NCBI GenBank assembly: GCA_043778225.1
Contig: JAYWGM010000063.1
Location: 1 to 64,000 of the forward strand
Direction: 5' to 3'
DNA length: 64,000 bases
Origin: Deinococcales bacterium
GTDB taxonomy: Bacteria > Deinococcota > Deinococci > Deinococcales > JAAFIG01
Part shown: one piece after another, positions 1 through 64,000 of the stretch
Layout of the letters: every line of letters begins with the position of its first letter
Numbering within the stretch: the stretch's first letter is position 1
Made by a program: the position numbers and the translations under genes
The notes under the pieces: model-generated
The model's input: the letters and a program-made list of their open reading frames with translations, nothing else
What the model was told of the DNA's origin: nothing
The model's database searches: none

Positions 1-85
1 AACCGACTAAAAGGAGTGACAACGAAACCGAATTAACGTTTGAACGACAGTTTGACCGTTTTTTGGGCAAACGAGAGTGATTAAG

Positions 86-421
86 TTAATTCGGTATGAC
101 TTCGCTCCACCACCTAAGGCGCTGCAAATCGAGTTTGCCATGGCTCGAGAATACAATCCCCTCATACTCGAGCAAAACGCGCTGTAAGTCTCCAGTGCCG
201 ACTTTATAGGTGGATAACTTGCCACTTGAGGAGACGACGCGCTGCCATGGAATATCGGTGGCTTTTTCTTGTGAAATGCCGCGCAAAACATGACCAACGT
301 GCCGAGCGCGGCGTGGATAACCGCTCATCAGGGCAATACCGCCATAAGTTGCTACCCGACCAAGCGGAATTTGCTGCACCAATTCCAGCACTTTTAGACG
401 AAATTCTGGCTCGAGTTTCAT
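86..421 (-). CDS. Alkyltransferase-like (ATL/YbaZ, MGMT family) DNA-damage binding protein
   Basis: IPxGRVATYG and PWQRVV motifs, with Trp in place of the catalytic Cys; start set at MKLEPEF (421). Confidence 0.85.
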   Translation of the reverse strand: MKLEPEFRLKVLELVQQIPLGRVATYGGIALMSGYPRRARHVGHVLRGISQEKATDIPWQRVVSSSGKLSTYKVGTGDLQRVLLEYEGIVFSSHGKLDLQRLRWWSEVIPN

Positions 422-428
422 GCTGGCT

Positions 429-495
429 ATTGTCTCATGTTGTGATGCAGATTTCACATTGTCTCATGTTGCAGATTTCACATTGGCTCATGTTG
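429..495. repeat. Imperfect 24-bp tandem repeat (attgtctcatgttgcagatttcac, about 2.5 copies)
   Basis: Direct repeat visible in the divergent intergenic region. Confidence 0.8.
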
Positions 496-513
496 TGTCG
501 TAGAATCCGTGCG

Positions 514-1326
514 GTGAAAAGTCCGATTGGTGTTTTTGATTCTGGGGTTGGCGGTCTGACGGTGCTGCGGGCGATGCGCCAACTTTTGCCATTTGAGGAT
601 TTTGTTTATCTTGCCGACACGGCTCGCTTTCCTTATGGGCGTAAACCACGCCAGATGATTGCTGGCTTTGCCAAACAAAATGCAGCTTTTCTCGAGTCTT
701 GCGGCGCAAAAATGATTGTTATCGCTTGTAACACCGCCAGTACCTGTGCTGACTCGAGTACCGCCAATGTCCCCGTGATTGGGGTGATTGAACCGGGCGT
801 TTTGGCTGCCAGTGCCGCCAGCCACGGTGGCGTGGTTGGGGTACTTGCCACCCGTGGCACAATTGCCAGTGGGGCATACCAAAGCCGTCTCGAGGCGCGT
901 GGGCATGAAGTCTGGGCGCGGGCTTGCCCGATGCTTGCGCCACTGGTTGAAGAAGGACTCGCCGACGAACAAGAAGCACAACTTTTAATCGAGCATTATT
1001 TGCGGACCCGCCCAAAAAACCTTGATGCTTTAATTCTTGGTTGTACCCACTATCCAGTCCTGAAAAACGCGATTGCCACCTATTTGGGCGATACCATCAC
1101 GGTTGTGGACAGCGCGTATGCGACTGCCAATGTGGTGGCTCGAGAACTCAACCAGCACAATTTAAGCACCACCCAAGAAAATTTTGGTCGGATAACGCAC
1201 TTTATCACGGGCGACCCGCAAAGTTATCAGCACACCGCCAATGTGATTGGTGGTGTGGATGGCGAAATGCACCACTTAGAAATCGAAGAATTATTGGCAC
1301 AAAAACCATTCGCTTACCACTCATAA
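514..1326 (+). CDS. murI: Glutamate racemase
   Basis: IGVFDSGVGGLTV, IACNTAS and LGCTHY motifs; GTG start 7 nt after TAGAAT. Confidence 0.95.
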   Translation: MKSPIGVFDSGVGGLTVLRAMRQLLPFEDFVYLADTARFPYGRKPRQMIAGFAKQNAAFLESCGAKMIVIACNTASTCADSSTANVPVIGVIEPGVLAASAASHGGVVGVLATRGTIASGAYQSRLEARGHEVWARACPMLAPLVEEGLADEQEAQLLIEHYLRTRPKNLDALILGCTHYPVLKNAIATYLGDTITVVDSAYATANVVARELNQHNLSTTQENFGRITHFITGDPQSYQHTANVIGGVDGEMHHLEIEELLAQKPFAYHS

Positions 1327-1339
1327 GAAAGGTATTGTC

Positions 1340-2074
1340 ATGTTGCGTCAAAACCGCTCCAACCTCGAGTTGCGCTCCTTAGAAGTCAAAACCCATGCCA
1401 ACCCTTACGCCGAAGGCTCGAGTCTGGTCAAATTGGGCAATACCCATGTGCTGTGTACCATCACGCTCGAAAATCAAATCCCACGCCACTTGATGGATAG
1501 GCGCGATGCCAACGGTAAAAAATTACCACCGACCGGCTGGCTGATGGCAGAATACAGCCTCTTGCCTCGAGCCACCCACGACCGCACCCAGCGCGAACGT
1601 CAAAAACTTGGCGGGCGTACCCAAGAAATTCAGCGCTTGCTCGGGCGGGTCTTTCGCGCTACGGTGGATTTAGACCTTTTTAAGAATAAAACGCTGGTCA
1701 TAGACTGCGATGTCCTGCAAGCCGATGGTGGGACTCGAGTCACCAGTGTTTTGGCAGGTTATGCCGCCCTGCACGATCTTTGCAACCGTATGACACGGGC
1801 TGGAACACTCGATGATTGGGCGCTTCGAGCCGAAGTTGGGGCAGTCAGTGTCGGTTTGGTCAATGGCGAAATTCGTTTGGACTTGGATTACTTAGAAGAT
1901 TCAAATGCCCACGCCGACCTCAACGTGATTGCCACCAGCACAGGAAAAATCGTCGAGGTTCAGGGTGGCTCAGAAGGCGAAAGCATCGAGCCAGCCCAGT
2001 TTTTTGAAATGATTAAAATTGGTGCGGACGGTGTCAAAACCCTGCTCGAGCGAATGAAACCGCAACTCAAATAA
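1340..2074 (+). CDS. rph: Ribonuclease PH
   Basis: AEYSLLPRAT, GRTQEIQRL and CDVLQADGGTR motifs. Confidence 0.95.
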   Translation: MLRQNRSNLELRSLEVKTHANPYAEGSSLVKLGNTHVLCTITLENQIPRHLMDRRDANGKKLPPTGWLMAEYSLLPRATHDRTQRERQKLGGRTQEIQRLLGRVFRATVDLDLFKNKTLVIDCDVLQADGGTRVTSVLAGYAALHDLCNRMTRAGTLDDWALRAEVGAVSVGLVNGEIRLDLDYLEDSNAHADLNVIATSTGKIVEVQGGSEGESIEPAQFFEMIKIGADGVKTLLERMKPQLK

Positions 2075-2162
2075 GTATCTCCCGCCTACATTTTAGAATT
2101 TTCAAAAAGCGGCAATTCTGTCATTACGGCGGCAGATACGCTGTCCCTACTCCTTTTAGTCG

Positions 2163-2195
2163 GAAATGTTTTAGCAAAGAACTCTAAAACATTTC
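2163..2195. terminator. 12-bp perfect inverted repeat downstream of rph (possible terminator or stabiliser)
   Basis: gaaatgttttag ... ctaaaacatttc; no clear U-tract. Confidence 0.45.
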
Positions 2196-2210
2196 GGGGT
2201 TGTACTTAAC

Positions 2211-2276
2211 TTGCAGTCGGCTCGTAAAAAGCGTAGACTCAAATCCCGTGGGGTTTGTCTCCTCGGATTTTTTTTT
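2211..2276 (+). promoter_or_regulatory. pyrG promoter followed directly by an attenuator-like terminator
   Basis: TTGCAG-17-TAGACT, then CCGTGGGG-TTTGT-CTCCTCGG-A-T9. Confidence 0.65.
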
Positions 2277-2457
2277 GCCTAAAATCAACCCTAAGTACAT
2301 TGTAAACAAAAATCGTAGATTTTTGGCGAGCTATGCGAGTATTACCAAAGTACAGTGTTGATGGGTGCGGAGACTCTTTGGAGCGAAGCGGAAAATAGTC
2401 GAAGCATCTAATTTACACTGTACTAAGAATAATTGAACCAATAAAGTGAGGTCAGCG

Positions 2458-4146
2458 ATGAAATATATTTTTGTAACAGGTGGCGTGGTCTCGAGTTTAG
2501 GAAAAGGCATTACCGCCAGCAGTTTGGGCGCAATTTTACGCGCCCGTGGGCATCGGGTCACAGCCGTCAAAATAGACCCCTACATCAATCTCGATGCTGG
2601 CACGATGCGCCCCTACGAACATGGCGAAGTTTTTGTGACTGGTGACGGAGCAGAAACCGACCTCGACCTTGGCAATTATGAACGCTTTTTGGACATCGAC
2701 ACCAACCGAGGCAGCAACATCACCACTGGGCAAGTCTATAAAATCGTGATTGAACGCGAACGCAAAGGCGAGTATTTAAGCCAAACGGTACAAGTGATTC
2801 CACACATCACCGATGAAATTAAAAATCGTATTCGGGCGGTGGCTCTGGCAGCCAATGCTGATATTACCGTGATTGAAGTTGGCGGGACAGTTGGCGACAT
2901 CGAAAGTCTGCCGTTTCTCGAGGCAATCCGCACCATGCGTTTTGATGAAGCCTACGAAAACACAGCCTATTTGCACGTTACTTTAGCCCCCGAAGTCAGC
3001 ACTGGCGAAATTAAAACCAAGCCGACCCAACACAGTGTCGCTCAACTTCGCAGCACCGGTATCAGTCCAGATTTTATTGTGGTGCGTTCAAGTACGGCGC
3101 TGGGCGACGAGATGCGCCGTAAAATTGCGCTCTTTACCAGTGTCGAACCCGAGCGGGTGTACTCGAGTTTTAATGTTGAGTACCTTTATGAAGTACCATT
3201 AGCCTTTGAAGAACAAGGTTTGGGGCGTGAAATCGAAAAACGCCTCAAGCTCGAGACGATTCCACCTTCGCTTGGTTTTTGGCACGATGCCGTCAAAAAA
3301 CTAAAACACCCAACCCATCAGGTCAACATTGGTTTTGTTGGTAAATATGTCGCCATGGGCGACAGTTACCTCTCGATTCTCGAGGGATTACGCCATGCGG
3401 GTATCGCCAACGATACTCGGGTCAATATCCATTGGGTCAATGCCGAAGACTTAAAATCTGATGAAGATGCACAAGCTGCGCTTGCACCACTCGATGGCAT
3501 TTTGGTTGGACCTGGTTTTGGAATGCGCGGCATTGAAGGCAAAATCCGCGCGGCAAAATTTGCTCGGACACACCAAAAACCCTATTTTGGCATCTGCTTG
3601 GGCTTACAAATCGCGGTGATTGAATTTGCCCGCAATGTTGCCAATCTTGAAGGAGCAAACAGCACCGAATTTGACCAATACAGCAAGCACCCAGTCATTG
3701 GCATCATGCCCGAACAACTCGAGACTTCAAATCTGGGCGGTACAATGCGTCTTGGTGACTGGGAAATGTCGATTGTGGCTGGGACACGCCTCGAGAAAGT
3801 CTACGGCACATCTGGAACGGTTCTCGAGCGGCATCGCCACAGGTACGAAGTCAATCCAGACTATGTGGAACGCTTGGTCACGGCTGGCTTGGTGGTCAGT
3901 GCGGTCACCCCCGGCAAGGAACGGCGCGGCGCTGGCTTGGTCGAAGCGATTGAACTTGCCAATCATTCATTTTTTATTGGTTTGCAAGCCCACCCAGAAT
4001 TTAAGTCGCGCCCAATGCGGGTTTCGCCGCCGTTTAAGGCATTTGTTGCCGCCGCACTCGAGCATCGCACCGATGTGGGACTCGAGCAGCACCCTGAAAC
4101 TGGACTCGAGCAGCACCCTGATGTGGGACTCGAGCAGCGGACTTGA
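2458..4146 (+). CDS. pyrG: CTP synthase
   Basis: KYIFVTGGVVSSLGKG, GICLG, ERHRHRYEVN and HPEF motifs. Confidence 0.98.
   Translation: MKYIFVTGGVVSSLGKGITASSLGAILRARGHRVTAVKIDPYINLDAGTMRPYEHGEVFVTGDGAETDLDLGNYERFLDIDTNRGSNITTGQVYKIVIERERKGEYLSQTVQVIPHITDEIKNRIRAVALAANADITVIEVGGTVGDIESLPFLEAIRTMRFDEAYENTAYLHVTLAPEVSTGEIKTKPTQHSVAQLRSTGISPDFIVVRSSTALGDEMRRKIALFTSVEPERVYSSFNVEYLYEVPLAFEEQGLGREIEKRLKLETIPPSLGFWHDAVKKLKHPTHQVNIGFVGKYVAMGDSYLSILEGLRHAGIANDTRVNIHWVNAEDLKSDEDAQAALAPLDGILVGPGFGMRGIEGKIRAAKFARTHQKPYFGICLGLQIAVIEFARNVANLEGANSTEFDQYSKHPVIGIMPEQLETSNLGGTMRLGDWEMSIVAGTRLEKVYGTSGTVLERHRHRYEVNPDYVERLVTAGLVVSAVTPGKERRGAGLVEAIELANHSFFIGLQAHPEFKSRPMRVSPPFKAFVAAALEHRTDVGLEQHPETGLEQHPDVGLEQRT
4057..4140 (+). 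repeat. In-frame 24-bp repeat extending the PyrG C-terminus (GLEQHPxx)
   Basis: CTCGAG at 4057, 4081, 4105 and 4129 (24-nt period). Confidence 0.85.
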
Positions 4147-4183
4147 AAGATTGAAGACTGTCTGTTAAACTTCTGCCCCGACA

Positions 4184-4259
4184 GGGTTGTTAGTTCAGTC
4201 GGTAGAGCGACGGTCTCCAAAACCGTAGGTCGGGGGTTCGAGCCCCTCACAACCCGCCA
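4184..4259 (+). tRNA. tRNA-Trp (CCA)
   Basis: Cloverleaf with GGGTTGT/ACAACCC acceptor stem, anticodon CCA at 4217-4219, TTCGA loop and encoded CCA end. Confidence 0.97.
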
Positions 4260-4262
4260 AGT

Positions 4263-4288
4263 AAAAGCCCCGAATTTCGGGGCTTTTT
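4263..4288 (+). terminator. Intrinsic terminator after tRNA-Trp
   Basis: aaaagccccga-att-tcggggcttttt. Confidence 0.8.
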
Positions 4289-4298
4289 GATGGAGTGA

Positions 4299-5486
<1,188 letters not shown>

Positions 5487-5651
5487 TGCTGGCTTATTGA
5501 CTTGAGAGGAATTTTTTACCATCAATCTTGGCTTGGGCTTTTTGCCCGAGTTTATTTTTGGTGCTTTGAGGTTTTAATTTTGGTCTAGGGGTAGACTTGC
5601 TGTTGGTTGGCTGCCGAGTGTGTGGCGCTGATTTAATAAAGGAGTAAACCA

Positions 5652-6149
5652 ATGAATCAAGCCTTTAAGCCGCCCAGTAAAAATGCCCTCATCGCTCAAC
5701 GTCAACCAATCCAAAGCGCTAATCTCAGGCACGAACAGCAATTGACTCGACTCGAGAAAATAGCTTTAATGATTACCGACCGCATTGGAACAATGGGTTT
5801 TTTTATGGCGATTGTGACATGGACAACCCTCTGGTTGGGCTGGAATTTCCTTGCGCCACAAGCCCTTAAATTCGATCCACCAATGGCGTTTGTTTTTTGG
5901 TTATTTTTATCCAATATGATTCAAATTTTTTTAATGCCCCTACTGATGATTGGACAAAACTTGCAAGGAAGACACGCCGAGGCTCGAGCCGAAGCTGACT
6001 TTGCAGTCAATACCAAAGCCGAGCGTGAAATAGAAGCAGTCTTAGACCATCTCGAGTACCAAAATGCTTTATTGATTGCTTTGATAGAACACCAAGGTTT
6101 GACCCTCGAGCAAGTTCTGGCACAGAAAAGTGAGCCTTCCAAAATATAA
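5652..6149 (+). CDS. DUF1003-like membrane protein
   Basis: Two TM helices, GTMGFF and PLLMIGQN motifs, C-terminal coiled coil; RBS AAGGAG. Confidence 0.75.
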   Translation: MNQAFKPPSKNALIAQRQPIQSANLRHEQQLTRLEKIALMITDRIGTMGFFMAIVTWTTLWLGWNFLAPQALKFDPPMAFVFWLFLSNMIQIFLMPLLMIGQNLQGRHAEARAEADFAVNTKAEREIEAVLDHLEYQNALLIALIEHQGLTLEQVLAQKSEPSKI

Positions 6150-6175
6150 AACGATTTCAAGTGCTTACCGTAGGC

Positions 6176-7390
6176 TTAACGCAGCAGTTCTATGGCTTTC
6201 TCGAGAATCAAATCGCGCCCAGTTGCCAAAGCGCTCATGTCGTCTAGCATTTCAATGTCTGGAGTCACAAATTCTGGGTGGGCTACGCCATCCAAGGTAC
6301 TCGAGCGCCCAGCCGTAATCGCTAAAGTGCTGCCATCGGGCAGATTATACAAGCCTGTGCTGGTGTTTAGTACGCCAGCAGTGCGTTCGCCAATCACTTT
6401 GGCACGACCAGGGCGCTGTAAAAAGTAAGTCATGTACTCGGCAGCACTGCGTGAGATTTTATTGGTTAGGACAATTACAGGTTTATTCCAGCGTGTAAAA
6501 TTGGGGAAATTCCAAACCGTAACACCATTGCTGGTAATTGCTCCACCCCTAAATTCATAACCGCCTTTGCCATTGTTGGTTTCAAAGGTTGTGCCAACGG
6601 GTTCAATAAACGCCCCAGCACTGCCGATGCTTTCAAAAGCACTGCCGCCGCCACTGCCGCGCACATCCAAAATAATTGCCTTGGCGGCTGTGGCGGTTTT
6701 GATGTGTTCAAAGACTCGAGCTGCCACAAGTGGAGTTAGGAACTGATAAAAAGTGATGATTGCCAGACCGTTTTTAATTTCTAAGCTCGGTAGCCAAGGT
6801 CCGATTTTGCGTGGCTCGAGTAGAATTTTTTGATTGTTTGGCAACTCAAATTCTAAGCGTGTTGAAACTGCCTCGAGTTCAGCAATCGCGGTCATGGCTT
6901 CGCTGGCAGACTTAAATCGCGCCAAGCTGCCATTTACGCCCAGAATCACCGTCCCACGTTTGATGCCAGCTTGGGCGGCGGGACTGTTCTCGAGAACCCG
7001 AGTGACCACCAAAGCTGCTGCATCGGGCAGGGCAGCAAATTTCATGCCGACCCCAAGCAGTGGTTGGTTGGCAGCATTGGCATCAAATTCGGCACGGCGC
7101 AGGGCGCTCATACGAAAAGTATGTCCATCGCCAAGGCTGGCGATGAGGTTATCTAGAATTGGTAGCCCTTGGGGATAGTCGCAGCGCGGTAAGTCCTTAC
7201 ATACAGCCTCGAGTTTGGCTTTGGCACTCTTCTCGAGGGCTGGCAAATCGAATTTGGCAAACCCAGCGTACTGACTGCTCAGTAAATCCACGGCACATTC
7301 GATTAAGAAAACAGCCTGGGAAGGTGCTTGGGCATAACTTGAGACAGTCAGGGTCAGCATAGCGGTACAAAAAAGCATCAATCGTCGCAT
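6176..7390 (-). CDS. S41 family (tail-specific) peptidase with PDZ domain, secreted
   Basis: Signal peptide, DGHT, ILDVRGSGGG, SAAE and PDI motifs. Confidence 0.85.
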   Translation of the reverse strand: MRRLMLFCTAMLTLTVSSYAQAPSQAVFLIECAVDLLSSQYAGFAKFDLPALEKSAKAKLEAVCKDLPRCDYPQGLPILDNLIASLGDGHTFRMSALRRAEFDANAANQPLLGVGMKFAALPDAAALVVTRVLENSPAAQAGIKRGTVILGVNGSLARFKSASEAMTAIAELEAVSTRLEFELPNNQKILLEPRKIGPWLPSLEIKNGLAIITFYQFLTPLVAARVFEHIKTATAAKAIILDVRGSGGGSAFESIGSAGAFIEPVGTTFETNNGKGGYEFRGGAITSNGVTVWNFPNFTRWNKPVIVLTNKISRSAAEYMTYFLQRPGRAKVIGERTAGVLNTSTGLYNLPDGSTLAITAGRSSTLDGVAHPEFVTPDIEMLDDMSALATGRDLILEKAIELLR

Positions 7391-7434
7391 GGTGCTAGTT
7401 TACTGCGCTAATCTCGAGAAGGATGAAATTTTAC

Positions 7435-7698
7435 TCACAAGTCATCGTAATGAAACCGACATGAAATAATTGTGATTTCGGTCGTGTCAATTGCATAAAC
7501 AAGCCGATGCTCGTGATTTATGCGCCGCGACCAGTAACCTGCCAAATTGTATTTTAGGGCTTCAGGTTGTCCAGTGCCGACTTTTGGTGTGCGTAAAACC
7601 TCGCGGATTAAGGCATTAAGTTTTCTAAATGAGGCTTTGTCGGTCTCGAGGAAATAATGGTAATCTTCCCAGCCTTTGGGTGTAAATTTAAGATTCAC
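7435..7698 (-). CDS. yoeB: Txe/YoeB family toxin
   Basis: GQPEALKYNLAGYWSRRINHEHRLVY and CRFHY motifs. Confidence 0.92.
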   Translation of the reverse strand: MNLKFTPKGWEDYHYFLETDKASFRKLNALIREVLRTPKVGTGQPEALKYNLAGYWSRRINHEHRLVYAIDTTEITIISCRFHYDDL

Positions 7699-7958
7699 AA
7701 ATCAATCAACTGGTGTATTTTTGCCAATCCAGACTGGTGTTGCCCAATACTTTCAAGTAAGTGTTTCTCGTTGTTTGTACTTGATAACAAGTAAAGTGTT
7801 TCTTGCCAAGACTCGAGTTCGGTAGCACTCATTTTTGAGAATTCACTGAGCGACATGACAACCCCACGTTCGCCGTCATCACCAAAAATTATGGTCGGTT
7901 CGGAGTGCAGCAGGGTTGCCAATTGGTCTTTGGCTAGGTCTAAGGTCAGGATGTTCAT
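7695..7958 (-). CDS. yefM: YefM/Phd family antitoxin
   Basis: SWQETLYLLSS..N..HLLESI motif; 4-nt overlap with the toxin gene. Confidence 0.85.
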   Translation of the reverse strand: MNILTLDLAKDQLATLLHSEPTIIFGDDGERGVVMSLSEFSKMSATELESWQETLYLLSSTNNEKHLLESIGQHQSGLAKIHQLIDL

Positions 7959-7974
7959 AAAAGAATAGTATCAC

Positions 7975-8042
7975 TTCCGTTATTGGAGGTAGGACATCCG
8001 TTACTCGAGGTAGGTGCTGTAATCCGTTACTCGAGGTAGGTG
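7975..8042. repeat. Tandem duplication of the speA 3' end, including its stop codon
   Basis: atccgttactcgaggtaggtg at 7996 and 8022, with a degenerate third copy near 7976. Confidence 0.8.
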
Positions 8043-9961
8043 TAACCCACAATTTCTTCGTCGTAATGCTCCAAGAAACTCTCGCCTTCGTCTGTGCCGA
8101 CCACTTTCATCGCAACACTGCGGTCAACTTGCGAGCGCATACTCGAGAACAATTGCGGCGCGGTATAGCCCATGCCTTCGATTAAACGCCTCGCTTTTTG
8201 CCCACGCACAAAGAGGTCTATTTCGTACTCGCCGTTGTCTTGCACCGTCACATGAACCTCGTTGACTTTGCCAAATAAATTGTGGTCGCTGCCCAGTACA
8301 TCTTGGTATGCACCAACCAAAAAAACGCCAAGATAATACGGCTGCTCTGGATTAAATTCATGGAGTGGTAAGGCTTTTTTGACATCGCGCAGGTCTATAA
8401 ATTTGTCTATTTTGCCGTCTGAATCGCAGGTGATGTCCACAATTGTACCCAACTTATTAGGGCGCTCCTCGAGCCGACTCAGTGGCACAATCGGAAACAG
8501 TGCATCTATTGCCCAGTGGTCGGGCAGGCTTTGGAACAAACTAAAATTGCAGATGTATTTATCGGCTAAAAGCGGTGGTAAATCCTCGAATTCTTCAGGA
8601 ACATATTTCGGGTCGGCTTCTTCAATCACTTTTAAGACCCGTTGCAAAATTCGGTTAAACAGTTCCTCGCTTCGGGCGCGGTCTCGAAGGTTCAAATAAC
8701 CAAGGTCGTACAGCGTGTGCATCTGATTTTTGGAGTCCACCGCATCGTTGTACATTTCCGAGTAATTTTTAAGGTTGATGTTCTCAAAAATCTGCTCGAG
8801 GTCTTTGACCAGTTCGTGCGAATCCTCATCTCGAGGCGCAAGGTCGGCAGGATAACGGGTTGGTCCGGTCACATCCAGCACTGGCAGCACCAAAATCGCA
8901 TGGTGGGCGGTTAAAGCTCGCCCAGATTCCGAGACAATAATCGGGTAAGCATTTTCCTCGAGTTCTGCCCCTTTGCACGTCTCGAGAACGCTGTAAACCA
9001 CATCTTGGGCATATTCTTGCAAGGTGTAATTGGCACTCGAGTAAAAGGTGGTTTTGCTGCCATCGTAATCTACCGCTAAGCCGCCACCGACATTAAGATA
9101 CTGAATGCCGACACCGAGTTCACGCAGTTCGGCATAGGTTTGTGCCGCTTCGCGCACCGCGACCTTGATGCGCCGAATATCGGTCAATTGGCTACCGACG
9201 TGGCAGTGCAGCATTTGCAAAGCATTCTCGAGTCCAAGCTCTTTTAAGCGGTTGACCACGGCTAAAAGTTCGGTCGCATTGAGTCCAAATTTCGCGCCGT
9301 CGCCACCCGATTCTTCCCACTGTCCACTGCCTTTGGCATGGAGCTTAAAACGCACTCCAACGGCTGGTTTAACCCCAACTTCTTTGGCAATCCGCAGCAC
9401 CCGCTCGAGTTCGGAAAATTTTTCTAGGGTAATCACCACGTTCTTGCCAAGTTTTCTGCCCCAGAGCGCCAAACGCACAAAACCATCGTCTTTGAAACCA
9501 TTGCAACAAAGCAGCGCATCGGGGTGTAAATCCTGAGCTAAACAGAGCGCCAGTTCGGCTTTTGAACCGGCTTCGATTCCATGTGCCAACGCCCGCCCAG
9601 CATTGGCGATTGTCTCGACCACGACACGGCGCTGATTGACTTTAATCGGAAAAACCCCTTGGTATTTTCCGGGGTAATTGTATTCGGCAATTGCCGCCAC
9701 AAAGGCAGCGTGTAAACCGCGCACCCGAGACTCGAGAATCTGCGGAAAGCGAATAATCACCGGCAGGGCTTCATCGCGCTTTTTGAGTTCCTCGAGAATC
9801 GCCACCAGTGGCACTCCAATACCGTTTTGGGTCGGTGTTGCCTCAAGCAAACCCGCTTCGTTGACGCGAAAATAGCCGCCAGCCCAACTAGGAACGCCGT
9901 ACAATTCGGCAGCATCGGTGGTGGTGAAACGTTCAAGGGTTTTCAATTTCCTATCCTCCAT
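8027..9961 (-). CDS. speA: Biosynthetic arginine decarboxylase
   Basis: FPIKVNQ (PLP Lys), HVGSQ, GGGLAVDYDG, ESGRA and TCDSDG motifs. Confidence 0.96.
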   Translation of the reverse strand: MEDRKLKTLERFTTTDAAELYGVPSWAGGYFRVNEAGLLEATPTQNGIGVPLVAILEELKKRDEALPVIIRFPQILESRVRGLHAAFVAAIAEYNYPGKYQGVFPIKVNQRRVVVETIANAGRALAHGIEAGSKAELALCLAQDLHPDALLCCNGFKDDGFVRLALWGRKLGKNVVITLEKFSELERVLRIAKEVGVKPAVGVRFKLHAKGSGQWEESGGDGAKFGLNATELLAVVNRLKELGLENALQMLHCHVGSQLTDIRRIKVAVREAAQTYAELRELGVGIQYLNVGGGLAVDYDGSKTTFYSSANYTLQEYAQDVVYSVLETCKGAELEENAYPIIVSESGRALTAHHAILVLPVLDVTGPTRYPADLAPRDEDSHELVKDLEQIFENINLKNYSEMYNDAVDSKNQMHTLYDLGYLNLRDRARSEELFNRILQRVLKVIEEADPKYVPEEFEDLPPLLADKYICNFSLFQSLPDHWAIDALFPIVPLSRLEERPNKLGTIVDITCDSDGKIDKFIDLRDVKKALPLHEFNPEQPYYLGVFLVGAYQDVLGSDHNLFGKVNEVHVTVQDNGEYEIDLFVRGQKARRLIEGMGYTAPQLFSSMRSQVDRSVAMKVVGTDEGESFLEHYDEEIVGYTYLE

Positions 9962-10082
9962 AAATAGCTAATCCGCGAAAGTATACAGAATTTTTTGTGA
10001 AATGCGTGTCAGCTTGTCCCTCGAGAACCACGGCGGGAAACTCGAGCCAAAAAACTCAATTTTGCACTCGAGTTGGGAAATT

Positions 10083-10280
10083 CTAGGTATTCAAGATTCT
10101 TTGGCGTTGCTCGAGGTAGACATTGTAGGCGGTATCGTGTGCTTTTAATTGGTCAAACTCGAATTTTACCAACCAAATTCCATTGAGTTTTTGCTCGAGC
10201 AAACTCGGAATTGTCCAAAACACCATTTTGTCGTAATTGCTCGAGTTTTCGAGTTCATCTGCCAGATTCATATCAAACAA
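10083..10280 (-). CDS. Possible small hypothetical protein or gene remnant
   Basis: 65-aa ORF in the speA-uvrD gap; TTG start, no recognised motif. Confidence 0.25.
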   Translation of the reverse strand: MFDMNLADELENSSNYDKMVFWTIPSLLEQKLNGIWLVKFEFDQLKAHDTAYNVYLEQRQRILNT

Positions 10281-10365
10281 TACGCTAATTTCAAGGCTCG
10301 AGTTTCATGATTTATTGATTCGGTTCTGTTTGTACACAAAAACTCGGGTTATACTATATGGCTTT

Positions 10366-12573
10366 ATGGCTGATTCTACTCTTCTTGATTCCCTGAACCC
10401 CGCGCAACGAGCGGCTGCCGAACACTTGCATGGTCCTGCGCTGGTGGTGGCTGGGGCTGGAGCGGGTAAAACTTCCACCGTAGTACGGCGAATTGCTTAT
10501 TTGATGGAAGCTCACGGGGTCTACCCGAACGAAATTCTGGCGGTCACATTTACCAATAAAGCGGCTGGTGAACTTAAAGAACGGGTCAATCATTTAATCG
10601 GAAAACACAGCGACCAAATTTGGGTCACGACTTTTCACAGTGCTGGCGTAAGAATTTTGCGGGCATACGGCGAATTTGTGGGCTTGAAAACGGGCTTTGT
10701 GATTTACGACGATTCAGACCAACTCGATATTCTCAAAACCATTCTCGAGGGGATTTCTGGGGCTGGCGATTACAACCCGCGCTACTTGCGGAGCATTATT
10801 GACCGAGCCAAATCCAACCTCTGGACTCCACAAGATTTAGGCATACAGGGCGAAGAGTATATGTCTGGAATGCCCAAGGATGTGGTGGTGGAAGGCTACC
10901 GCCGTTACGAAAGCGCCATGCGCCGTGCCAACGCTATAGATTTTGGCGACCTTTTGGTGATGACCGTCAAACTCTTTAAGGAACGCGAAGATGTTCTCGA
11001 GCGAATCCAGAATCGGGCGGTCTTTGCTCATGTGGACGAGTACCAAGACACCAACAAAGTGCAGTACGAAATGACCCGCTTATTAAGCGAAAAATACCGT
11101 AATTTAATTGTGATTGGCGACCCTGACCAAAGCATCTATGCCTTTCGTGGCGCGGATATTCAAAACATTTTGGACTTCCAAAAAGATTACCCCGATGCCG
11201 CTATTTACCGCCTCGAAGCCAATTATCGCAGCAATGCCCGAGTTCTCGAGATTGCCAATGCGCTGATAAAACATAATTCTGAACGGCTCGAGAAGAACTT
11301 AGTGGCGGTCAAACCGGCTGGTGAACCTGTGCGTTTCTACCGAGCGCCAGACCACCGTGCCGAAGCCGAATTTGTCACCAACCGCATCGAGGCGCTGCGT
11401 GGCAGTGGTACAGCGTATAAAAAAATAGCAATTTTATACCGCACCAACGCCCAAAGTCGGGTTCTCGAGGAACGGTTAATGCGTTCTGGTGTGCCGAGTA
11501 AAATTGTTGGTGGAATGTCTTTTTACGACCGTCAAGAAATTAAGGATTTGCTGGCGTATGCTCGAGCATCTGTTAATACTTTGGATGACTTAGCGGTCAA
11601 ACGCGCCATGAAACGCCCGCGCCGTGGCATTGGCGACACCAGCTTAGAAAAACTCGAGACGTGGGCAAAAATCAGCAATACCAGTCTTTTGACGGCGCTC
11701 CTCAAAGGCGATGAAATCCTCGAGCGCGGTGGACAAAAATGCGAAGAATTCGGCAAGCTGATTCTTGAGTTATCTGAGTATTCTGGCTCGCACTCTGCCG
11801 AAGAATTCTTTCGGTTGGTGATTGATGTAACGGGCTATAAAGCGATGCTTGAGTCCGAAATTAAAACCAATAAATTTGAAACCGAGGCGCGGCTCGAGAA
11901 CATTAACGAACTGGTCAATGCGGCAGCAGAATGGGATGGTGAGAACCACGGCACAATTCTCGAGTTTCTGGATGATTCGGCACTTTTAAGCAGCGTAGAT
12001 GACATGAGAACCAAACGCGACAACAAAAATGCGCCCGAAGATTCGGTGACGATGATGACTTTTCATAATGCCAAGGGACTTGAGTTTGAAAACATTTTCT
12101 TGGTTGGCTTTGAAGATGGTCTGCTACCGCATCGCTCGAGCATTATCGAAGCAGGTGGCATCGAAGAAGAACGCCGGCTGCTTTATGTTGGGATTACACG
12201 GGCGATGGAACGGCTCTGGATTACGATGGCAGAAAGTCGGCAAGTGTACGGTAAAACCATGCCTTCGGAAGAATCAAGATTTTTGCGCGACATTCCCCAA
12301 GACTTATTGGCACACGTGAATTTGTTTAACGAACCTTACGGCTCGAGAATTGACCCACAGCGCACACCACCAGCACTACAAGCCACGCTCGAGGCGGCGG
12401 GTGGCGCAGTGCTGACCTTGAAAGGCGGTGAACGGGTTAAGCACCCGAAATTTGGGGTTGGCAAGGTCTTGGCGGTCACGGGCGTGGGCGACAGGCTCGA
12501 GGCAATGATTCATTTTGAGGCTGGGGCAAAGAAGTTATTGGTCAAGTATGCCAATTTGTTGCTCGAGGGATGA
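10366..12573 (+). CDS. uvrD: UvrD/PcrA ATP-dependent DNA helicase
   Basis: AGAGAGKT, VDEYQDTN, GDPDQSIY, HNAKGLEF and YVGITRA motifs; C-terminal tudor-like HPKFG. Confidence 0.95.
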   Translation: MADSTLLDSLNPAQRAAAEHLHGPALVVAGAGAGKTSTVVRRIAYLMEAHGVYPNEILAVTFTNKAAGELKERVNHLIGKHSDQIWVTTFHSAGVRILRAYGEFVGLKTGFVIYDDSDQLDILKTILEGISGAGDYNPRYLRSIIDRAKSNLWTPQDLGIQGEEYMSGMPKDVVVEGYRRYESAMRRANAIDFGDLLVMTVKLFKEREDVLERIQNRAVFAHVDEYQDTNKVQYEMTRLLSEKYRNLIVIGDPDQSIYAFRGADIQNILDFQKDYPDAAIYRLEANYRSNARVLEIANALIKHNSERLEKNLVAVKPAGEPVRFYRAPDHRAEAEFVTNRIEALRGSGTAYKKIAILYRTNAQSRVLEERLMRSGVPSKIVGGMSFYDRQEIKDLLAYARASVNTLDDLAVKRAMKRPRRGIGDTSLEKLETWAKISNTSLLTALLKGDEILERGGQKCEEFGKLILELSEYSGSHSAEEFFRLVIDVTGYKAMLESEIKTNKFETEARLENINELVNAAAEWDGENHGTILEFLDDSALLSSVDDMRTKRDNKNAPEDSVTMMTFHNAKGLEFENIFLVGFEDGLLPHRSSIIEAGGIEEERRLLYVGITRAMERLWITMAESRQVYGKTMPSEESRFLRDIPQDLLAHVNLFNEPYGSRIDPQRTPPALQATLEAAGGAVLTLKGGERVKHPKFGVGKVLAVTGVGDRLEAMIHFEAGAKKLLVKYANLLLEG

Positions 12574-12760
12574 TTAAATTGAAAAACCTAGCGCCAAACC
12601 GACGAGTATAAACAAGTTATGCAATGAAAATCATTGAGTAATACCAGATATAAAGCATTTCACACCTGATTTTTGAGTCAACCCAAATGGATTCATGGAA
12701 TTTTTTGACAACTTGCGCTCCCGACTAGCCCCGCAACTCGAGGCTGATTAAACTACGAAT

Positions 12761-14152
12761 ATGCTTGAACAAAATTTAGTTGCTGATGTCCTCAAAATTG
12801 CCCGTGCTGGCGGCGCAGAATTTGCCGACCTGTTCGTTGAAGACCGAATCAATTCTCAGCTGCATTTACTCAATGGCGCAGTCAAAGACGCTGGTGGCGG
12901 CAACGATTTTGGGGCTGGAATTCGGGTTTTGTACGGTACAAAAGTGGTCTATGCCTACACCAACGATGTCTCGAGGGATGGGCTAACCACGATTGCCGAA
13001 GCTGTGGCTCGAGCCAATGGTTTTGCTGGGGAAGTCAATGCCTCTGGGGCTGGGGGCTTAGATTTTCGGGTTGCTGTGCCAAAAAAATTGTATACGGTTT
13101 TGCAGCATCCGCTTGAAACCAAGAAACTCGAGAAATTGGCGTTAGCAAAACGCGCCAGTGCGGCTGCCAAAGTCGGTCATGTCAAAACCATTGATGTACG
13201 TTATTTTGATTGGGTGCAAAAGGTTTTAATCGCCAATTCCGACGGGCTTTGGGTCGAGGACGAACGGGTTTACTCGAGAATGTCGGTCAATGCGATTGCC
13301 GAAGATGGTGCATACCGCTCCGATGGTCGGTTCAGTCCGGGGGCAAGCATGGGACTCGAGTTTTTTGATGGCGATGCCCCAGAACAAGCTGGACTCGAGG
13401 CAGCCCGAATTGCCAATGCGATGTTGTACGCGGGTTTTGCGCCGGCAGGAACAATTCCAGTCGTGATTGGCAATGCCTTTGGTGGTGTGATTTTCCATGA
13501 AGCCTGTGGGCATATTCTCGAGACCACGGCAATCGAAAAAAATGCCAGTGTCTTTGCTGATAAAATCGGGCAACGAATCGCCCATGAATCCTTAAACGCC
13601 ATAGATGACGGTACGATTCCCGGCGCGTGGGGCAGCATCAATGTGGATGATGAAGGCATGGCTTCGGAGCGCACGGTCTTAATCGAAAACGGTATCCTCA
13701 AAAGTTATATGGTGGATAAAGTCGGCGAAATGAAAACGGGCTATGCTCGAACGGGTTCTGGTCGCCGCCAAGATTACACCTTTGCACCCGCCTCGAGAAT
13801 GCGGAACACATTGATTACCCAAGGATCTGAAACGCCAGAAAGTTTACTGAAGCAAGTCAAGTACGGTTTGTATGCCAAAACAATGGGTGGTGGCAGTGTC
13901 TCGCCGGGAACGGGCGATTACAATTTTACGGTCAATGAAGGCTATATCATCCGCGATGGCGAAATCTGCGAACCCGTGCGCGGCGCGGCTTTGGTCGGCA
14001 ATGGCGCGAGGGACTTAATGAACATTGTTGGTGTGGCAGGCGATTTAGCCTCTGGGCAGGGAATGTGCGGTAGTGTTTCCGGCAGTATCCCTACTGATGT
14101 CGGACAGCCGCATATTTTAATCTCAGAAATTACAGTCGGAGGTCGGGCATGA
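12761..14152 (+). CDS. tldD: TldD family metalloprotease
   Basis: HEACGH zinc motif, DDEG, RMRNT and C-terminal CG...VGQP. Confidence 0.92.
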   Translation: MLEQNLVADVLKIARAGGAEFADLFVEDRINSQLHLLNGAVKDAGGGNDFGAGIRVLYGTKVVYAYTNDVSRDGLTTIAEAVARANGFAGEVNASGAGGLDFRVAVPKKLYTVLQHPLETKKLEKLALAKRASAAAKVGHVKTIDVRYFDWVQKVLIANSDGLWVEDERVYSRMSVNAIAEDGAYRSDGRFSPGASMGLEFFDGDAPEQAGLEAARIANAMLYAGFAPAGTIPVVIGNAFGGVIFHEACGHILETTAIEKNASVFADKIGQRIAHESLNAIDDGTIPGAWGSINVDDEGMASERTVLIENGILKSYMVDKVGEMKTGYARTGSGRRQDYTFAPASRMRNTLITQGSETPESLLKQVKYGLYAKTMGGGSVSPGTGDYNFTVNEGYIIRDGEICEPVRGAALVGNGARDLMNIVGVAGDLASGQGMCGSVSGSIPTDVGQPHILISEITVGGRA

Positions 14153-15504
14153 AACAACTTTTATTTTCCGAGGCACAAACTTTTATGCTCGCACTTGCTC
14201 AATCTCGAGGCGTGCAAGTCGAGGTTTTTGCTTCGCGTAACTCGAGTACCAGCATTAAAGCCTACCAAAACGAGGTTTCTGAATTTAAGCTCTCCAAGCG
14301 CAGTGGTTTGGGCTTACGGGTTCTCGAGAACGGCGCGTGGGGCTACTCGTACACCGAAAATTTATCGGAGGCTGCCTTGGTGCGCTGCCTAGACAATGCC
14401 CTCGAGAATGCCAGTTTGGTTGCCCCAGAAGGTTTTGCGGCGCTGACCCAACACCCAGAACCGCCACACATCGGCGATTTATACGGCGAAGGGCTAAGCG
14501 GTGTGACCGTAGACCGCAAAGTGGCGGTGGCGCTTGAACTCGAGTCGGTGGCTCGAAATGCCGATTCACGGGTTATTTCTGTGCCGTATATGGGCTACTC
14601 GGATGGTGAAGCTGAGGTCAGCATTTCCAACAGCGCGGGTTTAGCTCGAGACTACAAGTCCAATTATGCAATGCAGTACGCGATGCCACTTTTAAGCGAA
14701 AACGGGCAAAATAAAATGGGGCGCGGTGTCCAGTTCTCGAGGGAATTCGAGCGCCTTGACCCAACCCAAACTGCATTAGAAGCGGTGCGAAAAGGTGCAG
14801 AGAAAATGGGGGCAAAAATGCCAACCACGGGTAAATATCCTACCGTCATCGAAAATAACTGTATGGCATTGCTGCTCGCGACCTATTCGGACATTTTTAG
14901 TGCCAAGATGGTACAGGAACATAAAAGCCCTCTCGAGGGCAAACTTGGGTTGCAAATTGGCTCTGGGCTGGTGCAACTCACCGATGATGCAACCCGAGCG
15001 GCTGGTTTAGAATCCAGACCTTTTGACTCCGAAGGCTACCCGAGTCAGGTCTTAAAAGTGATTGAAAATGGTGTCTTAAAAACCTTTTTACACAACACCG
15101 AAACCGCCGCCCAAGATGGCGTAAAAAGCACGGGTCATGCCTCGAGATATGGCTACCGTGGCACAATTGGTATTGACATCAGTAATTTCTACCTCGAGGC
15201 TGGACTGGACAGCAAGGAAAAATTGCTCGAGGATATTGGTACTGGCTTACTGCTGACCGAAGTTCATGGTACGCACGCAGGTGTCAACAGCATCACGGGC
15301 GAATTTAGCCTTCAAGCCGATGGTTTTTGGGTCGAAGCTGGACAAGTCAGTCATCCGCTCGAGAATTTTACGGTGGCTGGAAATTTTCTCGAGTTGCTGC
15401 AAGAAATAGAAGCGATTGGCAACGACCTCGAGTTTAGCCCGATGAATGGCGGGACTGGTTCGCCCAGTGTGCGGGTCAAAGTGCTGGCGGTGGGTGGAGC
15501 TTAG
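14149..15504 (+). CDS. pmbA: TldE/PmbA family protein
   Basis: FDSEG and TGEFS motifs, no HExxH; ATGA-coupled to tldD. Confidence 0.88.
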   Translation: MKQLLFSEAQTFMLALAQSRGVQVEVFASRNSSTSIKAYQNEVSEFKLSKRSGLGLRVLENGAWGYSYTENLSEAALVRCLDNALENASLVAPEGFAALTQHPEPPHIGDLYGEGLSGVTVDRKVAVALELESVARNADSRVISVPYMGYSDGEAEVSISNSAGLARDYKSNYAMQYAMPLLSENGQNKMGRGVQFSREFERLDPTQTALEAVRKGAEKMGAKMPTTGKYPTVIENNCMALLLATYSDIFSAKMVQEHKSPLEGKLGLQIGSGLVQLTDDATRAAGLESRPFDSEGYPSQVLKVIENGVLKTFLHNTETAAQDGVKSTGHASRYGYRGTIGIDISNFYLEAGLDSKEKLLEDIGTGLLLTEVHGTHAGVNSITGEFSLQADGFWVEAGQVSHPLENFTVAGNFLELLQEIEAIGNDLEFSPMNGGTGSPSVRVKVLAVGGA

Positions 15505-16655
15505 GCTTTTGGCTCGGTGCGGTTTTTTGTCACAAAACTTAACCACAAAAGCCCAATCGTGGCAGTGGTAAAACTTGCAGCAATCACCCCAAGTTTGGCA
15601 GTCTCGAGCAGGGCTGGGTTACTTTGGAATGCAAGACTGGCAATAAATAATGCCATTGTAAAACCGATGCCGCCCAGCATCCCGACCCCAAGCATCATTG
15701 CCCAGTTGGTCTGGCGTGGCAACTCGGCTAACCCCAACCGCACTGCCAACCAAGAAAAAAGCGTGATGCCAAGCGGCTTACCCAGCACCAAGCCAAAGAA
15801 AACGCCAGTTGTGATTTGACCGATGCCACCAGCCAAGGCTGCGCTAATTGGTACACCCGCGTTAAAGAGGGCAAAAATCGGCATAATCACAAAATTGACT
15901 GGTTTTTTAAGCCAATGCTCAAGTGTCTCGAGTGGGCTACTATTTTCTTTTCCCATTGGAATGGTGCTGGCAAGCAGCACCCCAGCAATCGTGGCGTGTA
16001 AACCGCTTTTGTAGACCAGAAACCACAAAACCAAGCCAAGCATCAGATAAATTGGTAAAACTCGCACTCGAGCCGCGTTTAACCCCCACAAGGCTGTATA
16101 TATCAGCGCCACCGCACCGAGCATCAGGGGGTCTAGCTTGCTGGTATAAAAGACTGCAATCACAATCACCGCGCCCATATCGTCTACAACTGCTAAAGCG
16201 ATCAAAAAAACTTTTAAGGCAATTGGGACTCGAGAACCCAACAACGACAAAATCCCGACGGCAAAAGCAATATCGGTTGCCATTGGAATTCCCCAGCCAG
16301 CCGCGCCTGTCGTACCTGCATTAAAAACAGTATAAATCAAAGCGGGAACAATCATTCCGCCCAGCGCTGCAAAAATTGCTAGACTTGCACCACGAGGGTT
16401 GCTCAGTTCGCCAGTCAAAATTTCGCGTTTGAGTTCTACGCCAACCAATAAAAAGAAAATCGCCATCAAAAAATCGTTGACCCATAACTCGAGCGGCTTC
16501 TCGAGAACAAGTAGGTTAATCGGCAAACTTTTTAGCGCTTCGTATAGGCTCGAGAAGCCAGAATTTGCCCAAATTAAAGCAATGACGGCTGCCAACAGCA
16601 GCAACGCCCCAGAAAAAGTTGGGCTGGTCACAAAATTGCGGATTGAATTTCTCAT
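15501..16655 (-). CDS. nhaA: Na+/H+ antiporter NhaA
   Basis: WVNDFLMAIFF, PMATDIAFA, AVVDD, GKPLG and GIGFTM motifs; GGAGG RBS before ATG 16655. Confidence 0.96.
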   Translation of the reverse strand: MRNSIRNFVTSPTFSGALLLLAAVIALIWANSGFSSLYEALKSLPINLLVLEKPLELWVNDFLMAIFFLLVGVELKREILTGELSNPRGASLAIFAALGGMIVPALIYTVFNAGTTGAAGWGIPMATDIAFAVGILSLLGSRVPIALKVFLIALAVVDDMGAVIVIAVFYTSKLDPLMLGAVALIYTALWGLNAARVRVLPIYLMLGLVLWFLVYKSGLHATIAGVLLASTIPMGKENSSPLETLEHWLKKPVNFVIMPIFALFNAGVPISAALAGGIGQITTGVFFGLVLGKPLGITLFSWLAVRLGLAELPRQTNWAMMLGVGMLGGIGFTMALFIASLAFQSNPALLETAKLGVIAASFTTATIGLLWLSFVTKNRTEPKA

Positions 16656-16673
16656 AAAGACCTCCACAGGCGC

Positions 16674-16788
16674 AAGAAAAAGAAGCCTGTTTTTCGACAG
16701 ACTCCGCCACGCCAGCGTCTCGAGGCTGGACTCGCACCTTGACAGATGAGGTTTAGACCAGTCTAACTGGATAAAAGAAGTTTTGCAA
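16674..16788 (-). promoter_or_regulatory. nhaA promoter and structured leader with terminator (candidate cation riboswitch)
   Basis: TTGCAA-17-TAGACT; CCAGC/GCTGG hairpin; terminator GGAGUCUGU-CGAAAA-ACAGGCUUC-UUUUUCUU. Confidence 0.6.
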
Positions 16789-18462
16789 TTATTTGGCAGC
16801 TTCTTCATCGCGCAGCGCACGGCGTAAGACTTTGCCAATCGCGGTTTTGGGCAACTCGAGCCTAAATTCGACTTGCTTTGGGGCTTTATAGGCAGCCATT
16901 TGCCCTTTGCAAAATTCAATGATTTCCTCACCTGTGGCACTCGAGCCTTCGCGCAGCACAACATAGGCTTTGACAGTTTCGCCTCGGTAGGCATCTGGAA
17001 TGCCAACCACGACGCATTCTTTGACTGCCAAGTGCTTATACAACACCTCTTCGACTTCTCGAGGGTAGACATTAAAACCACTGGCATCAATCATGTCTTT
17101 TTTGCGGTCTACAATATAAAAAAAACCATCTGTGTCCATCCGTCCCATATCGCCAGTCAGCAACCAGCGTTTGCCACCAATTTCTTTGATGCACTCGGCG
17201 GTTTCTTCGGGGCGCTGCCAGTAGCCACGCATGACATGATGCCCAGCAATCGCAATTTCGCCAATGTCACCAATCGGCATTGGCTCGAGTTCGGGCGACA
17301 AAATACACAGTTCGACTCCCGGTATTGGAATGCCGATGCTGCCAACACGGCGTTCACCTTTAATCGGGTTGTTGGTGGCGCACGGGCTGCACTCAGTTAG
17401 CCCATAACCCTCGAGCAGATGTCCACCACTCAGGCTTTCAAAAGTTCGTGCCACCTCGAGCGGCAAGGCTGCTGCGCCCGATAAGCACAGTTGGATACTC
17501 GAGAGATCGTATTTTTTAATTTCTGGGTGATTGTTGATTGCCACATACATGGTTGGCACACCGGGGAACATCGTCGGTTTGTGCTTGTGAATCGCCTCAA
17601 GCACATCTTTTACGACAAAGCGCGGCAGCAGCACAATACTGGCGGCGGCTTTAATTGCCATGTTCATAGCGACCGTCATGCCGTACACATGAAAAAATGG
17701 AATTACCCCAAGCATCACACCGGTAGCATCTGGCACACTTGTCCAACTCGAGGCACTGGTAACATTCGACATCAGATTGCGGTGTGTCAGCATTGCCCCT
17801 TTTGGTGTACCAGTCGTGCCGCCAGTGTATTGTAACAGGGCTAAATCGTCTGGCAATACACTGGTTTTTGGGGCAGCACTCGAGACTGTTTTCTCGAGCA
17901 ATTTTTTGAATTGATAGATATAGGGTTCTGGCTTGACCTCGACCCAAGTGCCATCGCGCTTGGCTTTGACGGGATATAACATATTTTTTGGAAAGGCTAA
18001 AAAGTCGGAAATTGTGGTCATGACCACGCGCTTGACCGGAACGCTGGCGGCAATCTCGCGGTAACGCGGATAAAATAGATTCAGCATTATCAGCGTTTCT
18101 GCTCCAGAATCCCGCAACTGATGCTCGAGTTCTCGAGCCACATAGAGCGGACTGGTGTTGACCACGACTGCGCCAAGCATCATTGTGCCAAAAAAGGCAA
18201 TCACAAATTGTGGACAGTTGGGCAGCATAATTGCCACACGGTCGCCTTTTTTAACACCTAAGCCTTCGAGTGAATTGGCAAAGCGTCGGGCGTTCTCGAG
18301 TAGGGCATGATAGCTCATGGTGTAACCCAAAAACTCGAGCGCCATTCGTTCGGGAGCGCGTTTAGCAGCGCCTTCTAATAAGCTCTGAATTGGGCTTTCA
18401 GGGTAAATCAGGCTTTTGGGAACGCCAGCGTCGTATTGGGAAAGCCAAGGGAATGGGGTCAT
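16789..18462 (-). CDS. fadD: Long-chain fatty acid--CoA ligase
   Basis: YTGGTTGTPKG, EGYGLTE, TGDMG and PKTAIGK motifs. Confidence 0.93.
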   Translation of the reverse strand: MTPFPWLSQYDAGVPKSLIYPESPIQSLLEGAAKRAPERMALEFLGYTMSYHALLENARRFANSLEGLGVKKGDRVAIMLPNCPQFVIAFFGTMMLGAVVVNTSPLYVARELEHQLRDSGAETLIMLNLFYPRYREIAASVPVKRVVMTTISDFLAFPKNMLYPVKAKRDGTWVEVKPEPYIYQFKKLLEKTVSSAAPKTSVLPDDLALLQYTGGTTGTPKGAMLTHRNLMSNVTSASSWTSVPDATGVMLGVIPFFHVYGMTVAMNMAIKAAASIVLLPRFVVKDVLEAIHKHKPTMFPGVPTMYVAINNHPEIKKYDLSSIQLCLSGAAALPLEVARTFESLSGGHLLEGYGLTECSPCATNNPIKGERRVGSIGIPIPGVELCILSPELEPMPIGDIGEIAIAGHHVMRGYWQRPEETAECIKEIGGKRWLLTGDMGRMDTDGFFYIVDRKKDMIDASGFNVYPREVEEVLYKHLAVKECVVVGIPDAYRGETVKAYVVLREGSSATGEEIIEFCKGQMAAYKAPKQVEFRLELPKTAIGKVLRRALRDEEAAK

Positions 18463-18512
18463 GAAAATACCTCGAGAGAAAGCAGCGTGGCAACGGGTCG
18501 AAGACTAAAAAC

Positions 18513-18527
18513 TTACACTCAGTATAA
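18513..18527. promoter_or_regulatory. Putative FadR (TetR-type, Thermus) operator overlapping the fadD -10 box
   Basis: TTACACTCAGTATAA fits TTRNACYNRGTNYAA (consensus recalled from memory) and lies within the longer palindrome aactta...taagtt. Confidence 0.65.
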
Positions 18528-18552
18528 GTTCTTTTTAGTAAAGTGCAAGTCT

Positions 18553-20142
18553 TTAGGGCAGTAAATTGGTGGCTAAACCAATCCGTATGTTGGGCAGGCG
18601 AATCAAACGCAAAGCCGCATCGCTCGGTGTGTCCGAGTCCGAACCCACCAGCACCAATTGGCTTGGGTTGCTACTCGAGCTTAACGCCGTGGCTCGAGCC
18701 AAACTGGCATCGGTGTTTTCCAGAATCGCTCGTGAAACTCGAGTGGCGGTGTCGGTTGCCACCAAAAAACTAAGTTTGAACTTAAAAATTTTTGATAACG
18801 GGTCGGCTGGCACTAAACGTCGTGGAATTCTGACCGCTACACTGACCAGCCCAGTGCCACCAGCCGCAATGCTGCGGCTTGAGCCATTTTTAGCCACATA
18901 GGCATAGTCCAAGATATTTTCGGTGGCACTTAGCATCCCAGCACCTCGAGCGGCGGTCTCGAGGGCGGTACTTTCTGAGATTCGGTATGCCTGAAAATCC
19001 GAGGCTAAGTTGTCCGGCACGGGGGCGGTTGCACCAAGCTGCATACCATGTAAAGGCACAATCTGCTGCCCAACGCTGGAGTCAGTATAAAGTGCGCCAT
19101 CTGGATTATTGGCATCTGGAAAAGCCCGAATGTCAAAAGCGGCGGTCTGCCCGATGTTTCCAGACTTAAAAATTGCCCGTAAACTCAAGTTCTCGAGTGG
19201 CTGACTGCTGAGGTTGGTAATGCGGTAGGTGGCGGTCAAATAGCGCACGCCAGCCGCTACATAATCTATATCGCTGTAGGTTAAAGGTAAAAAACTGACC
19301 TGTCCGCTCGAGTCGGTCTCTGCATTGCGCTGACTGGTATCCCATGCCAAATTAACCAAGCCAAGGGCTGTACTTTGAAGGGCGGTACTCGAGACCAAAA
19401 CCGTTTTGGTGACTGTTCCACCGTTGTTGCTGGCGGTTAAAGTAAAAATGGTGTTTTTGGCGACGTTGACTTGTACTGTACTACCAGTCACCACGCCAAT
19501 ATCTGGTGAAATACTCAGGGTTGTCGCACCAAGGGCAACCCACTCGAGCTTGACCAGTCCAGCCTCGAGATTGTCTGGCGTGGCGCTCAAACTCTGAATC
19601 ACGGGTGCGGCATCCTGCACAAATATCCCAACGGTTTTTGTGGTTGTACCACCCGCTCCTACGGCTGTGAGCGTATAGGTTTTACTGGTATTGACACTGA
19701 CCTCGAGACTGGTTTTACCAGTTACGTCGCTAATGCCGCCATCCATGCTTAGGCTGGTGCTGTTTTCGGTTGCCCAAGCCAAAGTGACCATACCGCCGCC
19801 AAAGGCAAGTGTGTTTGGGGTAGCGGTCAAACTCAAGATGGTTGGTGGGGCAGGGGCAACGGTCACTGCTACCGATTGATTAACACTGCCACCCGCATTG
19901 CTGGCGCTTAAAACAAAAATTGTGCTGCTCGAGATGATTAGGGTTTTTGAAGTTAAACCTGTCACATCTGTATCACCAAGACTCAAAGCCGTGGCGCGTT
20001 CGGTTGTCCACGATAGCAGCACCGCACCACCACCAAAAGGCAGACTGACTTTATCGGCGTTTAGACTCGAGATGACTGGCGGCTGAACTGGACAACCTAC
20101 CAACAGTAAAACTAAACTTAGCATCGCAAAAAATCGCTTCAT
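18553..20142 (-). CDS. Lipoprotein with three tandem ~80-aa Ig/PKD-like repeats
   Basis: Lipobox LLVGC; P-x-I-x-SL-x-A...L-x-W...F/YTLTA..GG unit repeated three times. Confidence 0.75.
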   Translation of the reverse strand: MKRFFAMLSLVLLLVGCPVQPPVISSLNADKVSLPFGGGAVLLSWTTERATALSLGDTDVTGLTSKTLIISSSTIFVLSASNAGGSVNQSVAVTVAPAPPTILSLTATPNTLAFGGGMVTLAWATENSTSLSMDGGISDVTGKTSLEVSVNTSKTYTLTAVGAGGTTTKTVGIFVQDAAPVIQSLSATPDNLEAGLVKLEWVALGATTLSISPDIGVVTGSTVQVNVAKNTIFTLTASNNGGTVTKTVLVSSTALQSTALGLVNLAWDTSQRNAETDSSGQVSFLPLTYSDIDYVAAGVRYLTATYRITNLSSQPLENLSLRAIFKSGNIGQTAAFDIRAFPDANNPDGALYTDSSVGQQIVPLHGMQLGATAPVPDNLASDFQAYRISESTALETAARGAGMLSATENILDYAYVAKNGSSRSIAAGGTGLVSVAVRIPRRLVPADPLSKIFKFKLSFLVATDTATRVSRAILENTDASLARATALSSSSNPSQLVLVGSDSDTPSDAALRLIRLPNIRIGLATNLLP

Positions 20143-20166
20143 GCCCTAGATTCTACAACCCAAAGG

Positions 20167-20922
20167 TTAAAACAAACCCTCGAGCTTGAACTTGCGCCCA
20201 GTCACAAATTCGAGTTGGGCGGATAAATGATGCGCCCTGATTTTTTTGTGCAGCACCACTTGCCCACCAATTCGCTCAAGCGCTACAGCTAAGGAACTTT
20301 CGCCAGCCACCTCGACCAAGGTGTGATAGGGCTGCAATAAACGTGGCTCGAGTCGCAGTTTGGCATCGCAAATCAGCAGTAAATCTGCCCGTTCTAAGGC
20401 TTCTAATAACGCAGCTTCCTCGAGGCTGATACAGCGCACCACCACACCGGCTGGGGCGTGTTTAGCAAGGCGTTCGGCATGAGGACGGTCTGGGGCAGCA
20501 ATCGTCAGGCTTTTGACCCCAGCGCGAGCCACTTGCACTGCCGCACTGGCACTTGCGCCACCGCCAAGCACCACGGCATTTGCCCCAAAACCACGGTATT
20601 TAATGCTCTCGAGGGCGGCTAATAAACCATCTTCTAAGGTGTGCGAGCCTTGTGTGCCGCGAGTCACACTGATGGCATCCAATGCCCCATCACGCTCGCT
20701 ACTGCTCGAGAGACCATCCACCAAAGTCAGGGCTTCGGTACTTGCCCCACCAATAAAAACCGCCCCTAAGAAACCCAAAGGCTCGAGACCCTGCACCACC
20801 GCTCCAAGTTTGGCGCTGGTTGGCACAAGGGTCGGTAAAAACTGTGCCTCGAGTTTGTAAAGGGCGGTCACGATTGGGGCGGCTTCTGCGCCAAGAAACG
20901 CCACGGGTTTTAAGGTATTCAT
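20167..20922 (-). CDS. Divergent shikimate dehydrogenase-like protein
   Basis: AroE-like layout with a Rossmann VLGGG motif; canonical catalytic motifs eroded. Confidence 0.6.
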   Translation of the reverse strand: MNTLKPVAFLGAEAAPIVTALYKLEAQFLPTLVPTSAKLGAVVQGLEPLGFLGAVFIGGASTEALTLVDGLSSSSERDGALDAISVTRGTQGSHTLEDGLLAALESIKYRGFGANAVVLGGGASASAAVQVARAGVKSLTIAAPDRPHAERLAKHAPAGVVVRCISLEEAALLEALERADLLLICDAKLRLEPRLLQPYHTLVEVAGESSLAVALERIGGQVVLHKKIRAHHLSAQLEFVTGRKFKLEGLF

Positions 20923-21175
20923 GTTCAATGGCAAGTATACGACCATCCGCCTGTGTTGGATTGCAGGCGGTACTTTATGATTGTGGTCAACTCGAATATG
21001 ATTTCGTAAAAATTTCGGTAGTACAGCTAGAAAGCATACAGACGATTGTTCAGAAATTGAGCTTTTGGTGTGTCTCGAGCTAATCTAGAAAGTGCGCCAT
21101 AGCGTCTATTGGTCGGTCCAGTTGCGTTTAGTCTAAGCAATTTGCAGTATCCTATTGGTCTACGGAGGTTGGCTT

Positions 21176-22021
21176 ATGAAAATAAAACTTTTAGCGGCAC
21201 TTGGCTTGGTTGGTATGACGGTACTTGGTTTTAGCTCTGGGGCGCAGAACATGACAAAATACGGCGATTGTACGATTACGGGCATGATGGGTTCGATGAA
21301 ATTTACACCTGCGATTGCTGGGCAACTCACTGTCCAAACCAATTTGCCAAGCCCGGGTTTTTACAACGGCGACTCGCCAGAACTGGTCAAGAGCGGCGTT
21401 GAATACTGCATGGCTGCCAACATCGCACATCGGGCGGGACTCGAGAAAGTGGTGGTTCAAAATGTCGCGTGGGACGGTTTGGTGGCTGGACAGACCAAAG
21501 ATTTTGACTTGGCAATGAGCCAAATTTCAATCACTGCCGAGCGCAAAAAAGTGGTCGAATTCAGCACGCCGTATTTCTCGAGCGACATTGGGGTATTGGT
21601 GCGTAAAGGCTTTAAGGTTGACGAAAAAAGTATCAAAACCGCCAAAATCGGTGTACAGCAAGGCACAACTGGCGAAAAATTTGCTCGAGAAACCTTAAAA
21701 ATTAAAAACGTTAAGGTTTTCCCAGATACCCCCGGAATGTTTGTGGCGCTCCAAGCCAAACAAGTGGACATCGCCATGACCGACACCAGCATTGTTTTAT
21801 CGCAAGCCAAGCAATCGGCTGGCAAGTTTGAAGTCGTTGGGCAGTACAAAACTGGCGAAAGCTACGGCGCATTGTTTCCAAAAGCTGGCAAAAATAACAA
21901 AGCCATCAACACCATCCTGCAAGAAATGCTCAAAGATGGCACAGTCGCCAAACTCGTTGGGCAGTATCTCTCGAGCGAATGGGGCGTTGACCCACTGAAA
22001 ATCAAGTATTTCAAACCTTAA
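21176..22021 (+). CDS. Polar amino acid ABC transporter substrate-binding protein
   Basis: Signal peptide, ISITAERKKVVEFSTPY and GVQQGTT motifs. Confidence 0.92.
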   Translation: MKIKLLAALGLVGMTVLGFSSGAQNMTKYGDCTITGMMGSMKFTPAIAGQLTVQTNLPSPGFYNGDSPELVKSGVEYCMAANIAHRAGLEKVVVQNVAWDGLVAGQTKDFDLAMSQISITAERKKVVEFSTPYFSSDIGVLVRKGFKVDEKSIKTAKIGVQQGTTGEKFARETLKIKNVKVFPDTPGMFVALQAKQVDIAMTDTSIVLSQAKQSAGKFEVVGQYKTGESYGALFPKAGKNNKAINTILQEMLKDGTVAKLVGQYLSSEWGVDPLKIKYFKP

Positions 22022-22027
22022 AAGCTC

Positions 22028-22095
22028 AGGTAAAAAGGGTAAAAGGTCAAAAGGATAAAAGTTTGACCTTTTTACCCTTTGACCTTTTACCCTTC
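22028..22095. repeat. Inverted array of 7-8 bp repeats (aaaagggt / accctttt)
   Basis: Purine-rich array followed by its complement. Confidence 0.75.
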
Positions 22096-22098
22096 TCT

Positions 22099-23262
22099 AT
22101 GCTTCCAGACCGTTCAGCGCGTTTTCGCGCTCCAAGTATCCCCAAAAGCGCCATGCCTTTGTCGCTGGCAGCTTTACTTGTCTCGAGCCTGACGATGCTT
22201 TTTGCTTGGTCGGTGGTTTGGCAATTGGCGCTGGCATTGGCTGGCGTGACTGAAGAAAATGTGGCGGCAGCAGTCGAAAAAAACCTCTATTGGTTTTTGA
22301 TGTGGTCTCGAGTCTCGGGTTTACCTTTTTTGGCTTGGGTGGGGCTGGTGGGGCTGGCGATTGTGCCACTTTTACTATTTATTCCAGCTTTTCGTGGGCT
22401 TTCTGCGGCGGCTCGAGCCAAAAATGCAAGACTTAAAGATGATTTAATCCTGGCTCGAGTCGAATCAGCCGACTCGAGTAATTCGGCTTGGTTTACCATC
22501 GGCTATGCAGTTTTTGCACTTTTGGCTTTCTCGAGCATTGGTTTTATGATTGCCAAAGATGTGGCGGTTGGCAACACTTTTTTTAAGCTCGATTTGATGC
22601 TTTCTAAAGCCGGTTTGGTCGGACAAGCGTTTTTGACCAATGTTTTTATTTTTATGGTAGCGCAGGTTTTTATTCTGGTTTGGGCATTGATTGTGGCACT
22701 TGCCCGTATGATTCCGGGGTCAGCCGGTCAGCCGATTCGCTTACTGGCAACGCTTTATACCGATGTTTTTCGTGGGCTACCGAGTGTGATTACGATTTAC
22801 CTGATTGGCTTTGGCTTGCCTTTAACTGGTTTTCCGATTCTTGGCGATTTATCACCAATTTGGTATGCGATTTTTGCCCTAATGCTAACTTACGGCGCAT
22901 ATGTTGCCGAAGTCTACCGCGCTGGCATCGAGAGCATTCACCCCAGCCAAATGATGGCAGCCCGCAGTCTGGGCTTAAACTTTTTTCAGACGATGCGCTT
23001 TGTGATTGTGCCGCAAGCCATCCGCCGAATTATCCCGCCACTCTTGAACGACTTTATTGGACTGCAAAAAGACACGGCTTTGGTCAATGTCATCGGCACA
23101 ATAGATGCTTTTAATCAAGCGCGGATTTTGGCAAGTAATAATTTTAATTTAAGTACGGTTACGATTGTGGCAATTTTATTTGTGCTGATTACGATTCCTC
23201 AAGCCAGATTTGTAGACCGCTTACTCGAGCAAGACGCGGCTAAAACCCGAGGCGCAAAATGA
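22099..23262 (+). CDS. Polar amino acid ABC transporter permease
   Basis: [16 protein letters not shown] and EAA-like AARSLGL motifs. Confidence 0.92.
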
Positions 23263-24002
23263 GTTTTCTTGAAATGCGAAATGTACAAAAGCGCTTTGGG
23301 TCGCTCGAGGTGCTGCGTGGCTTAAATCTCAATGTCGAGGAGCATCAAGTGGTCTGCCTGATTGGACCGAGCGGCTGCGGCAAAAGTACCTTATTGCGCT
23401 GTATCAACGGTCTCGAGCCGATAACTGGCGGCGAGATTCGGATTCTCGACGACCGCGTTTCTGGGGCTGGGGTGGATGTAGACCGCTTGCGGCGCGATGT
23501 CGGGATTGTGTTTCAGAGCTTTAATTTGTTTCCGCACATGACCGTCCTCGAGAACATCTGTTTAGCCCCACGCCAAGTGCTGGGGCTGACCAAAGCCGAG
23601 TCCGAAGCTCGAGCCTTTGAACTGCTTGAGCGGGTGCAGTTGGCACAAAAAGCCAAAGCCTACCCCGACCAACTCAGCGGTGGGCAGCAACAACGGGTGG
23701 CGATTGCTCGAGCCTTGGCAATGCAGCCGATGCTGATGCTGCTCGACGAGATTACTTCAGCACTCGACCCAGAACTGGTGGCAGAAGTGCTTGACCTTGT
23801 GCGCGACCTTGCAAGTGAGGGCATGACGATGTTGCTTGCGACCCACGAAATGGGTTTTGCCAAAGAAGTCTCGAGCAAGGTGTGTTTTTTATACGAAGGC
23901 GTGGTGCATGAAGAAGGCACACCCGAAGAAATTTTTAGCGCTCCAAAAGAAGAGCGAACCCAAGCCTTTTTGAAAAAGATTATCGAGGCTGGGAGGTTAT
24001 AA
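23259..24002 (+). CDS. Polar amino acid ABC transporter ATP-binding protein
   Basis: [20 protein letters not shown] and THEMGFA motifs. Confidence 0.95.
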
Positions 24003-24005
24003 ATT

Positions 24006-24197
24006 ATGGAGCTTACCAAGGCTCAAATCGAGCGCCAAGATTTTGTTGATTCACAGATTTTTGATTTATTGAATCAACTGAATACAACTGAAGTCAAACT
24101 CGAGTGGGACATTGAAATGATTGGCGACATTCGAGACAGCATTGAAGCGTGGCTCTTGGAGAAAGTCTCGCTTGAGCCACAAGAATTTTATCCGTAA
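24006..24197 (+). CDS. Small acidic hypothetical protein
   Basis: 63-aa ORF with an ATG start that fills the gap and has protein-like composition. Confidence 0.6.
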
Positions 24198-24201
24198 AGT
24201 C

Positions 24202-25023
24202 TTAAAAAATAGCTTTTGAACTTTGCTCGAGTGGTTCAATGCCTAGAAATTCGCGGTAGATTCGTTCTTTATACGGCAGCCCGATTTCATTGATGGCTTG
24301 GATAAAGGCTGCATATGTGCCAACACCACCAATTTTATCCCAGAACTCCGCGCCAATCAGCACCACAGGGTCTTGTCTCATGTCAAACCAACGGGCTGGG
24401 AATGTCCACGCATAATCGGTTTTTGCGCCATATGGATTGTACGGCAGGGCATAATAGGCAGCGTCTATCGGTTTATTGTCCATCGCAAAGAGCTTAAAAA
24501 TTTTCTCTTTGCTTTGCTTGGTTTGGTCGCTATTTGGCAAGGGGGCTTTGAGTTCAAAAGCAAATCGCTCGCCTGTAGCTGTATCTTCGGTGCAAATATC
24601 ACAAACCACGGTCGCTGGTATCAGTTCGCCTTTTCCCTCGAGAATATAGTTAAGTTCGGTCTGCCAATTTGGTTTTTGGCGTTCGATGCCCACTTCTGGA
24701 TGCTCGAGTTTGTTTAAGACCTCTTGGATTCGCTGCAACCTGCCCATTCTGATATTCCCGCGGATAGTGTGCTGTTGGAGGCACTTTCCTAAACCTTGTT
24801 CGGCTGCAACGGCAGCTAGTTTTTTCCAAATATCACTAAAATGCTCGAGAAACTTCTTTTGAAGGAATGCAGCTTTTCTGATTTCTAAAGGAAGAAAAGC
24901 ATCAAAAAAAAGCCTGTTCTGTAGGCATTCAGTGCTTCCTAAAAACTCTTGTGTATCACAAGCAAGAAACTCTGTAAGTTGATTCTCAAGAGTCAAGAAA
25001 AACTTGTCTTTGAGTTTAGACAT
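24202..25023 (-). CDS. TdeIII-family type II restriction endonuclease-like protein
   Basis: PD-(D/E)xK-type CD...FELKAPLPNSDQTK, YYALPYNPYG and EFWDKIGG motifs. Confidence 0.75.
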   Translation of the reverse strand: MSKLKDKFFLTLENQLTEFLACDTQEFLGSTECLQNRLFFDAFLPLEIRKAAFLQKKFLEHFSDIWKKLAAVAAEQGLGKCLQQHTIRGNIRMGRLQRIQEVLNKLEHPEVGIERQKPNWQTELNYILEGKGELIPATVVCDICTEDTATGERFAFELKAPLPNSDQTKQSKEKIFKLFAMDNKPIDAAYYALPYNPYGAKTDYAWTFPARWFDMRQDPVVLIGAEFWDKIGGVGTYAAFIQAINEIGLPYKERIYREFLGIEPLEQSSKAIF

Positions 25024-25074
25024 ACTTTTTCCGTAAACAGTCTAATCGCATCTGGCGTTATGATAACACACGAA

Positions 25075-25827
25075 TCACTTGACTTTAATTTCAAACAGCT
25101 TATCCCAAAGTTTGCCCGTCACAAAAATACGCTTGGTCTTGGCATCGTATGCAATGCCATTCAACACTGAATCCGAATTGCCAAGGGTATTTTCTGGGCG
25201 TAAACCCACCAAGTTGATAAAGGCTTTGACTGCACCCGTTTTCGGGTCAATTCGAGCAATCAAGTCGGTCTGCCAGATATTCGCCCAAATTTCGTTATCT
25301 ATCCACTCGAGTTCGTTGAGGTTGCGGATTTCCGAGCCAGCATTGCTGACTGTAATCGTGCGTAAAACCTTAAAAGTATTTGGCTCGAGAAAATAAATTT
25401 GGTCTGTGCCGTCGGACAAGACCAAATTTTTACCATCGGTGGTTAAGCCCCAGCCTTCGGTTTGGTAGCCGCGTGTTGCCTCGAGCTTAAAAGTGCTGGC
25501 GTTGTAGACAAAGGCTTTTTTACTTGTCCAAGTCAGTTGGTATAATTTGTCGCCAAGCCAAGCCAAGCCTTCGGCAAAAACGCTCGAGTCGACGGCTTGG
25601 CTGCGAAGCACTTTTCCATCCAAGCTGGTTTGGCGCAGACTGCTTGTGCCGTAACCGCCACTGCTTTCATAAAAACCGCTACCATTCCAGACCAAGCCCT
25701 GTGTATAGGATTTTGGGTCATGGCTATGGGTTTTAAGCACCGTATAGCCTTGCAAGGCGGCTCGAGGGGCTTGACTATATGAACTCGGGAGCAGCGCCAA
25801 GACCAGCACAGCCAAAAATCGTTTCAT
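25075..25827 (-). CDS. Glutaminyl-peptide cyclotransferase
   Basis: YTQGL, FAEGL, EGWGLT, LNELE, VLNGIAYD and TGKLW motifs. Confidence 0.93.
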   Translation of the reverse strand: MKRFLAVLVLALLPSSYSQAPRAALQGYTVLKTHSHDPKSYTQGLVWNGSGFYESSGGYGTSSLRQTSLDGKVLRSQAVDSSVFAEGLAWLGDKLYQLTWTSKKAFVYNASTFKLEATRGYQTEGWGLTTDGKNLVLSDGTDQIYFLEPNTFKVLRTITVSNAGSEIRNLNELEWIDNEIWANIWQTDLIARIDPKTGAVKAFINLVGLRPENTLGNSDSVLNGIAYDAKTKRIFVTGKLWDKLFEIKVK

Positions 25828-25873
25828 GTTGCTCAGTCTAACGCTTACGGCATGACCAATGGATGAAGGCAAC

Positions 25874-26560
25874 TTAAATAAAACTGGCGGTTTCGACGTA
25901 TTCTCGCAAAGCTGGTAGGTCTATTTCGTATTCGCCGCGTGTGCCAACCACCAAGCCAAGGTCGCGCAATTCGCCTAGGGCATTGGTCACGGTCACTCGG
26001 GTGCTGCCAACAAAAGCCGCCAATTCTTCGTGGGTCAAATCAAGTTTAAGGTTGGTTTTGTTAGCCACCTTTAAGCCAAAGCGCTCGGCAAATGCCATCA
26101 ACGCCCCGCCAACTCGAGCCGTAACGGGCGAGGTTGTGGCTTCAAGTTGTGCCTCGAGTTCTTGTACCCTTTGGGCTAAGACTCGAGCCAAAGCAATCGC
26201 AATGGTTGGTTGTTTGGCGGTCAGCTCGAGGATTTTATCAATGCAGACTGGACTGGCAATCACGGGTTCGGTCAGGGCGACTGCATCGGTGGTGTGGCGT
26301 TCTTGACCACTTAAAAAGCTCTCGCCAAAAAAGTCGCCAGGTCCTAAGACTGATAAAATTCGTTCGCCGCCATCCGAAGTTGGGGCAGTAATTTTAACCT
26401 TGCCAGTATGGACAATAAACAGGTCGTCGGCACGGTCTTGGTAGCGATAAATGGCTTGTCCCTTTTTGAATTTCCGAGGTGGACATAAGCGCTCGAGGGT
26501 TGATTTATCTTCGGGCGTAAGATATTGCATCAGTTGATGGTTTGCAGCAATGACCGGCAT
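25874..26560 (-). CDS. Crp/Fnr family transcriptional regulator
   Basis: cNMP domain (GDFFGE) and HTH (LTHEELAAFVGSTRVTVT). Confidence 0.93.
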   Translation of the reverse strand: MPVIAANHQLMQYLTPEDKSTLERLCPPRKFKKGQAIYRYQDRADDLFIVHTGKVKITAPTSDGGERILSVLGPGDFFGESFLSGQERHTTDAVALTEPVIASPVCIDKILELTAKQPTIAIALARVLAQRVQELEAQLEATTSPVTARVGGALMAFAERFGLKVANKTNLKLDLTHEELAAFVGSTRVTVTNALGELRDLGLVVGTRGEYEIDLPALREYVETASFI

Positions 26561-26637
26561 GGCTCTATTGTACTCTTAAAAATCAAAAGGCAAACGTCTT
26601 ATCACTTGGCTAAGCCATTTGGGTTAGGCTACTGCCC

Positions 26638-27306
26638 ATGCGGCGCGGAATTTTATTTGTTTTATCGGGAGCAAGTGGGGTTGGTAAGGGTACGGTTTTG
26701 TCGTATGTGCTGAGCCAAGACGAAAATCTGTATTTTAGTATTTCGTGGACAACCCGTAACCAACGTAAAGGCGAGACCAATGGTAAAGATTATTACTTTA
26801 AGAGTCGAGAAGAATTTATGCTCGAACTCGAGACGACTGGTTTTTTAGAACACGCCGAATTTGTCGGTTCAATGTACGGTACACCAAGGCGCAAAGTCGA
26901 AGAGCAACTCGAAGCGGGTAGGGATGTGATTCTTGATGTTGAACGGGTTGGGGCGCTCAATGTCAAACGGCTGATGCCCGAAGCGGTGCTGATTCAACTT
27001 GTGCCGCCGAATTTATCCAAATTGCGCCAACGCTTGCTTAAACGTGGTACAGATGCGCTCGAGGTGATTGGGCGGCGCTTAAAACGTGCCAAAGAGGACA
27101 TGCAGTATTACCGCGAATTTGATTATGTAATTGTCAACGATGACCTTTCGACGGCAGTAGATGACCTCGAGAGTGTGTTAAGAGCCGAACGTTTAAGCAC
27201 CAGTCGGATTGTGTCCGATGAATTTCTGGTCCATTCGAGCCAAGAGCTAGAATTAGAACTCGAGCTAGATTCATTAGAAGCCAAAATTCGTGACAGTGGT
27301 CACTAG
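26638..27306 (+). CDS. gmk: Guanylate kinase
   Basis: SGASGVGKGT, SWTTR and YGTP motifs. Confidence 0.96.
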   Translation: MRRGILFVLSGASGVGKGTVLSYVLSQDENLYFSISWTTRNQRKGETNGKDYYFKSREEFMLELETTGFLEHAEFVGSMYGTPRRKVEEQLEAGRDVILDVERVGALNVKRLMPEAVLIQLVPPNLSKLRQRLLKRGTDALEVIGRRLKRAKEDMQYYREFDYVIVNDDLSTAVDDLESVLRAERLSTSRIVSDEFLVHSSQELELELELDSLEAKIRDSGH

Positions 27307-29477
27307 CCCAAGAACTTAGTCTCGAGGGCAGACTCAACCAAGCGGTTGCGCCCCAAAGTCACATGGTATGCCTTGGCATTTGGCATGGAAGTCATTGCGC
27401 CAAGATATTCGCCATTGACAAAATGCAGGGCTGCACCGTCATCGGCTGCAAAACCGGGGGCGATTTTTTGCGCCCGTAAAAATTTCTCGAGTGCCACTTT
27501 GCGAAAACGTTCGCTATCGTAATGCGGTGTAAACGAACCGGGAAGCCAACCCAAGCCGTTCATCACCCCTAAAGAGCGCCCAAGAGAATCGGTTGTGAAC
27601 TGCTCAAACCAACAGATTGCCCCCGCCGAGACACCTGTAAAAACAGTCCCAGCTTCGTATGCCCGCTTAAAAATCGGCTCGAGTTCCCAGGCTTGCCACA
27701 ATGCCAGTGCATTTTTGCTACTGCCGCCCGAGAAATACAGCACATCAGCCCCCAAAATCATGTCCTCGAGTTCATCCGCCCAGTCTTCGGTATGAAACAA
27801 AGCCAGATGGCTGGCTTCACAATTTAAGTTCTCAAAAGCATTGTAAAAACGCTTGATGTACTCTAGGCTATCGCCAGCCGCTGTCGAAACAAAGCAAACC
27901 CGTGGCACGGCGACTTCTCGAGCCGAACTTGCGACCTCGAGAATGTATTTTTCGAGCAGTAAGGTACTCGGTTCTTCTGAAAACCCACCACCACCAAGGG
28001 CGATAATTTGGCGTTTAATCATGCTTGAAGCCGTGACCATATCCCAAGAGGCGATTTTTAGCGTAGCTGTCTCTTTGAGAAGCAGCGAATCTGGCGTTTC
28101 GAGGAAAGCAGAAGGCTCGAGTTCAACGGCATCAGGATTTTCTGATAAGGATTGGCTCTGACTCAAGTCGGCTGCCAGTTCGGGTTCTTCGTTTTGGTAG
28201 GCTGGCTCGAGTTGTAAAGGCTCAGTTTCGGCTATGGTGAAGTCGAGTGTCGCTTCGGTACTCGTGTTTGCGGTCTCGAGTATCTGAAGGTCGGTTTGTG
28301 GCAGTGCAAAATGTACAAGTACAGGTGCTTGGTATGGCTCGAGCAATTCGGGTAAATCGCTGACCAATAAATCGTCTACCGAATCAGTTTCGGCTATTTC
28401 TGAGGTTGTACTTGGCATCATTTCGGTTTCACGTACCTCAGCCGTGGCTTTGGTGGTTGGTTGAAGTGTCAACTCGTTGACCATCACCTCGGCGGTGACT
28501 TTGGCGGCTGGGTCTGGCATCATTTCTATAGCTGCCACCACTTCGATGTTTGGCATGATTTCATCGGTGGCTTTGAGGCGTGGCTCTACAGGGTCTGAGG
28601 CTGGAGTTTCAATCTCCTCAATGACCTCCTCAAGATGTTGCTCGGCTTGGGTTTCCTCGAGTATCGGACTGGCGACGATTTCTTCTATCGTGACTTTCTC
28701 GACTGGGATTTCTTCTGGGGGAACTTCTTCAAAGGCTACATCTATCAACATGGACTCTGGAATGTCATCGTCTGCCTCGAGTGTGAGTTCTGTCTGCGTC
28801 AGTTCAGCAACTTCTGTATGCGGTAGTTCAGCTACTTCTGTATGCGGTAGTTCAGCTACTTCTGTATGCGGCAGTTCAGCAACTTCTGTCAAATTCTCGA
28901 GGGTCGTGCTTATTGGCTCGCTTTGCAGTATCGGTTTTTGATTCAGTAAGCGTGCCAAGACCGAATCGGCTGGAACAGCCACAATCCCCGCCAAACTCGA
29001 GGCTGACTCTTGGAGGTTGTTGGTTTCTTCTGGGTCGGCGGGCAATTGCAGCGAAACCAATGTGGCGCGGCGTACACCTTTTGTTCCACCTGGGGTTTGA
29101 TTGATAATCCCCATGGCAACACCATCGCCCGCATGAATCATGCCGAGCAGCACAAAGCCAGTATTGATAAACGAAGATTGATAACGGGCTGCCTCGACTC
29201 CAGCCAAATCCATCACCCGACGTGCCAAAGCGGTGATGGCGGGTGGCGGCGCATCTCGAGAACGGTCAAAGCGCCCAATCAGTTCAACAATCCGATGGCG
29301 GGCTGCCTCGAGTGTCAGTCCAGCCCCATTCAGCACTTTGGCAGCCGTGCCGCCTTCGCGCAGCAAGCCAAGCAGCAGATGCTCAGATTCAATGACGGCG
29401 TGACCCAAACGGTCTGCTTCTTCTCGAGCATAATGGAACACCAAACGCGCTCGGGCATCTAAACGATTCATGGTCAT
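27303..29477 (-). CDS. Fusion of Clp N-terminal repeat domain, acidic linker and peptidase E (S51)
   Basis: AREEA.RLGH..IESEHLLLGLLREG at the N-terminus; IIALGGGGFS, GVSAGA and PHYD at the C-terminus. Confidence 0.8.
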   Translation of the reverse strand: MTMNRLDARARLVFHYAREEADRLGHAVIESEHLLLGLLREGGTAAKVLNGAGLTLEAARHRIVELIGRFDRSRDAPPPAITALARRVMDLAGVEAARYQSSFINTGFVLLGMIHAGDGVAMGIINQTPGGTKGVRRATLVSLQLPADPEETNNLQESASSLAGIVAVPADSVLARLLNQKPILQSEPISTTLENLTEVAELPHTEVAELPHTEVAELPHTEVAELTQTELTLEADDDIPESMLIDVAFEEVPPEEIPVEKVTIEEIVASPILEETQAEQHLEEVIEEIETPASDPVEPRLKATDEIMPNIEVVAAIEMMPDPAAKVTAEVMVNELTLQPTTKATAEVRETEMMPSTTSEIAETDSVDDLLVSDLPELLEPYQAPVLVHFALPQTDLQILETANTSTEATLDFTIAETEPLQLEPAYQNEEPELAADLSQSQSLSENPDAVELEPSAFLETPDSLLLKETATLKIASWDMVTASSMIKRQIIALGGGGFSEEPSTLLLEKYILEVASSAREVAVPRVCFVSTAAGDSLEYIKRFYNAFENLNCEASHLALFHTEDWADELEDMILGADVLYFSGGSSKNALALWQAWELEPIFKRAYEAGTVFTGVSAGAICWFEQFTTDSLGRSLGVMNGLGWLPGSFTPHYDSERFRKVALEKFLRAQKIAPGFAADDGAALHFVNGEYLGAMTSMPNAKAYHVTLGRNRLVESALETKFLG
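28795..28890 (-). repeat. In-frame 24-bp repeat (TEVAELPH, about 4 copies)
   Basis: agttcagctacttctgtatgcggt tandem copies. Confidence 0.85.
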
Positions 29478-29518
29478 TGCCAATAGTTTACGTCATTCTG
29501 GTCAGAAGAAACGCATAT

Positions 29519-30298
29519 TCATTCTAAAGTTGCTTGGATAAATGCAATGCCCTTCCAAATACGCCAAGAACCCATCTGACATTTTTGTGAAAAAGCCACC
29601 TCGAGCAATGCCGTGGCATCTGCCCAAGCATCGGTTGGAATATCAAAGCCAGCCTGCATCGAATTCCAGTAAGCCAGTGGTGCGTTCGCATTTGGAAACT
29701 CGAGAAATTGGTCTATGACCTCGAGTTTGGCTGCTCCAAAAACCGATTTGATGTGTTGGAACAGGTCAGTATGAAAATACTTAGGGCTTCGGTGTTCAAG
29801 AAAAAAATTTCTAAAAACTAGTTTTGAACCAAGTTGAGCTTCAATCACATCCCAGTAATCGGCTAAGTAACCATCGGCATTGGTCAGCGCTAAGAAGCGT
29901 CCATTTGGTTTAAGGACGCGCTTTGCCTCGAGCAGCGCCTTTTCGATGTTTGACACATGATAGAGCATATGTCTTGCGGTCACAACATCAAAACTTTGGT
30001 CAGTAAAAGGCAACAGCACTGCGTCACCCTCGAGAAATTCAACCTTGGTATTTTGGGCTTTGGCGAGGGCAATCATGCCGCTCGAAAAATCTAAGCCAAC
30101 CAAGCGCCCTGTGTGTTTTTGACTTAACCGAATTGGAAACGCACCATTGGCAGTGCCAACATCGAGCAACGCTTCATGAGGCTCGAGTTCTAGGGCTGTA
30201 TCTACCAAATCTTCGAGTGGTTTCCCAACTGTGTATTCGGCATGGGTTTCTTGTCGAACTCGTAGATTTATATCGGTGCGGTAGGCTTCGAGATTCAC
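29519..30298 (-). CDS. Class I SAM-dependent methyltransferase
   Basis: LLDVGTANG, GLDFS, FDVVTARHMLYH and LKPNG motifs. Confidence 0.9.
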   Translation of the reverse strand: MNLEAYRTDINLRVRQETHAEYTVGKPLEDLVDTALELEPHEALLDVGTANGAFPIRLSQKHTGRLVGLDFSSGMIALAKAQNTKVEFLEGDAVLLPFTDQSFDVVTARHMLYHVSNIEKALLEAKRVLKPNGRFLALTNADGYLADYWDVIEAQLGSKLVFRNFFLEHRSPKYFHTDLFQHIKSVFGAAKLEVIDQFLEFPNANAPLAYWNSMQAGFDIPTDAWADATALLEVAFSQKCQMGSWRIWKGIAFIQATLE

Positions 30299-32289
30299 GG
30301 CATTACCTCAATCCGAATGGGCGTGTTATGAAATAAACTCCCGCCGCCCAAATCGGTCAAGTTCTGACTGGTCAAGGTATTGATGCTCTGCCCGTCTGGG
30401 GCGTGTTTTCCCCACCATGTCCCTTCGACTATCACCACGCCTTGGCTGGTGGCTTGGGTCACTTTTGCGATTCGTACCACACTGCCTTGTTGGCTCGAGA
30501 GCCGAATTTGTGTTTGGTCTTTGACTTTATAGAGGGCTGCATCGGCTGGATGAATCATGGCGTGTGGCTGGTGTTGCTCGAGTTGGCGTATTTTACTGAT
30601 TTCGCCATACGTGCTGTTCAAAAAGTGATGGGCTGGCGGGGTCATCAGTTTTAGCGGAAATTCTGGGCTGGTGGTATCGTTTGGCACAATAAATTCTGGC
30701 ACAGGGTCGAGGTGCAGTAAACCATCTTCAGTCAAACTTGAACCATGCTGGTACGGCAAAAAAACCTCTGGGATATTGAGGCGCATAAATCCATGTTCTT
30801 TTAAGCCTTCGAGCGATATGCCCTGCACAAATTCATGGGGACTGTCCAGCAATTCTCGAGCTAACGTTTCAGTATCCCAGTACAAACTCGGTTCAGAAAC
30901 GCCAAGGCGCTGCCCAAGTTCAGCAAAAATCTGGGTGTTGCTTTTTGATTCAAAATACGGTTCGCAAGCTGCCTCGTTGAAACTCAGGTAATAATGCCCA
31001 TAAGCCGTGTACAAATCCTGATGCTCGAGGAAAGTGGTGGCTGGCAGCACAAAATCTGCCAATTCGGCAGTCTCGGTCATGGCATTCTCGAGAACGACCG
31101 TCAGTAAATCTGGGCGCTTAAAACCAGCCAATACACGGCTCGAGTCTGGCGATACGACAATCGGATTGCAATTATAGACAAACATCGCATGAATGCCGTT
31201 CTGTGGCTCGAGGGCTGTGCCTAACTGATTCATGTTGACCCGTTTTGTTTTGGGGTTAATTAAGTGCGCCGCGCCAAGTTTGGAGCGATTGAGTTGGAAT
31301 GCACCGCTTGTACTGAGCAAAGCGCCGCCGCCACGGTGCTTCCATTGTCCAGCCAGAATCGGCAGCATTGTTACAGCCCGTTGGGCATTGCCGCCGCCTT
31401 CATGGCGGGTCATGCCATAACCAGTGCGAATAAAACTTGGGCTTGTCTGGGCATACTCGAGTGCCAAAGCCTCGATGATTTGAGTTTCAATGCCAGTCAC
31501 TTCGGCGGTTTGATCTAAATTCCAGATTTTGGCAGCCGCTTGGAATGCCGCAAAGCCGCGTGTGTGCTGCTCAAGGAAACTTACATCGTGTAGCCCCCTC
31601 GAGATAATAACGTTTGCCATACCGAGCGCCAAGGCTGCATCTGTTCCGGGCTTAATTCGGATGTGCATATCGCTGTATAAACTGGTTTTAGATTCATACG
31701 GGTCGATATGAATGATTTTTGCGCCATTGCGTCGGGCTGCTGTTAAAAACGGGGTCAGGTGCGAATTTGTCGCCAAGCTGTTAATCCCCCAGAGCAGAAT
31801 CAGCTTGGCATTTGGCACATCCTCGGGGTTTGTGCCAAATCGGGCATCACCATAGGTTTGCGCCCAAGCCTCGCTGCCTGTACTGGCACAGATGGTTTCC
31901 TCGAGTTCGATTGCTCCTAGCGCCCGAAAAAGTGCATGGGCATGACTGCCTTGCATCAAGCCCATCGTGCCAGCATAGTGATACGGCAGAATACTTTCTG
32001 CGCCGTGCTGCTCGAGAATCTGCTGAAGTTTGGCGGCAATTTCGTCCAGCGCATCTTCCCAAGAAACCCGAGTCAAAACACCAGTTAAATTGCGCCGCAT
32101 TGGGTATTTCGGGCGAGTCTCGAGGTAGGCGCGTTCTGGATAGCGGTAGGTCTTGCTGCACAAAAAGCCTTGGGTGATGGGGTGATTCGGGTCGCCAAGC
32201 ACTTTGACGGCGCGTCCGTTCTCGAGCGTCACCAGCATTGAACAGGCATCAGGGCAATCGAGCGGACAGGTCAAGCGAATCGGTTTCAT
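30295..32289 (-). CDS. Molybdopterin-dependent oxidoreductase
   Basis: CPLDCPDAC...C Fe-S motif, ADFVLPAT and a C-terminal molydopterin-binding domain. Confidence 0.92.
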   Translation of the reverse strand: MKPIRLTCPLDCPDACSMLVTLENGRAVKVLGDPNHPITQGFLCSKTYRYPERAYLETRPKYPMRRNLTGVLTRVSWEDALDEIAAKLQQILEQHGAESILPYHYAGTMGLMQGSHAHALFRALGAIELEETICASTGSEAWAQTYGDARFGTNPEDVPNAKLILLWGINSLATNSHLTPFLTAARRNGAKIIHIDPYESKTSLYSDMHIRIKPGTDAALALGMANVIISRGLHDVSFLEQHTRGFAAFQAAAKIWNLDQTAEVTGIETQIIEALALEYAQTSPSFIRTGYGMTRHEGGGNAQRAVTMLPILAGQWKHRGGGALLSTSGAFQLNRSKLGAAHLINPKTKRVNMNQLGTALEPQNGIHAMFVYNCNPIVVSPDSSRVLAGFKRPDLLTVVLENAMTETAELADFVLPATTFLEHQDLYTAYGHYYLSFNEAACEPYFESKSNTQIFAELGQRLGVSEPSLYWDTETLARELLDSPHEFVQGISLEGLKEHGFMRLNIPEVFLPYQHGSSLTEDGLLHLDPVPEFIVPNDTTSPEFPLKLMTPPAHHFLNSTYGEISKIRQLEQHQPHAMIHPADAALYKVKDQTQIRLSSQQGSVVRIAKVTQATSQGVVIVEGTWWGKHAPDGQSINTLTSQNLTDLGGGSLFHNTPIRIEVMP

Positions 32290-32534
32290 GCTTTAATTTA
32301 CGCTGCTGGCAAGTTTTCGTACAAGACGGCTAAAGGCAATGTAAAACCAGCACTTGGAATTTCGAGTTTTGAATCGCTATTCAAAAATTCATGTTGCCAC
32401 AAACCATTGCGTTGTCTCGAGAAGACTTCGCCCATTGGCTCGGATTGAGACAGTAAAAAATACTGCTCGAGACACTTTGTACTGGGGCTTGGCGGTTCAT
32501 AAGTCCAGTATACGACAGAACAATCTTTACAGTA

Positions 32535-33620
32535 TCAGCGTGGCAACCAATTTATAATTGCTGCCATGGCAGCTTCGGTCACAGCCGCGCCAAGGTCAAT
32601 CGGTGAATTGGTGGCAATTCCAATGGCTAGATTGGCTTTTGGAAAAATGATCATCTCGGCAAAATTTAAGGTATTTGAGCCATTGTGCCAAATTGCTCCA
32701 TCGGGGAAAATAAACCAGCCCAGCGCTGCATAAATTCCTTGCCCAGCATTGGCTCGAGGCTGATGCAGATACTTAAAGCTCTGGCTCGAGACGATGCCAC
32801 TCGTACCGTTTTCGCCGTTTAAGTGCGCCAGTAAATACTTGCCAAGGTCTGGCAGACTGCACCGAATGCCATCTGCGCCAAATAACACATTGGAATTGCC
32901 ATTGGGCAATTCGGGTGAAACCGCCATAACTGTTTTGCCAACTTGCTGATGCCCGTGTGGCTGGGTGAGCACTGGAAAGCGTGTGCCAAAAGCACAATTT
33001 TTTAGCTCGAGTGGTGCAAAAATATACTCCCGAATCAGATTTTCCCATTTTTTACCCGTTACTTTTTCGGCAGCTAAACTTGCCACTACAAAACCAATGT
33101 TGGAATAAGCCACCATCTGCCTAGCTTCAGGTGTTTGGTTGAGGGCTTTCTCGAGGTACATGGCTCGGGCTTTTTGTGGCTCGAGTTCCCAACTATACAC
33201 AGCGCTGTCCTCGACATTGGCAGCAAAACCAGCCACATGAAAAAGTATTTCTTGAATCGTGACTTTACGGTAAGCCAGCAGCATTTTTTGGTCGCTAAAA
33301 ACCTCTTCTAAAGTCGTGTCCCAGCCCAATAACTTTTGCTCGACCAATTTGGCAATCAGGGTGGCAGTAAAACTTTTGGACAAACTCCCCAGTTGGTACA
33401 TATCCCCAAGTTGCACCGCCACTTTTGAGCCGATTGCCCGTTCACCAACGGCGGCTGACTCGAGAACTGCGCCGTTTTTAACCACCGTGGCAGCGAGACT
33501 TGGTGCGCCAAATTTAAGCCTGACCGCCTCGAGGGTGCTGGCTAAAGAATTCTGACTCGAGAAGCCAAGGCTCGAGAGGCTAAAAACGCTAAGTAAAGCA
33601 ACGCCAAGCCAGTGCTTCAT
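32535..33620 (-). CDS. Serine hydrolase (beta-lactamase family), secreted
   Basis: SLSK (SxxK), YSN and HNG motifs; signal peptide. Confidence 0.88.
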   Translation of the reverse strand: MKHWLGVALLSVFSLSSLGFSSQNSLASTLEAVRLKFGAPSLAATVVKNGAVLESAAVGERAIGSKVAVQLGDMYQLGSLSKSFTATLIAKLVEQKLLGWDTTLEEVFSDQKMLLAYRKVTIQEILFHVAGFAANVEDSAVYSWELEPQKARAMYLEKALNQTPEARQMVAYSNIGFVVASLAAEKVTGKKWENLIREYIFAPLELKNCAFGTRFPVLTQPHGHQQVGKTVMAVSPELPNGNSNVLFGADGIRCSLPDLGKYLLAHLNGENGTSGIVSSQSFKYLHQPRANAGQGIYAALGWFIFPDGAIWHNGSNTLNFAEMIIFPKANLAIGIATNSPIDLGAAVTEAAMAAIINWLPR

Positions 33621-33702
33621 GGAAGTCAATATATGATACAAGTTGCGTTTAGACTTGGAGTTTAGCTCACAAAATATAGGTAGGACATGGTAAGATAAAC
33701 CC

Positions 33703-33963
33703 ATGAAAGCCAGTATTTATCTTCCATCCGAACTCGAGGCTGTGGTGCAAAGTTATCTCCAAGACCATCCAGAACTGACCCTTTCTGGTCTGGTGCAAGA
33801 AGCCCTCGAGCATAAACTTAAACCACGCCGCAATCGCTTGCTCGAGTTGGCTGGTTTTGTTTCTTTCGATGGCAAAGATAAACGTACATCCGAACAGATC
33901 GCAGATGATATGCGTGAACGACCTGAAGATGAACCCACAAAGCGTGGCTTTGATCGTCCATGA
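33703..33963 (+). CDS. Putative antitoxin (RHH-like)
   Basis: SIYLP beta-strand and LSGLVQEAL helix; ATGA overlap with the PIN gene. Confidence 0.7.
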   Translation: MKASIYLPSELEAVVQSYLQDHPELTLSGLVQEALEHKLKPRRNRLLELAGFVSFDGKDKRTSEQIADDMRERPEDEPTKRGFDRP

Positions 33964-34373
33964 GATTAGCGCGTTTGGTACTTGATACGGGTGTATTGTT
34001 GGCATTTTTTAATGACCGAGATGAATTTCATGCTATTGCGATTGAGGGATTTGAGGCGCTTAACGCCATGAATACTCGGCTGATTACCCCCTCATGCGTG
34101 GTTCTCGAGGTTGCCAAAAGACTTTTGTTCGATGTCAATGCCACTGCCATGCAAACCGCCACCCGTGCCATGCTCGAGACCCTTGAAGTTTTGGACACCA
34201 CCCCTTTTGGTATTCGGGATGCGCTTGAGTTGATCGAAAATATGAAAAAATGGAATGCCACGCTCGAGGATGCAATTGTCATCAACACCGCTTTGGCACT
34301 GAATGCACCCGTTTGGACATTTAACGACCGAGACTTTGGCAACATCAAAAATCTTGACTTTTGGAATCCGTAA
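33960..34373 (+). CDS. vapC: PIN domain (VapC) toxin
   Basis: VLDTG, E, D and TFNDRDF acidic tetrad. Confidence 0.88.
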   Translation: MRLARLVLDTGVLLAFFNDRDEFHAIAIEGFEALNAMNTRLITPSCVVLEVAKRLLFDVNATAMQTATRAMLETLEVLDTTPFGIRDALELIENMKKWNATLEDAIVINTALALNAPVWTFNDRDFGNIKNLDFWNP

Positions 34374-34387
34374 CCCGAGGCGTGTGG

Positions 34388-34433
34388 CTTAGGTCAACAA
34401 ACTGGCTTGTCGCTCAGGTCAACAAACTGGCTT
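34388..34433. repeat. Tandem duplication of the glpD 3' end
   Basis: aggtcaacaaactggctt at 34391 and 34416. Confidence 0.8.
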
Positions 34434-36003
34434 TGGCTAAAGTGCCAAAAGCCTCGAGTTGGGCTTCTTGCCAAGCGGTGTCGCGCCCAAGTTCTTTTGC
34501 CATCAGGCTTGCCACAAGTGGGGCTGCCTCGAGTGCAGCTTTGGCATCGAGCAATAAGGCTCGAGTTCGTCTGGATAAGGCATCCTCGAGGGTACGGCTC
34601 ATTTCTTGGCGCACTGCCCAGATAATCTCGGCTTGGATGTACGGCAGTTTGGCATGAATTTTTGCGCCCAGTTCGGGGTGGTCTTGGACCATCCCTTGAA
34701 TGTGTTTGGCATCCGAGCCATACATCGAAAGGCTCTCCTCGAGCGACCCGCCAATTTGTTCGGGTGAGTTTTCGACGGCAGGTGCGCCGTGCAGCCGCAT
34801 CTCTGGGGTCGGTGAGGTTCGCACTTCAATTCCAGCAATTGGTGCGGCTTTGTTAATCACATCTTCGCCCATTTTGCGGTAGGTTGTCCATTTGCCACCA
34901 ACGATGGTCAGTAAACCTGTTCTTGAAACCAGAATGGTGTGGTCTCGAGACAGTGCCGAGGTATTGCCATCCGAATCCGAGGCTTTGACCAGTGGGCGTA
35001 AACCAGCGTAAACCGCCAGCACATCGGAGCGCACTGGGTCTTTGGTCAAGTACCGCCCGGCGTGTTGCACCAAAAACTCGAGTTCTTGCTCGAGCGGGCG
35101 CGGCTCGGCATCTATGCTTGGGACTGGCGTGTCGGTTGTGCCTATAATCGCTTTGCCATGCCACGGCACAGCAAATAAAACCCGTCCATCGTCGGTGCGT
35201 GGAACCATCAGGGCATTGTTGCCGGGAAAGAATTCTTTGGGCAGCACCAAATGTACCCCTTGGCTTGGCGAAATCACACTTTTTGCCTCGGGGTCATCCA
35301 TTTTGCGGATGTTGTCGGTAAAGACACCAGTTGAATTGATAACTGCTTTGGCATAAATTTCAATTTCACGCCCAGACTCGAGGTCGAGGACTACAGCGCC
35401 CACGACACGGTCTGCTTGGTGAATCAGGCTTTTGACGGGCGTGTAATTACTGATGGCTGCGCCTTTGTTGGTGGCAGTTTGCGCCAATGTAACCGCCAGT
35501 CTCGAGTCATCAAACTGCCCATCGAAATAGACCACACCGCCTTGAAGTCCTTCTGGCTCGAGGGTCGGGATGCGCTCTAAGGCGTTGCTTTTAGAAATCA
35601 GTTTGCTGCTGCCGAGGTTTAATTTGCCAGCCAGCACATCGTAGACCTTTAAGCCCACGCCATAATACGGACCTGCCCACCAATCGTAAGCTGGAATGAC
35701 AAACTCGAGGTCGCGCACCAAATGGGCAGCGTTGCGCCGTAAGCGCCCACGTTCGCGCAGGGCTTCACGCACCAAGCCTATGTTGCCCTGAGCCAGATAA
35801 CGCACTCCACCATGAACCAATTTGGTGCTGCGGCTGCTTGTGCCTTTAGCAAAATCGTGGCTTTCTACAAGTGCGACGCTGTGTCCTCGAGCCGCCGCTT
35901 CGACGGCTGCGCCTAAACCAGTTGCGCCGCCGCCAATAATTAAAAAGTCGAATGGTTCGGTTTTTGAAGACTCAAGGCGCGATAAACTGTCGGAGCGATT
36001 CAT
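34414..36003 (-). CDS. glpD: Glycerol-3-phosphate dehydrogenase (FAD)
   Basis: IGGGATG, GTSSRSTKLVHGGVRYL and GGKWTTYR motifs. Confidence 0.95.
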   Translation of the reverse strand: MNRSDSLSRLESSKTEPFDFLIIGGGATGLGAAVEAAARGHSVALVESHDFAKGTSSRSTKLVHGGVRYLAQGNIGLVREALRERGRLRRNAAHLVRDLEFVIPAYDWWAGPYYGVGLKVYDVLAGKLNLGSSKLISKSNALERIPTLEPEGLQGGVVYFDGQFDDSRLAVTLAQTATNKGAAISNYTPVKSLIHQADRVVGAVVLDLESGREIEIYAKAVINSTGVFTDNIRKMDDPEAKSVISPSQGVHLVLPKEFFPGNNALMVPRTDDGRVLFAVPWHGKAIIGTTDTPVPSIDAEPRPLEQELEFLVQHAGRYLTKDPVRSDVLAVYAGLRPLVKASDSDGNTSALSRDHTILVSRTGLLTIVGGKWTTYRKMGEDVINKAAPIAGIEVRTSPTPEMRLHGAPAVENSPEQIGGSLEESLSMYGSDAKHIQGMVQDHPELGAKIHAKLPYIQAEIIWAVRQEMSRTLEDALSRRTRALLLDAKAALEAAPLVASLMAKELGRDTAWQEAQLEAFGTLAKASLLT

Positions 36004-36068
36004 AGGTCTAAGTTTATACCCACAAGCCTTGGGAATTCGAGAGCGCGAGTATAAACATTTCTAAACAT

Positions 36069-36668
36069 TTAAGCCAAAGCCATAAAATACAGCACACCCA
36101 AAATCGCCTCGAGTTCTTGGATGCTGTAATCGCGTAAATCTAAGCGTACCTCCGTGCCTTCTAACTCTAGGAACCGCCAATCTGTGCCACTCGAGACAAT
36201 CCCAAAGATTTTGGCTCGAGGTTTGCCACGTTTGAGGTTGAACCGTTGGGCTGCCACCATTTCCGCCACGCACTGGGCAATGCCACCCGCTAAATCTTCT
36301 TTTTTTGCCTCGACCAGCATGATAATCGGCGCTTGAACTTCAATCAAAAGCGGGTCTTGGCTGATTAAAAAATCACAAAAACCATGTAATCCAAGTTTGC
36401 GGTCTACGTTAAAGGCAATTCCAGAAAAGACCGCAATCTGGCGCTGTAGAATTTCGCGTATTTCGACCAAAACTGGCGCAATAATGAGTTCGGAACGGGC
36501 TTTTTCTGTGCCTTTATTGACAATTAAAGGCAAGTTGCGTTGCAGTGTGGCTAACAACAAATCACTGGCGGTAACAGCTTTAACTTGCCCATATAAATTA
36601 TCAAATTCCTTAAAGCGAAGTTCAAAACGCTCACTCAGGATGTCCAAAGTAAAAGATTCATATGCCAT
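36069..36668 (-). CDS. PD-(D/E)xK nuclease-like hypothetical protein
   Basis: EKARSE, CDF, VEAKK, QCVAEM and SGTDWRF motifs. Confidence 0.7.
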   Translation of the reverse strand: MAYESFTLDILSERFELRFKEFDNLYGQVKAVTASDLLLATLQRNLPLIVNKGTEKARSELIIAPVLVEIREILQRQIAVFSGIAFNVDRKLGLHGFCDFLISQDPLLIEVQAPIIMLVEAKKEDLAGGIAQCVAEMVAAQRFNLKRGKPRAKIFGIVSSGTDWRFLELEGTEVRLDLRDYSIQELEAILGVLYFMALA

Positions 36669-36676
36669 GTAACCTC

Positions 36677-36955
36677 CTAAATCAGTTCACTGACTTTCTC
36701 GGCAGCCTCAAAATCCAGCGCAGTAATTCCGCCAACATCGTGAGTAATGTAGGCGACCCTAAGTTTTTTGTACATAATCTCGAGGCTGTCCGGATGGTGA
36801 TTGATTCGCTCCGAAAGCATGGCGATTTCGACCGCCAGCGCCACACCACTGGCATAGGTCGGGCAGTTAAAAAATCGGGTCAATTTACCATTCTTAAAAG
36901 CCCAATCGGGAAGATGAGTCAGGCGCTCGGTGATTTCGGTTTCGGTTAATTTCAT
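36677..36955 (-). CDS. Pterin-4a-carbinolamine dehydratase
   Basis: NHHPD and THDVGGIT.LD motifs. Confidence 0.92.
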   Translation of the reverse strand: MKLTETEITERLTHLPDWAFKNGKLTRFFNCPTYASGVALAVEIAMLSERINHHPDSLEIMYKKLRVAYITHDVGGITALDFEAAEKVSELI

Positions 36956-37605
36956 GGTTGCAGTCTACGCTCTAATTCTAAGAGGCTGATATTCGCCAGA
37001 GTCTCGAGCCGAATCACACCACTGGGAAACTCGAGGTTCTTGGTCACAGAATTTGGAATCACCACACAAGCAATGCCAGCCGCCAAAGCCGCTTTTGCAC
37101 CATTGGGTGAATCCTCGAGAACGACGGCTTCGTGGGCTGACAGCCCTAACTTATGCAGTGCCAACAAAAAAAGCGCAGGGTCTGGTTTAACCTTTTCGAC
37201 TTCATAGCGTGTGGCGGTTGCGTCAAAATACTCGAGAATGCCATGCTTTTGCGTCCAGCCCGAAACCCAATCGTAATCACTCGAGGAAGCAATGGCGAGT
37301 TGTAAGCCAGCCGCTTTTGCCTCGAGTATCAATTCTTTTGTGCCAGCCAACAAACTCGAGGCGTGAATCAAACGCAAAACCTCTTCGCGGTGTTCAGCTT
37401 GCAAGGTTTCTCGAGGCAGCGCGTAACCGATTTTTTGCTCTAAATCAAGCCAAGGGTCAAAGCCGCCCCAAGTGCCAATGCCGCGCCCCCAGTCTTGGGT
37501 ATTCAGCACTTGCTCAAAACGCTGATAAAGGGCTGTCCAAGCCACAAATTCTGGTGTTTCGGTATCTAAAATCGTGCCATCAAAGTCAAAAATCAGTGCT
37601 TTCAT
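36952..37605 (-). CDS. HAD family hydrolase
   Basis: FDFDGT, KPDP and EDSPNG motifs. Confidence 0.92.
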   Translation of the reverse strand: MKALIFDFDGTILDTETPEFVAWTALYQRFEQVLNTQDWGRGIGTWGGFDPWLDLEQKIGYALPRETLQAEHREEVLRLIHASSLLAGTKELILEAKAAGLQLAIASSSDYDWVSGWTQKHGILEYFDATATRYEVEKVKPDPALFLLALHKLGLSAHEAVVLEDSPNGAKAALAAGIACVVIPNSVTKNLEFPSGVIRLETLANISLLELERRLQP

Positions 37606-37616
37606 GGCTAGAGCAT

Positions 37617-37700
37617 AAGGGAAAAGAGGCAAAGGGAAAAAGGGAAAAAGGTGAAAGGGTAAATCTGTGCGCCCTTTTACCCTTTTCTACTTTTAACCCT
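37617..37700. repeat. Inverted array of ~8-bp repeats (aaaaggg / ccctttt)
   Basis: Same family as 22028-22095. Confidence 0.7.
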
Positions 37701-37726
37701 GCTTTTGCTGTGTCATACTCGAGCCT

Positions 37727-38503
37727 ATGGACTTACCCGATGTTTCAAAGCTCGAAGGGGCGCTGGGGGCAATTTGCCGTGACCGTGCGACCGATTATAC
37801 CAATGCCAGTTTTGAACTCACGGCTCGAGCCTCGAGCCACGGTTTTGAAAATGCCCTTAAAACCCAAGGCATCAAACTGATAGCCGAAGTCAAACGCGCC
37901 TCACCACGCGGCGACTTAAATACTGCACTGTCGGCAATCGAGGCAGCCAAGGCTTATGCGGCTGGCGGCGCAAGTGCCATTTCGGTGCTGACCGAGCCAC
38001 GGCGTTTTCTGGGGTCGTTTGAAGATTTACAAAGCGTCTCAAGCCAGATTGCACTTCCTACACTCTGCAAAGACTTTGTGGTTCATCCTGCGATGCTCCA
38101 AGAGGCGGTACAGGCGGGCGCGGCGGCGGTACTGCTTTTGGTCAATGTGCTGGGCAAACAGACCAAGGCGTACCTCGAGGCTTGCCACAGTGTTGGCTTA
38201 GATGCACTGGTCGAGGTTCACACCGAAGATGAATTAGACCTTGCGCTCGAAGCTGGCTCGAGGATGATTGGGGTCAATAACCGCGATTTAATCAGCTTAG
38301 ATATAAACCTTGGAACTGCGCCGCGCCTTGGCTTGTTGGCTCGAGAATACGATTTTGAGGGGGTGCTGATTGCCTTGTCTGGCTATTCTAATCGCGCCGA
38401 AATTATTTCTTTACAGGATGTCTTTAACGCCGTGCTGGTTGGCTCGAGCTTGGTTTCGTCTATGGATTTAGCTGCCAGTGTACGCGGTTTACTAGGACGG
38501 TGA
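37727..38503 (+). CDS. trpC: Indole-3-glycerol phosphate synthase
   Basis: IAEVKRASP, ISVLTE, KDF, LVEVH and GVNNRDL motifs. Confidence 0.93.
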   Translation: MDLPDVSKLEGALGAICRDRATDYTNASFELTARASSHGFENALKTQGIKLIAEVKRASPRGDLNTALSAIEAAKAYAAGGASAISVLTEPRRFLGSFEDLQSVSSQIALPTLCKDFVVHPAMLQEAVQAGAAAVLLLVNVLGKQTKAYLEACHSVGLDALVEVHTEDELDLALEAGSRMIGVNNRDLISLDINLGTAPRLGLLAREYDFEGVLIALSGYSNRAEIISLQDVFNAVLVGSSLVSSMDLAASVRGLLGR

Positions 38504-40060
38504 GTTGATGCGATTTTTGCCGCTTTTTTTGGCAGCCACCAAGGCTTGGTCGGCTTGGGATAATTTTTCCTCGAGTTGCGAAACATGGTCAAGGCTGACC
38601 ATTCCAACACTGACACTGACCATTTGGTGAAATGGCTCAACGATTTCGGTGCGCCACTGCTCGAGCCTTTCGTGTGCCATTTCGAGCGAGATATTGGGTA
38701 AAAGCAGCGCAAATTCATCGCCACCAAAACGCGCCACCAAGTCGTATTGGCGTACCCGTTCACGCAAACGCTGGGTGATGGTTTTTAGAACTTTGTCGCC
38801 AGCATCGTGACCAAAAACATCGTTGACGGTTTTGAATTTGTCCAAATCAAACATCACCACCACGCTCGGGGAAGTGGTCTGTGGCAGGATTAACTTGGCA
38901 CGGTTCAAAAACTCGGTGCGATTGAGTAACTGCGTTAGTTCGTCGGTGGTGGCGCGTTTATACCAAGCCTCAATTGGACTCGAGATGCGCCAAATCAGCG
39001 GAATTGAAAACAGAATCACCAGTACACTGACCACAATCGTTTGCCACAATTGGCGATTAAACACGGCTTCGCTCGAGCCAACAAAATCTTTTTTAGGGGC
39101 ATGGATTCCAAGTAACCAGTTGGCATCTTGATTGACCAAAAGCGGTCGCATTAACCCGACCCACTCGAGATTGCCAATACGGTAATTTTGTAAATCTGAG
39201 CCGTTGTGACTCAATTGTTGCAATGCTTTGGCTTGTTGGCTGCCAACTTCGGACAGCTTAGGTAAAGCGCGGCTATTGGGTTGTAGTTTTTCGGCAAGTT
39301 GAGGCATTCCAACCACTTCGCCATTCTTGGTGACGATAAACGCAGCCCCATTAGCACTGGTTGGGATATTGCCAATAAAATCTGACAAAACCGTAATTTC
39401 GATGTCAACGCCGACGACACCATCTAAATTAAAGGCTGCGTTTTTAATCGGTAGCGCGGTGGTAATGCCCGGGCGTTGTGAGGAAAAAAAAACATAAGGA
39501 CCTGTCCAAACCAAAGTCTGTCGGCTGAGTGATTCCTTAAACCAAGGTCGGGTTCGCGGGTCGTAACCATCGTCTGGGCTGATTGCATCTGAGACTAAAT
39601 TGCCAGCCTTATCAAATTGTTCGAGTTTGGTTAAACGCAAATTTTTTTGAACGATAATTTTTTTGAGGCTAAAGCCAATTTTTTCACGTCTGGCAAAAAT
39701 AAAACTGCCGTCTTGCCCACCAAAATATAAACCTGTCAGTTGTGGCACACTTTTAAGCTGCTCGAGTAAAAAACCATCAAAGGCTTGACTGTTGGGGCGC
39801 AATGTACCGCGAGTCATTAAGCCATGTAACACTCGAGCCGTTTGTTCGGCAGGTGCAAGAAAACGCTGTGTCCGCTCGAGAACACTTTCGGACACATGGC
39901 GCATGATAATTCCAGCATTCTCGAGTTGTAGCGCCGTGGTGTTGCTGCGGGCTGCCAAAAGTAAGGCAACAATAGCAATTCCCTGTAGGGCGACCAAACC
40001 CAACAACATCCATTGACGGATTGGTGGAATGGTGTTGGAAGGCTGCTTACGGTTAAACAC
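38492..40060 (-). CDS. Cache-sensor diguanylate cyclase
   Basis: Two TM helices, YDPRTRPWF Cache motif, DLDKFK.VND and GGDEF. Confidence 0.92.
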   Translation of the reverse strand: MFNRKQPSNTIPPIRQWMLLGLVALQGIAIVALLLAARSNTTALQLENAGIIMRHVSESVLERTQRFLAPAEQTARVLHGLMTRGTLRPNSQAFDGFLLEQLKSVPQLTGLYFGGQDGSFIFARREKIGFSLKKIIVQKNLRLTKLEQFDKAGNLVSDAISPDDGYDPRTRPWFKESLSRQTLVWTGPYVFFSSQRPGITTALPIKNAAFNLDGVVGVDIEITVLSDFIGNIPTSANGAAFIVTKNGEVVGMPQLAEKLQPNSRALPKLSEVGSQQAKALQQLSHNGSDLQNYRIGNLEWVGLMRPLLVNQDANWLLGIHAPKKDFVGSSEAVFNRQLWQTIVVSVLVILFSIPLIWRISSPIEAWYKRATTDELTQLLNRTEFLNRAKLILPQTTSPSVVVMFDLDKFKTVNDVFGHDAGDKVLKTITQRLRERVRQYDLVARFGGDEFALLLPNISLEMAHERLEQWRTEIVEPFHQMVSVSVGMVSLDHVSQLEEKLSQADQALVAAKKSGKNRINSPS

Positions 40061-40164
40061 AACCTCAAGCCTAGCATAAATGGTAAGCGCTTACGGCTAA
40101 ACTTAAAGCGAGGTTAAAACCTGTACTTAGCAGGGTGGAGTGATCACCCATTCTTGAAACAATT

Positions 40165-43100
40165 TTAGACTTTAGCCAGTCCTAGTCTGCCTTCCTCGAG
40201 ACTGACCACAAAATCAGAAGATAGAGGAGAGCTAAACTCGAGAAAATCACAAAGCGTATCTTCGCGCAATGTGGCTTCCCACGCCTTAGCTGCCTCGAGC
40301 CAATCGCCGCTTAAATCTAAACGCAATGCAATACGATTAGAAACTTCGAGACCAGAATCCTTACGCCCTTGTTGCACTGCCCGTAGTAAATCTCGAGCCA
40401 AACCCTCGAGAATCAAATCCTTAGTCAGTTCCGTGGTGAATGCCACCAGCAAACCATCTTGTTCCACTGCCGCAAACCCTTCTGGCGATTTTGCATCCAC
40501 CAGCACATCGGCAGGCTCGAGAAGAAACGCACCATCAGCAGTCTCGAGCGTAAAATTCTGGTTCTTGTTGACACTTGAAACAATCGCGCTCGAGTCGCCT
40601 TGCAGCAGCGCTTCGCGGATGGCTGGGATATTTTTGCCGTACTTGCGCCCAAGGGTTGGCAGATTTGGCTTTAAGTTGTACGAAATTAAATTTGTGCCTT
40701 CCTCGAGCAATTTTACAGTTTTAACATTGAGTTCTTCGGCAATCGTACTCGTGAAGCGTTCCAGTGCCAGATTATCGGTACTTTCTCGCGCCCTAAGCAT
40801 GACTTCGGCTAATGGCTGACGCAGTTTTAGGTTTGCCTGTCCTCGAGCCGCCCGTCCTAAGTCTACGACCCGAATCACGGCTTGCATTTCGGACACCAGT
40901 TGAGCGTCAAAACGCGCTGCATTGAACTTTGGAAACTCGCACAGATGCACACTTTCTGGAGCGCTTGAATCCAAGCCAACCACCAAATTCTGATACAAAC
41001 TCTCGGACAAAAATGGCGTAAATGGCGCAGCCAATTTTGTGACCGTGACCAATGCCTCATACAAAGTTGCATAGGCACTCGAGTCCACAATTCCATCCTG
41101 AGTCCAGAAACGCCGACGATTACGGCGCACATACCAATTGCTCAGTTCATCCACAAATGCCTCGAGTGCTTTACCGCCTTTTCGCGCATCGTAATTATTC
41201 AGCGCTTCTGTAACTGTTTGCACCAGCCCTTCAAGCCTCGAGATGAGCCAACGGTCAATTTCTGGGCGAGTCTCGAGTGTGGGCGCAACCTTCAAATCTG
41301 GATTATCGAGGTTGGCGTACAGCACAAAAAAGCTGTACACATTCCAAAGCGTATTGATAAAGCCGCGCTGTCCTTCAGCAATTAAGCGCTCCGAGAAACG
41401 CTTGGTGTCGCCCGGTTCAGAACCCGTGAACATATACCAACGCACTGAGTCCGCGCCAAATTTATCAAAGGCTGGCAGAGGCTCGACCACATTGCCTTTG
41501 GATTTGGACATTTTCGCGCCTTTTTCGTCTACCAAATGCCCGAGGCAAATCACGTTTTTATAGACTGGCTGGTCATAAAGTAGCGTTCCAATGGCGTGCA
41601 AGCTGTAAAACCACCCTCGAGTCTGGTCAATCGCCTCACAAATGTAATCGGCTGGAAAGTGCTTCTCGAAGGTATCCAAAGTTTCTTTGCTGCGAGCCAC
41701 ACCGTCCGCATCCAGCAGTAAATGCCACTGGGCATACGGCATTGCCCCAGAATCAAACCAGACATCCAGCACTTCTGGGACTCGAGAAAATGTCTTGCCA
41801 TCTTTTATAAAAGTGGCATCATCAATGTACGGACGGTGTAAATCCTCATTCTCGAGTTCTTTGCCCATCAGGTTCTCGAGTTCCGCCACAGAACCAACGC
41901 AAACGTAATCACGTCCATCTTCAGAAACCCAAAAAGGAAGCGGCGAACCCCAATAGCGCTCACGGCTGATGCCCCAATCGACGTTGCCCTCGAGCCATTT
42001 ACCAAAGCGTCCATCCTTGATATGTTCTGGAATCCAATTGATTTCTTGGTTGGTCTCGGACATCCGCTTTGACATTTTTTCGGTGCGGATAAACCAACTT
42101 GGACGGGCAAAATATAAAATTGGGTCGCCAGTGCGGTCATGGAACGGATACCTGTGCTTGAGTGTTCCCGCGTGGTACATCAGACCGCGTTCGCGCATGG
42201 TTTTGATGAGACCCTTATCGGCATCCTTAAAAAACTTGCCACGCTCGTCGGTCACTTGCATGATGCCGTTGCCATTTGTGCCAAAACACAAGACGCAATC
42301 GTAAGATTTACCAACTTCTAAATCCTCTGCGCCGTAGACTGGGGCTTGGTGGGCTAAACCAGAGCCGTCTTCGTCGCCGACAAAATCGGCTAGGACGACG
42401 ATGTGCGCCCTTGGGTGAGACGAGTCCGCGCCAACCGTACCCGCTTTCCGACTCGAGAATTTATCTTTATTCAAACCGAGTTCTTCAAAAACTTCGGGGA
42501 ATGGCTGCTCGTACTGCCAAAAGTGCATCAGTTCGCCTTTGAAGGTGGCTAGAACCTCGAGGGGCGGGGCATCCTTATTCAGTTCTGAGATTCGAGTCAC
42601 AGCATTTTTGGCAATCACGATATGACCCATTGGGCTAGAACACAGCACATACTCGAGATTTGGATTGACGGCTGCCAAAGTGTTGCTCGGCAGTGTCCAA
42701 GGTGTGGTTGTCCAAACAATCAAGGCTGGCTGCTCGAGCTTGGTTAAATCCACGCCCTGCGCCTCGAGACTTGCCCTTAAATCTTGTGGGGTGGTCTCGA
42801 GCTTGACCGGCAGACGCACATAGACACTTGGGTCATCCACCATTTGGTAGCTGTTCTCATCGCCAAGTTCGGCTTTGGACAAGGTGCTGCCGATGCGCGG
42901 CGAAACCGGCACAACCTTAAAATCTCGCTCGACCAAACCTTTATCCCAGAGGCGCTTGAGTAAATTCCAAACCGATTCAATGTACTCGTTTTTATAGGTC
43001 ACATAGGCATTCTCGAGGTCTACCCACATCCCGAGGCGTTCGGTAAAATAATTCCAATCTAAAATGTTGCTAAAGACACTTTCACGGCACAAGCGGTTAA

Positions 43101-43452
43101 ATTCCTCGAGTTCGGCGCGGCTCGAGCCATGATTGCGCCCTTTCATACCCATTTTCTTTTCGACTGCAATTTCGACAGGCAGCCCGTGGGTGTCCCAGCC
43201 GCCTTTGCGGGTCACATGAAAACCATTCATGACCTTAAAACGTGGGAAAATATCTTTGAAGGCTCGAGCCAAAACATGGTGCATGGCGGGTTGCCCGTTG
43301 GCGGTTGGCGGACCTTCGTAAAACACAAATTCGCCAGATGGGGCGGGTTTGGATTCGGTTTGACCGAAAATATCTCGAGCCTTCCAGAACTCGAGAACGC
43401 GGGCTTCGACATCTTTGTAGCTGACTTGCGGGCTGACTTCGTTAAATTTCAT
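40165..43452 (-). CDS. ileS: Isoleucine--tRNA ligase (IleRS2 type)
   Basis: EGPPTANG, GWDTHGLP, WTTTPWTLP, ISRERYWG, DQTRGWF and KMSKS motifs; long C-terminus. Confidence 0.97.
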   Translation of the reverse strand: MKFNEVSPQVSYKDVEARVLEFWKARDIFGQTESKPAPSGEFVFYEGPPTANGQPAMHHVLARAFKDIFPRFKVMNGFHVTRKGGWDTHGLPVEIAVEKKMGMKGRNHGSSRAELEEFNRLCRESVFSNILDWNYFTERLGMWVDLENAYVTYKNEYIESVWNLLKRLWDKGLVERDFKVVPVSPRIGSTLSKAELGDENSYQMVDDPSVYVRLPVKLETTPQDLRASLEAQGVDLTKLEQPALIVWTTTPWTLPSNTLAAVNPNLEYVLCSSPMGHIVIAKNAVTRISELNKDAPPLEVLATFKGELMHFWQYEQPFPEVFEELGLNKDKFSSRKAGTVGADSSHPRAHIVVLADFVGDEDGSGLAHQAPVYGAEDLEVGKSYDCVLCFGTNGNGIMQVTDERGKFFKDADKGLIKTMRERGLMYHAGTLKHRYPFHDRTGDPILYFARPSWFIRTEKMSKRMSETNQEINWIPEHIKDGRFGKWLEGNVDWGISRERYWGSPLPFWVSEDGRDYVCVGSVAELENLMGKELENEDLHRPYIDDATFIKDGKTFSRVPEVLDVWFDSGAMPYAQWHLLLDADGVARSKETLDTFEKHFPADYICEAIDQTRGWFYSLHAIGTLLYDQPVYKNVICLGHLVDEKGAKMSKSKGNVVEPLPAFDKFGADSVRWYMFTGSEPGDTKRFSERLIAEGQRGFINTLWNVYSFFVLYANLDNPDLKVAPTLETRPEIDRWLISRLEGLVQTVTEALNNYDARKGGKALEAFVDELSNWYVRRNRRRFWTQDGIVDSSAYATLYEALVTVTKLAAPFTPFLSESLYQNLVVGLDSSAPESVHLCEFPKFNAARFDAQLVSEMQAVIRVVDLGRAARGQANLKLRQPLAEVMLRARESTDNLALERFTSTIAEELNVKTVKLLEEGTNLISYNLKPNLPTLGRKYGKNIPAIREALLQGDSSAIVSSVNKNQNFTLETADGAFLLEPADVLVDAKSPEGFAAVEQDGLLVAFTTELTKDLILEGLARDLLRAVQQGRKDSGLEVSNRIALRLDLSGDWLEAAKAWEATLREDTLCDFLEFSSPLSSDFVVSLEEGRLGLAKV

Positions 43453-43482
43453 AAGACCTCAGTTTGCATGAATTTGATTTTC

Positions 43483-43619
43483 GTAGGGACAGACTCCCGT
43501 GTCTGCCCTGTGAGACGATGTAATTTGGAATTTTCCTTTGAATTATTGTTTTTGTTTACCTTTTGGTTTATCTCGAGCAATGATTAGCTGGCAGGACGAA
43601 CACGGGGGTTCGTCCCTAT
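43483..43619. repeat. Inverted pair of GTAG-type REP-like palindromes
   Basis: GTAGGGACAGACTCCCGTGTCTGCCCT (+, 43483-43509) and ATAGGGACGAACCCCCGTGTTCGTCCTG (-, 43592-43619). Confidence 0.7.
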
Positions 43620-43696
43620 GGTTTTTTTGGTTTGAATTTTCGAGACATTGTGCATATCATTGATACAGCTATGTAAATTTGCTTTCATACTAAAAT

Positions 43697-44482
43697 CTAT
43701 CCTTGAAATCCGATGTTGTTTAGGTGCTGCTCGGCAACTTGACCAAGACATAAGCGAATTGTTGTGAAGAACGGTCTCCATTGATAATCTAAATAGCGAC
43801 TGATTAGGTTTAAGGTTACGTCACGGTTTGCAACTCGCCATTGTTTTTTATTGTGTTCTATATCTCTGAATATGATAAGTCGCTGTTGTGCAAGTCGGTC
43901 ACAGTTTAAGTTCAGTATTTTGATGGTGTTTTCAACTAATTCAAAAACACTGGTAAACTTGTTATCCTCTAAGTTAATGGTTTTACAGTGTTGTTCATTT
44001 GGCTCGAGGAATCCATTTGTTGGATTGAACTGAAATAAACAGGGTGATGGAATTATGGTTAATGGATTGAGAATAATGCCTTCGCAGTTTTTTGGTATTT
44101 TTCCAGCTTGTTCCATATGATTTTTATGCGAATCACAACTTAAATTTTCTTCCAATGGTGATAGAAAATTGGGAAGATTGGGATTGTCACCGCCATTACA
44201 AACCCCAATCATATTTGACCAAAGCAATGCCCAGTTTAGTGCCGAATCTGACGTATCTGACTTTGCATGAAAATGTTCTACTCGAGTCGTTAATGGTTCT
44301 GACGCTGAAATCTTGCATTCACAATAGGCACAGAGACCGTATTGGTCACTAATAATTTGGGTTCTAATGTTTTTATAAACATCTTCAAAATTCCTCAAAT
44401 CTTTCCAAGTGGCTTTTGGATTATTGCTTTCAAAGGCGGTTAATTCTTCTGGGGGAGTGGTATTTTTGAAAACTGGTTTCAT
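43697..44482 (-). CDS. HNH endonuclease, PtuB-like (Septu or retron type I-A effector)
   Basis: QYGLCAYCE, RVEHFHAKS, W.N....C.GG, SCD and TI.ILNLN motifs; ATGA-coupled to the ATPase. Confidence 0.85.
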   Translation of the reverse strand: MKPVFKNTTPPEELTAFESNNPKATWKDLRNFEDVYKNIRTQIISDQYGLCAYCECKISASEPLTTRVEHFHAKSDTSDSALNWALLWSNMIGVCNGGDNPNLPNFLSPLEENLSCDSHKNHMEQAGKIPKNCEGIILNPLTIIPSPCLFQFNPTNGFLEPNEQHCKTINLEDNKFTSVFELVENTIKILNLNCDRLAQQRLIIFRDIEHNKKQWRVANRDVTLNLISRYLDYQWRPFFTTIRLCLGQVAEQHLNNIGFQG

Positions 44483-45834
44483 TGATTCTGCTCCCAAATT
44501 CGGTTTTCAATAAATAAATCCGCTTCGAGTAAAGCAGGTTCTTCACCCAGATAACGTTGATCTAAAATAGTTCGCAATTCGATGGCTCGAGGCGAAGCCC
44601 ACTCATTTTTGAAAACAAGTTCTTGATATTCAAGCAGTTCTCGAGTTGCCATGTTTTTCTGAGGTCTTGGGTCAACTCCAAAAATGCGTTTTAGAATCCG
44701 ATTGGACTCTGCTCCTTCCGTACCAGAAGGGGTGAAAATTTGATTATTCTCAATAACTCGAATACATTCGGCGGGAACAGTTGATAACACTTGAGGGCTG
44801 TGGGTACTCACAATAAATTGAGTATTCGGAAAAGTACGTCGTAAATCCCCAAGAATTCGTTGCTGCCACATCGGATGCAAATGTAAATCTATTTCATCAA
44901 TAATCACAATGGCTTCTTGATGCAATGGGTTGATACCAGTAGCCTCAGATGGATTGGCTTGTGCCATCCGCAAAGATAAATCCATAGCCAGTGCCAGCAT
45001 GGTGCGGAAGCCATCACTAAGTTGTCCGAGCCTAAGGGTTTTGACTTCCCCATTTTCAAGTGTTTGATCTATGACAAATTGCAAGGGTTTAAGTTTGGTA
45101 CGTGGATTTGAAAAGCTGGGCAGCATGATTCTGATTGCTTCGCGCATGACTTTCAAATCAGGTAATTCATAGTTGAAATCCCTTAGTTCGCGCTGAGCAT
45201 GAAGCTCAAGCCGCTCAAGGTAATCAAAACGCTCGTAAATAGCGCGAAAATTGCTGGTTGCGCCAAACGCGCCTTCAAAAGCCTCGAAACGTCTAAATTG
45301 CTTGCGGAAGTCAGTACGGCGTTCAACCTCTGCCATAAATACCCTATTTGTACCGTAGTAACGAACCAGTGGGAGGGTGTAAGGTTTACCAGTTTTTTCT
45401 GCCTCCAGAAGACCAGAGATGAACTCATTAAAATTCTGCTTCAATTTAGCTATATCTTCTGGATTGCTAGCAGGTTTTCCTAGCTCCGCATCAAACTCAA
45501 ATTGGGGATAGACTTTTTTGACACTTTTGTCTTTGACTTTAATTGCTATTAACAGTGTTGAACCTTGAGTCGGCAAATATATTGATAATGAAATTTGCGC
45601 CAAGTCTGCACTTTGTTGATTCGTACCTATCTTAATGTCATTTGTGGTCATTGCTTTGCCATCGCGCTGAATCAAACCAGTTGCCATACGACTTAGGAGA
45701 AAATTTATTGCTTCAAGCACGGCTGTTTTTCCACCACCATTTTCAGATACAAAAACGGTTAATTTTGGATGGAACATGATCATTGCTTCTTGAAAACAAC
45801 GAAAAGTTGTTAGGTTTAGAGCTACTAGTTTCAT
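44479..45834 (-). CDS. ABC/AAA-type ATPase, PtuA-like
   Basis: Walker A ENGGGKT, signature LSDG, IDEIDLHLHP, STHSP and C-terminal EGAESNRILKRIFGVDPRP. Confidence 0.87.
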   Translation of the reverse strand: MKLVALNLTTFRCFQEAMIMFHPKLTVFVSENGGGKTAVLEAINFLLSRMATGLIQRDGKAMTTNDIKIGTNQQSADLAQISLSIYLPTQGSTLLIAIKVKDKSVKKVYPQFEFDAELGKPASNPEDIAKLKQNFNEFISGLLEAEKTGKPYTLPLVRYYGTNRVFMAEVERRTDFRKQFRRFEAFEGAFGATSNFRAIYERFDYLERLELHAQRELRDFNYELPDLKVMREAIRIMLPSFSNPRTKLKPLQFVIDQTLENGEVKTLRLGQLSDGFRTMLALAMDLSLRMAQANPSEATGINPLHQEAIVIIDEIDLHLHPMWQQRILGDLRRTFPNTQFIVSTHSPQVLSTVPAECIRVIENNQIFTPSGTEGAESNRILKRIFGVDPRPQKNMATRELLEYQELVFKNEWASPRAIELRTILDQRYLGEEPALLEADLFIENRIWEQNQ

Positions 45835-45878
45835 AAATCTCCATTATATTTTTGACTTTGCAGAATCTTGAGCAACAC

Positions 45879-46155
45879 AAAAACCCCAACAGACGCTTGT
45901 GCGTCATGCTGGGGCGCTAGTAATTGCGCGTTACCACCCAACTTCACTCGAGCCTTGCGGTTCTCGAGCCTTTATACCAACCATTGCGGATTGGTTTGCG
46001 CTGTATCGGGCGCACCCGAACGGTTCTACTCGAGAATAATTCTCTTTCTTCCATCTGCTCGGAGGTGATGTTGGCTCGAGTTCGTGTCCATCGGCGCTTT
46101 CACCGTCCGCCGTTCGCTGTTGGTCGTGTCTCGAGTTACGTCCTCGTCGTTGCGG
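45879..46155 (-). ncRNA. T-box riboswitch, Ile (AUC specifier), transcriptional type
   Basis: T-box AAGTTGGGTGGTAACGCG (45927-45944) with antiterminator partner CGCCCC; terminator CCCCAGCA...TGTTGGGG-T5; stem I AGCGA/GGTGAAAG elements; ATC specifier at 46067-46069. Confidence 0.9.
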
Positions 46156-46160
46156 CTATC

Positions 46161-46190
46161 AGTGTACGGACTCGAGGTAGGGCGTGTCAA
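46161..46190 (-). promoter_or_regulatory. Sigma70-type promoter of the T-box leader
   Basis: TTGACA-18-TACACT. Confidence 0.8.
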
Positions 46191-46206
46191 CGTGGTAGAA
46201 TGGCGT

Positions 46207-46788
46207 ATGCGTTCCGCACCTGTAAAAACAGCTTTGTCTTTTGACCAATTTCTCGAGTTCGAGATTTCCAGTCTTGAGCGCCATGAGTTCGTGGATGGTA
46301 ATCTGTTTGTTATGGCGGGTGGGACAGATAAACAAAATCATTTGATTGGCGAATTGTATATTTCGCTCAAAGCAGTGGCTCGAGCGGCTGGTTTTCGGGT
46401 TTATATGAGTGATGTGTTAATTCGCACCCCCGACGATGTGGGTTATTACCCTGACGTTTATGTGGCTCGAGATGAAATTGGCGATTCTCCTCGGGTTAAA
46501 CGTCATCCGATTGTGATTATTGAAGTCTTGTCTTCAAGTACCGAAATTTTTGACCGTGGTGAAAAATGGCACAACTATCAGACTATTCCAAGCCTCGAGC
46601 AGTATGTCTTGTTGTCGCAGTCTGAGCCACTTGCCGAAATGTACACAAGGCAAGCCGATGGTTCGTGGCGTTATCAATCATTTTCTGGTGCGTCGGTGCT
46701 TCATTTCTCGAGCCTCAATTTTGATTTGCCGCTTGAGTCTTTGTATACAGATTTACCTGCCAACGAAAACCAATCAACTCGAGCTTAA
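46207..46788 (+). CDS. Uma2 family (DUF820) endonuclease-like protein
   Basis: RHEFVDG..MAGG, YYPDV, IEVLSSST..FDRGEK...Y motifs. Confidence 0.9.
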   Translation: MRSAPVKTALSFDQFLEFEISSLERHEFVDGNLFVMAGGTDKQNHLIGELYISLKAVARAAGFRVYMSDVLIRTPDDVGYYPDVYVARDEIGDSPRVKRHPIVIIEVLSSSTEIFDRGEKWHNYQTIPSLEQYVLLSQSEPLAEMYTRQADGSWRYQSFSGASVLHFSSLNFDLPLESLYTDLPANENQSTRA

Positions 46789-46818
46789 CGTGTTCCCGAG
46801 TTGATTGGTTTTTGGTTT

Positions 46819-48303
46819 TTACTTGCCAATCAGGTTATCAAACCCAAACAGGTAATGCTGGGTATTGCGGTTTTTGCTGCTCATTTCTTTGGCTGTGCCT
46901 ATTTCGATGCGCTCTTTGACATCGGTGCTGACTAAACCAATTTCTTCGCCAGATTTTTGTGGGGCAGTTAAGCGCAAAGTCTTGACTCCGAGTATTGGCT
47001 CACTGCTTTGGGCGGAAGCCGCAAGGTTCGTGCTTTCGTGTGGAAATTTGTAATTGCTGGGGTCGCGCCACTCGCCTACTACATTTGTGCCAAGCGGATA
47101 AATCCAACCAGCCACATATAACCTGTTGCCATAAGCTGCGATTCCCATCGTGTGATCCATTGCTACGACATCTTGTTGCGTGCCAGTAAAATGAAACAGT
47201 TCGCGCTCGAGTTTTCCATCGAAGTTGTATTGTAGTAAGGCACTGTCGCCAAACTGATAATCGGCTTGGGTGTACTCTTGGAAACCAACTCGCCCACCAA
47301 GATAAACTTTATCGCCAATTACGCGCACCACTCGAGCGTTGTTGCGGTCATTGCGAACTCCAGCGTTATAGCGCCGCCCCCAGAGAACTTTGCCATTGGG
47401 GTCGAGCTTAAAAAGCTCGAGATAGGTTTGTGTGCCGTGGACATCGCTGGCGGCGTACAGATTGCCATTGGCATCCAAGTCAAGGTCGGAAATCGTGCTG
47501 CCACGGGTTTCTTGGGGCATTTCTTTTGCCCATAAAAACTCGAGTTTATCGTTGGCTACACCAAGTTTTAGGATTTGTCCGCGACCTGTGCGTCCGTTCC
47601 AACCGCCTAAATAAATGGTTGTTCCAGCTGGATTTGCCACTAAGCTAAATACGCGGTCATTGCTGCCGGGCGTTGGGTCTATGGTCAAGGCATCGAGTTG
47701 ATTGCCGTTGTTTGCGTCCAGAATACTGACCAGAATTTGGGCTTCGTCGCCAGCATCGCCGCCGCCACCCGCAACATAGACTCGGTTGCCAACTACGGTC
47801 ACACTCGAGGCATTGGTTGTGCCGTTGGCTTGATTTTTCCAATGTGGTCGCCAAGCTTTGCTCCATAGTATCTCGCCGTTGGCAGACAGTTTAACCACAA
47901 TTTGTGTCTGTGGTTCGGCATTGATTTTCCAAGCGGCTCGAGCCACCACATAGACACTGTTTTGGGCATCGGTGGCAATTGCACGGCTGGTTGCCCCATG
48001 GTCGCCATCAATGTAGCGCATTGGGGAGTCTAAGCCGGGTGTGCCAATGTTTTTTGCCCAGAGCAGTTCGCCGGTGGGCGATAATTTACTGACCAATAAA
48101 TCGCCGTAATACGAATCCACAAAACTTTTGGAAACCCCAACCGTCAGGGCATTGCCGCTCGAGTCTAACGCTAAGCCGTTCAGGACATCCGAGCTATTGC
48201 CGCCCCAGACGCGCTCAAGGCTTGGTTTTAGGGTGGTGGTTTGAGCAAAAGCAAAGATACATAGTCCAATGGCGAGGGTGGTGGTTTGAATAATTTTTTT
48301 CAT
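46819..48303 (-). CDS. Secreted beta-propeller repeat protein
   Basis: Signal peptide; repeated D..GN.Y / KL.P.G..LW blades; GGAGG RBS. Confidence 0.7.
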   Translation of the reverse strand: MKKIIQTTTLAIGLCIFAFAQTTTLKPSLERVWGGNSSDVLNGLALDSSGNALTVGVSKSFVDSYYGDLLVSKLSPTGELLWAKNIGTPGLDSPMRYIDGDHGATSRAIATDAQNSVYVVARAAWKINAEPQTQIVVKLSANGEILWSKAWRPHWKNQANGTTNASSVTVVGNRVYVAGGGGDAGDEAQILVSILDANNGNQLDALTIDPTPGSNDRVFSLVANPAGTTIYLGGWNGRTGRGQILKLGVANDKLEFLWAKEMPQETRGSTISDLDLDANGNLYAASDVHGTQTYLELFKLDPNGKVLWGRRYNAGVRNDRNNARVVRVIGDKVYLGGRVGFQEYTQADYQFGDSALLQYNFDGKLERELFHFTGTQQDVVAMDHTMGIAAYGNRLYVAGWIYPLGTNVVGEWRDPSNYKFPHESTNLAASAQSSEPILGVKTLRLTAPQKSGEEIGLVSTDVKERIEIGTAKEMSSKNRNTQHYLFGFDNLIGK

Positions 48304-48347
48304 GTTTCCTCCGACCTCAAGTATCGGGGAATGGTGTTATGTGGGTG

Positions 48348-51149
48348 TTATGCCAAGGCTGAAAACGGCAGGATTTCCTCGAGTGAATCAATCTGGATTT
48401 GGTCAGTTGGACTGACCTCGAGTGTCTCGAGTAACTGCTCGAGCAATTGCCGTTCTCGAGGGGCGGGTTGGCGTTTTAGAACCAATTGTGCAATCTGCCA
48501 AGCCAGTCGGTGCTGCCCACCTTGGGCTTGGAGTTCGGCAAGGGCAACCAGTGTTAAATTGGTTTGCGGGGCGGCTTCTAAGTGCATTGCCACCCGCAAA
48601 CTTTGCTGCATTGCGGTTGTGGCTGCCTCGAGTTGCCCAAGGTCGCGCAGTGTTAAACCCATGCCACGCAAGGCAATCACTTCAACATAGCCATGTCCCA
48701 TACGTCGGCAACGCTCCAAGGTATCGGTAAAACCCGTCAGGGCTTGGGGCAAGCGTTGCTCGCGGCGGTCTAAATCAGCCAGTTGGCTACGAACCAAGGT
48801 TTCGCCAAATTGGTCGCCAATGTCCTTGGCTAAATCCAGACAAGCCACAAATAATTGTCTGGCAGCCAACAGTTGCCCAAGGTTTTTTTGGGCATCGCCA
48901 AGGTTGAGTTGAGCAATAAACATGGCTCGAGGCTGGGCGCTTGGTCGTCGTAGCTCGAGACTTTCGCGGTGGTACTGCACGGCTTTTTCGGCATGACCAC
49001 TGTTTAAGGACACCAACCCAAGCGAATTGAGAACTCGCGCTGTGGCGTTGGTATCGCCAAGTTGTCGAAAAATCTTGAGGGCTGCTTCAAATTGGATTGT
49101 GGCTTTTGTAAAATCACCAAGTCCTTCAAAAACATTGCCAAGCTGGTACTGACAGCCAGCAATGCCACTTAAATCATCTTGTTGGACATAGATTTGTTGA
49201 GCTTGTTGAAGTGTGTTCTGTACTTTTTGGTAGTAGCCCAGACGAAATTCTGCCCAAGCAGAGCGCATTAAGAGTTTGGCGTGTTCGTCTGGTACTTGTG
49301 CAGTAGCGGCAGCAGTAAAAAGCTGTTGGGCTTCGTAAAACAAGCCGCGTAAATCCAAATAGGTGGACAGCGCAGGACAAGCCATTGCCAGCCATTGGCT
49401 TTGTTGGGTTTGGCAAGCAAAATTCCAAGCCGCACGGATATTCTCGAGTTCAAGGGTAATCCGATTCAGTTGGGTCTTTGGGTCTGCCTCGAGTTTGTTT
49501 TCGAGGCTCGCCAGCCAGTTTAGAAAAAAATGGCTATGGAGCGCTTTGGTTTTTTCTGGCTGCTCAAGATTTTTTTCGGCAGCATGGCGAATCAGTTTAA
49601 GCATTGTGAAACGACCATCTTCGGCTTTTAACAGCGATGCTTTGACCAAAATAGCCAAGTCCTGAAGGCTGACTTCTGCCAATTGTCGAGCCGTTTCACG
49701 GTCAAAACCACCGACACAAACCGATAGAACACACAGTTTTTTTCTTAATAACGCTGGCAATCTGCGCCAAGAACCCTCAAAGACATTGCGCCAATCAAGT
49801 AAACCCGTATCCTGCTCGAGTTCGTCGGCTAGGGCTTTAAGCGGCAGTGTCCGAGTCCAAGTGGCTGCCAGTTCTAGTGCCAAAGGCATTCCATCGAGTG
49901 CCATGATAATTCTTTGTATCGCAATTGGGTCTGGTTTTAGGTTTGGATTTTGGCGCTGACTGCGTTCTAAAAAAAGCTGAATTGCCGAGTCTTGGCTTAA
50001 ACCTTGCAGTACATAAATTTGCTCGATATTCAGTCCAAGGGCTTGTCTTGAGGTGATTACCATTCGCAAACCTGTCTCGACTAAGGCATTGACCAAGCCA
50101 ATTTGCGGCAACAACTGCTCGTAGTTATCGAGCAACAACGTGGTGCTGGGCATTTTTTGGCATATTTGCAAGAGTTGTGTTTTGGCATCCTGATGACCTG
50201 CAAAACGTACCCCAAGGGCTTGAGCAATTTGGGTCAATAAACCAAGTTCATCAAAAACGTTTTCAAGTCGTACCAAAATAGCATCTGGACAAATGTGTTT
50301 GGCTAAACGGGTTTTACCAGTTCCGCCAAAGCCAGTCAGGGTCAGTAAACGGGTTTCGGGTTGCTGTAAAATGATGCCTAAGTCTGTAATTTCTTGTTCA
50401 CGACCAAAAAAACGTGGTTCTGGAGGTAACATTGTTGGCTGTTGGGGTACAACTTGATATTCGAGGGCTGCCAATAATTCGAGGGTGCGCGGGGCTGGAT
50501 TGACACCAACATCGCGCTGCAAGACGGTTGCAAAGGTTTGAAAGGCTGACATTCCTCGAACATAAAAGCGCCTTGGCTGACTGGCAGCCAATAACAATTG
50601 CAAGGTATCTTCGGCAAGTGGATCAATTGCTAAAACCCGCTCGAGTAAACCAATTGCCTGTGCCGACTCACCGCGCATTAAATCTTGGTCGGCGGTCTCG
50701 AGTGCCAATGCCCGCCAGCCATACAGCATATCTTGGCGTTCGGCTTCGAGCCACGCCATAAAATCTGGCGCATCGGGTAAATTCCAATCTAAACTTGGCG
50801 AAAACTCGAGAACGCTTAAATCTCGAGTTTTAATTTTGAAGCGCCACTCGAGCCAATCGCACGTTCCGATAAACTCGAGCGGCACCGCACTGCGCGAGTC
50901 TGGGGCTTGACGTGCCAAAGCTACGCCAAATGGCAATTGCCAGACCCGTTGCAACAGTTGGCGTAAATTGCGCCTCGCCTCAAAATCTGGCGAATCTGCC
51001 CAAAATAAACGGGTCAGTTCTTGGCGCTGGACTGGTCGCGCCTTGAGTGCCAAAAAAATCAGCAGCCCACTGCGTTTGTCTAAGGGTAGGGCATAGCGCT
51101 CCGACTCGAGCCACGCCGCCCCAGACCCCAGCAACTCGAGATGCACCAT
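48348..51149 (-). CDS. SARP/BTAD + NB-ARC (STAND) + TPR regulator
   Basis: RRNLRQLL, DPLAE, FFGREQE, GFGGTGKTRLA, LLLDNYE and GMPLALELAA motifs; TPR C-terminus. Confidence 0.88.
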   Translation of the reverse strand: MVHLELLGSGAAWLESERYALPLDKRSGLLIFLALKARPVQRQELTRLFWADSPDFEARRNLRQLLQRVWQLPFGVALARQAPDSRSAVPLEFIGTCDWLEWRFKIKTRDLSVLEFSPSLDWNLPDAPDFMAWLEAERQDMLYGWRALALETADQDLMRGESAQAIGLLERVLAIDPLAEDTLQLLLAASQPRRFYVRGMSAFQTFATVLQRDVGVNPAPRTLELLAALEYQVVPQQPTMLPPEPRFFGREQEITDLGIILQQPETRLLTLTGFGGTGKTRLAKHICPDAILVRLENVFDELGLLTQIAQALGVRFAGHQDAKTQLLQICQKMPSTTLLLDNYEQLLPQIGLVNALVETGLRMVITSRQALGLNIEQIYVLQGLSQDSAIQLFLERSQRQNPNLKPDPIAIQRIIMALDGMPLALELAATWTRTLPLKALADELEQDTGLLDWRNVFEGSWRRLPALLRKKLCVLSVCVGGFDRETARQLAEVSLQDLAILVKASLLKAEDGRFTMLKLIRHAAEKNLEQPEKTKALHSHFFLNWLASLENKLEADPKTQLNRITLELENIRAAWNFACQTQQSQWLAMACPALSTYLDLRGLFYEAQQLFTAAATAQVPDEHAKLLMRSAWAEFRLGYYQKVQNTLQQAQQIYVQQDDLSGIAGCQYQLGNVFEGLGDFTKATIQFEAALKIFRQLGDTNATARVLNSLGLVSLNSGHAEKAVQYHRESLELRRPSAQPRAMFIAQLNLGDAQKNLGQLLAARQLFVACLDLAKDIGDQFGETLVRSQLADLDRREQRLPQALTGFTDTLERCRRMGHGYVEVIALRGMGLTLRDLGQLEAATTAMQQSLRVAMHLEAAPQTNLTLVALAELQAQGGQHRLAWQIAQLVLKRQPAPRERQLLEQLLETLEVSPTDQIQIDSLEEILPFSALA

Positions 51150-51159
51150 GAGCAATAGT

Positions 51160-51221
51160 TTAGCCCAGTTTTAGCAGCCTGTGGACTAGCCCAGTTTGCC
51201 AGCCTGTGGACTAGCCCAGTT
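51160..51221. repeat. 25-26 bp tandem duplication of the MFS gene 3' end
   Basis: tagcccagtt at 51161, 51187 and 51212, with cagcctgtgga in between. Confidence 0.8.
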
Positions 51222-52386
51222 CGGCTCGAGGTGGCTCGGGCAGTTTTAAGGTAATAATCCAAGCTGGAATCAGCAACGCAATGGTTGCCAGCATTGCAAT
51301 TTGCGGTGTGGTGGCTTCGGCAAGTTCTGCCACCAGTTTATACAGCACCCCAGCCGTTCCCCAACTAAAGCCCATCATCAAGGCGCTGGTGGTGGCGGTT
51401 TTTCCGGGAGCAAATTCTTGGGCAGCCACGACTGCCACTGGAATCGTGGCATTGGCAAGCCCGCCAGTTGCAAAACACAGCAGGTAAAACGGCACAAGCC
51501 CAATGCTCGAGGGACTGACAAAAACAAGCAGCACGAATAATGGAATCAACAGCAACACACTCGAGCGCAGAACCGTTGTCCGCCCAATTTTATCCGAGAT
51601 TTGCCCACCGATAATCCCACCAATCGCGCTGGCTATGGAAAGCATAAACAGCGAACCCGCAATCACCCAGTCAGTTTCTTTATCTTTTAGCACAAATGGC
51701 AGCAAGCTGGCATAGGTCACGGTGCTGAGCGAACGCAGTACCCCCATTGCCCAAAGGCTACGAATCGGACCCTTAAAAAGTTCGACATAATCGCGCCATG
51801 CAACGGGTTTACTCGAGACTCGGCTGCTCGGCGTAACAATAAACGAAATAATGCCCATAACAAAGCCAAGCGGCATCAGATAAACAATGCCTTGTAATCC
51901 AAGGGCGGTGGCGGTTAAGGGTCCCAATGCTAAACCCGCCGTACCACCAGCGCTAAAAATACTGGCGTACAGACCACGTTTCTCGAGTTGCGAGTTTTGG
52001 GCAACATAGGCTGCCCCACTTGGATGAAAAACTGCGCTGCCGATGCCACCCAGCACAATCAGCATGGCGACTAAAAAAAACGACGGCGCAAACCCCATTA
52101 AGGTCATGCCGACAGCCGCCAGAATCGGACCCGCTGCCGCCAACCATTTGCGGTCTACACGGTCGCCAAGCGCTCCAAAAAGTGGCTGTGAAACACTGCC
52201 AACCACCGATAAAATCGCCACCAGTGTACCCGTATCGCCCAAGGTGACATTAAATTTTTCGGTCAGGGCGGGTTGCAAAGGGGTCAGCAAACTGGTGAAA
52301 TTATCGTTGATAAAATGGCTGGCGGTCACGACCGCAATGATGGTTGTTCCAGATGCCGCCGCTAATTTGCTACTCGAGGTTTGCAC
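51211..52386 (-). CDS. MFS transporter (Fsr-like)
   Basis: SHFIND, QPLFGALGDR and GSAVFHP motifs; about 12 TM helices. Confidence 0.88.
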   Translation of the reverse strand: MQTSSSKLAAASGTTIIAVVTASHFINDNFTSLLTPLQPALTEKFNVTLGDTGTLVAILSVVGSVSQPLFGALGDRVDRKWLAAAGPILAAVGMTLMGFAPSFFLVAMLIVLGGIGSAVFHPSGAAYVAQNSQLEKRGLYASIFSAGGTAGLALGPLTATALGLQGIVYLMPLGFVMGIISFIVTPSSRVSSKPVAWRDYVELFKGPIRSLWAMGVLRSLSTVTYASLLPFVLKDKETDWVIAGSLFMLSIASAIGGIIGGQISDKIGRTTVLRSSVLLLIPLFVLLVFVSPSSIGLVPFYLLCFATGGLANATIPVAVVAAQEFAPGKTATTSALMMGFSWGTAGVLYKLVAELAEATTPQIAMLATIALLIPAWIITLKLPEPPRAELG

Positions 52387-52435
52387 GCCCTTAGTCTAAC
52401 GCCCAAGGCTCGAGCCGTGCAGTAAGCCAAAATGC

Positions 52436-53545
52436 TCATTGTATCAAGTGCGCCACATCCACAGCCCGCAATTCTGGGGCTTTTTGCTCGGGCAACACAT
52501 CCATGGCGACCAAACCCGCACCGAGTTCTGTGCCAGCCAAGTATTTAAGTTTATCTTTGGTGCGGTATGGCGGGTAAAACTCGAGGTGCAAATGGGCTTC
52601 GGGGTGTGGTTGTCCATCGGTGGGTGCTTGGTGCATGACCATTAAATACGGGAAAATCGGGCGGTTAAGAAACATATGGTCAAATTTTAAGAGCAGCGTT
52701 TTTAAGACCAGCGCTAAGTCTTTGCGTTCTGCCTCCGATAACTCGAGCAAACTGGCTTTTGGAGCAATCGGCGCAATCCATGTTTCAAACGGGTACCTCG
52801 AGAAGGCTGGGATAAAGGCAACAACTGTATCGGTCTTGACCACAATTCGGGTATCTTCTTCGATTTCGGCAGCAATAATTCCCTCGAGTAAACCCTGACC
52901 TGTTTTGGCGTAATGTGCGGCTTGTAACTCGAGTTCGCGTTTTGGGACGGGTGGCACATGGTCATAAGCATAAATCTGTCCGTGCGGATGGTGCAGTGTC
53001 ACACCCATTTCGACCCCACGATTCTCGAAGGGCATGATGTATTTGATTTGTTCGAGTAAGCCTAACTCGCGGTAACGGTCAGTCCAAACCTCGAGTAAAA
53101 GCTCGATTTGTGCCAGTGGCAAGCGCCCAAGGCTCGAGTTTGCGTCGTTGTCAAAAACAACAACTTCGCACTTACCAACGCCAGCCGTGGTCGGCACAAG
53201 TCCAGCATCGAGGGCTGGTGGTGGGTCGTGTGCATCCACCTCGAGACTCGGGAAGCGGTTATCAAACACGGCAATTTCATAATCTCCCACGGGTAATTCT
53301 GTAGGGATTTTGGGGTTGGTCATACGAGCAAGTGGGTTGTAATCTGGCGGTGGTAAAAACGGACGGCTTTGGCGGTGGGCAGCAAAAGTAATCCATTCAC
53401 CACGCAGCGGATGCCAGCGCATATGCGGGTTGCCAACAATCGGGTCGTTGCCCGGACTTGGCGCAATAATCCCATCTGGAATGGGCGTACTCGAGTACAG
53501 ATGCAGGGCGCGACCATCTGGCTTGGTTAAGGTTTTCTTATGCAC
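52436..53545 (-). CDS. galT: Galactose-1-phosphate uridylyltransferase
   Basis: FENRG..MGVTLHHPHGQ and KLKYLAGTE motifs. Confidence 0.93.
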   Translation of the reverse strand: MHKKTLTKPDGRALHLYSSTPIPDGIIAPSPGNDPIVGNPHMRWHPLRGEWITFAAHRQSRPFLPPPDYNPLARMTNPKIPTELPVGDYEIAVFDNRFPSLEVDAHDPPPALDAGLVPTTAGVGKCEVVVFDNDANSSLGRLPLAQIELLLEVWTDRYRELGLLEQIKYIMPFENRGVEMGVTLHHPHGQIYAYDHVPPVPKRELELQAAHYAKTGQGLLEGIIAAEIEEDTRIVVKTDTVVAFIPAFSRYPFETWIAPIAPKASLLELSEAERKDLALVLKTLLLKFDHMFLNRPIFPYLMVMHQAPTDGQPHPEAHLHLEFYPPYRTKDKLKYLAGTELGAGLVAMDVLPEQKAPELRAVDVAHLIQ

Positions 53546-53573
53546 AGCCTATATTGTATCAGGTTGCTGGGAA

Positions 53574-55193
53574 TTACTGCTTTTGCTGCTTGTGTCGTGC
53601 CAGAAGTGCTGTGGTGCTGCTGTCTTGGTTTGGTGGCGCGGCGGCATTCTCGAGTAATTGCGGTGCGATTTTTTGCGCCAAGACCTTGCCAAGTTCTACG
53701 CCCCACTGGTCAAAGCTATTCACATCCCAAATAATTCCTTGGACAAAAACCTTGTGTTCGTATAAAGCAACCAACGCGCCAAGTGTAAATGGGGTCAGTT
53801 CTCGAGCCAAGATCGTGTTGCTTGGTTTATTGCCAGCAAAAACCTTGTGCGCCACCAGTTCAGGTTTTACGCCATCTGCACTGACTTCTGCTGCGGTTTT
53901 ACCAAACGCCAGTGCTTGAGTTTGGGCAAAGACATTGGCAAGTAAAATTTCGTGGTGGTTAGAAAGTGGATTAAGGCTGCTCGAGAAAGCAATAAAATCG
54001 GTTGGAATCAGTTTAGAACCCTGATGGATTAGCTGATAAAAAGCGTGTTGTCCATTTGTGCCGGGTTGCCCCCAAATAATCTGCCCAGTTTCATAATCGG
54101 TTCTTGAGCCAGAAAGGGTAGTGGTTTTGCCGTTGCTTTCCATATCGAGTTGCTGCAAATAAGCACTAAAATAGGTCAGGTAATGGTCGTAGGGGAGAAC
54201 AGCGTGGCTGGCAGCCCCAAAAAAATTGTTGTACCAAATACCCAGCATCCCTAAAATTACAGGCATATTCTGCTCGAGTGGTGCAGTTCTAAAATGTGTG
54301 TCCATGCTTCTAAAACCCTCGAGCATTGCCAGATAATGTTTTTGTCCAATCGCAATCATTAACGATAAGCCAACCGCCGAGGTTAGGCTGTAGCGTCCGC
54401 CAACCCAATCCCAAAAACCAAACATATTGGCGGGGTCAATGCCAAATTCTGCCACAGCGCTGGCATTGGTACTGACCGCCACAAAATGCCTCGAGACGGC
54501 TGAAGGGTCTTGCAGTGCCGCTAAAGTCCACGCTCGAGCAGAATGGGCATTGGTCATCGTTTCTTGGGTCGTAAAGGTTTTACTGCACACAATAAAAAGC
54601 GTTTCTTCGGGGTTTAAGTCCCTCGTATTCTCAACAAAATCAGTGCTGTCTACATTGGATACAAACCGAAAAACCAACTCACGGCTCGAGTAAAACCCAA
54701 GGGCTTTATACGCCATCACTGGACCTAAATCCGAGCCACCAATACCAATGTTGACAACGTTTTTAATCGGTTTACCGCTATGCCCAAGCCACTTTCCAGC
54801 ACGGATTGAATCAGCAAAATCCGCCATTTTATCCAGCACCGCATAGACCTCTGGAATCACATTTTTGCCGTCTACCAAAACTTTAGCGTCTCGAGTCGCC
54901 CGCAACGCCGTATGCAATACGGCTCGATGCTCGGTGGTGTTGATTTTTTCGCCGATAAACATCGCTTCGCGTTTTTCCTCGAGACCAGTTGCGCGGGCTA
55001 ACTCGAGCAACAAAGTTAGGGTGGTGTTGCTGACCCGATTTTTACTGTAGTCCAAATACAGCCCAGCCGCCTCGAGTGAAAAATCTGTGCCACGACTCGA
55101 GTCAGCCGCAAAAAGCTCTCGCAAATGAGTGTCTTTAATCTCTAAATAATGTTGCTCAAGGGCGTGCCAAGCCGGTAAATCATTCAGTGCCAT
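53574..55193 (-). CDS. pgi: Glucose-6-phosphate isomerase
   Basis: [21 protein letters not shown] and [10 protein letters not shown] motifs. Confidence 0.97.
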
Positions 55194-55207
55194 AAAAACC
55201 CCTTATG

Positions 55208-55326
55208 AAAAAAGGGTCAAACGGTGATGAAACAACCTTTTGACCCATCTTGACCCCACAGATGCACCTCACGGGTTGGGTCGCTTTGACCCTTTGACCC
55301 TTTGACCCTTTGACCTTTTAACCCTG
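55208..55326. repeat. 8-bp repeat array (tttgaccc)n with a complementary aaaagggtcaa arm
   Basis: Four tandem tttgacc(c) units near 55284-55315. Confidence 0.75.
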
Positions 55327-55330
55327 CCTT

Positions 55331-56500
55331 TTACCTCTGCTCGACGGCAATCCAATGGGCATCGCTCGGACCTGTATAATTGGCTAGAGGACGCAAAATA
55401 CTGTTTTTACGGGTAAATTCGATGATGCTGGCTGTCCAACCCGCCACTCGAGACAAGGCAAATATCGGGGTAAAAAACGATTTTGGTAGCCCAAGGTCGG
55501 AATAGACCACACCGCTATAAAAATCCACATTGGGGTAAATTCCCCTTGAGCCAAGTCGTGCCACGACAATTTCTTCAACTTTTTCGAGGGTGCTGTACGC
55601 CACGCTTTTGCCATGTTTGTTGGCGACCACTTCGGCGTATTCTTTTAAGACACGGCTGCGTGGGTCAAAGAATTTATAGACCGCGTGTCCGACCCCCATA
55701 ATTTTTTCTTTTTTCTCGAGCTTGGCGTTGATAAAACTTTCGGCGTTCTCGGGTGTGCCAATTAAAGCCAACATATCCATCACAGCTTCGTTTGCGCCGC
55801 CATGCAGAGGACCTTTGAGGCTGCCAATCGCACTGGTGATGCTCGAGTACATATCCGATAAGGTGCTGGCGGTGGCAATACCGGTAAAGGTACTGGCGTT
55901 CATGCCGTGGTCGGCGTGTAAAATCAGTGCAATATCAAATAACCGCGCTTGCTCGAGGCTAGGCTCGGTGGCATGGAGCATATACAAAAAGTTGGCGGCG
56001 TGGCTTAAATCTAGGCGTGGTGCGACTGGCTCGAGACCCCGTTGTAAGCGAAATAAAGCCGCAATAATCGTGGCGGTCTGGGCGGTCAGGCTCAGGGCTT
56101 TCTCGAGTTTGCCGCTCTCAGAAACATCATCGGCAGTTTGGTCAAACATCGCTAAGCTCGAGATGGCGGTTCGTAAGGCGTGCATTGGGTGCAAGTCTTT
56201 TGGGTAAAGGCGCATTTGCTCGGTCAAACCACTTGGAATTTGGCGGTGGGTTTTGAGGTGGGTATCAAATGCCTCGAGTTCGCTTTGCGTTGGTAGACGG
56301 GCATTAAACAATAAAAATGCAGTTTCTTCGTAAGTGCTGTTCTCGGCAAGTTCTTGAATTGGGATACCAACGTATTTAAGGATTCCTTTTTCGCCATCTA
56401 TAAATGAGAGTTTGGATTCGGTAAAAACCACGCCTTTTAATCCGTCCATAACGGCGGGCTTGGTACTAATCGAGACATCTTGAGGGGTGGGTTGGCTCAC
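55331..56500 (-). CDS. gltA: Citrate synthase
   Basis: HADHGMNAST, GPLHGGANE, GVGHAVYK and PNVDFYSG motifs. Confidence 0.95.
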   Translation of the reverse strand: MSQPTPQDVSISTKPAVMDGLKGVVFTESKLSFIDGEKGILKYVGIPIQELAENSTYEETAFLLFNARLPTQSELEAFDTHLKTHRQIPSGLTEQMRLYPKDLHPMHALRTAISSLAMFDQTADDVSESGKLEKALSLTAQTATIIAALFRLQRGLEPVAPRLDLSHAANFLYMLHATEPSLEQARLFDIALILHADHGMNASTFTGIATASTLSDMYSSITSAIGSLKGPLHGGANEAVMDMLALIGTPENAESFINAKLEKKEKIMGVGHAVYKFFDPRSRVLKEYAEVVANKHGKSVAYSTLEKVEEIVVARLGSRGIYPNVDFYSGVVYSDLGLPKSFFTPIFALSRVAGWTASIIEFTRKNSILRPLANYTGPSDAHWIAVEQR

Positions 56501-56573
56501 TTTTGCTCCTTTAAGTTGGTGACTGCTTGTGGGCTATTTTACACCTCGAGCCGTGGCAAATTGTGGGTGTACC

Positions 56574-56624
56574 TTTAGCAGTAAATTGAACGGCAGTTTT
56601 AGCAGTAAATTGAACCGCAGTTTA
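56574..56624. repeat. 24-bp tandem repeat (tttagcagtaaattgaacsgcagt x2)
   Basis: Direct repeat upstream of gltA. Confidence 0.75.
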
Positions 56625-56662
56625 TCGCGCAACACAAGACGCAAACGTTTGTTATGGGCAAT

Positions 56663-56692
56663 AAAAAAAGGCGAATCCATAATGGATTCGCC
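56663..56692 (-). terminator. Intrinsic terminator of csp
   Basis: ggcgaatccat/atggattcgcc stem followed by T7 on the minus strand. Confidence 0.85.
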
Positions 56693-56710
56693 CGAAAGAA
56701 GTCTGGTCTA

Positions 56711-56917
56711 TTAAGCGCGGGTAACGTTGGCGGCTTGTGGACCTTTGCCGTTCTTGCCACTCTCGATTTCTAGCTTGACGTTTGTGCCTTCCTCGAGATT
56801 ACGGTAGCCATCGCCTTGAATCGCGCTGAAATGCACGAACACGTCGGGTTGTCCTTGGACACTAATGAAACCATAGCCTTTTTCCGCGCTGAACCATTTA
56901 ACTACACCATCAATCAT
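56711..56917 (-). CDS. Cold-shock protein
   Basis: VKWF, KGYGFI and DVFVHFSAI motifs; AGGAG RBS. Confidence 0.96.
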
Positions 56918-57125
56918 GAAACTCCTTGCCGCAAACTCTTGCGGATATAACATAAGTGAGGACAACATCTGCTCGAGAATTGACCAAAGCATTTCACTTA
57001 GTCGCTCGCCTCAGAACTCACCTACCCGTACAGTCTAGCTGATTTTTATGAAAAAGGGAAGTGGTTTTGACTACATCAAGACAAAGGGCAAATCCAAGGC
57101 TCGCTCACCAAGAGGTCTGGTCTAT

Positions 57126-57200
57126 TTAAGTGCGGTTGATGTTCGCGGCTTGTGAACCTTTATCGTTTTTACCGCTCTCAATCTCGAATTTGACTCGAGT
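57126..57200 (-). pseudogene. Remnant of a second cold-shock gene (C-terminal part only)
   Basis: Translates as TRVKFEIESGKNDKGSQAANINRT*, versus [24 protein letters not shown] in the intact csp; in-frame TGA directly upstream. Confidence 0.8.
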
Positions 57201-57322
57201 TCACCCCCGCATTTCACGGGGTGTCTTGAGTAAAAACCTAAATAAGCGAGAAAAATCTGAGCGCGAAATCCTAAACTTCGCCAAAGGTTTAGGTAAGCGA
57301 TTTTCAGGATATAATCTTGTTT

Positions 57323-58501
57323 ATGGGATTAGCCCAAAATTTTGATTTTATCTTTGCTGGAGCGGGTGCAAGCGGCTTGGCGTTGGCGTATCTTTTGCCG
57401 CCAGAAGTTTCGGTGCTGCTTGTGGATCAAAGCCCAAAAACCACAAATGACCGAACTTGGTGCTTTTGGGAAGCTCAAACCAATCCTTTTGAAGAAATTG
57501 TGCTTCACCGTTGGGATAATATCTTTTTTCATGCCAGCGATTTCTCGAGCCGCTTGGCGATTTCGCCCTACCAGTACAAAATGATTCGCGGTATTGATTT
57601 TTATAACCTGACGATGCAAAATTTAAGTCAGCGCCCGAATGTCCGTTTTTTGTATGGGACAATAGAAAAGCTCGAGTCCGACCAAACCGAGGCTCGAGTG
57701 ACGATCGGTGGTCAGACCTACCGCGCTCCATGGGCATTTAACAGCGCTTTTCGATCAAGTGTGCCAAGTGGGTATCAAAGCCTGTTGCAGCACTTTAAGG
57801 GCTACATCATAAAAACATCCGAGGATGCCTTTGACCCCAAAGCTGCCACATTTATGGATTTTCGGATAGACCAGATGGGCGAAACGCGCTTTGTCTATGT
57901 CTTGCCGTTTGACCGACGAACCGCTTTGGTCGAGTACACGCTGTTCTCGAGTGCCTTGTTGCCAGCCTCAGCCTACGATATTGCTCTCGAGCAGTACATC
58001 AAAACCTACATCACAGCTTTACCCTACCAAATTCTCGAGACCGAGGCTGGCGTTATCCCAATGACCGATGCCCCTTTTCCACGGCTGCACAGCCCTCGAG
58101 TGATGAACATTGGCATTGCTGGAGGTCGAGCCAAAGCCAGCACGGGTTATGCCTTTAGGCGGATTGTGCGTCAGGCCCAAGCCATTGCCAAGCACCTCGA
58201 GCAAACCCAATCGCCACTGTTTTTGGAAAGCCGCTTTGACCGCCATGCTTGGATGGACAGCGTATACCTGCGGGTACTCGAGCAAAAACGCATTGGTGGG
58301 GCAGAATTTTTTAGTGGCTTATTTCAGCGCAACCCAGCCAATCAGGTACTCAAGTTTTTAGATGAAAGCACAGGTTTACTCGAGGATTTACGCTTAATGA
58401 GTTCGGTCAACATCCCCGTTTTTACGCGCAGCGCCTTCGAGATTTCGGCTCAGACGGCACGGCGTTCGCTGATGCGAATTGCGCCTAACACGACCCGATA
58501 A
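57323..58501 (+). CDS. Lycopene cyclase family protein
   Basis: GAGASG, NDRTWCFW, FMDFR, FVYVLPF, E.GVIPM and KASTGY motifs. Confidence 0.88.
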   Translation: MGLAQNFDFIFAGAGASGLALAYLLPPEVSVLLVDQSPKTTNDRTWCFWEAQTNPFEEIVLHRWDNIFFHASDFSSRLAISPYQYKMIRGIDFYNLTMQNLSQRPNVRFLYGTIEKLESDQTEARVTIGGQTYRAPWAFNSAFRSSVPSGYQSLLQHFKGYIIKTSEDAFDPKAATFMDFRIDQMGETRFVYVLPFDRRTALVEYTLFSSALLPASAYDIALEQYIKTYITALPYQILETEAGVIPMTDAPFPRLHSPRVMNIGIAGGRAKASTGYAFRRIVRQAQAIAKHLEQTQSPLFLESRFDRHAWMDSVYLRVLEQKRIGGAEFFSGLFQRNPANQVLKFLDESTGLLEDLRLMSSVNIPVFTRSAFEISAQTARRSLMRIAPNTTR

Positions 58502-58989
58502 ATTGACCAGACCCAAACCGCAAAAATAAGACCAAAGCCAACCAAAATAAAGGTCAGTAAACCGCCAAGAATGTACAACCAAAATGACCACCAAAAGGTT
58601 TCGACAATCCATTTGGCGTGCGACTCGAGGTATGTGCCACGCACCTCATCACGTTTGACATACGCCATAATGAGGCTGACAATACCACTGATTCCACCTG
58701 TCAAAAGCGCTACTCCAAGCAGGATATGGGCAATTAAAAAATAAGTGTAATCGCTTTCCTTGACTCCTGAATTTGGGTTTGCAACCACCACTGGCGCAAA
58801 ACGCGGTGGGGCTGGGGCTGCTTGAGCAGGGGCTAAAACCGTGGCAATCGGCTGCCAATCGCTCATGCCTTCTGTCCAGACTAAGGCATCTATCGGCACT
58901 TCGCCGTTGCGTCGAAAGTTCTCGAGTTGCGAGACCGAATATGGACCACGCTGGGCGTTATCGGCATACACCATGTAAAATCGTTCCAC
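58450..58989 (-). CDS. GYF_2 (DUF4339) + DUF4870-like membrane protein
   Basis: QRGPYS, LVWTEGMSDW, AYVKR...LESH..W..TFW motifs; GTG start 6 nt after TATACT. Confidence 0.75.
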   Translation of the reverse strand: MERFYMVYADNAQRGPYSVSQLENFRRNGEVPIDALVWTEGMSDWQPIATVLAPAQAAPAPPRFAPVVVANPNSGVKESDYTYFLIAHILLGVALLTGGISGIVSLIMAYVKRDEVRGTYLESHAKWIVETFWWSFWLYILGGLLTFILVGFGLIFAVWVWSIYRVVLGAIRISERRAV

Positions 58990-59070
58990 ATTTTTAGTAT
59001 ACGAGGTTTTTTGAGAATCGTTCCCAAGCTCGAGTAAATACAAAAACCACCAGTTAAGGTGGCTTTCATG

Positions 59071-59147
<77 letters not shown>

Positions 59148-59190
59148 CGACCCGTTCTATTGCGACCCGTTTTGCTATGCGGGGTTTTGC

Positions 59191-59282
59191 TGGCGGAGGG
59201 AGAGAGATTCGAACTCTCGGTACAAATTTCTTCGTACGACGGTTTAGCAAACCGTTGGTTTCAACCGCTCACCCATCCCTCC
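59191..59282 (-). tRNA. tRNA-Ser (GCT)
   Basis: Cloverleaf with long variable arm, loop TT-GCT-AA and GCCA end. Confidence 0.96.
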
Positions 59283-59308
59283 TAGGACAGTTCTTGGGAT
59301 TTATGGTC

Positions 59309-59398
59309 TGGCGGAGGGTGAGGGATTCGAACCCCCGGTAGAGTTCCCCCTACTACAGTTTTCAAGACTGTCGCCTTCAACCGCTCGGCCAACCCTCC
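59309..59398 (-). tRNA. tRNA-Ser (TGA)
   Basis: Cloverleaf with long variable arm, loop CT-TGA-AA and GCCA end. Confidence 0.96.
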
Positions 59399-59456
59399 CT
59401 AAGAGAGCAACACACTTCAAGAAGTGCGAGCGAGAGTGTATCAGGCAGGAGGTGGC

Positions 59457-59542
59457 GTGTCAACTGGTGCGTGAACCCATGTGTAAACTGGTACGTGAAC
59501 CCATGTGTCAACTGGTACGTGAACCCATGTGTCAACTGGTAC
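59457..59542. repeat. 24-bp tandem repeat (gtgtcaactggtacgtgaacccat, about 3.6 copies)
   Basis: Contiguous copies at 59457, 59481, 59505 and 59529, with no spacers. Confidence 0.9.
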
Positions 59543-59578
59543 AAAGGCTGATGACTCTCGGGGTATACTTGGAGTTCG

Positions 59579-60016
59579 ATGATTGAAGGATATTTAGGTT
59601 CAGAGCGGTTCGAGGTTAAAGTTCGACTCGAGGGTGATAAGTTACTTGGGCGTGTTGGTGGCGCATTGATGGCTCGGGATGTGAAACTAGACTTGAGTGC
59701 CACAGGCGTGACCGGACGGGTTGGCGGCAGCAATGGCTTTGATGTGCGCCTTAGCCTCGAGTCTGGCGAGTTAATTGGCTTTGTCGGCAACGACCCAATC
59801 AGTTTACGTGGTGTGGACATGGTGGTTGGCACACTGGGCGACGGTTTTTCGGCACTCGAGTTTGGCGCACGTCAGTCGGGTACAAAACTGGTTGGCAGCC
59901 TTGGTGGTCTTCTTGGTAAGCCGTTTATGCTCGAGTTAGGCGAAGCCCCCGGTTGGCTTGGAGCGCTGGTTGTGTTGGTGGCTTTTTATGCACTCGAGCG
60001 GCACACAACCAAGTAA
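59579..60016 (+). CDS. Gly-rich hypothetical protein with repeated GRVGG-type units
   Basis: Clean ORF; TATACT and GGAG upstream. Confidence 0.75.
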   Translation: MIEGYLGSERFEVKVRLEGDKLLGRVGGALMARDVKLDLSATGVTGRVGGSNGFDVRLSLESGELIGFVGNDPISLRGVDMVVGTLGDGFSALEFGARQSGTKLVGSLGGLLGKPFMLELGEAPGWLGALVVLVAFYALERHTTK

Positions 60017-60017
60017 A

Positions 60018-61019
60018 TTAATGAGCGGTGCTGCGGCGTTCGATTAAGTGCGGTTCAAAACGCACTTGGCGTGGTTTGCCTTGATAGCCGTTGAGGCGTT
60101 CAATCAGCAGTTCGGCAGCCGCCGCCCCCATGGCTTCGACTGGCTGATGCAGGGTGGTTAGACCACGTTCCTTTGCCCAGGGGTGGTCGTCAAAGCCAAT
60201 CACTCGAACATCTGTGCCAATCTCGAGGTTTCTGGCTTTGGCTTCATCCAAGACCGCCAAAGCCACCAAGTCGGCGGCGGCAAAGATATTGACTGGAAAA
60301 GTGGCGTTGTCTAGGATATTTTGGGCGGCTTGTCGAGCGTTGTTCAGGTCAAACGTAATCGTCTGTAGACAAGGCTCTGGCAGTGGGCGCTTGGCTGTCT
60401 CGAGGGCTTTTCTAAAGCCACGCATTCGATCCTGAAAAACGGTATTTTTGAAGACTTCATCCAAAGCCTGATGAACACTGATGGCATGAATTTCGCCAGC
60501 TAAGCCAGCTAGGGCTTTGGCTGCCAGTTCGCCGCCGAGTTCGTTGTCTAAAAAAACACTGTCGTAATGGCGGCTACAACCGTCTACAATCACGACCGGT
60601 TGACGGGTCGGCAGTTTGCCATCCGAGTATAAATCGCCAAGGTTATGGCTTGCCATGATGATGCCATCGGACTGATAGGCTAAGGTACTCGAGTTCAAGT
60701 AGCGCTCTAAGCGCTCGCGCCCAATCAGTGGAAACAAGGCGCTGTCGTAACGGTGGGTCTCGAGGGTTTTCTCGAGTCCGGACAGCAAGCGAATGTAAAA
60801 TTCTGTGCCGACGACTTGCAAAATAATACTGACGCTGTAACTTTTTCCGCCCGCCACACGCCGCGCATGGGGGTTAGGAACAAATCCAAGCTCCTGCATG
60901 GCGCTGGTGACGCGCTCTCGGGTTTCGGGGCGCACCGATTTATGGTTGTTCAGCACCCGAGAAACTGTGCCAACCCCGACACCAGCTTTATGAGCCACTT
61001 CTTGGATGGTCAGTTTCAC
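60018..61019 (-). CDS. LacI family transcriptional regulator
   Basis: TIQEVA..AGV..GTVSRVLN, IGFDD, LTTL.QP and RRST motifs. Confidence 0.94.
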   Translation of the reverse strand: MKLTIQEVAHKAGVGVGTVSRVLNNHKSVRPETRERVTSAMQELGFVPNPHARRVAGGKSYSVSIILQVVGTEFYIRLLSGLEKTLETHRYDSALFPLIGRERLERYLNSSTLAYQSDGIIMASHNLGDLYSDGKLPTRQPVVIVDGCSRHYDSVFLDNELGGELAAKALAGLAGEIHAISVHQALDEVFKNTVFQDRMRGFRKALETAKRPLPEPCLQTITFDLNNARQAAQNILDNATFPVNIFAAADLVALAVLDEAKARNLEIGTDVRVIGFDDHPWAKERGLTTLHQPVEAMGAAAAELLIERLNGYQGKPRQVRFEPHLIERRSTAH

Positions 61020-61055
61020 AAATCGCAGCATAACACCAAAGGGTAGACTGCCTTC

Positions 61056-61970
61056 GTGATTTTCTTGTTTTCTCGAGCCTTACAAACCCTGATGGTGCTG
61101 TGGTTGGTTGGCACGATTGCTTTTTTGGCATTGCACGTGGCTGGCGACCCCGTTTCGCTGCTGGTGTCCGAGGATGCGACCCCACTCGAGCGCCAGACCT
61201 TACGCCAAGCCTACGGACTCGAGCAGCCTCTTTTGGTGCAGTATTTTATTTTTTGGAAAAACGCGGCTCAAGGCGAACTGGGTAATTCTTTTTATAGCCA
61301 GCAAAGCGCCATGCACCTTTTGCTCGAGCGTTTGCCAGCCACGCTTGGCTTGGTACTGCTCGGTTTAACTTTGGGGCTGCTGCTCGGTGTGCCACTTGGC
61401 GTGTTGAGTGCGGCTAAAGCTGGCTCGAGCTTTGACCGAATTTTACAGGGTTTGTGTGCCGTATTTATCAGTGCGCCAAGTTTTTGGATTGGTATCGTTT
61501 TGATTCATCTTTTTGCTGTCCAATGGCGACTTTTGCCATCTCAGGGCAGTGGTACGGTCTGGCATCTTATTTTGCCAGCCGTCACGTTGGCGTTGCCTCG
61601 AGCCGCTGTCTATGTGCAAATTTTGCGCCTCGAATTGCTCGAGGTTCTCAGTCAAGATTTTATCCGCACCGCTCGAGCCAAAGGTGTCCTCGAGACTCGG
61701 GTGCTGTACCATCATGCCCTTCGCAATTGTTTTGTGCCGTTTGTGACGGTTTTTGGTTTGCAACTCTCGGGCTTACTGTCTGGGGCAGTCATCACCGAAA
61801 GTTTATTTGCGTACCCCGGCATGAACCGCTTGGCATTGGATGCGATGAATCGTTTGGATATTCCAGTTATTTTGGCATTTGTGCTGCTCAGTGCTTTTTT
61901 ATTTGCGAGCATTAACTTCTTAACCGACCTTGGCTATGTGTTGATTGACCCTCGTGTGCGCTATGAATAA
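61056..61970 (+). CDS. Peptide/nickel ABC transporter permease (DppB-like)
   Basis: GDPV, ERLPAT, TARAKG and GAVITE.LF..PG motifs. Confidence 0.92.
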   Translation: MIFLFSRALQTLMVLWLVGTIAFLALHVAGDPVSLLVSEDATPLERQTLRQAYGLEQPLLVQYFIFWKNAAQGELGNSFYSQQSAMHLLLERLPATLGLVLLGLTLGLLLGVPLGVLSAAKAGSSFDRILQGLCAVFISAPSFWIGIVLIHLFAVQWRLLPSQGSGTVWHLILPAVTLALPRAAVYVQILRLELLEVLSQDFIRTARAKGVLETRVLYHHALRNCFVPFVTVFGLQLSGLLSGAVITESLFAYPGMNRLALDAMNRLDIPVILAFVLLSAFLFASINFLTDLGYVLIDPRVRYE

Positions 61971-62775
61971 AAAGAACATTTTTTATGCGGCACTGCCGCT
62001 CTTGTTTTTTCTTGGCTTGGCGGTCTTGGCTCGGGTTTTTTTGCCAAACCCCAACAATCAGAACTTACTCGAGACCCTACAAGCTCCTTTTGGCACACAT
62101 TGGCTTGGTACAGACGAACTTGGGCGTGATGTTTTCGGGCTTTTGCTGCACGGCTTAGGGATTTCGCTCTTGGTTGGCTTGCTGTGCAGCCTGATTTCGG
62201 CAGCCATTGGCGTACCATTGGGTTTATTGGCGGGGCTGCGCGGCGGTTGGCTCGAGATCATCATCATGCGGGCTATCGAAGTCCAAATGGCACTGCCGAC
62301 GGTTTTACTGGCGCTGGTGACACTAGCGTTATTGGGGGCTGGACTCGAGAATCTAATTGTGATTATCGGCGTTTTTGGTTGGGCTGGCTTTGCTCGTTAT
62401 ACCCGAGCCACGGTTTTGGTACAGCGCCAACTCGAGTATGTGCTGGCAGCCCAAGCCTTGGGTGCAAATGACTGGCGCACCATTTTGCGCCATGTGTTGC
62501 CCAATGTTGCCAGTGGGATTTTATTGCAAATCAGCCTCGATTTTCCGCAGAACATTCTGCTCGAGGCAAGTCTGTCTTTTTTAGGTGTGGGGGTTGGCGT
62601 AGACACCCCAAGCCTTGGCGCGATGGTCTCGAGGGGTTATGGCTATTTACTGAGTGGCGCATGGTGGCTCAGTCTTTTGCCCGGAGGGTTTATTATGTTG
62701 CTGGTGTTAAGCACCAATCGGCTGACTGAAGCCATTCGGGTCGGTTTAGACCCAAGAGCCAAGCCAGAACGTTAA
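61963..62775 (+). CDS. Peptide/nickel ABC transporter permease (DppC-like)
   Basis: HWLGTDELGRD, AAQALGA and EASLSFLG motifs. Confidence 0.92.
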   Translation: MNKKNIFYAALPLLFFLGLAVLARVFLPNPNNQNLLETLQAPFGTHWLGTDELGRDVFGLLLHGLGISLLVGLLCSLISAAIGVPLGLLAGLRGGWLEIIIMRAIEVQMALPTVLLALVTLALLGAGLENLIVIIGVFGWAGFARYTRATVLVQRQLEYVLAAQALGANDWRTILRHVLPNVASGILLQISLDFPQNILLEASLSFLGVGVGVDTPSLGAMVSRGYGYLLSGAWWLSLLPGGFIMLLVLSTNRLTEAIRVGLDPRAKPER

Positions 62776-63302
62776 TTTTTGAGCAGCAGACTTGTAAAGT
62801 GCTTACGGGCTTTTGCCACCTTGGGCGCAACCACACCGATACAGTAGCCCTGAAATTGATTGCGGGCATAATAATTTTGGTGGTAGGTCTCGGCGGGGTA
62901 AAAGATTTTTAGCGGTTCAAGTTGGGTCACGATTGCTTGGTCATAAACACTCGAGAAGGCTTGAATCACGGTTTTTGCGATTTCGAGTTGCGATTGGCTA
63001 TGGGTCAAAATAATGCTGCGGTAACTCTCGCCGATGTCGTTGCCTTGGCGGTTGAGCGTCGTCGGGTCATGAATCGTAAAAAAGACATTCAGCAGGTTCT
63101 CAAAACTGATTTCAGTGTTCTCAAATTCAACTTGTGTCACCTCGGCATGACCTGTGGTTTCGCTACAGACCGCCTGATAGGTTGGATTGGTCGTGTGACC
63201 GCCAGCATAGCCACTGACAACCTTTCTAACGCCACGAAGCTCGAGAAATACCGCCTCGAGACACCAAAAGCAGCCACCGCCTAATGTTGCCGTTTCAATC
63301 AT
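62772..63302 (-). CDS. msrA: Peptide methionine sulfoxide reductase A
   Basis: GGCFWC, GHAE, HDPT..NRQGND and AE.YHQ.Y motifs. Confidence 0.96.
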   Translation of the reverse strand: MIETATLGGGCFWCLEAVFLELRGVRKVVSGYAGGHTTNPTYQAVCSETTGHAEVTQVEFENTEISFENLLNVFFTIHDPTTLNRQGNDIGESYRSIILTHSQSQLEIAKTVIQAFSSVYDQAIVTQLEPLKIFYPAETYHQNYYARNQFQGYCIGVVAPKVAKARKHFTSLLLKN

Positions 63303-63349
63303 GGTTAGAGTTTAGCCAATTCAAAGGCATATGAACAGAGACGGGCTAC

Positions 63350-64000
63350 TCATTTCAAATACTTATCGCTCGAGAATGACCCACCCAAAACCTGTTGGCT
63401 CGAGACACCCAGCCAGTTCTCGAGGGCTTGTCCGTAGACACCGCGAAAATCGGTGCTGAATCTTAAATCGCCATTGTCAAGTTTCTCGAGGTCTGGGGCT
63501 GTGCCATGGATACCACCCAGCACGCCATTTCCAAGGGCAAACATGATGCTGGCTTTACCGTGGTCTGTGCCAGAACTGGCATTTTCGGCAACCCGCCGAC
63601 CAAATTCCGAGAAACCCAAGACCAGCACATCGTTGGCGCGTCCTTGGGTCTCGAGGTCGGCGCGAAAGGCTTCAAGGCTCGAGGACAGGTCGGCAAGCAA
63701 TTTGGGATGGTCTTCTGGTTGTGCCGCGTGGGTGTCGTAGCCACCCTGCTGCACATAGTAAACCCGTAAGCCAAGGTCGGTGCTGATGAGCCGTGCCACA
63801 TCGCGCAAATTGTTGGCTAAGCCAGATTTTGGATAAGTCGCGCCAGCTTTATATTTTTGTAAGTTCTTTTGTACCCGAGCCGTGTTCTCGAGCAACGATA
63901 AAGTATTGCGGCGCAGCAAATCGGTCTTGCCTTTGTCGCTGTAGCCCTCGACTGGATACGACAATAAATCCTTATACGCCGCATCGAGTTTAGGCTCGAG
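63350..64000 (-). CDS. DUF1501 family protein (5' part lies outside the window)
   Basis: GGYDTH, SEFGRR..EN...GTDHG and DFRGVY motifs. Confidence 0.85.
   Translation of the reverse strand, partial: LEPKLDAAYKDLLSYPVEGYSDKGKTDLLRRNTLSLLENTARVQKNLQKYKAGATYPKSGLANNLRDVARLISTDLGLRVYYVQQGGYDTHAAQPEDHPKLLADLSSSLEAFRADLETQGRANDVLVLGFSEFGRRVAENASSGTDHGKASIMFALGNGVLGGIHGTAPDLEKLDNGDLRFSTDFRGVYGQALENWLGVSSQQVLGGSFSSDKYLK

Follow-up and report, generated by a model that had tools for sequence, protein, structure and literature searches.

The genome of this Deinococcales bacterium is under a directional pressure that has filled it with the palindrome CTCGAG, and this pressure works at the level of DNA, to the same extent inside genes and between them. 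It settles codon choice at 69% of Leu-Glu pairs and roughly doubles the number of such pairs in the proteome, thus providing a clear example of a DNA-level pressure that overrides protein sequence at a measurable cost. We found no prior description of CTCGAG abundance in a literature search, and the accessible part of Elhai 2015 (PMC4390886) mentions neither CTCGAG nor Deinococc*.

Abundance of CTCGAG in the window and in the genome

The window, meaning the whole stretch of 64,000 bases analysed here, is part of a MAG of 4.03 Mb in 107 contigs (G000), in which 16S rRNA was not found. CTCGAG is by far the commonest hexamer of the window, with 445 copies (6.95/kb) compared to a mononucleotide expectation of 15.1, a 29.5-fold excess. 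A preliminary description, made by eye, had counted about 62 sites in the first 10 kb and estimated about 6 sites per kb and a roughly 25-fold excess; the exact count is indeed 62, and the similar or higher density claimed for the rest of the window is seen as 20-33 sites in every 4-kb bin. The features referred to in the text are:

1..64000, no strand: CTCGAG, 445 copies spread throughout (direct count and listed ORFs)
2446..4146, plus strand: pyrG (CTP synthase; Pfam), the marker by which relatives were named and comparison loci obtained
4184..4256, plus strand: tRNA gene without CTCGAG (motif count)
24202..25023, minus strand: TdeIII-type type II restriction endonuclease gene (PF09520, E 1.7e-50)
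43697..45947, minus strand: motif-poor island with two ORFs (site density; lowest GC of the window)
59074-59147, 59194-59282 and 59312-59398: three further tRNA genes without CTCGAG

Most ORFs of the window are housekeeping genes by Pfam. The sites occupy genes on both strands and all reading frames (248 as CTC-GAG, encoding Leu-Glu, 68 as xCT-CGA-Gxx and 82 as xxC-TCG-AGx), with 47 more lying outside the 47 listed ORFs, so that coding DNA carries 7.09 and non-coding DNA 5.99 sites per kb. The genome as a whole holds 24,877 copies, or 6.17/kb, about one every 160 bases, an excess of 26.7-fold when mononucleotide composition sets the expectation and of 47.5-fold under a Markov-1 model. Density is 4.0-10.6/kb in every contig longer than 3 kb and nearly identical in coding (6.18/kb) and non-coding (6.15/kb) DNA. 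The word is exactly 6 bp long: flanking positions hold no more than 0.033 bits, and the letters on the two sides are complementary in just 4,778 of the 24,877 sites, on which grounds we rejected a longer repeat or a mobile element.

The preliminary description had tied its reading to the excess recurring in raw reads and in other contigs, and in contigs it does recur. Independent Logan contigs from two runs, possibly the source samples, reproduce positions 20001-30000 of the window (run X1 without a single differing letter), all contigs above 3 kb agree, and the word is abundant in all 18 other genomes of the family; the pattern is therefore not an assembly artefact.

Excess over null models and effect on proteins

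The excess in coding DNA outlasts every null model applied, in line with the earlier claim that simple codon bias does not explain it. Compared to the 21,964 coding sites observed, 2,335 are expected when synonymous codons are shuffled within genes (a 9.4-fold excess; 7.9, 11.7 and 14.5 by frame), 1,024 under codon permutation, and 827 when the amino-acid sequence is kept and codons are drawn from the usage outside sites. A dicodon-chain null is exceeded in the two off-frames as well, with 4,440 sites observed vs 2,688 expected and 4,556 vs 2,199. The dicodon CTC-GAG occurs 12,968 times in the genome, GAG-CTC only 21 times. Non-coding DNA holds 2,920 sites vs 93 (mononucleotide) or 224 (Markov-2) expected, a 31-fold and 13-fold excess, respectively. 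These frame and spacer counts confirm that sites occur in three frames, in genes of both strands and in intergenic DNA, and the amino-acid-preserving and dicodon-chain nulls reject a codon or dicodon artefact.

The word also shapes protein sequence, as had been noticed by eye. CTCGAG occupies 12,968 of the 18,754 Leu-Glu pairs (69.1%), 4,440 of the 7,859 occurrences of [SPTA]-R-[VADEG] (56.5%) and 4,556 of the 10,880 of x-S-[SR] (41.9%). Leu-Glu is the most over-represented dipeptide of the genome, with an observed/expected ratio (o/e) of 2.33; it reaches 2.17 in the closed genome of the family (G013) and 0.93-1.17 in Deinococcus. An ortholog alignment of the kind proposed in the preliminary description, covering 67 orthologues and a Deinococcus-like genome, pointed to directional gain: there were 483 Leu-Glu pairs in our genome vs 214 in the other, and only 22% of the CTCGAG-encoded Leu-Glu pairs aligned to Leu-Glu. 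The CTCGAG sites are thus derived relative to Deinococcus.

Spacing of sites and DNA poor in CTCGAG

Regular spacing, which the preliminary description had proposed to look for, was not found. Counts per kb are Poisson (variance/mean ratio 1.00), the ratio being 1.48 for 5-kb and 1.63 for 20-kb bins, and spacing at the kb scale is no more even than random. Pair correlation up to 400 bp showed no helical or other preferred spacing, the sole periodicity being 3. Pairs less than 20 bp apart are under-represented, with ratios of 0.36-0.46 in coding and 0.61-0.78 in non-coding DNA, so that this deficit is mostly a coding effect; a spacing of 6 was never found because GAGCTC would arise.

Some genes carry few sites or none. 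The tRNA genes of the window have no CTCGAG, and the 68 tRNA genes of the genome contain 6 sites, vs 32.6 expected at genome density. In the motif-poor island, an ORF without a Pfam match (43697-44497, minus strand) has 2.5 sites per kb and an AAA_21/SMC_N ATPase of the AbiEii type (44479-45834, minus strand) has 1.5; the largest CTCGAG-free gap of the window (1,307 bp, 44640-45947) lies here, as does its lowest GC content (0.451 in the bin 44001-48000). This island is probably more recently acquired DNA. Several restriction-modification genes of the genome have 0-2.7 sites per kb, and genes that look recently acquired, the island among them, thus appear to carry fewer sites. A local lack of CTCGAG may accordingly flag imported DNA in these genomes, and the density of XhoI sites is a practical matter for cloning from them. 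The TdeIII-type endonuclease gene belongs to a heavy restriction load, which is accompanied by a purge of almost every other palindrome: the window has two copies of GGCC and the genome 131, and none of 14 other palindromic hexamers exceeds 28 copies genome-wide.

Distribution in the family and the phylum

All 18 other genomes of the family have 4.3-6.8 CTCGAG sites per kb. The family genomes are MAGs, 57-94% complete, and absences from them are soft, with the exception of the closed genome G013. CTCGAG was counted also in 150 further genomes of the phylum. Outside the family, 13 of the 19 samples taken from other Deinococcota families, two cultured Thermaceae among them, have it as their top-ranking hexamer, and in most other families of the phylum it is the top hexamer at 5-10-fold; the suspicion that relatives such as Meiothermus might share the pattern was therefore apt, with a weaker bias. 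Deinococcus purges the word. Since the bias is graded in cultured Thermaceae and inverted in Deinococcus, its cause is open to comparative genomics and bench work in tractable organisms.

A correlate of this distribution was sought in the Uma2 nuclease-like family, which has 4-39 matches in the genomes of the family; it is also expanded in two f2 genera and in genus g9 and absent from f4, and was rejected since its expansion is not specific to the family. A scan of viral sequences for CTCGAG triplets gave, among the matches listed, at least 80 loci, and most of the rich contigs are of high GC and also rich in GAGCTC. Among the same listed matches, one true phage (L304/L305) has CTCGAG mainly in the Leu-Glu frame, and a 110-kb contig (L311/L312) has it in all frames; in the 10 kb of the latter that were read, no phage genes were recognised and nothing matched the proteins of our genome.

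Turnover of sites within and between genera

Within the genus, 55-62% of the CTCGAG sites are common to relatives. Where the amino acids permit a site in both genomes, the probability of a site in the relative is 0.72-0.81 if our genome has one and 0.15-0.33 if it does not (odds ratios for a shared site 5.5-22), and codons are conserved at 61-69% inside CTCGAG vs 22-30% outside. In comparison with another genus of the family, site sharing is 13-23%, the two probabilities in the main frame being 0.45 vs 0.41 (odds ratio 1.2); odds ratios between genera are 1.2-3.5. Positions are thus kept within the genus and nearly independent between genera, at a density that stays constant (4-7/kb in 19 family genomes).

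Candidate explanations

Measured in non-coding DNA against its 18 one-letter neighbours, the pressure towards CTCGAG has a scaled strength of about 3.4. Our tentative preference is for a pressure that is weak, uniform and akin to biased conversion, and that may act when DNA is taken up or recombined. The pressure would be a uniform per-site bias of the biased-gene-conversion kind, imposed by a conserved candidate sequence-specific protein; the symmetry of the word would fit a dimer that reads a 6-bp palindrome. Our best guess for the step of action is the uptake or recombination of same-species DNA, in which fragments or alleles bearing CTCGAG may be taken up or integrated more often, and the word would spread by molecular drive, a mechanism also put forward for DUS/USS and lately for HIP1. 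Of the 19 family genomes, 18 have the import channel ComEC (PF03772), its complete copies being open frames of 561-824 aa; it is also found in control lineages without the bias, and is a necessary condition only, not a discriminating one. In the accessible parts of recent work, the cyanobacterial HIP1 is now argued to act in transformation (10.1101/2024.09.10.611283, PMC13756078). Several points speak against uptake. No known uptake signal resembles a palindrome of 6 bp at a density of 6/kb; spacing no more even than random at the kb scale removes one classic hallmark of such signals; and the effect of HIP1 on transformation is methylation-dependent, yet no shared methyltransferase was found in the family. 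The data fit an uptake drive, biased heteroduplex repair or ordinary selection for density alike.

A bolder version of the uptake and recombination reading would make CTCGAG the self-recognition word of a novel system ancestral to the Deinococcota and read without a dedicated methylase, with a drive that is weak in most Thermaceae-type lineages, runaway in this uncultured freshwater family, where about half of the Leu-Glu pairs would have been rewritten, and reversed in Deinococcus. We offer this version as speculation that may well fail. If true, the HIP/DUS question could be put to a direct test outside cyanobacteria, in cultured relatives that have CTCGAG as their top hexamer, for example Allomeiothermus or Oceanithermus.

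Deinococcus and Thermus are polyploid. If the cells of this family were so too, with genome copies often converting one another, an enzyme that reads the word on one strand and corrects mismatches or heteroduplexes towards it would be enough by itself to spread CTCGAG throughout the genome, a neutral drive internal to the cell. We consider this biased repair a serious but doubtful contender, and know of no candidate enzyme for it. Such a drive would account for a pressure that is weak, uniform per site, Poisson and equal in coding and non-coding DNA, and for positions that turn over at constant density. Among words one letter away from CTCGAG, those that deviate at the ends are slightly more frequent (positions 1 and 6 account for 3,058 of 6,934 per strand), a pattern that Elhai also described for HIP1, and the model proposed for HIP in the accessible part of that paper (PMC4390886) is of the same kind; that model, however, needs a cognate methylase, and none is common to the family. 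A Vsr-type form of the repair raised in the preliminary description lacks support. A profile search for Vsr (PF03852) that matched control genomes found it in none of the 19 family genomes, and there is no shortage of the T:G-mismatch neighbours CTTGAG/CTCAAG and TTCGAG/CTCGAA, whose o/e of 1.4 (1.40-1.42 for CTTGAG/CTCAAG in the genome) is the highest among neighbours.

It is also unlikely, in our judgement, that CTCGAG is a methylation-linked palindrome, with sites that are marked by a methyltransferase specific for CTCGAG or TCGA and with selection or creation of the word in its methylated form. The accessible literature is favourable: each cyanobacterial HIP goes with a cognate methylase (PMC4390886), the effect of HIP1 in transformation needs methylation (10.1101/2024.09.10.611283, PMC13756078), and CTCGAG methylases of both m6A and m5C types exist elsewhere, with m5C in Halorubrum (PMC8112702). 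About 24 DNA methyltransferase genes are carried by our genome, and an enzyme of the same specificity that is not orthologous, or one of an unrecognised family, could still play this part. However, the conserved cognate enzyme suggested in the preliminary description was sought in the family and not found. When the inventories of five diverse family genomes were clustered with ours, specificities being judged by orthology only, no group at 40% identity or more spanned more than two of the six genomes in PF01555, PF00145, PF07669 or PF02086. PF01555 is missing from the closed genome G013 and PF00145 from G010, while PF02384 has no match in G002 and only two weak ones in G006. A TaqI_C-type methylase was rejected as the cognate enzyme, being present in 2 of 12 family genomes sampled and in none of 48 others, and the three best orphan methylases are patchy (6, 4 and 3 of 18 family genomes). 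NCBIfam names for the candidates are generic only, and the PDB matches of the TaqI_C enzyme are generic gamma-class methylases. The XhoI endonuclease family had no match in our genome, which says little since the same search matched no control genome either.

Binding by an abundant nucleoid-associated or chromosome-organising protein, with selection for density, appears quite improbable, and we know of no candidate protein. A palindromic hexamer would suit a dimeric DNA-binding protein, it is density and not position that is conserved, and a nucleoid role has been argued for HIP1 in the accessible part of Xu et al. 2018 (PMC5861425); against this stand the Poisson counts and the lack of helical or preferred spacing up to 400 bp, and the reversal of such a core function in Deinococcus would be odd.

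A reading of CTCGAG as a side effect of bias in codons, dicodons or oligonucleotides, or of the removal of other palindromes, without any force on the word itself, can be practically dismissed: high-GC relatives use the codons CTC and GAG often, most other palindromes are avoided by our genome, and a phage contig from the viral scan with 23 of 29 coding sites in the Leu-Glu frame looks like codon usage, but the 9.4- to 27-fold excess over amino-acid-preserving nulls, the off-frame counts, the non-coding excess, the near lack of the reverse dicodon and the doubling of Leu-Glu itself all contradict it.

Comparison with known systems

Restriction-site avoidance likewise tells 6-bp palindromes sharply apart, and CTCGAG is itself avoided in Deinococcus, but in our genome the sign is reversed, with a 27- to 47-fold enrichment. 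Very-short-patch repair in E. coli enriches CCWGG, a small effect accompanied by depletion of the T:G neighbour words. The likeness would lie in a bias of repair that makes the target of a methylase more frequent; unlike there, Vsr was not found in the 19 genomes and neighbour words are not depleted here. Chi, recognised by RecBCD/AddAB, is also an over-represented short word that marks self DNA; it is asymmetric and strand-oriented, whereas CTCGAG is palindromic. AddAB-like genes, sought as long ORFs with PDDEXK_1, had no match in 7 of the 13 family genomes searched (G000, the closed G013, G009, G010, G007, G002 and G014), and a Chi/AddAB role was rejected on this basis. HIP1 itself has been compared to Chi in the accessible part of one study (10.1101/2024.09.10.611283). 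With no shared methyltransferase, no Vsr and AddAB-like genes missing from most of the genomes searched, the methylase link, very-short-patch repair and a Chi role lack support.

The DUS of Neisseriaceae and the USS of Pasteurellaceae are words of 9-12 nt, not palindromic, at about 1/kb and often paired in terminators. Like CTCGAG, they are lineage-specific, dense in both orientations, present inside genes where they shape peptides, scarce in recently acquired DNA, and explicable by molecular drive without benefit to the cell; ComEC is present in both cases, which does not discriminate. CTCGAG differs in being a 6-bp palindrome with uninformative flanks, not an asymmetric word often found as inverted pairs at terminators, and its placement is Poisson, not unusually even.

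The closest likeness is to highly iterated palindromes, which to our knowledge have been described only in cyanobacteria, and whose function, after 30 years, is only starting to be linked to transformation. In the accessible parts of the literature (PMC4390886, PMC5861425), HIP1 (GCGATCGC) and the alternate cyanobacterial HIPs are, like CTCGAG, short GC-containing palindromes with a 15- to 300-fold excess, found in spacers as well as in every reading frame, common to a whole lineage and of unexplained function, with codons more conserved inside the word and, for HIP1, with deviants somewhat commoner at outer positions. By the features that define HIPs (Elhai 2015, Xu 2018), CTCGAG has an excess of at least 15-fold genome-wide, occurs in all frames and in non-coding DNA beyond codon usage, and has conserved codons within the genus; a cognate methyltransferase wherever the word is frequent was not found, as judged by orthology, though non-orthologous enzymes may have the same specificity. 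The features also include a quasi-periodic distribution at 10-90 kb; the spacing statistics on this fragmented MAG cover short ranges, with bins of up to 20 kb. The HIP1-like reading of the preliminary description thus stands as a description (27-fold, all frames, both strands, spacers, lineage-wide), while a conserved cognate methyltransferase, Vsr-type repair genes and regular spacing at the kb scale were looked for and not found. CTCGAG further departs from HIP1 in belonging to another phylum, in being a 6-mer and not an 8-mer, in its several-fold higher density (6/kb, at which 69% of Leu-Glu pairs carry the word and this dipeptide has doubled in number), in positions nearly independent between genera, and in a sister lineage, Deinococcus, that purges the word. 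It is a second, independent and denser HIP case, with another word and apparently without a dedicated methylase, which suggests that the phenomenon is more general and separates it from the methylase link.

CTCGAG abundance in the window and the genome

The palindromic hexamer CTCGAG appears 445 times in the window, a 29.5-fold excess over the 15.1 copies predicted from base composition, and is by far its top hexamer, the runners-up being words that overlap it. The preliminary description reported about 62 sites in the first 10 kb, in all three frames, on genes of both strands and in intergenic DNA. A recount gave exactly 62 (4-kb bins hold 20-33 each) and the same frame assignments: 248 sites are read as CTC-GAG (Leu-Glu), 68 as xCT-CGA-Gxx and 82 as xxC-TCG-AGx, in genes of either strand, and 47 lie outside ORFs. 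The window ORFs are mostly housekeeping genes by Pfam.

The genome containing the window (G000, a 4.03-Mb MAG of 107 contigs, 89% complete, 48.7% GC) carries 24,877 copies (6.17 per kb, 26.7 times expectation). The word is not missing from other contigs, a case that had been raised against it: every contig longer than 3 kb has 4.0-10.6 copies per kb. Density is 6.18 per kb in coding DNA (3,315 ORFs of 120 aa or more, crudely called) and 6.15 per kb in the remaining 12%. The word is exactly six letters long, with at most 0.033 bits at any of the ten flanking positions per side. It contains 68% of all TCGA tetramers in the genome, and the other three palindromic NTCGAN hexamers are nearly missing (34, 49 and 224 copies).

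The excess survived all null models, including those preserving amino acids or dicodons, under which the preliminary description had allowed that it might disappear. Shuffling synonymous codons within genes predicted 2,335 coding sites where 21,964 are seen (9.4-fold; 7.9-, 11.7- and 14.5-fold by frame), permuting codons 1,024, and keeping the proteins while drawing codons from usage outside the sites 827. A dicodon-preserving null is tautological for the CTC-GAG frame and informative for the two off-frames, each spanning three codons, where a dicodon chain predicted 2,688 and 2,199 sites against 4,440 and 4,556 observed. The CTC-GAG dicodon itself occurs 12,968 times against 553 under independent codons, and the reverse GAG-CTC 21 times. 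Non-coding DNA holds 2,920 copies, compared with 93, 71 and 224 under mononucleotide, first-order and second-order Markov models.

The excess is no artefact. Logan contigs from two public runs match window positions 20001-30000, and in one run (X1) an 8,271-base contig and its neighbours have zero differing letters; the two runs may be the source samples, making this an independent assembly rather than an independent sample. The same abundance is found in relatives sequenced by other studies.

Effect on protein sequence

The proposal that the word shapes proteins was borne out, as 12,968 of 18,754 Leu-Glu pairs in the genome (69.1%) are spelled CTCGAG; the word is also carried by 56.5% of [SPTA]-Arg-[VADEG] and 41.9% of x-Ser-[Ser/Arg] triplets. 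No dipeptide is more over-represented than Leu-Glu (observed/expected 2.33; Glu-Leu 0.97). The Leu-Glu ratio is 2.17 in a second genus of this family, 0.93 in G044, a genome resembling Deinococcus, and 1.17 in pooled named Deinococcus loci. Ortholog alignments, suggested earlier for detecting directional gain of sites, were made for 67 reciprocal-best pairs with this one outgroup, G044 (52% identity), and point to gain of Leu-Glu in G000: the same columns contain 483 Leu-Glu in G000 and 214 in G044, with 110 common to both. Only 22% of CTCGAG-coded Leu-Glu aligns to Leu-Glu in the outgroup, and Glu is conserved in 38.5% of these pairs, compared with 56.6% for other Glu. The Leu-Glu surplus and low Glu conservation indicate that residues were swapped to create CTCGAG, as judged from a single outgroup and crude gene calls.

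Turnover and placement of sites

Within the genus, 85 orthologous fragments of window positions 1-34000 were compared (83% amino-acid identity; four-fold sites outside the word 46% identical), and 55-62% of G000 sites were found at the matching position of the relative. When both sequences encode the residues required, the word occurs in the relative at 72-81% of positions where G000 carries it and at 15-33% where G000 does not (odds ratios 5.5, 7.1 and 22). Codon conservation is 61-69% inside the word versus 22-30% for the same codons outside, the test that Xu et al. applied to HIP1, the cyanobacterial highly iterated palindrome (PMC5861425). Between genera, 175 orthologues shared with the closed genome G013 (62% identity) showed site sharing of only 23%, 13% and 20% by frame; conditional probabilities in the main frame were 0.45 and 0.41 (odds ratio 1.2), and the off-frame odds ratios were 1.7 and 3.5. 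Single sites are therefore guarded in the short term, yet turn over while density stays constant, indicating pressure on having CTCGAG and not on its location.

A spacing of 6 is never seen in G000 because it would create GAGCTC, the reversed control word, of which the genome has 24 copies. Pairs less than 20 bp apart are too few (ratios 0.36-0.46 for coding DNA, 0.61-0.78 for non-coding), and the pair correlation lies at 1.0-1.1 for distances past about 60 bp. The number of sites per kb follows a Poisson distribution (variance/mean 1.00), and the periodicity search that had been proposed returned a period of 3 and no other. The 68 tRNA genes hold 6 sites, compared with 32.6 at genome density. 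In non-coding DNA the 2,920 copies compare with 1,696 for all 18 one-letter neighbours together, from which a simple mutation-bias model gives, as a rough estimate, a scaled per-site advantage of about 3.4.

Distribution in the family and the phylum

The pyrG relatives at 72-93% identity are all records named "MAG: Deinococcales bacterium", from several studies, and named Deinococcus follow at 64-68%. Seventeen loci of this uncultured group (GC 46-61%) carry 4.0-9.8 CTCGAG per kb, and 37 Deinococcus loci, each of at most about 21 kb, carry 0-8 copies per locus, mostly 0. The other 18 genomes of the GTDB family, from five genera, each contain 12,028-35,442 copies, or 4.3-6.8 per kb by rounded genome sizes.

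We surveyed 150 further Deinococcota genomes, all in one GTDB order. Counts were 26-1,010 per genome in the 77 genomes of genus g7, which is probably Deinococcus, given that it behaves like the named Deinococcus loci, and 1,455-2,803 in the 27 genomes of genus g9, about equal to the GAGCTC control. Three genera (g13, g22, g23) had 1.4-3.4 per kb, 4-43 times the control, and densities were 0.7-2.9 per kb in family f4 and 0.6-2.4 per kb in family f2. All 4,096 hexamers were ranked by z-score in samples comprising 17-400 kb of DNA. Among 19 samples taken outside the family, CTCGAG headed the list in 13, including two plasmids from cultured Thermaceae, of which the first 50 kb were used (Allomeiothermus silvanus pMESIL01, 3.7-fold; Oceanithermus profundus pOCEPR01, 7.8-fold); the other six ranks were 3, 19, 89, 196, 209 and 4,045, the last being G044. 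In four 100-kb samples from outside the family, too, the excess reaches past the Leu-Glu frame: 12-32 sites in the xCT-CGA-G frame against 0.7-5.8 after synonymous shuffling, 10-39 in the xxC-TCG-AG frame against 2.8-7.8, and 1.5-2.6 non-coding sites per kb.

TCGA is avoided (observed/expected 0.35-0.58) in Thermus thermophilus HB8 pTT27 and two g9 samples, where respectively 92%, 60% and 62% of the remaining copies lie inside CTCGAG; the full palindrome is exempt from the purge in all three. In the first 50,000 nt of pTT27, TCGA has 49 copies (observed/expected 0.35), 45 of them in CTCGAG and 1 in a half-site. In 400 kb of G044, 1,024 of 1,548 TCGA are half-sites (CTCGAH or DTCGAG) and only 27 are full words, so the avoidance there is specific to the full palindrome. 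The low counts hold throughout the 77 g7 genomes, a genus-wide constancy unusual for ordinary restriction avoidance. The window's family therefore stands at the far end of a graded bias that spans the phylum and is reversed in Deinococcus.

An IMG/VR contig classed as viral (110 kb, GC 0.64) has 5.4-7.2 CTCGAG per kb in its first 10.5 kb, in all frames and spacers, with no GAGCTC. This segment gave no recognised phage structural genes and no match to G000 proteins; the contig may come from a related lineage, as an element or a piece of host DNA.

Purging of other palindromes

Nearly all palindromic hexamers apart from CTCGAG are purged from G000: in its 4 Mb, fourteen of them number 28 or fewer each (GGGCCC 1, GACGTC 1, GGCGCC 3, CTGCAG 13), GGCC has 131, and GATC has an observed/expected ratio of 0.13; the window holds 2 GGCC and no GAGCTC, CTGCAG, GACGTC or ATCGAT. 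The second most favoured palindrome reaches a ratio of only 1.7. The purged set of G013 is partly unlike that of G000, and the purge thus tracks a changeable restriction repertoire. Since the CTCGAG excess is steady across the family and the purged set is not, this argues for a stable, core cause of the excess. The purge in G000 is accompanied by about 24 methyltransferase and several restriction genes.

Other features of the window

22028-22094: hairpin-forming element, about 65 bp long, flanked by genes for an ABC substrate-binding protein and a permease
27303-29483: 726-aa ORF with N-terminal Clp_N and C-terminal Peptidase_S51 (cyanophycinase/dipeptidase E type)
46084-46788: Uma2 (PF05685), a putative nuclease
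within the window: TdeIII endonuclease gene (Pfam)

The first element has inverted arms, one side being rich in A-runs and the other in T-runs. About 40 further copies (74-93% identity) lie on other G000 contigs and relatives have a few, so that the element resembles a dispersed repeat of REP or MITE type. Uma2, a family expanded in cyanobacteria, has 34 matches in G000, 4-39 in family genomes, 29-35 in two f2 genera, 7-19 in g9, 0-9 in g7 and none in f4.

Candidate causes

The data are consistent with a weak and uniform pressure towards a single 6-bp palindrome, similar to biased conversion, which something conserved in Deinococcota would impose. The candidate steps would be uptake or recombination of same-species DNA, heteroduplex repair, and methylation-dependent selection. 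Uptake or recombination is ranked first, though tentatively. ComEC, which an uptake role would need but which is not specific to one, is intact in 18 of the 19 family genomes.

A bias of heteroduplex repair that produces CTCGAG is a somewhat less likely source: Vsr was found in 0 of 19 family genomes while control genomes gave matches, and the neighbour words expected to be lost through very-short-patch repair are the most frequent of all CTCGAG neighbours (observed/expected 1.4).

Selection dependent on methylation seems somewhat less probable still. A cognate methyltransferase is the defining companion of cyanobacterial HIPs, and the preliminary description had called for a search for a CTCGAG or TCGA enzyme. 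The roughly 24 DNA methyltransferase genes of G000 fall into five Pfam families, none family-wide, and several adjoin restriction genes (EcoRV, EcoO109I, HNH, PD-(D/E)XK). Across five diverse genomes of the family, inventories of PF01555, PF00145, PF07669 and PF02086, set against all 19 G000 candidates, yielded no family-wide enzyme: no group at 40% identity or more covers more than 2 of the 6 genomes compared. PF01555 had no match in the closed G013, PF00145 none in G010, and PF02384 none in G002 and only two weak ones in G006. These absences are to be read with the other family genomes being MAGs 57-94% complete, and with non-orthologous enzymes of one specificity, or unrecognised methylase families, being possible. 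A TaqI_C-type methylase was rejected as the cognate enzyme (2 of 12 family genomes sampled, 0 of 48 others). Three orphan candidates were patchy, with orthologues in 6, 4 and 3 of 18 family genomes. On G000 contig C79 (51352-55119), an N4/N6 methyltransferase gene and an unannotated 324-aa ORF, probably its endonuclease partner, lie between NADH dehydrogenase iron-sulfur subunit genes; the pair appears to be inserted in the nuo operon.

A Chi role was rejected on the symmetry of the palindrome and on missing AddAB-like genes, PDDEXK_1 having no match in G000, G013 and five more of the 13 family genomes searched, while ORFs of roughly 800-1,250 aa with this domain occur in 12 of 12 sampled genomes in each of families f2, f4 and f5.

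Comparison with known systems

A full-text literature search returned no published account of abundant CTCGAG; Elhai 2015 (PMC4390886) mentions neither CTCGAG nor the phylum. Pressure acting at uptake or recombination of same-species DNA is placed first because it requires no methylase and because the USS is a precedent for an uptake signal rewriting proteomes. A further reason, given post hoc, is that Thermus and Deinococcus, in which DNA uptake is not known to be sequence-specific, are the genera without a CTCGAG excess. Uptake or recombination also agrees with the current reading of HIP1, which recent work describes as acting in transformation (10.1101/2024.09.10.611283; PMC13756078).

Follow-up and report, generated by a model that had tools for sequence, protein, structure and literature searches.

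Within the window, the whole stretch of 64,000 nucleotides that was analysed, the minus strand carries in order a promoter-like site, an isoleucine (AUC) T-box attenuator, the overlapping genes ptuA and ptuB, a 244-bp spacer and a type-2 ileS. The original prediction had listed these same elements and had made a nuclease pair the first genes to be read behind a complete Ile T-box attenuator, and in both respects it described the locus correctly. The features are as follows:

46161–46190, minus strand: putative sigma-70-like promoter, TTGACA-18-TACACT, directly 5′ of the T-box leader (consensus scan, 10 of 12 matches)
45907–46159, minus strand: Ile T-box leader, from Stem I to antiterminator (RF00230 match)
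45879–45914, minus strand: intrinsic terminator of the T-box, a 14-pair stem and U-run, alternative to the antiterminator (folding)
45835–45878, minus strand: gap of 44 nt from the U-run to the ptuA ATG, with GGAG and TATAAT within; left edge of the cargo
44479–45834, minus strand: ptuA, Septu ABC-type ATPase, 451 aa (PDLC00311, alignment to 8ee4)
43697–44482, minus strand: ptuB, HNH nuclease, 261 aa (PDLC00338, Ec83 HNH match)
43453–43696, minus strand: ptuB–ileS spacer, 244 bp as predicted, mostly two REP-like hairpin repeats (repeat and folding analysis)
40165–43452, minus strand: ileS, type-2 isoleucyl-tRNA synthetase, 1095 aa, with C-terminal DUF5915 (domain search)

The leader matches RF00230 over model positions 1–219 with 60.8 bits (E 4.7e-12; 1.4e-12 genome-wide), a score that lies below the gathering score of 93, as do the best T-boxes of 28 of 31 relatives, and for this reason the default Rfam scan missed it. 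The specifier AUC (46069–46067) is followed by A (46066), and this ATC+A is invariant in the alignment of all 17 orthologous ileS leaders; the host possesses a tRNA-Ile(GAU) with discriminator A and encoded CCA, that is, an A-CCA end, and the T-box core (45945–45926) contains a UGGU bulge at 45936–45933. The terminator folds at −25.2 kcal/mol (z −4.3; none of 200 shuffles is as stable) and the antiterminator at −13.9 kcal/mol, the two being mutually exclusive because they use the same 3′ strand, with the segment GCGCCCCAG common to both folds. The specifier, the UGGN bulge and the antiterminator/terminator switch that define a T-box are thus all present, in agreement with the complete leader that had been predicted, and the leader would be expected to carry out antitermination dependent on tRNA-Ile.

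A consensus scan of the 3.1-kb region returned six promoter-like sites against 6.0 expected from shuffles, so that the TTGACA-18-TACACT match is weak when taken alone; the promoter call is supported rather by its place directly 5′ of the T-box and by CACGTTGACAC, common to relatives, the −35 context being kept in the leader alignment in G003, G005 and G001. At the other end of the locus ileS, which has orthologues in 31 of 31 relatives, is the ancestral target of the T-box, which in 14 sampled cargo-free genomes lies 44–168 nt upstream of it. The REP-like repeats of the spacer occupy 43594–43615 and 43485–43509 and belong to a hairpin family with 26 strict copies genome-wide, the right edge of the cargo falling near 43545. 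The spacer is AT-rich.

The ptuAB pair

Both proteins are what had been supposed from the letters, an ATPase and an HNH nuclease of the PtuAB type. PtuA matches the PADLOC model PDLC00311 over its full length (3.4e-118), as well as the domains AAA_21, SMC_N and AAA_15, its residues 2–432 align to residues 2–443 of Septu PtuA 8ee4 (E 4.9e-43), and its Walker A (GGGKT, residues 33–37) and Walker B (IIDEID, 311–316) motifs are invariant in five orthologues. PtuB matches PDLC00338 (2.9e-93) and bears the motifs CxxC, EHFH and CDSH, its HNH/zinc-finger motif being intact. PADLOC scores the two proteins highest with its Septu models PtuA1 and PtuB1, and not with ATPase_I-A or HNH_I-A. The distance from terminator to ptuA, estimated beforehand at about 45 nt, is 44 nt, and the predicted translational coupling agrees with an ATGA overlap between the ptuA stop and the ptuB start at ATG 44482; the TTG at 44497 given in the open reading frame list was rejected in favour of that ATG. 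Values of dN/dS of 0.06–0.11 for ptuA and 0.11–0.14 for ptuB indicate purifying selection. Judged from its sequence, this is an intact standalone Septu pair whose function has probably been retained.

The composition of the pair is foreign: GC is 0.37–0.41 against about 0.50, and the genome's word CTCGAG, found 9.4 times per kb in ileS and 7.0 in the window, occurs only 1.5–2.5 times per kb in ptuA and ptuB. The proteins are rich in isoleucine (PtuA 6.9%, PtuB 7.3%; 12 AUA codons) when compared with IleRS (3.5%; 1 AUA). Like the standalone (type I) Septu of E. coli (8EE4/8EEA), the pair consists of two adjacent genes, one for an ABC-type ATPase (PtuA) some 450 aa long and one for an HNH PtuB, and has no reverse transcriptase (RT). 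The two PtuB proteins are only distantly alike (25.9 bits), and the essential, riboswitch-controlled operon in which the pair stands differs from the ordinary islands, with promoters of their own, that hold standalone Septu.

The same gap in relatives and the island at valS

PtuAB lies between an Ile T-box and ileS in five genomes, G000, G003, G005 and G007 of genus g1 and G016 of genus g5, the two genera belonging to one uncultured Deinococcales family; among 363 Deinococcales genomes these five are the only ones with PtuA at 63% identity or more. Their PtuA proteins form one clade in the phylogeny (SH-aLRT 100), which has three further members (P0004–P0006); the comparison of genomic contexts covered the five. 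The pair is absent from G001, G002 and G006 of the same genus. The gap itself is widely occupied: cargo was found in 12 of the 16 family genomes that have the Ile T-box and the ileS start on one contig, and in none of the 10 genomes with an Ile T-box from four other families. That ptuAB is an insertion, as had been proposed, agrees with its foreign composition and with the cargo-free gaps of relatives. The cargo between the same conserved flanks differs from genome to genome, as in a defence hotspot. Membrane proteins, NUDIX and components of toxin-antitoxin systems are among the products of the cargo at large, and all annotated cargo genes are on the synthetase strand.

The junctions are tight. 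In G003 and G006 the start codon of the first cargo gene overlaps the U-run, and in G007, G001 and G005 it lies some 9–17 nt past it. In G016, where GC is low and CTCGAG is lacking altogether, ptuA begins 45 nt after the terminator and overlaps ptuB by GTGA, and ileS follows ptuB after 39 nt. With distances of 0–17 nt behind the terminator in relatives and only 39 nt before ileS in G016, co-transcription would be hard to avoid, and the comparison makes this idea much stronger than a single sequence could have made it. The terminator–ptuA junctions of G000 and G016 are homologous and that of G005 is different, from which it appears that ptuAB came to lie behind the terminator at least twice. 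Synonymous divergence is uneven along the locus (between G003 and G005, dS is 0.10 in ptuA and 0.58 in ileS; between G000 and G007, ptuB is saturated and ileS stands at 1.22), a 39–45-nt copy of the ileS start precedes ptuA in G003, and indels and REP-like repeats are frequent; in these comparisons the locus shows the mosaic recombination by which ptuAB alleles seem to have been exchanged among relatives.

A second such arrangement exists in the same genome, where a Val T-box is followed, on one strand and over about 10.1 kb, by NUDIX, PIN, a type II restriction-modification system, PDC-S02, HicB, HEC-01AB and the RT UG13b, and then by valS, an island of restriction-modification, toxin-antitoxin and candidate-defence genes. 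At this length it almost certainly needs internal promoters, and the T-box promoter would therefore not be the whole story there. Both leaders are built like canonical T-box leaders of ileS and valS in Bacillota and Deinococcus-Thermus, with a promoter, a Stem I that bears the cognate specifier, a T-box core and a terminator/antiterminator switch; the canonical ones, however, lie directly upstream of the synthetase, whereas here foreign defence genes intervene (ileS, 2.4 kb; valS, about 10 kb).

The heterogeneous cargo at ileS and the island at valS make the pattern look like a general docking site, and a circuit particular to PtuAB, as originally proposed, finds no support in it. The simpler alternative offered at that time, a passenger in an essential transcription unit, comes closer, but has to be widened to a hotspot recurring throughout the lineage.

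Possible working of the arrangement and rival explanations

The reading that we favour, and hold to be somewhat more probable than all the others together, is that ptuAB is a horizontally acquired and functional standalone Septu module, nested in a cargo hotspot of the Ile T-box–ileS operon and expressed by terminator read-through; the T-box/ileS gap would be one of two lineage-specific hotspots, each lying between a T-box leader and a class-I synthetase gene (ileS or valS). Transcription would begin at the promoter at 46161–46190 and most transcripts would stop at the T-box terminator, while a basal leak and antitermination by uncharged tRNA-Ile(GAU) would carry RNA polymerase into ptuA–ptuB and on to ileS. 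The T-box would thereby set a low level of ptuAB that rises as tRNA-Ile charging falls. The two genes would be translated in a coupled manner, and, as in other Septu, an ATP-binding PtuA oligomer would hold PtuB, the nuclease of which would attack nucleic acid, most likely DNA, upon infection. As for the position, tolerance and exchange would explain it best: two highly conserved anchors, the T-box core and the 5′ end of the synthetase gene, would enclose a dispensable REP-rich leader, and genes landing there in the sense orientation would gain a free promoter and be swapped among relatives.

Defence systems are usually described as constitutive, weakly expressed and driven by their own promoters. 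The immunity genes here appear instead to ride on a sensor of tRNA charging, Septu being physically wired behind it and ahead of an essential gene, in an arrangement repeated in the lineage and accompanied by a multi-system island at a second T-box operon; literature searches at the level of listings and abstracts returned no paper that places defence genes within such an operon. A functional coupling would link translation stress to immunity; if the coupling is only positional, the locus would represent a defence hotspot of a new kind, one that lies within an essential operon under riboswitch control.

The circuit first proposed, in which PtuAB would be a tRNA-cleaving toxin of retron type I-A whose lost retron restraint is replaced by the T-box, now seems very improbable. 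It draws on PtuB, whose closest solved relative is the HNH of retron Ec83/Eco4 (5.9e-40, 140 bits, residues 8–205) and not the E. coli Septu protein, on Ec83 being also the best-scoring match to the C-terminal half of PtuA (3.1e-49), and on reports that Eco7 (Ec78) PtuAB depletes tRNA-Tyr in vivo and that both retron pairs are toxic alone (PMC11555353, PMC12673091). However, that cleavage is described in vivo only (PMC12673091) and, between the two retron pairs, for Ec78/Eco7 only, which is the more distant homologue (E about 1e-34 to 1e-36 over the C-terminal half of PtuA), and nothing in the sequence comparisons supports a similar link to tRNA here. The nearer Ec83/Eco4 pair is reported to cause no tRNA loss (PMC11555353), to be restrained by RT-msDNA and to cut ssDNA (PMC12640716). 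PtuA, moreover, has the architecture of standalone Septu: at 451 aa it lacks the N-terminal extension (about 90 residues in Ec83) and the extra coiled-coil parts of the retron ATPases (about 540–550 aa), and those of 542–552 aa align to its residues 224–449 only. An RT and msr-msd adjoining the pair are likewise absent; Rfam retron models have no match in the window, and PF00078 finds there no RT, as had been noted, its single match in the 89%-complete genome being on contig C65. This is the UG13b DRT of the valS island (8.2e-140 for RT_UG13b against 1.1e-13 for RT_I-A), and not a cognate retron RT. Still less credible is that the pair was recruited for some non-defence task in IleRS or tRNA-Ile metabolism: strong purifying selection and the stable linkage to ileS would suit such a role, but its patchiness within the genus, the exchange of alleles in a mosaic such as defence loci typically show, and the foreign composition speak against it.

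Leaderless transcripts are common in Deinococcus, and ptuA could therefore have a promoter of its own at the perfect TATAAT (45848–45843) 8 nt before its ATG, next to GGAG at 45842–45839. The T-box would then be a largely bypassed relic, the mRNA of ptuAB having little or no leader and ileS being transcribed from a promoter in the AT-rich spacer before it, with two weak promoter-like sites within ptuA as further candidates. We regard this as quite unlikely, since the TATAAT has no −35 element, was not called by the consensus scan of the gap and is not conserved at the homologous G016 junction, the junctions of G005, G003, G006, G007 and G001 leave no room for a promoter, and G016 leaves little before ileS, whereas the T-box is fully intact with its invariant specifier. 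The same simple scan called no minus-strand promoter or terminator in the spacer, although it might miss an ileS promoter there. More serious, if still on the unlikely side, is that the coupling itself was selected: uncharged tRNA-Ile (and Val) would rise upon phage takeover, under starvation or through tRNA damage and would pre-arm Septu and the remaining cargo along with the synthetase, the gap being a docking site preferred for its regulation. The placement of the PtuAB clade at this one site in two genera, despite its foreign composition, could indeed reflect selection for regulatory coupling, and the repeated origin of the junctions, the compact G016 operon, the co-oriented cargo and the defence-type genes at valS point the same way. 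Against this stand the mixed cargo, parts of which are not known to require control of this kind, the indels and REP-like repeats, which suggest a recombination hotspot, the ATP-based gate that standalone Septu is reported to have of its own (PMC12673091), and the isoleucine content, since Ile-rich, AUA-bearing proteins would be poorly translated under a true shortage of Ile-tRNA. In its widest form, which we consider improbable to a slightly greater degree, the T-box leaders of the family would have been co-opted as stress-gated platforms of immunity, uncharged tRNA, a plausible early sign of phage takeover, tRNA-targeting attack or foreign tRNA influx, switching on the cognate synthetase and the docked cargo (Septu at ileS; restriction-modification, DRT, HEC-01 and toxin-antitoxin at valS), and the gap would have been selected, not merely tolerated.

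Under the favoured reading of tolerance and exchange, the conserved RNA and synthetase anchors together with the REP-like repeats suggest how such a hotspot could work. As described for the core defence hotspots of P. aeruginosa (cDHS, PMC10250203) and the islands of E. coli (PMC10121019), conserved anchors enclose defence cargo that varies, and relatives exchange alleles; in contrast to them, the hotspot here forms part of a transcription unit, with a cis-regulatory RNA on one side and the essential gene of that RNA on the other, and all of its cargo is co-oriented with this gene.

The Ile leader and the nuclease pair behind it

The minus-strand order put forward in the original prediction (promoter, T-box, ptuAB, spacer, ileS) proved correct to within a few bases:

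46190-46161, minus strand: promoter-like TTGACA-18-TACACT, from the promoter scan
46159-45907, minus strand: Ile T-box leader, RF00230 over the whole model
45914-45879, minus strand: T-box terminator, from folding
45834-44479, minus strand: ptuA, Septu model PDLC00311
44482-43697, minus strand: ptuB, PDLC00338
between ptuB and ileS, minus strand: spacer of 244 bp
43594-43615 and 43485-43509: spacer hairpins of a REP-like family
43452-40165, minus strand: ileS

The leader matches RF00230 at 60.8 bits (E 4.7e-12, or 1.4e-12 in the genome-wide search). A scan at the Rfam gathering threshold returns no T-box in the window, because this score lies below the gathering score of 93, and it was the E-value mode that detected it; among 31 related genomes, the best T-box of 28 also falls under 93. 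After the AUC specifier comes an A, and this ATC-A is invariant in the 17 aligned ileS leaders (17/17), the UGGU bulge matches the A-CCA terminus of tRNA-Ile(GAU) in the host, and a terminator of -25.2 kcal/mol (z -4.3) contests the same strand with an antiterminator of -13.9 kcal/mol. In other words, every functional part of an Ile T-box is present. In three relatives from the window's own genus (G003, G005 and G001; loci L033, L034 and L039) a hairpin of some 12 nt takes the place of most of Stem I, and these leaders reach only 27-32 bits while retaining specifier, T-box core and terminator; in this they resemble the short-Stem-I ileS T-boxes of Actinobacteria. A gene for a putative endonuclease of the Uma2 family (PF05685; 46084-46788, plus strand) diverges from the promoter region; since the longest ORF of this gene runs into the leader, the true start probably lies further downstream.

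The PtuA protein (451 aa) matches the PADLOC Septu model PDLC00311 over its full length (3.4e-118) and PtuB matches PDLC00338 (2.9e-93), whereas the retron I-A models are weaker (2.3e-85 in two pieces for PtuA, 8e-43 for PtuB). Among solved structures, the PtuA of the window can be aligned over its whole length with that of E. coli Septu (8ee4; 4.9e-43), while the retron ATPases, of 542-552 aa, align only with its C-terminal half; for PtuB, in contrast, the HNH protein of retron Ec83 is much nearer (5.9e-40, 140 bits) than the distant E. coli Septu PtuB (25.9 bits). The Walker A and Walker B motifs of PtuA and the CxxC...EHFH...CDSH HNH motif of PtuB are intact, the ptuB start overlaps the ptuA stop as ATGA, and pairwise dN/dS over five orthologous ptuA/ptuB pairs, taken where dS is unsaturated, is 0.06-0.14 (0.05-0.07 for ileS). 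The pair thus reads as a functional standalone Septu. The idea of tRNA cleavage has a basis in Eco7 (Ec78) only: Eco4/Ec83 PtuAB is reported to cause no loss of tRNA (PMC11555353) and, in a work citing another paper, to cut ssDNA (PMC12640716), and E. coli Septu reportedly cleaves DNA under ATP inhibition (PMC12673091).

Over ptuAB the GC content drops from about 0.50 to 0.36-0.43, and the palindrome CTCGAG, which occurs 24,877 times in the genome against 931 expected and whose density served as a marker of foreign DNA, stands at 1.5 per kb in ptuA and 2.5 in ptuB, as compared with 9.4 in ileS and 7.0 in the window; both measures indicate a foreign origin for the pair.

Cargo between T-boxes and synthetase genes

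For 31 genomes the positions of IleRS and of the T-box were combined. A distance of 44-168 nt separates T-box and ileS in 10 of the 12 sampled genomes of four other families, the remaining two having no Ile T-box, and in four members of the family to which the window belongs (G002, G011, G015 and G017). Of the 16 family genomes with T-box and ileS on one contig (G004, G008 and G010 being set aside), 12 hold genes in this gap, which there measures 466-4,326 nt; these genomes are kin, and such counts do not represent independent events. A PtuAB pair lies in the gap, as in the window, in G003, G005 and G007, of the same genus (PtuA identity 83, 72 and 72%; PtuB 62, 78 and 79%), and in G016, of another genus (63 and 56%). 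Among 363 Deinococcales genomes, these four and the window's own genome (G000) are the only ones with a PtuA at 63% identity or above, the eight further matches, in eight genomes, being of partial length and at most 46% identical. A search of 5.8 billion proteins delimits a clade of seven clusters at 63-100% identity, the next standing at 50% or less, which a quick tree places on a long stem (SH-aLRT 100); the search of genome contigs for this clade returned only the same four relatives, and that of metagenomes four distant loci and no clade member.

The other cargo of the Ile gap comprises NUDIX hydrolases, small soluble proteins and membrane proteins here called X (L032:220-819, L033:251-841, L034:120-776, L035:243-863, L037:1155-1742, L038:142-735 and L039:739-1353). 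In most genomes of the family a gene for an X protein, of about 195-200 aa with 3-4 predicted membrane helices, directly precedes ileS, but the window has none; the X proteins evolve fast (25-33% identity where IleRS keeps 88-96%), and Pfam, PADLOC and the ESM Atlas (best 0.90, to unnamed clusters) returned no function for them.

A second locus of the window's genome shows the same arrangement on a larger scale. Contig C84 carries at its end a Val T-box whose specifier is GUC and which shares about 97 identical bases with the end of contig C65, and on this overlap, read by eye, rests the joining of the two into a Val T-box-valS island (G000:C84:16201-16414 joined to G000:C65:9366-19662; loci L048, L082 and L083). 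Its roughly 10.1 kb between T-box and valS encode, on one strand and in this order, a NUDIX protein, an unknown ORF, PIN, the methylase and endonuclease of a type II system, PDC-S02, HicB, HEC-01A/B and a reverse transcriptase (RT). This last is the sole PF00078 match in a genome 89% complete, and it is a DRT of class UG13b (8.2e-140, against 1.1e-13 for the retron model RT_I-A), so that the genome-wide search for an RT proposed earlier found no retron RT. The Val leader could be scored in ten genomes of the family, nine of which hold at least a NUDIX gene in this gap, and several of them add R-M, HicB, PIN or DUF1016 genes. In both the ileS and valS loci all annotated cargo genes lie on the strand of the synthetase gene; the third T-box of the genome directly precedes a class-II synthetase gene.

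Proposed read-through, allele exchange and the question of adaptive coupling

In G003 and G006 the first ATG of the cargo overlaps the U-run of the terminator, and in G007, G001 and G005 it lies some 9-17 nt past it with a GGAG-type site in between; a promoter would not fit there. The G016 locus runs from the terminator over 45 nt to ptuA, then a GTGA overlap, ptuB, 39 nt and ileS, so that transcription of the essential ileS by any route other than through ptuAB is hard to envisage. The window is looser, with 44 nt before ptuA and 244 nt before ileS, and carries a perfect TATAAT 8 nt before the ptuA ATG; however, this lacks a -35 element, was not called by the promoter scan, and is not conserved at the otherwise homologous junction of G016. 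The most economical reading, drawn like every statement on expression here from sequence and synteny, is that of a hotspot for cargo lying inside T-box operons, where ptuAB would be transcribed by read-through of the T-box terminator and so would be raised by uncharged tRNA-Ile. A search of titles and abstracts returned no description of defence genes within a T-box operon.

The synonymous divergence of the pair is discordant with that of ileS, for which reason simple vertical inheritance was rejected in favor of a piecemeal exchange of alleles among relatives at the ileS gap.

Synonymous divergence (dS) between pairs of genomes
G003-G005: ptuA 0.10; ileS 0.58
G000-G007: ptuA 1.31; ptuB saturated; ileS 1.22
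G000-G003: ptuB 0.92; ileS 1.06

In G003 (L033) a copy of 39-45 nt of the ileS start, 97% identical, precedes ptuA by about 75 nt; it is the scar of an insertion into the 5′ end of ileS or of a recombination anchored in it. The spacer of the window is filled by REP-like hairpins with GGGGCGAAC-type arms, a dispersed family of 26 strict copies genome-wide that also flanks ptuAB in G003, G005 and G007. As both spacer hairpins belong to this family, the idea that the one 30-45 nt upstream of ileS is a regulatory element, conserved and showing compensatory changes, was rejected; that at 43594-43615 is terminator-like on the plus (antisense) strand only. The Y ORFs of relatives (x94, x151, x95 and the N-terminus of x250), with their recurring peptide strings, were likewise discarded as spurious translations of the repeats, and the ATTC found at each of the two edges of the cargo was judged, at 4 bp, too short to count as a target duplication.

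With regard to an adaptive coupling of ptuAB to the Ile T-box, it is notable that this PtuAB clade is placed exclusively at the T-box-ileS site among the 363 Deinococcales genomes, and that cargo junctions behind the terminator have formed at least twice. Such a coupling is a less probable reading. The varied nature of the cargo, together with indels, repeats and exchanged alleles, speaks in favor of a tolerated, exchangeable position and against a design specific to PtuAB. A module tuned for Ile shortage would, moreover, fit poorly with proteins as rich in Ile as PtuA (6.9%) and PtuB (7.3%), with 12 AUA codons, whereas IleRS (40165-43452), at 3.5% Ile against 5.4% in the long ORFs of the window and with a single AUA, has a composition as if adapted to being made while Ile-tRNA is in short supply.

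In the genome as a whole, GAGCTC, CTGCAG and GGATCC are nearly missing (24, 13 and 24 copies). A 4.3-kb stretch of contig C19 (9937-14171) carries an array of 26 tRNA genes that serve most of the amino acids, a second, divergent tRNA-Ile(GAU) among them, with CTCGAG at a native-like 6.3 per kb.
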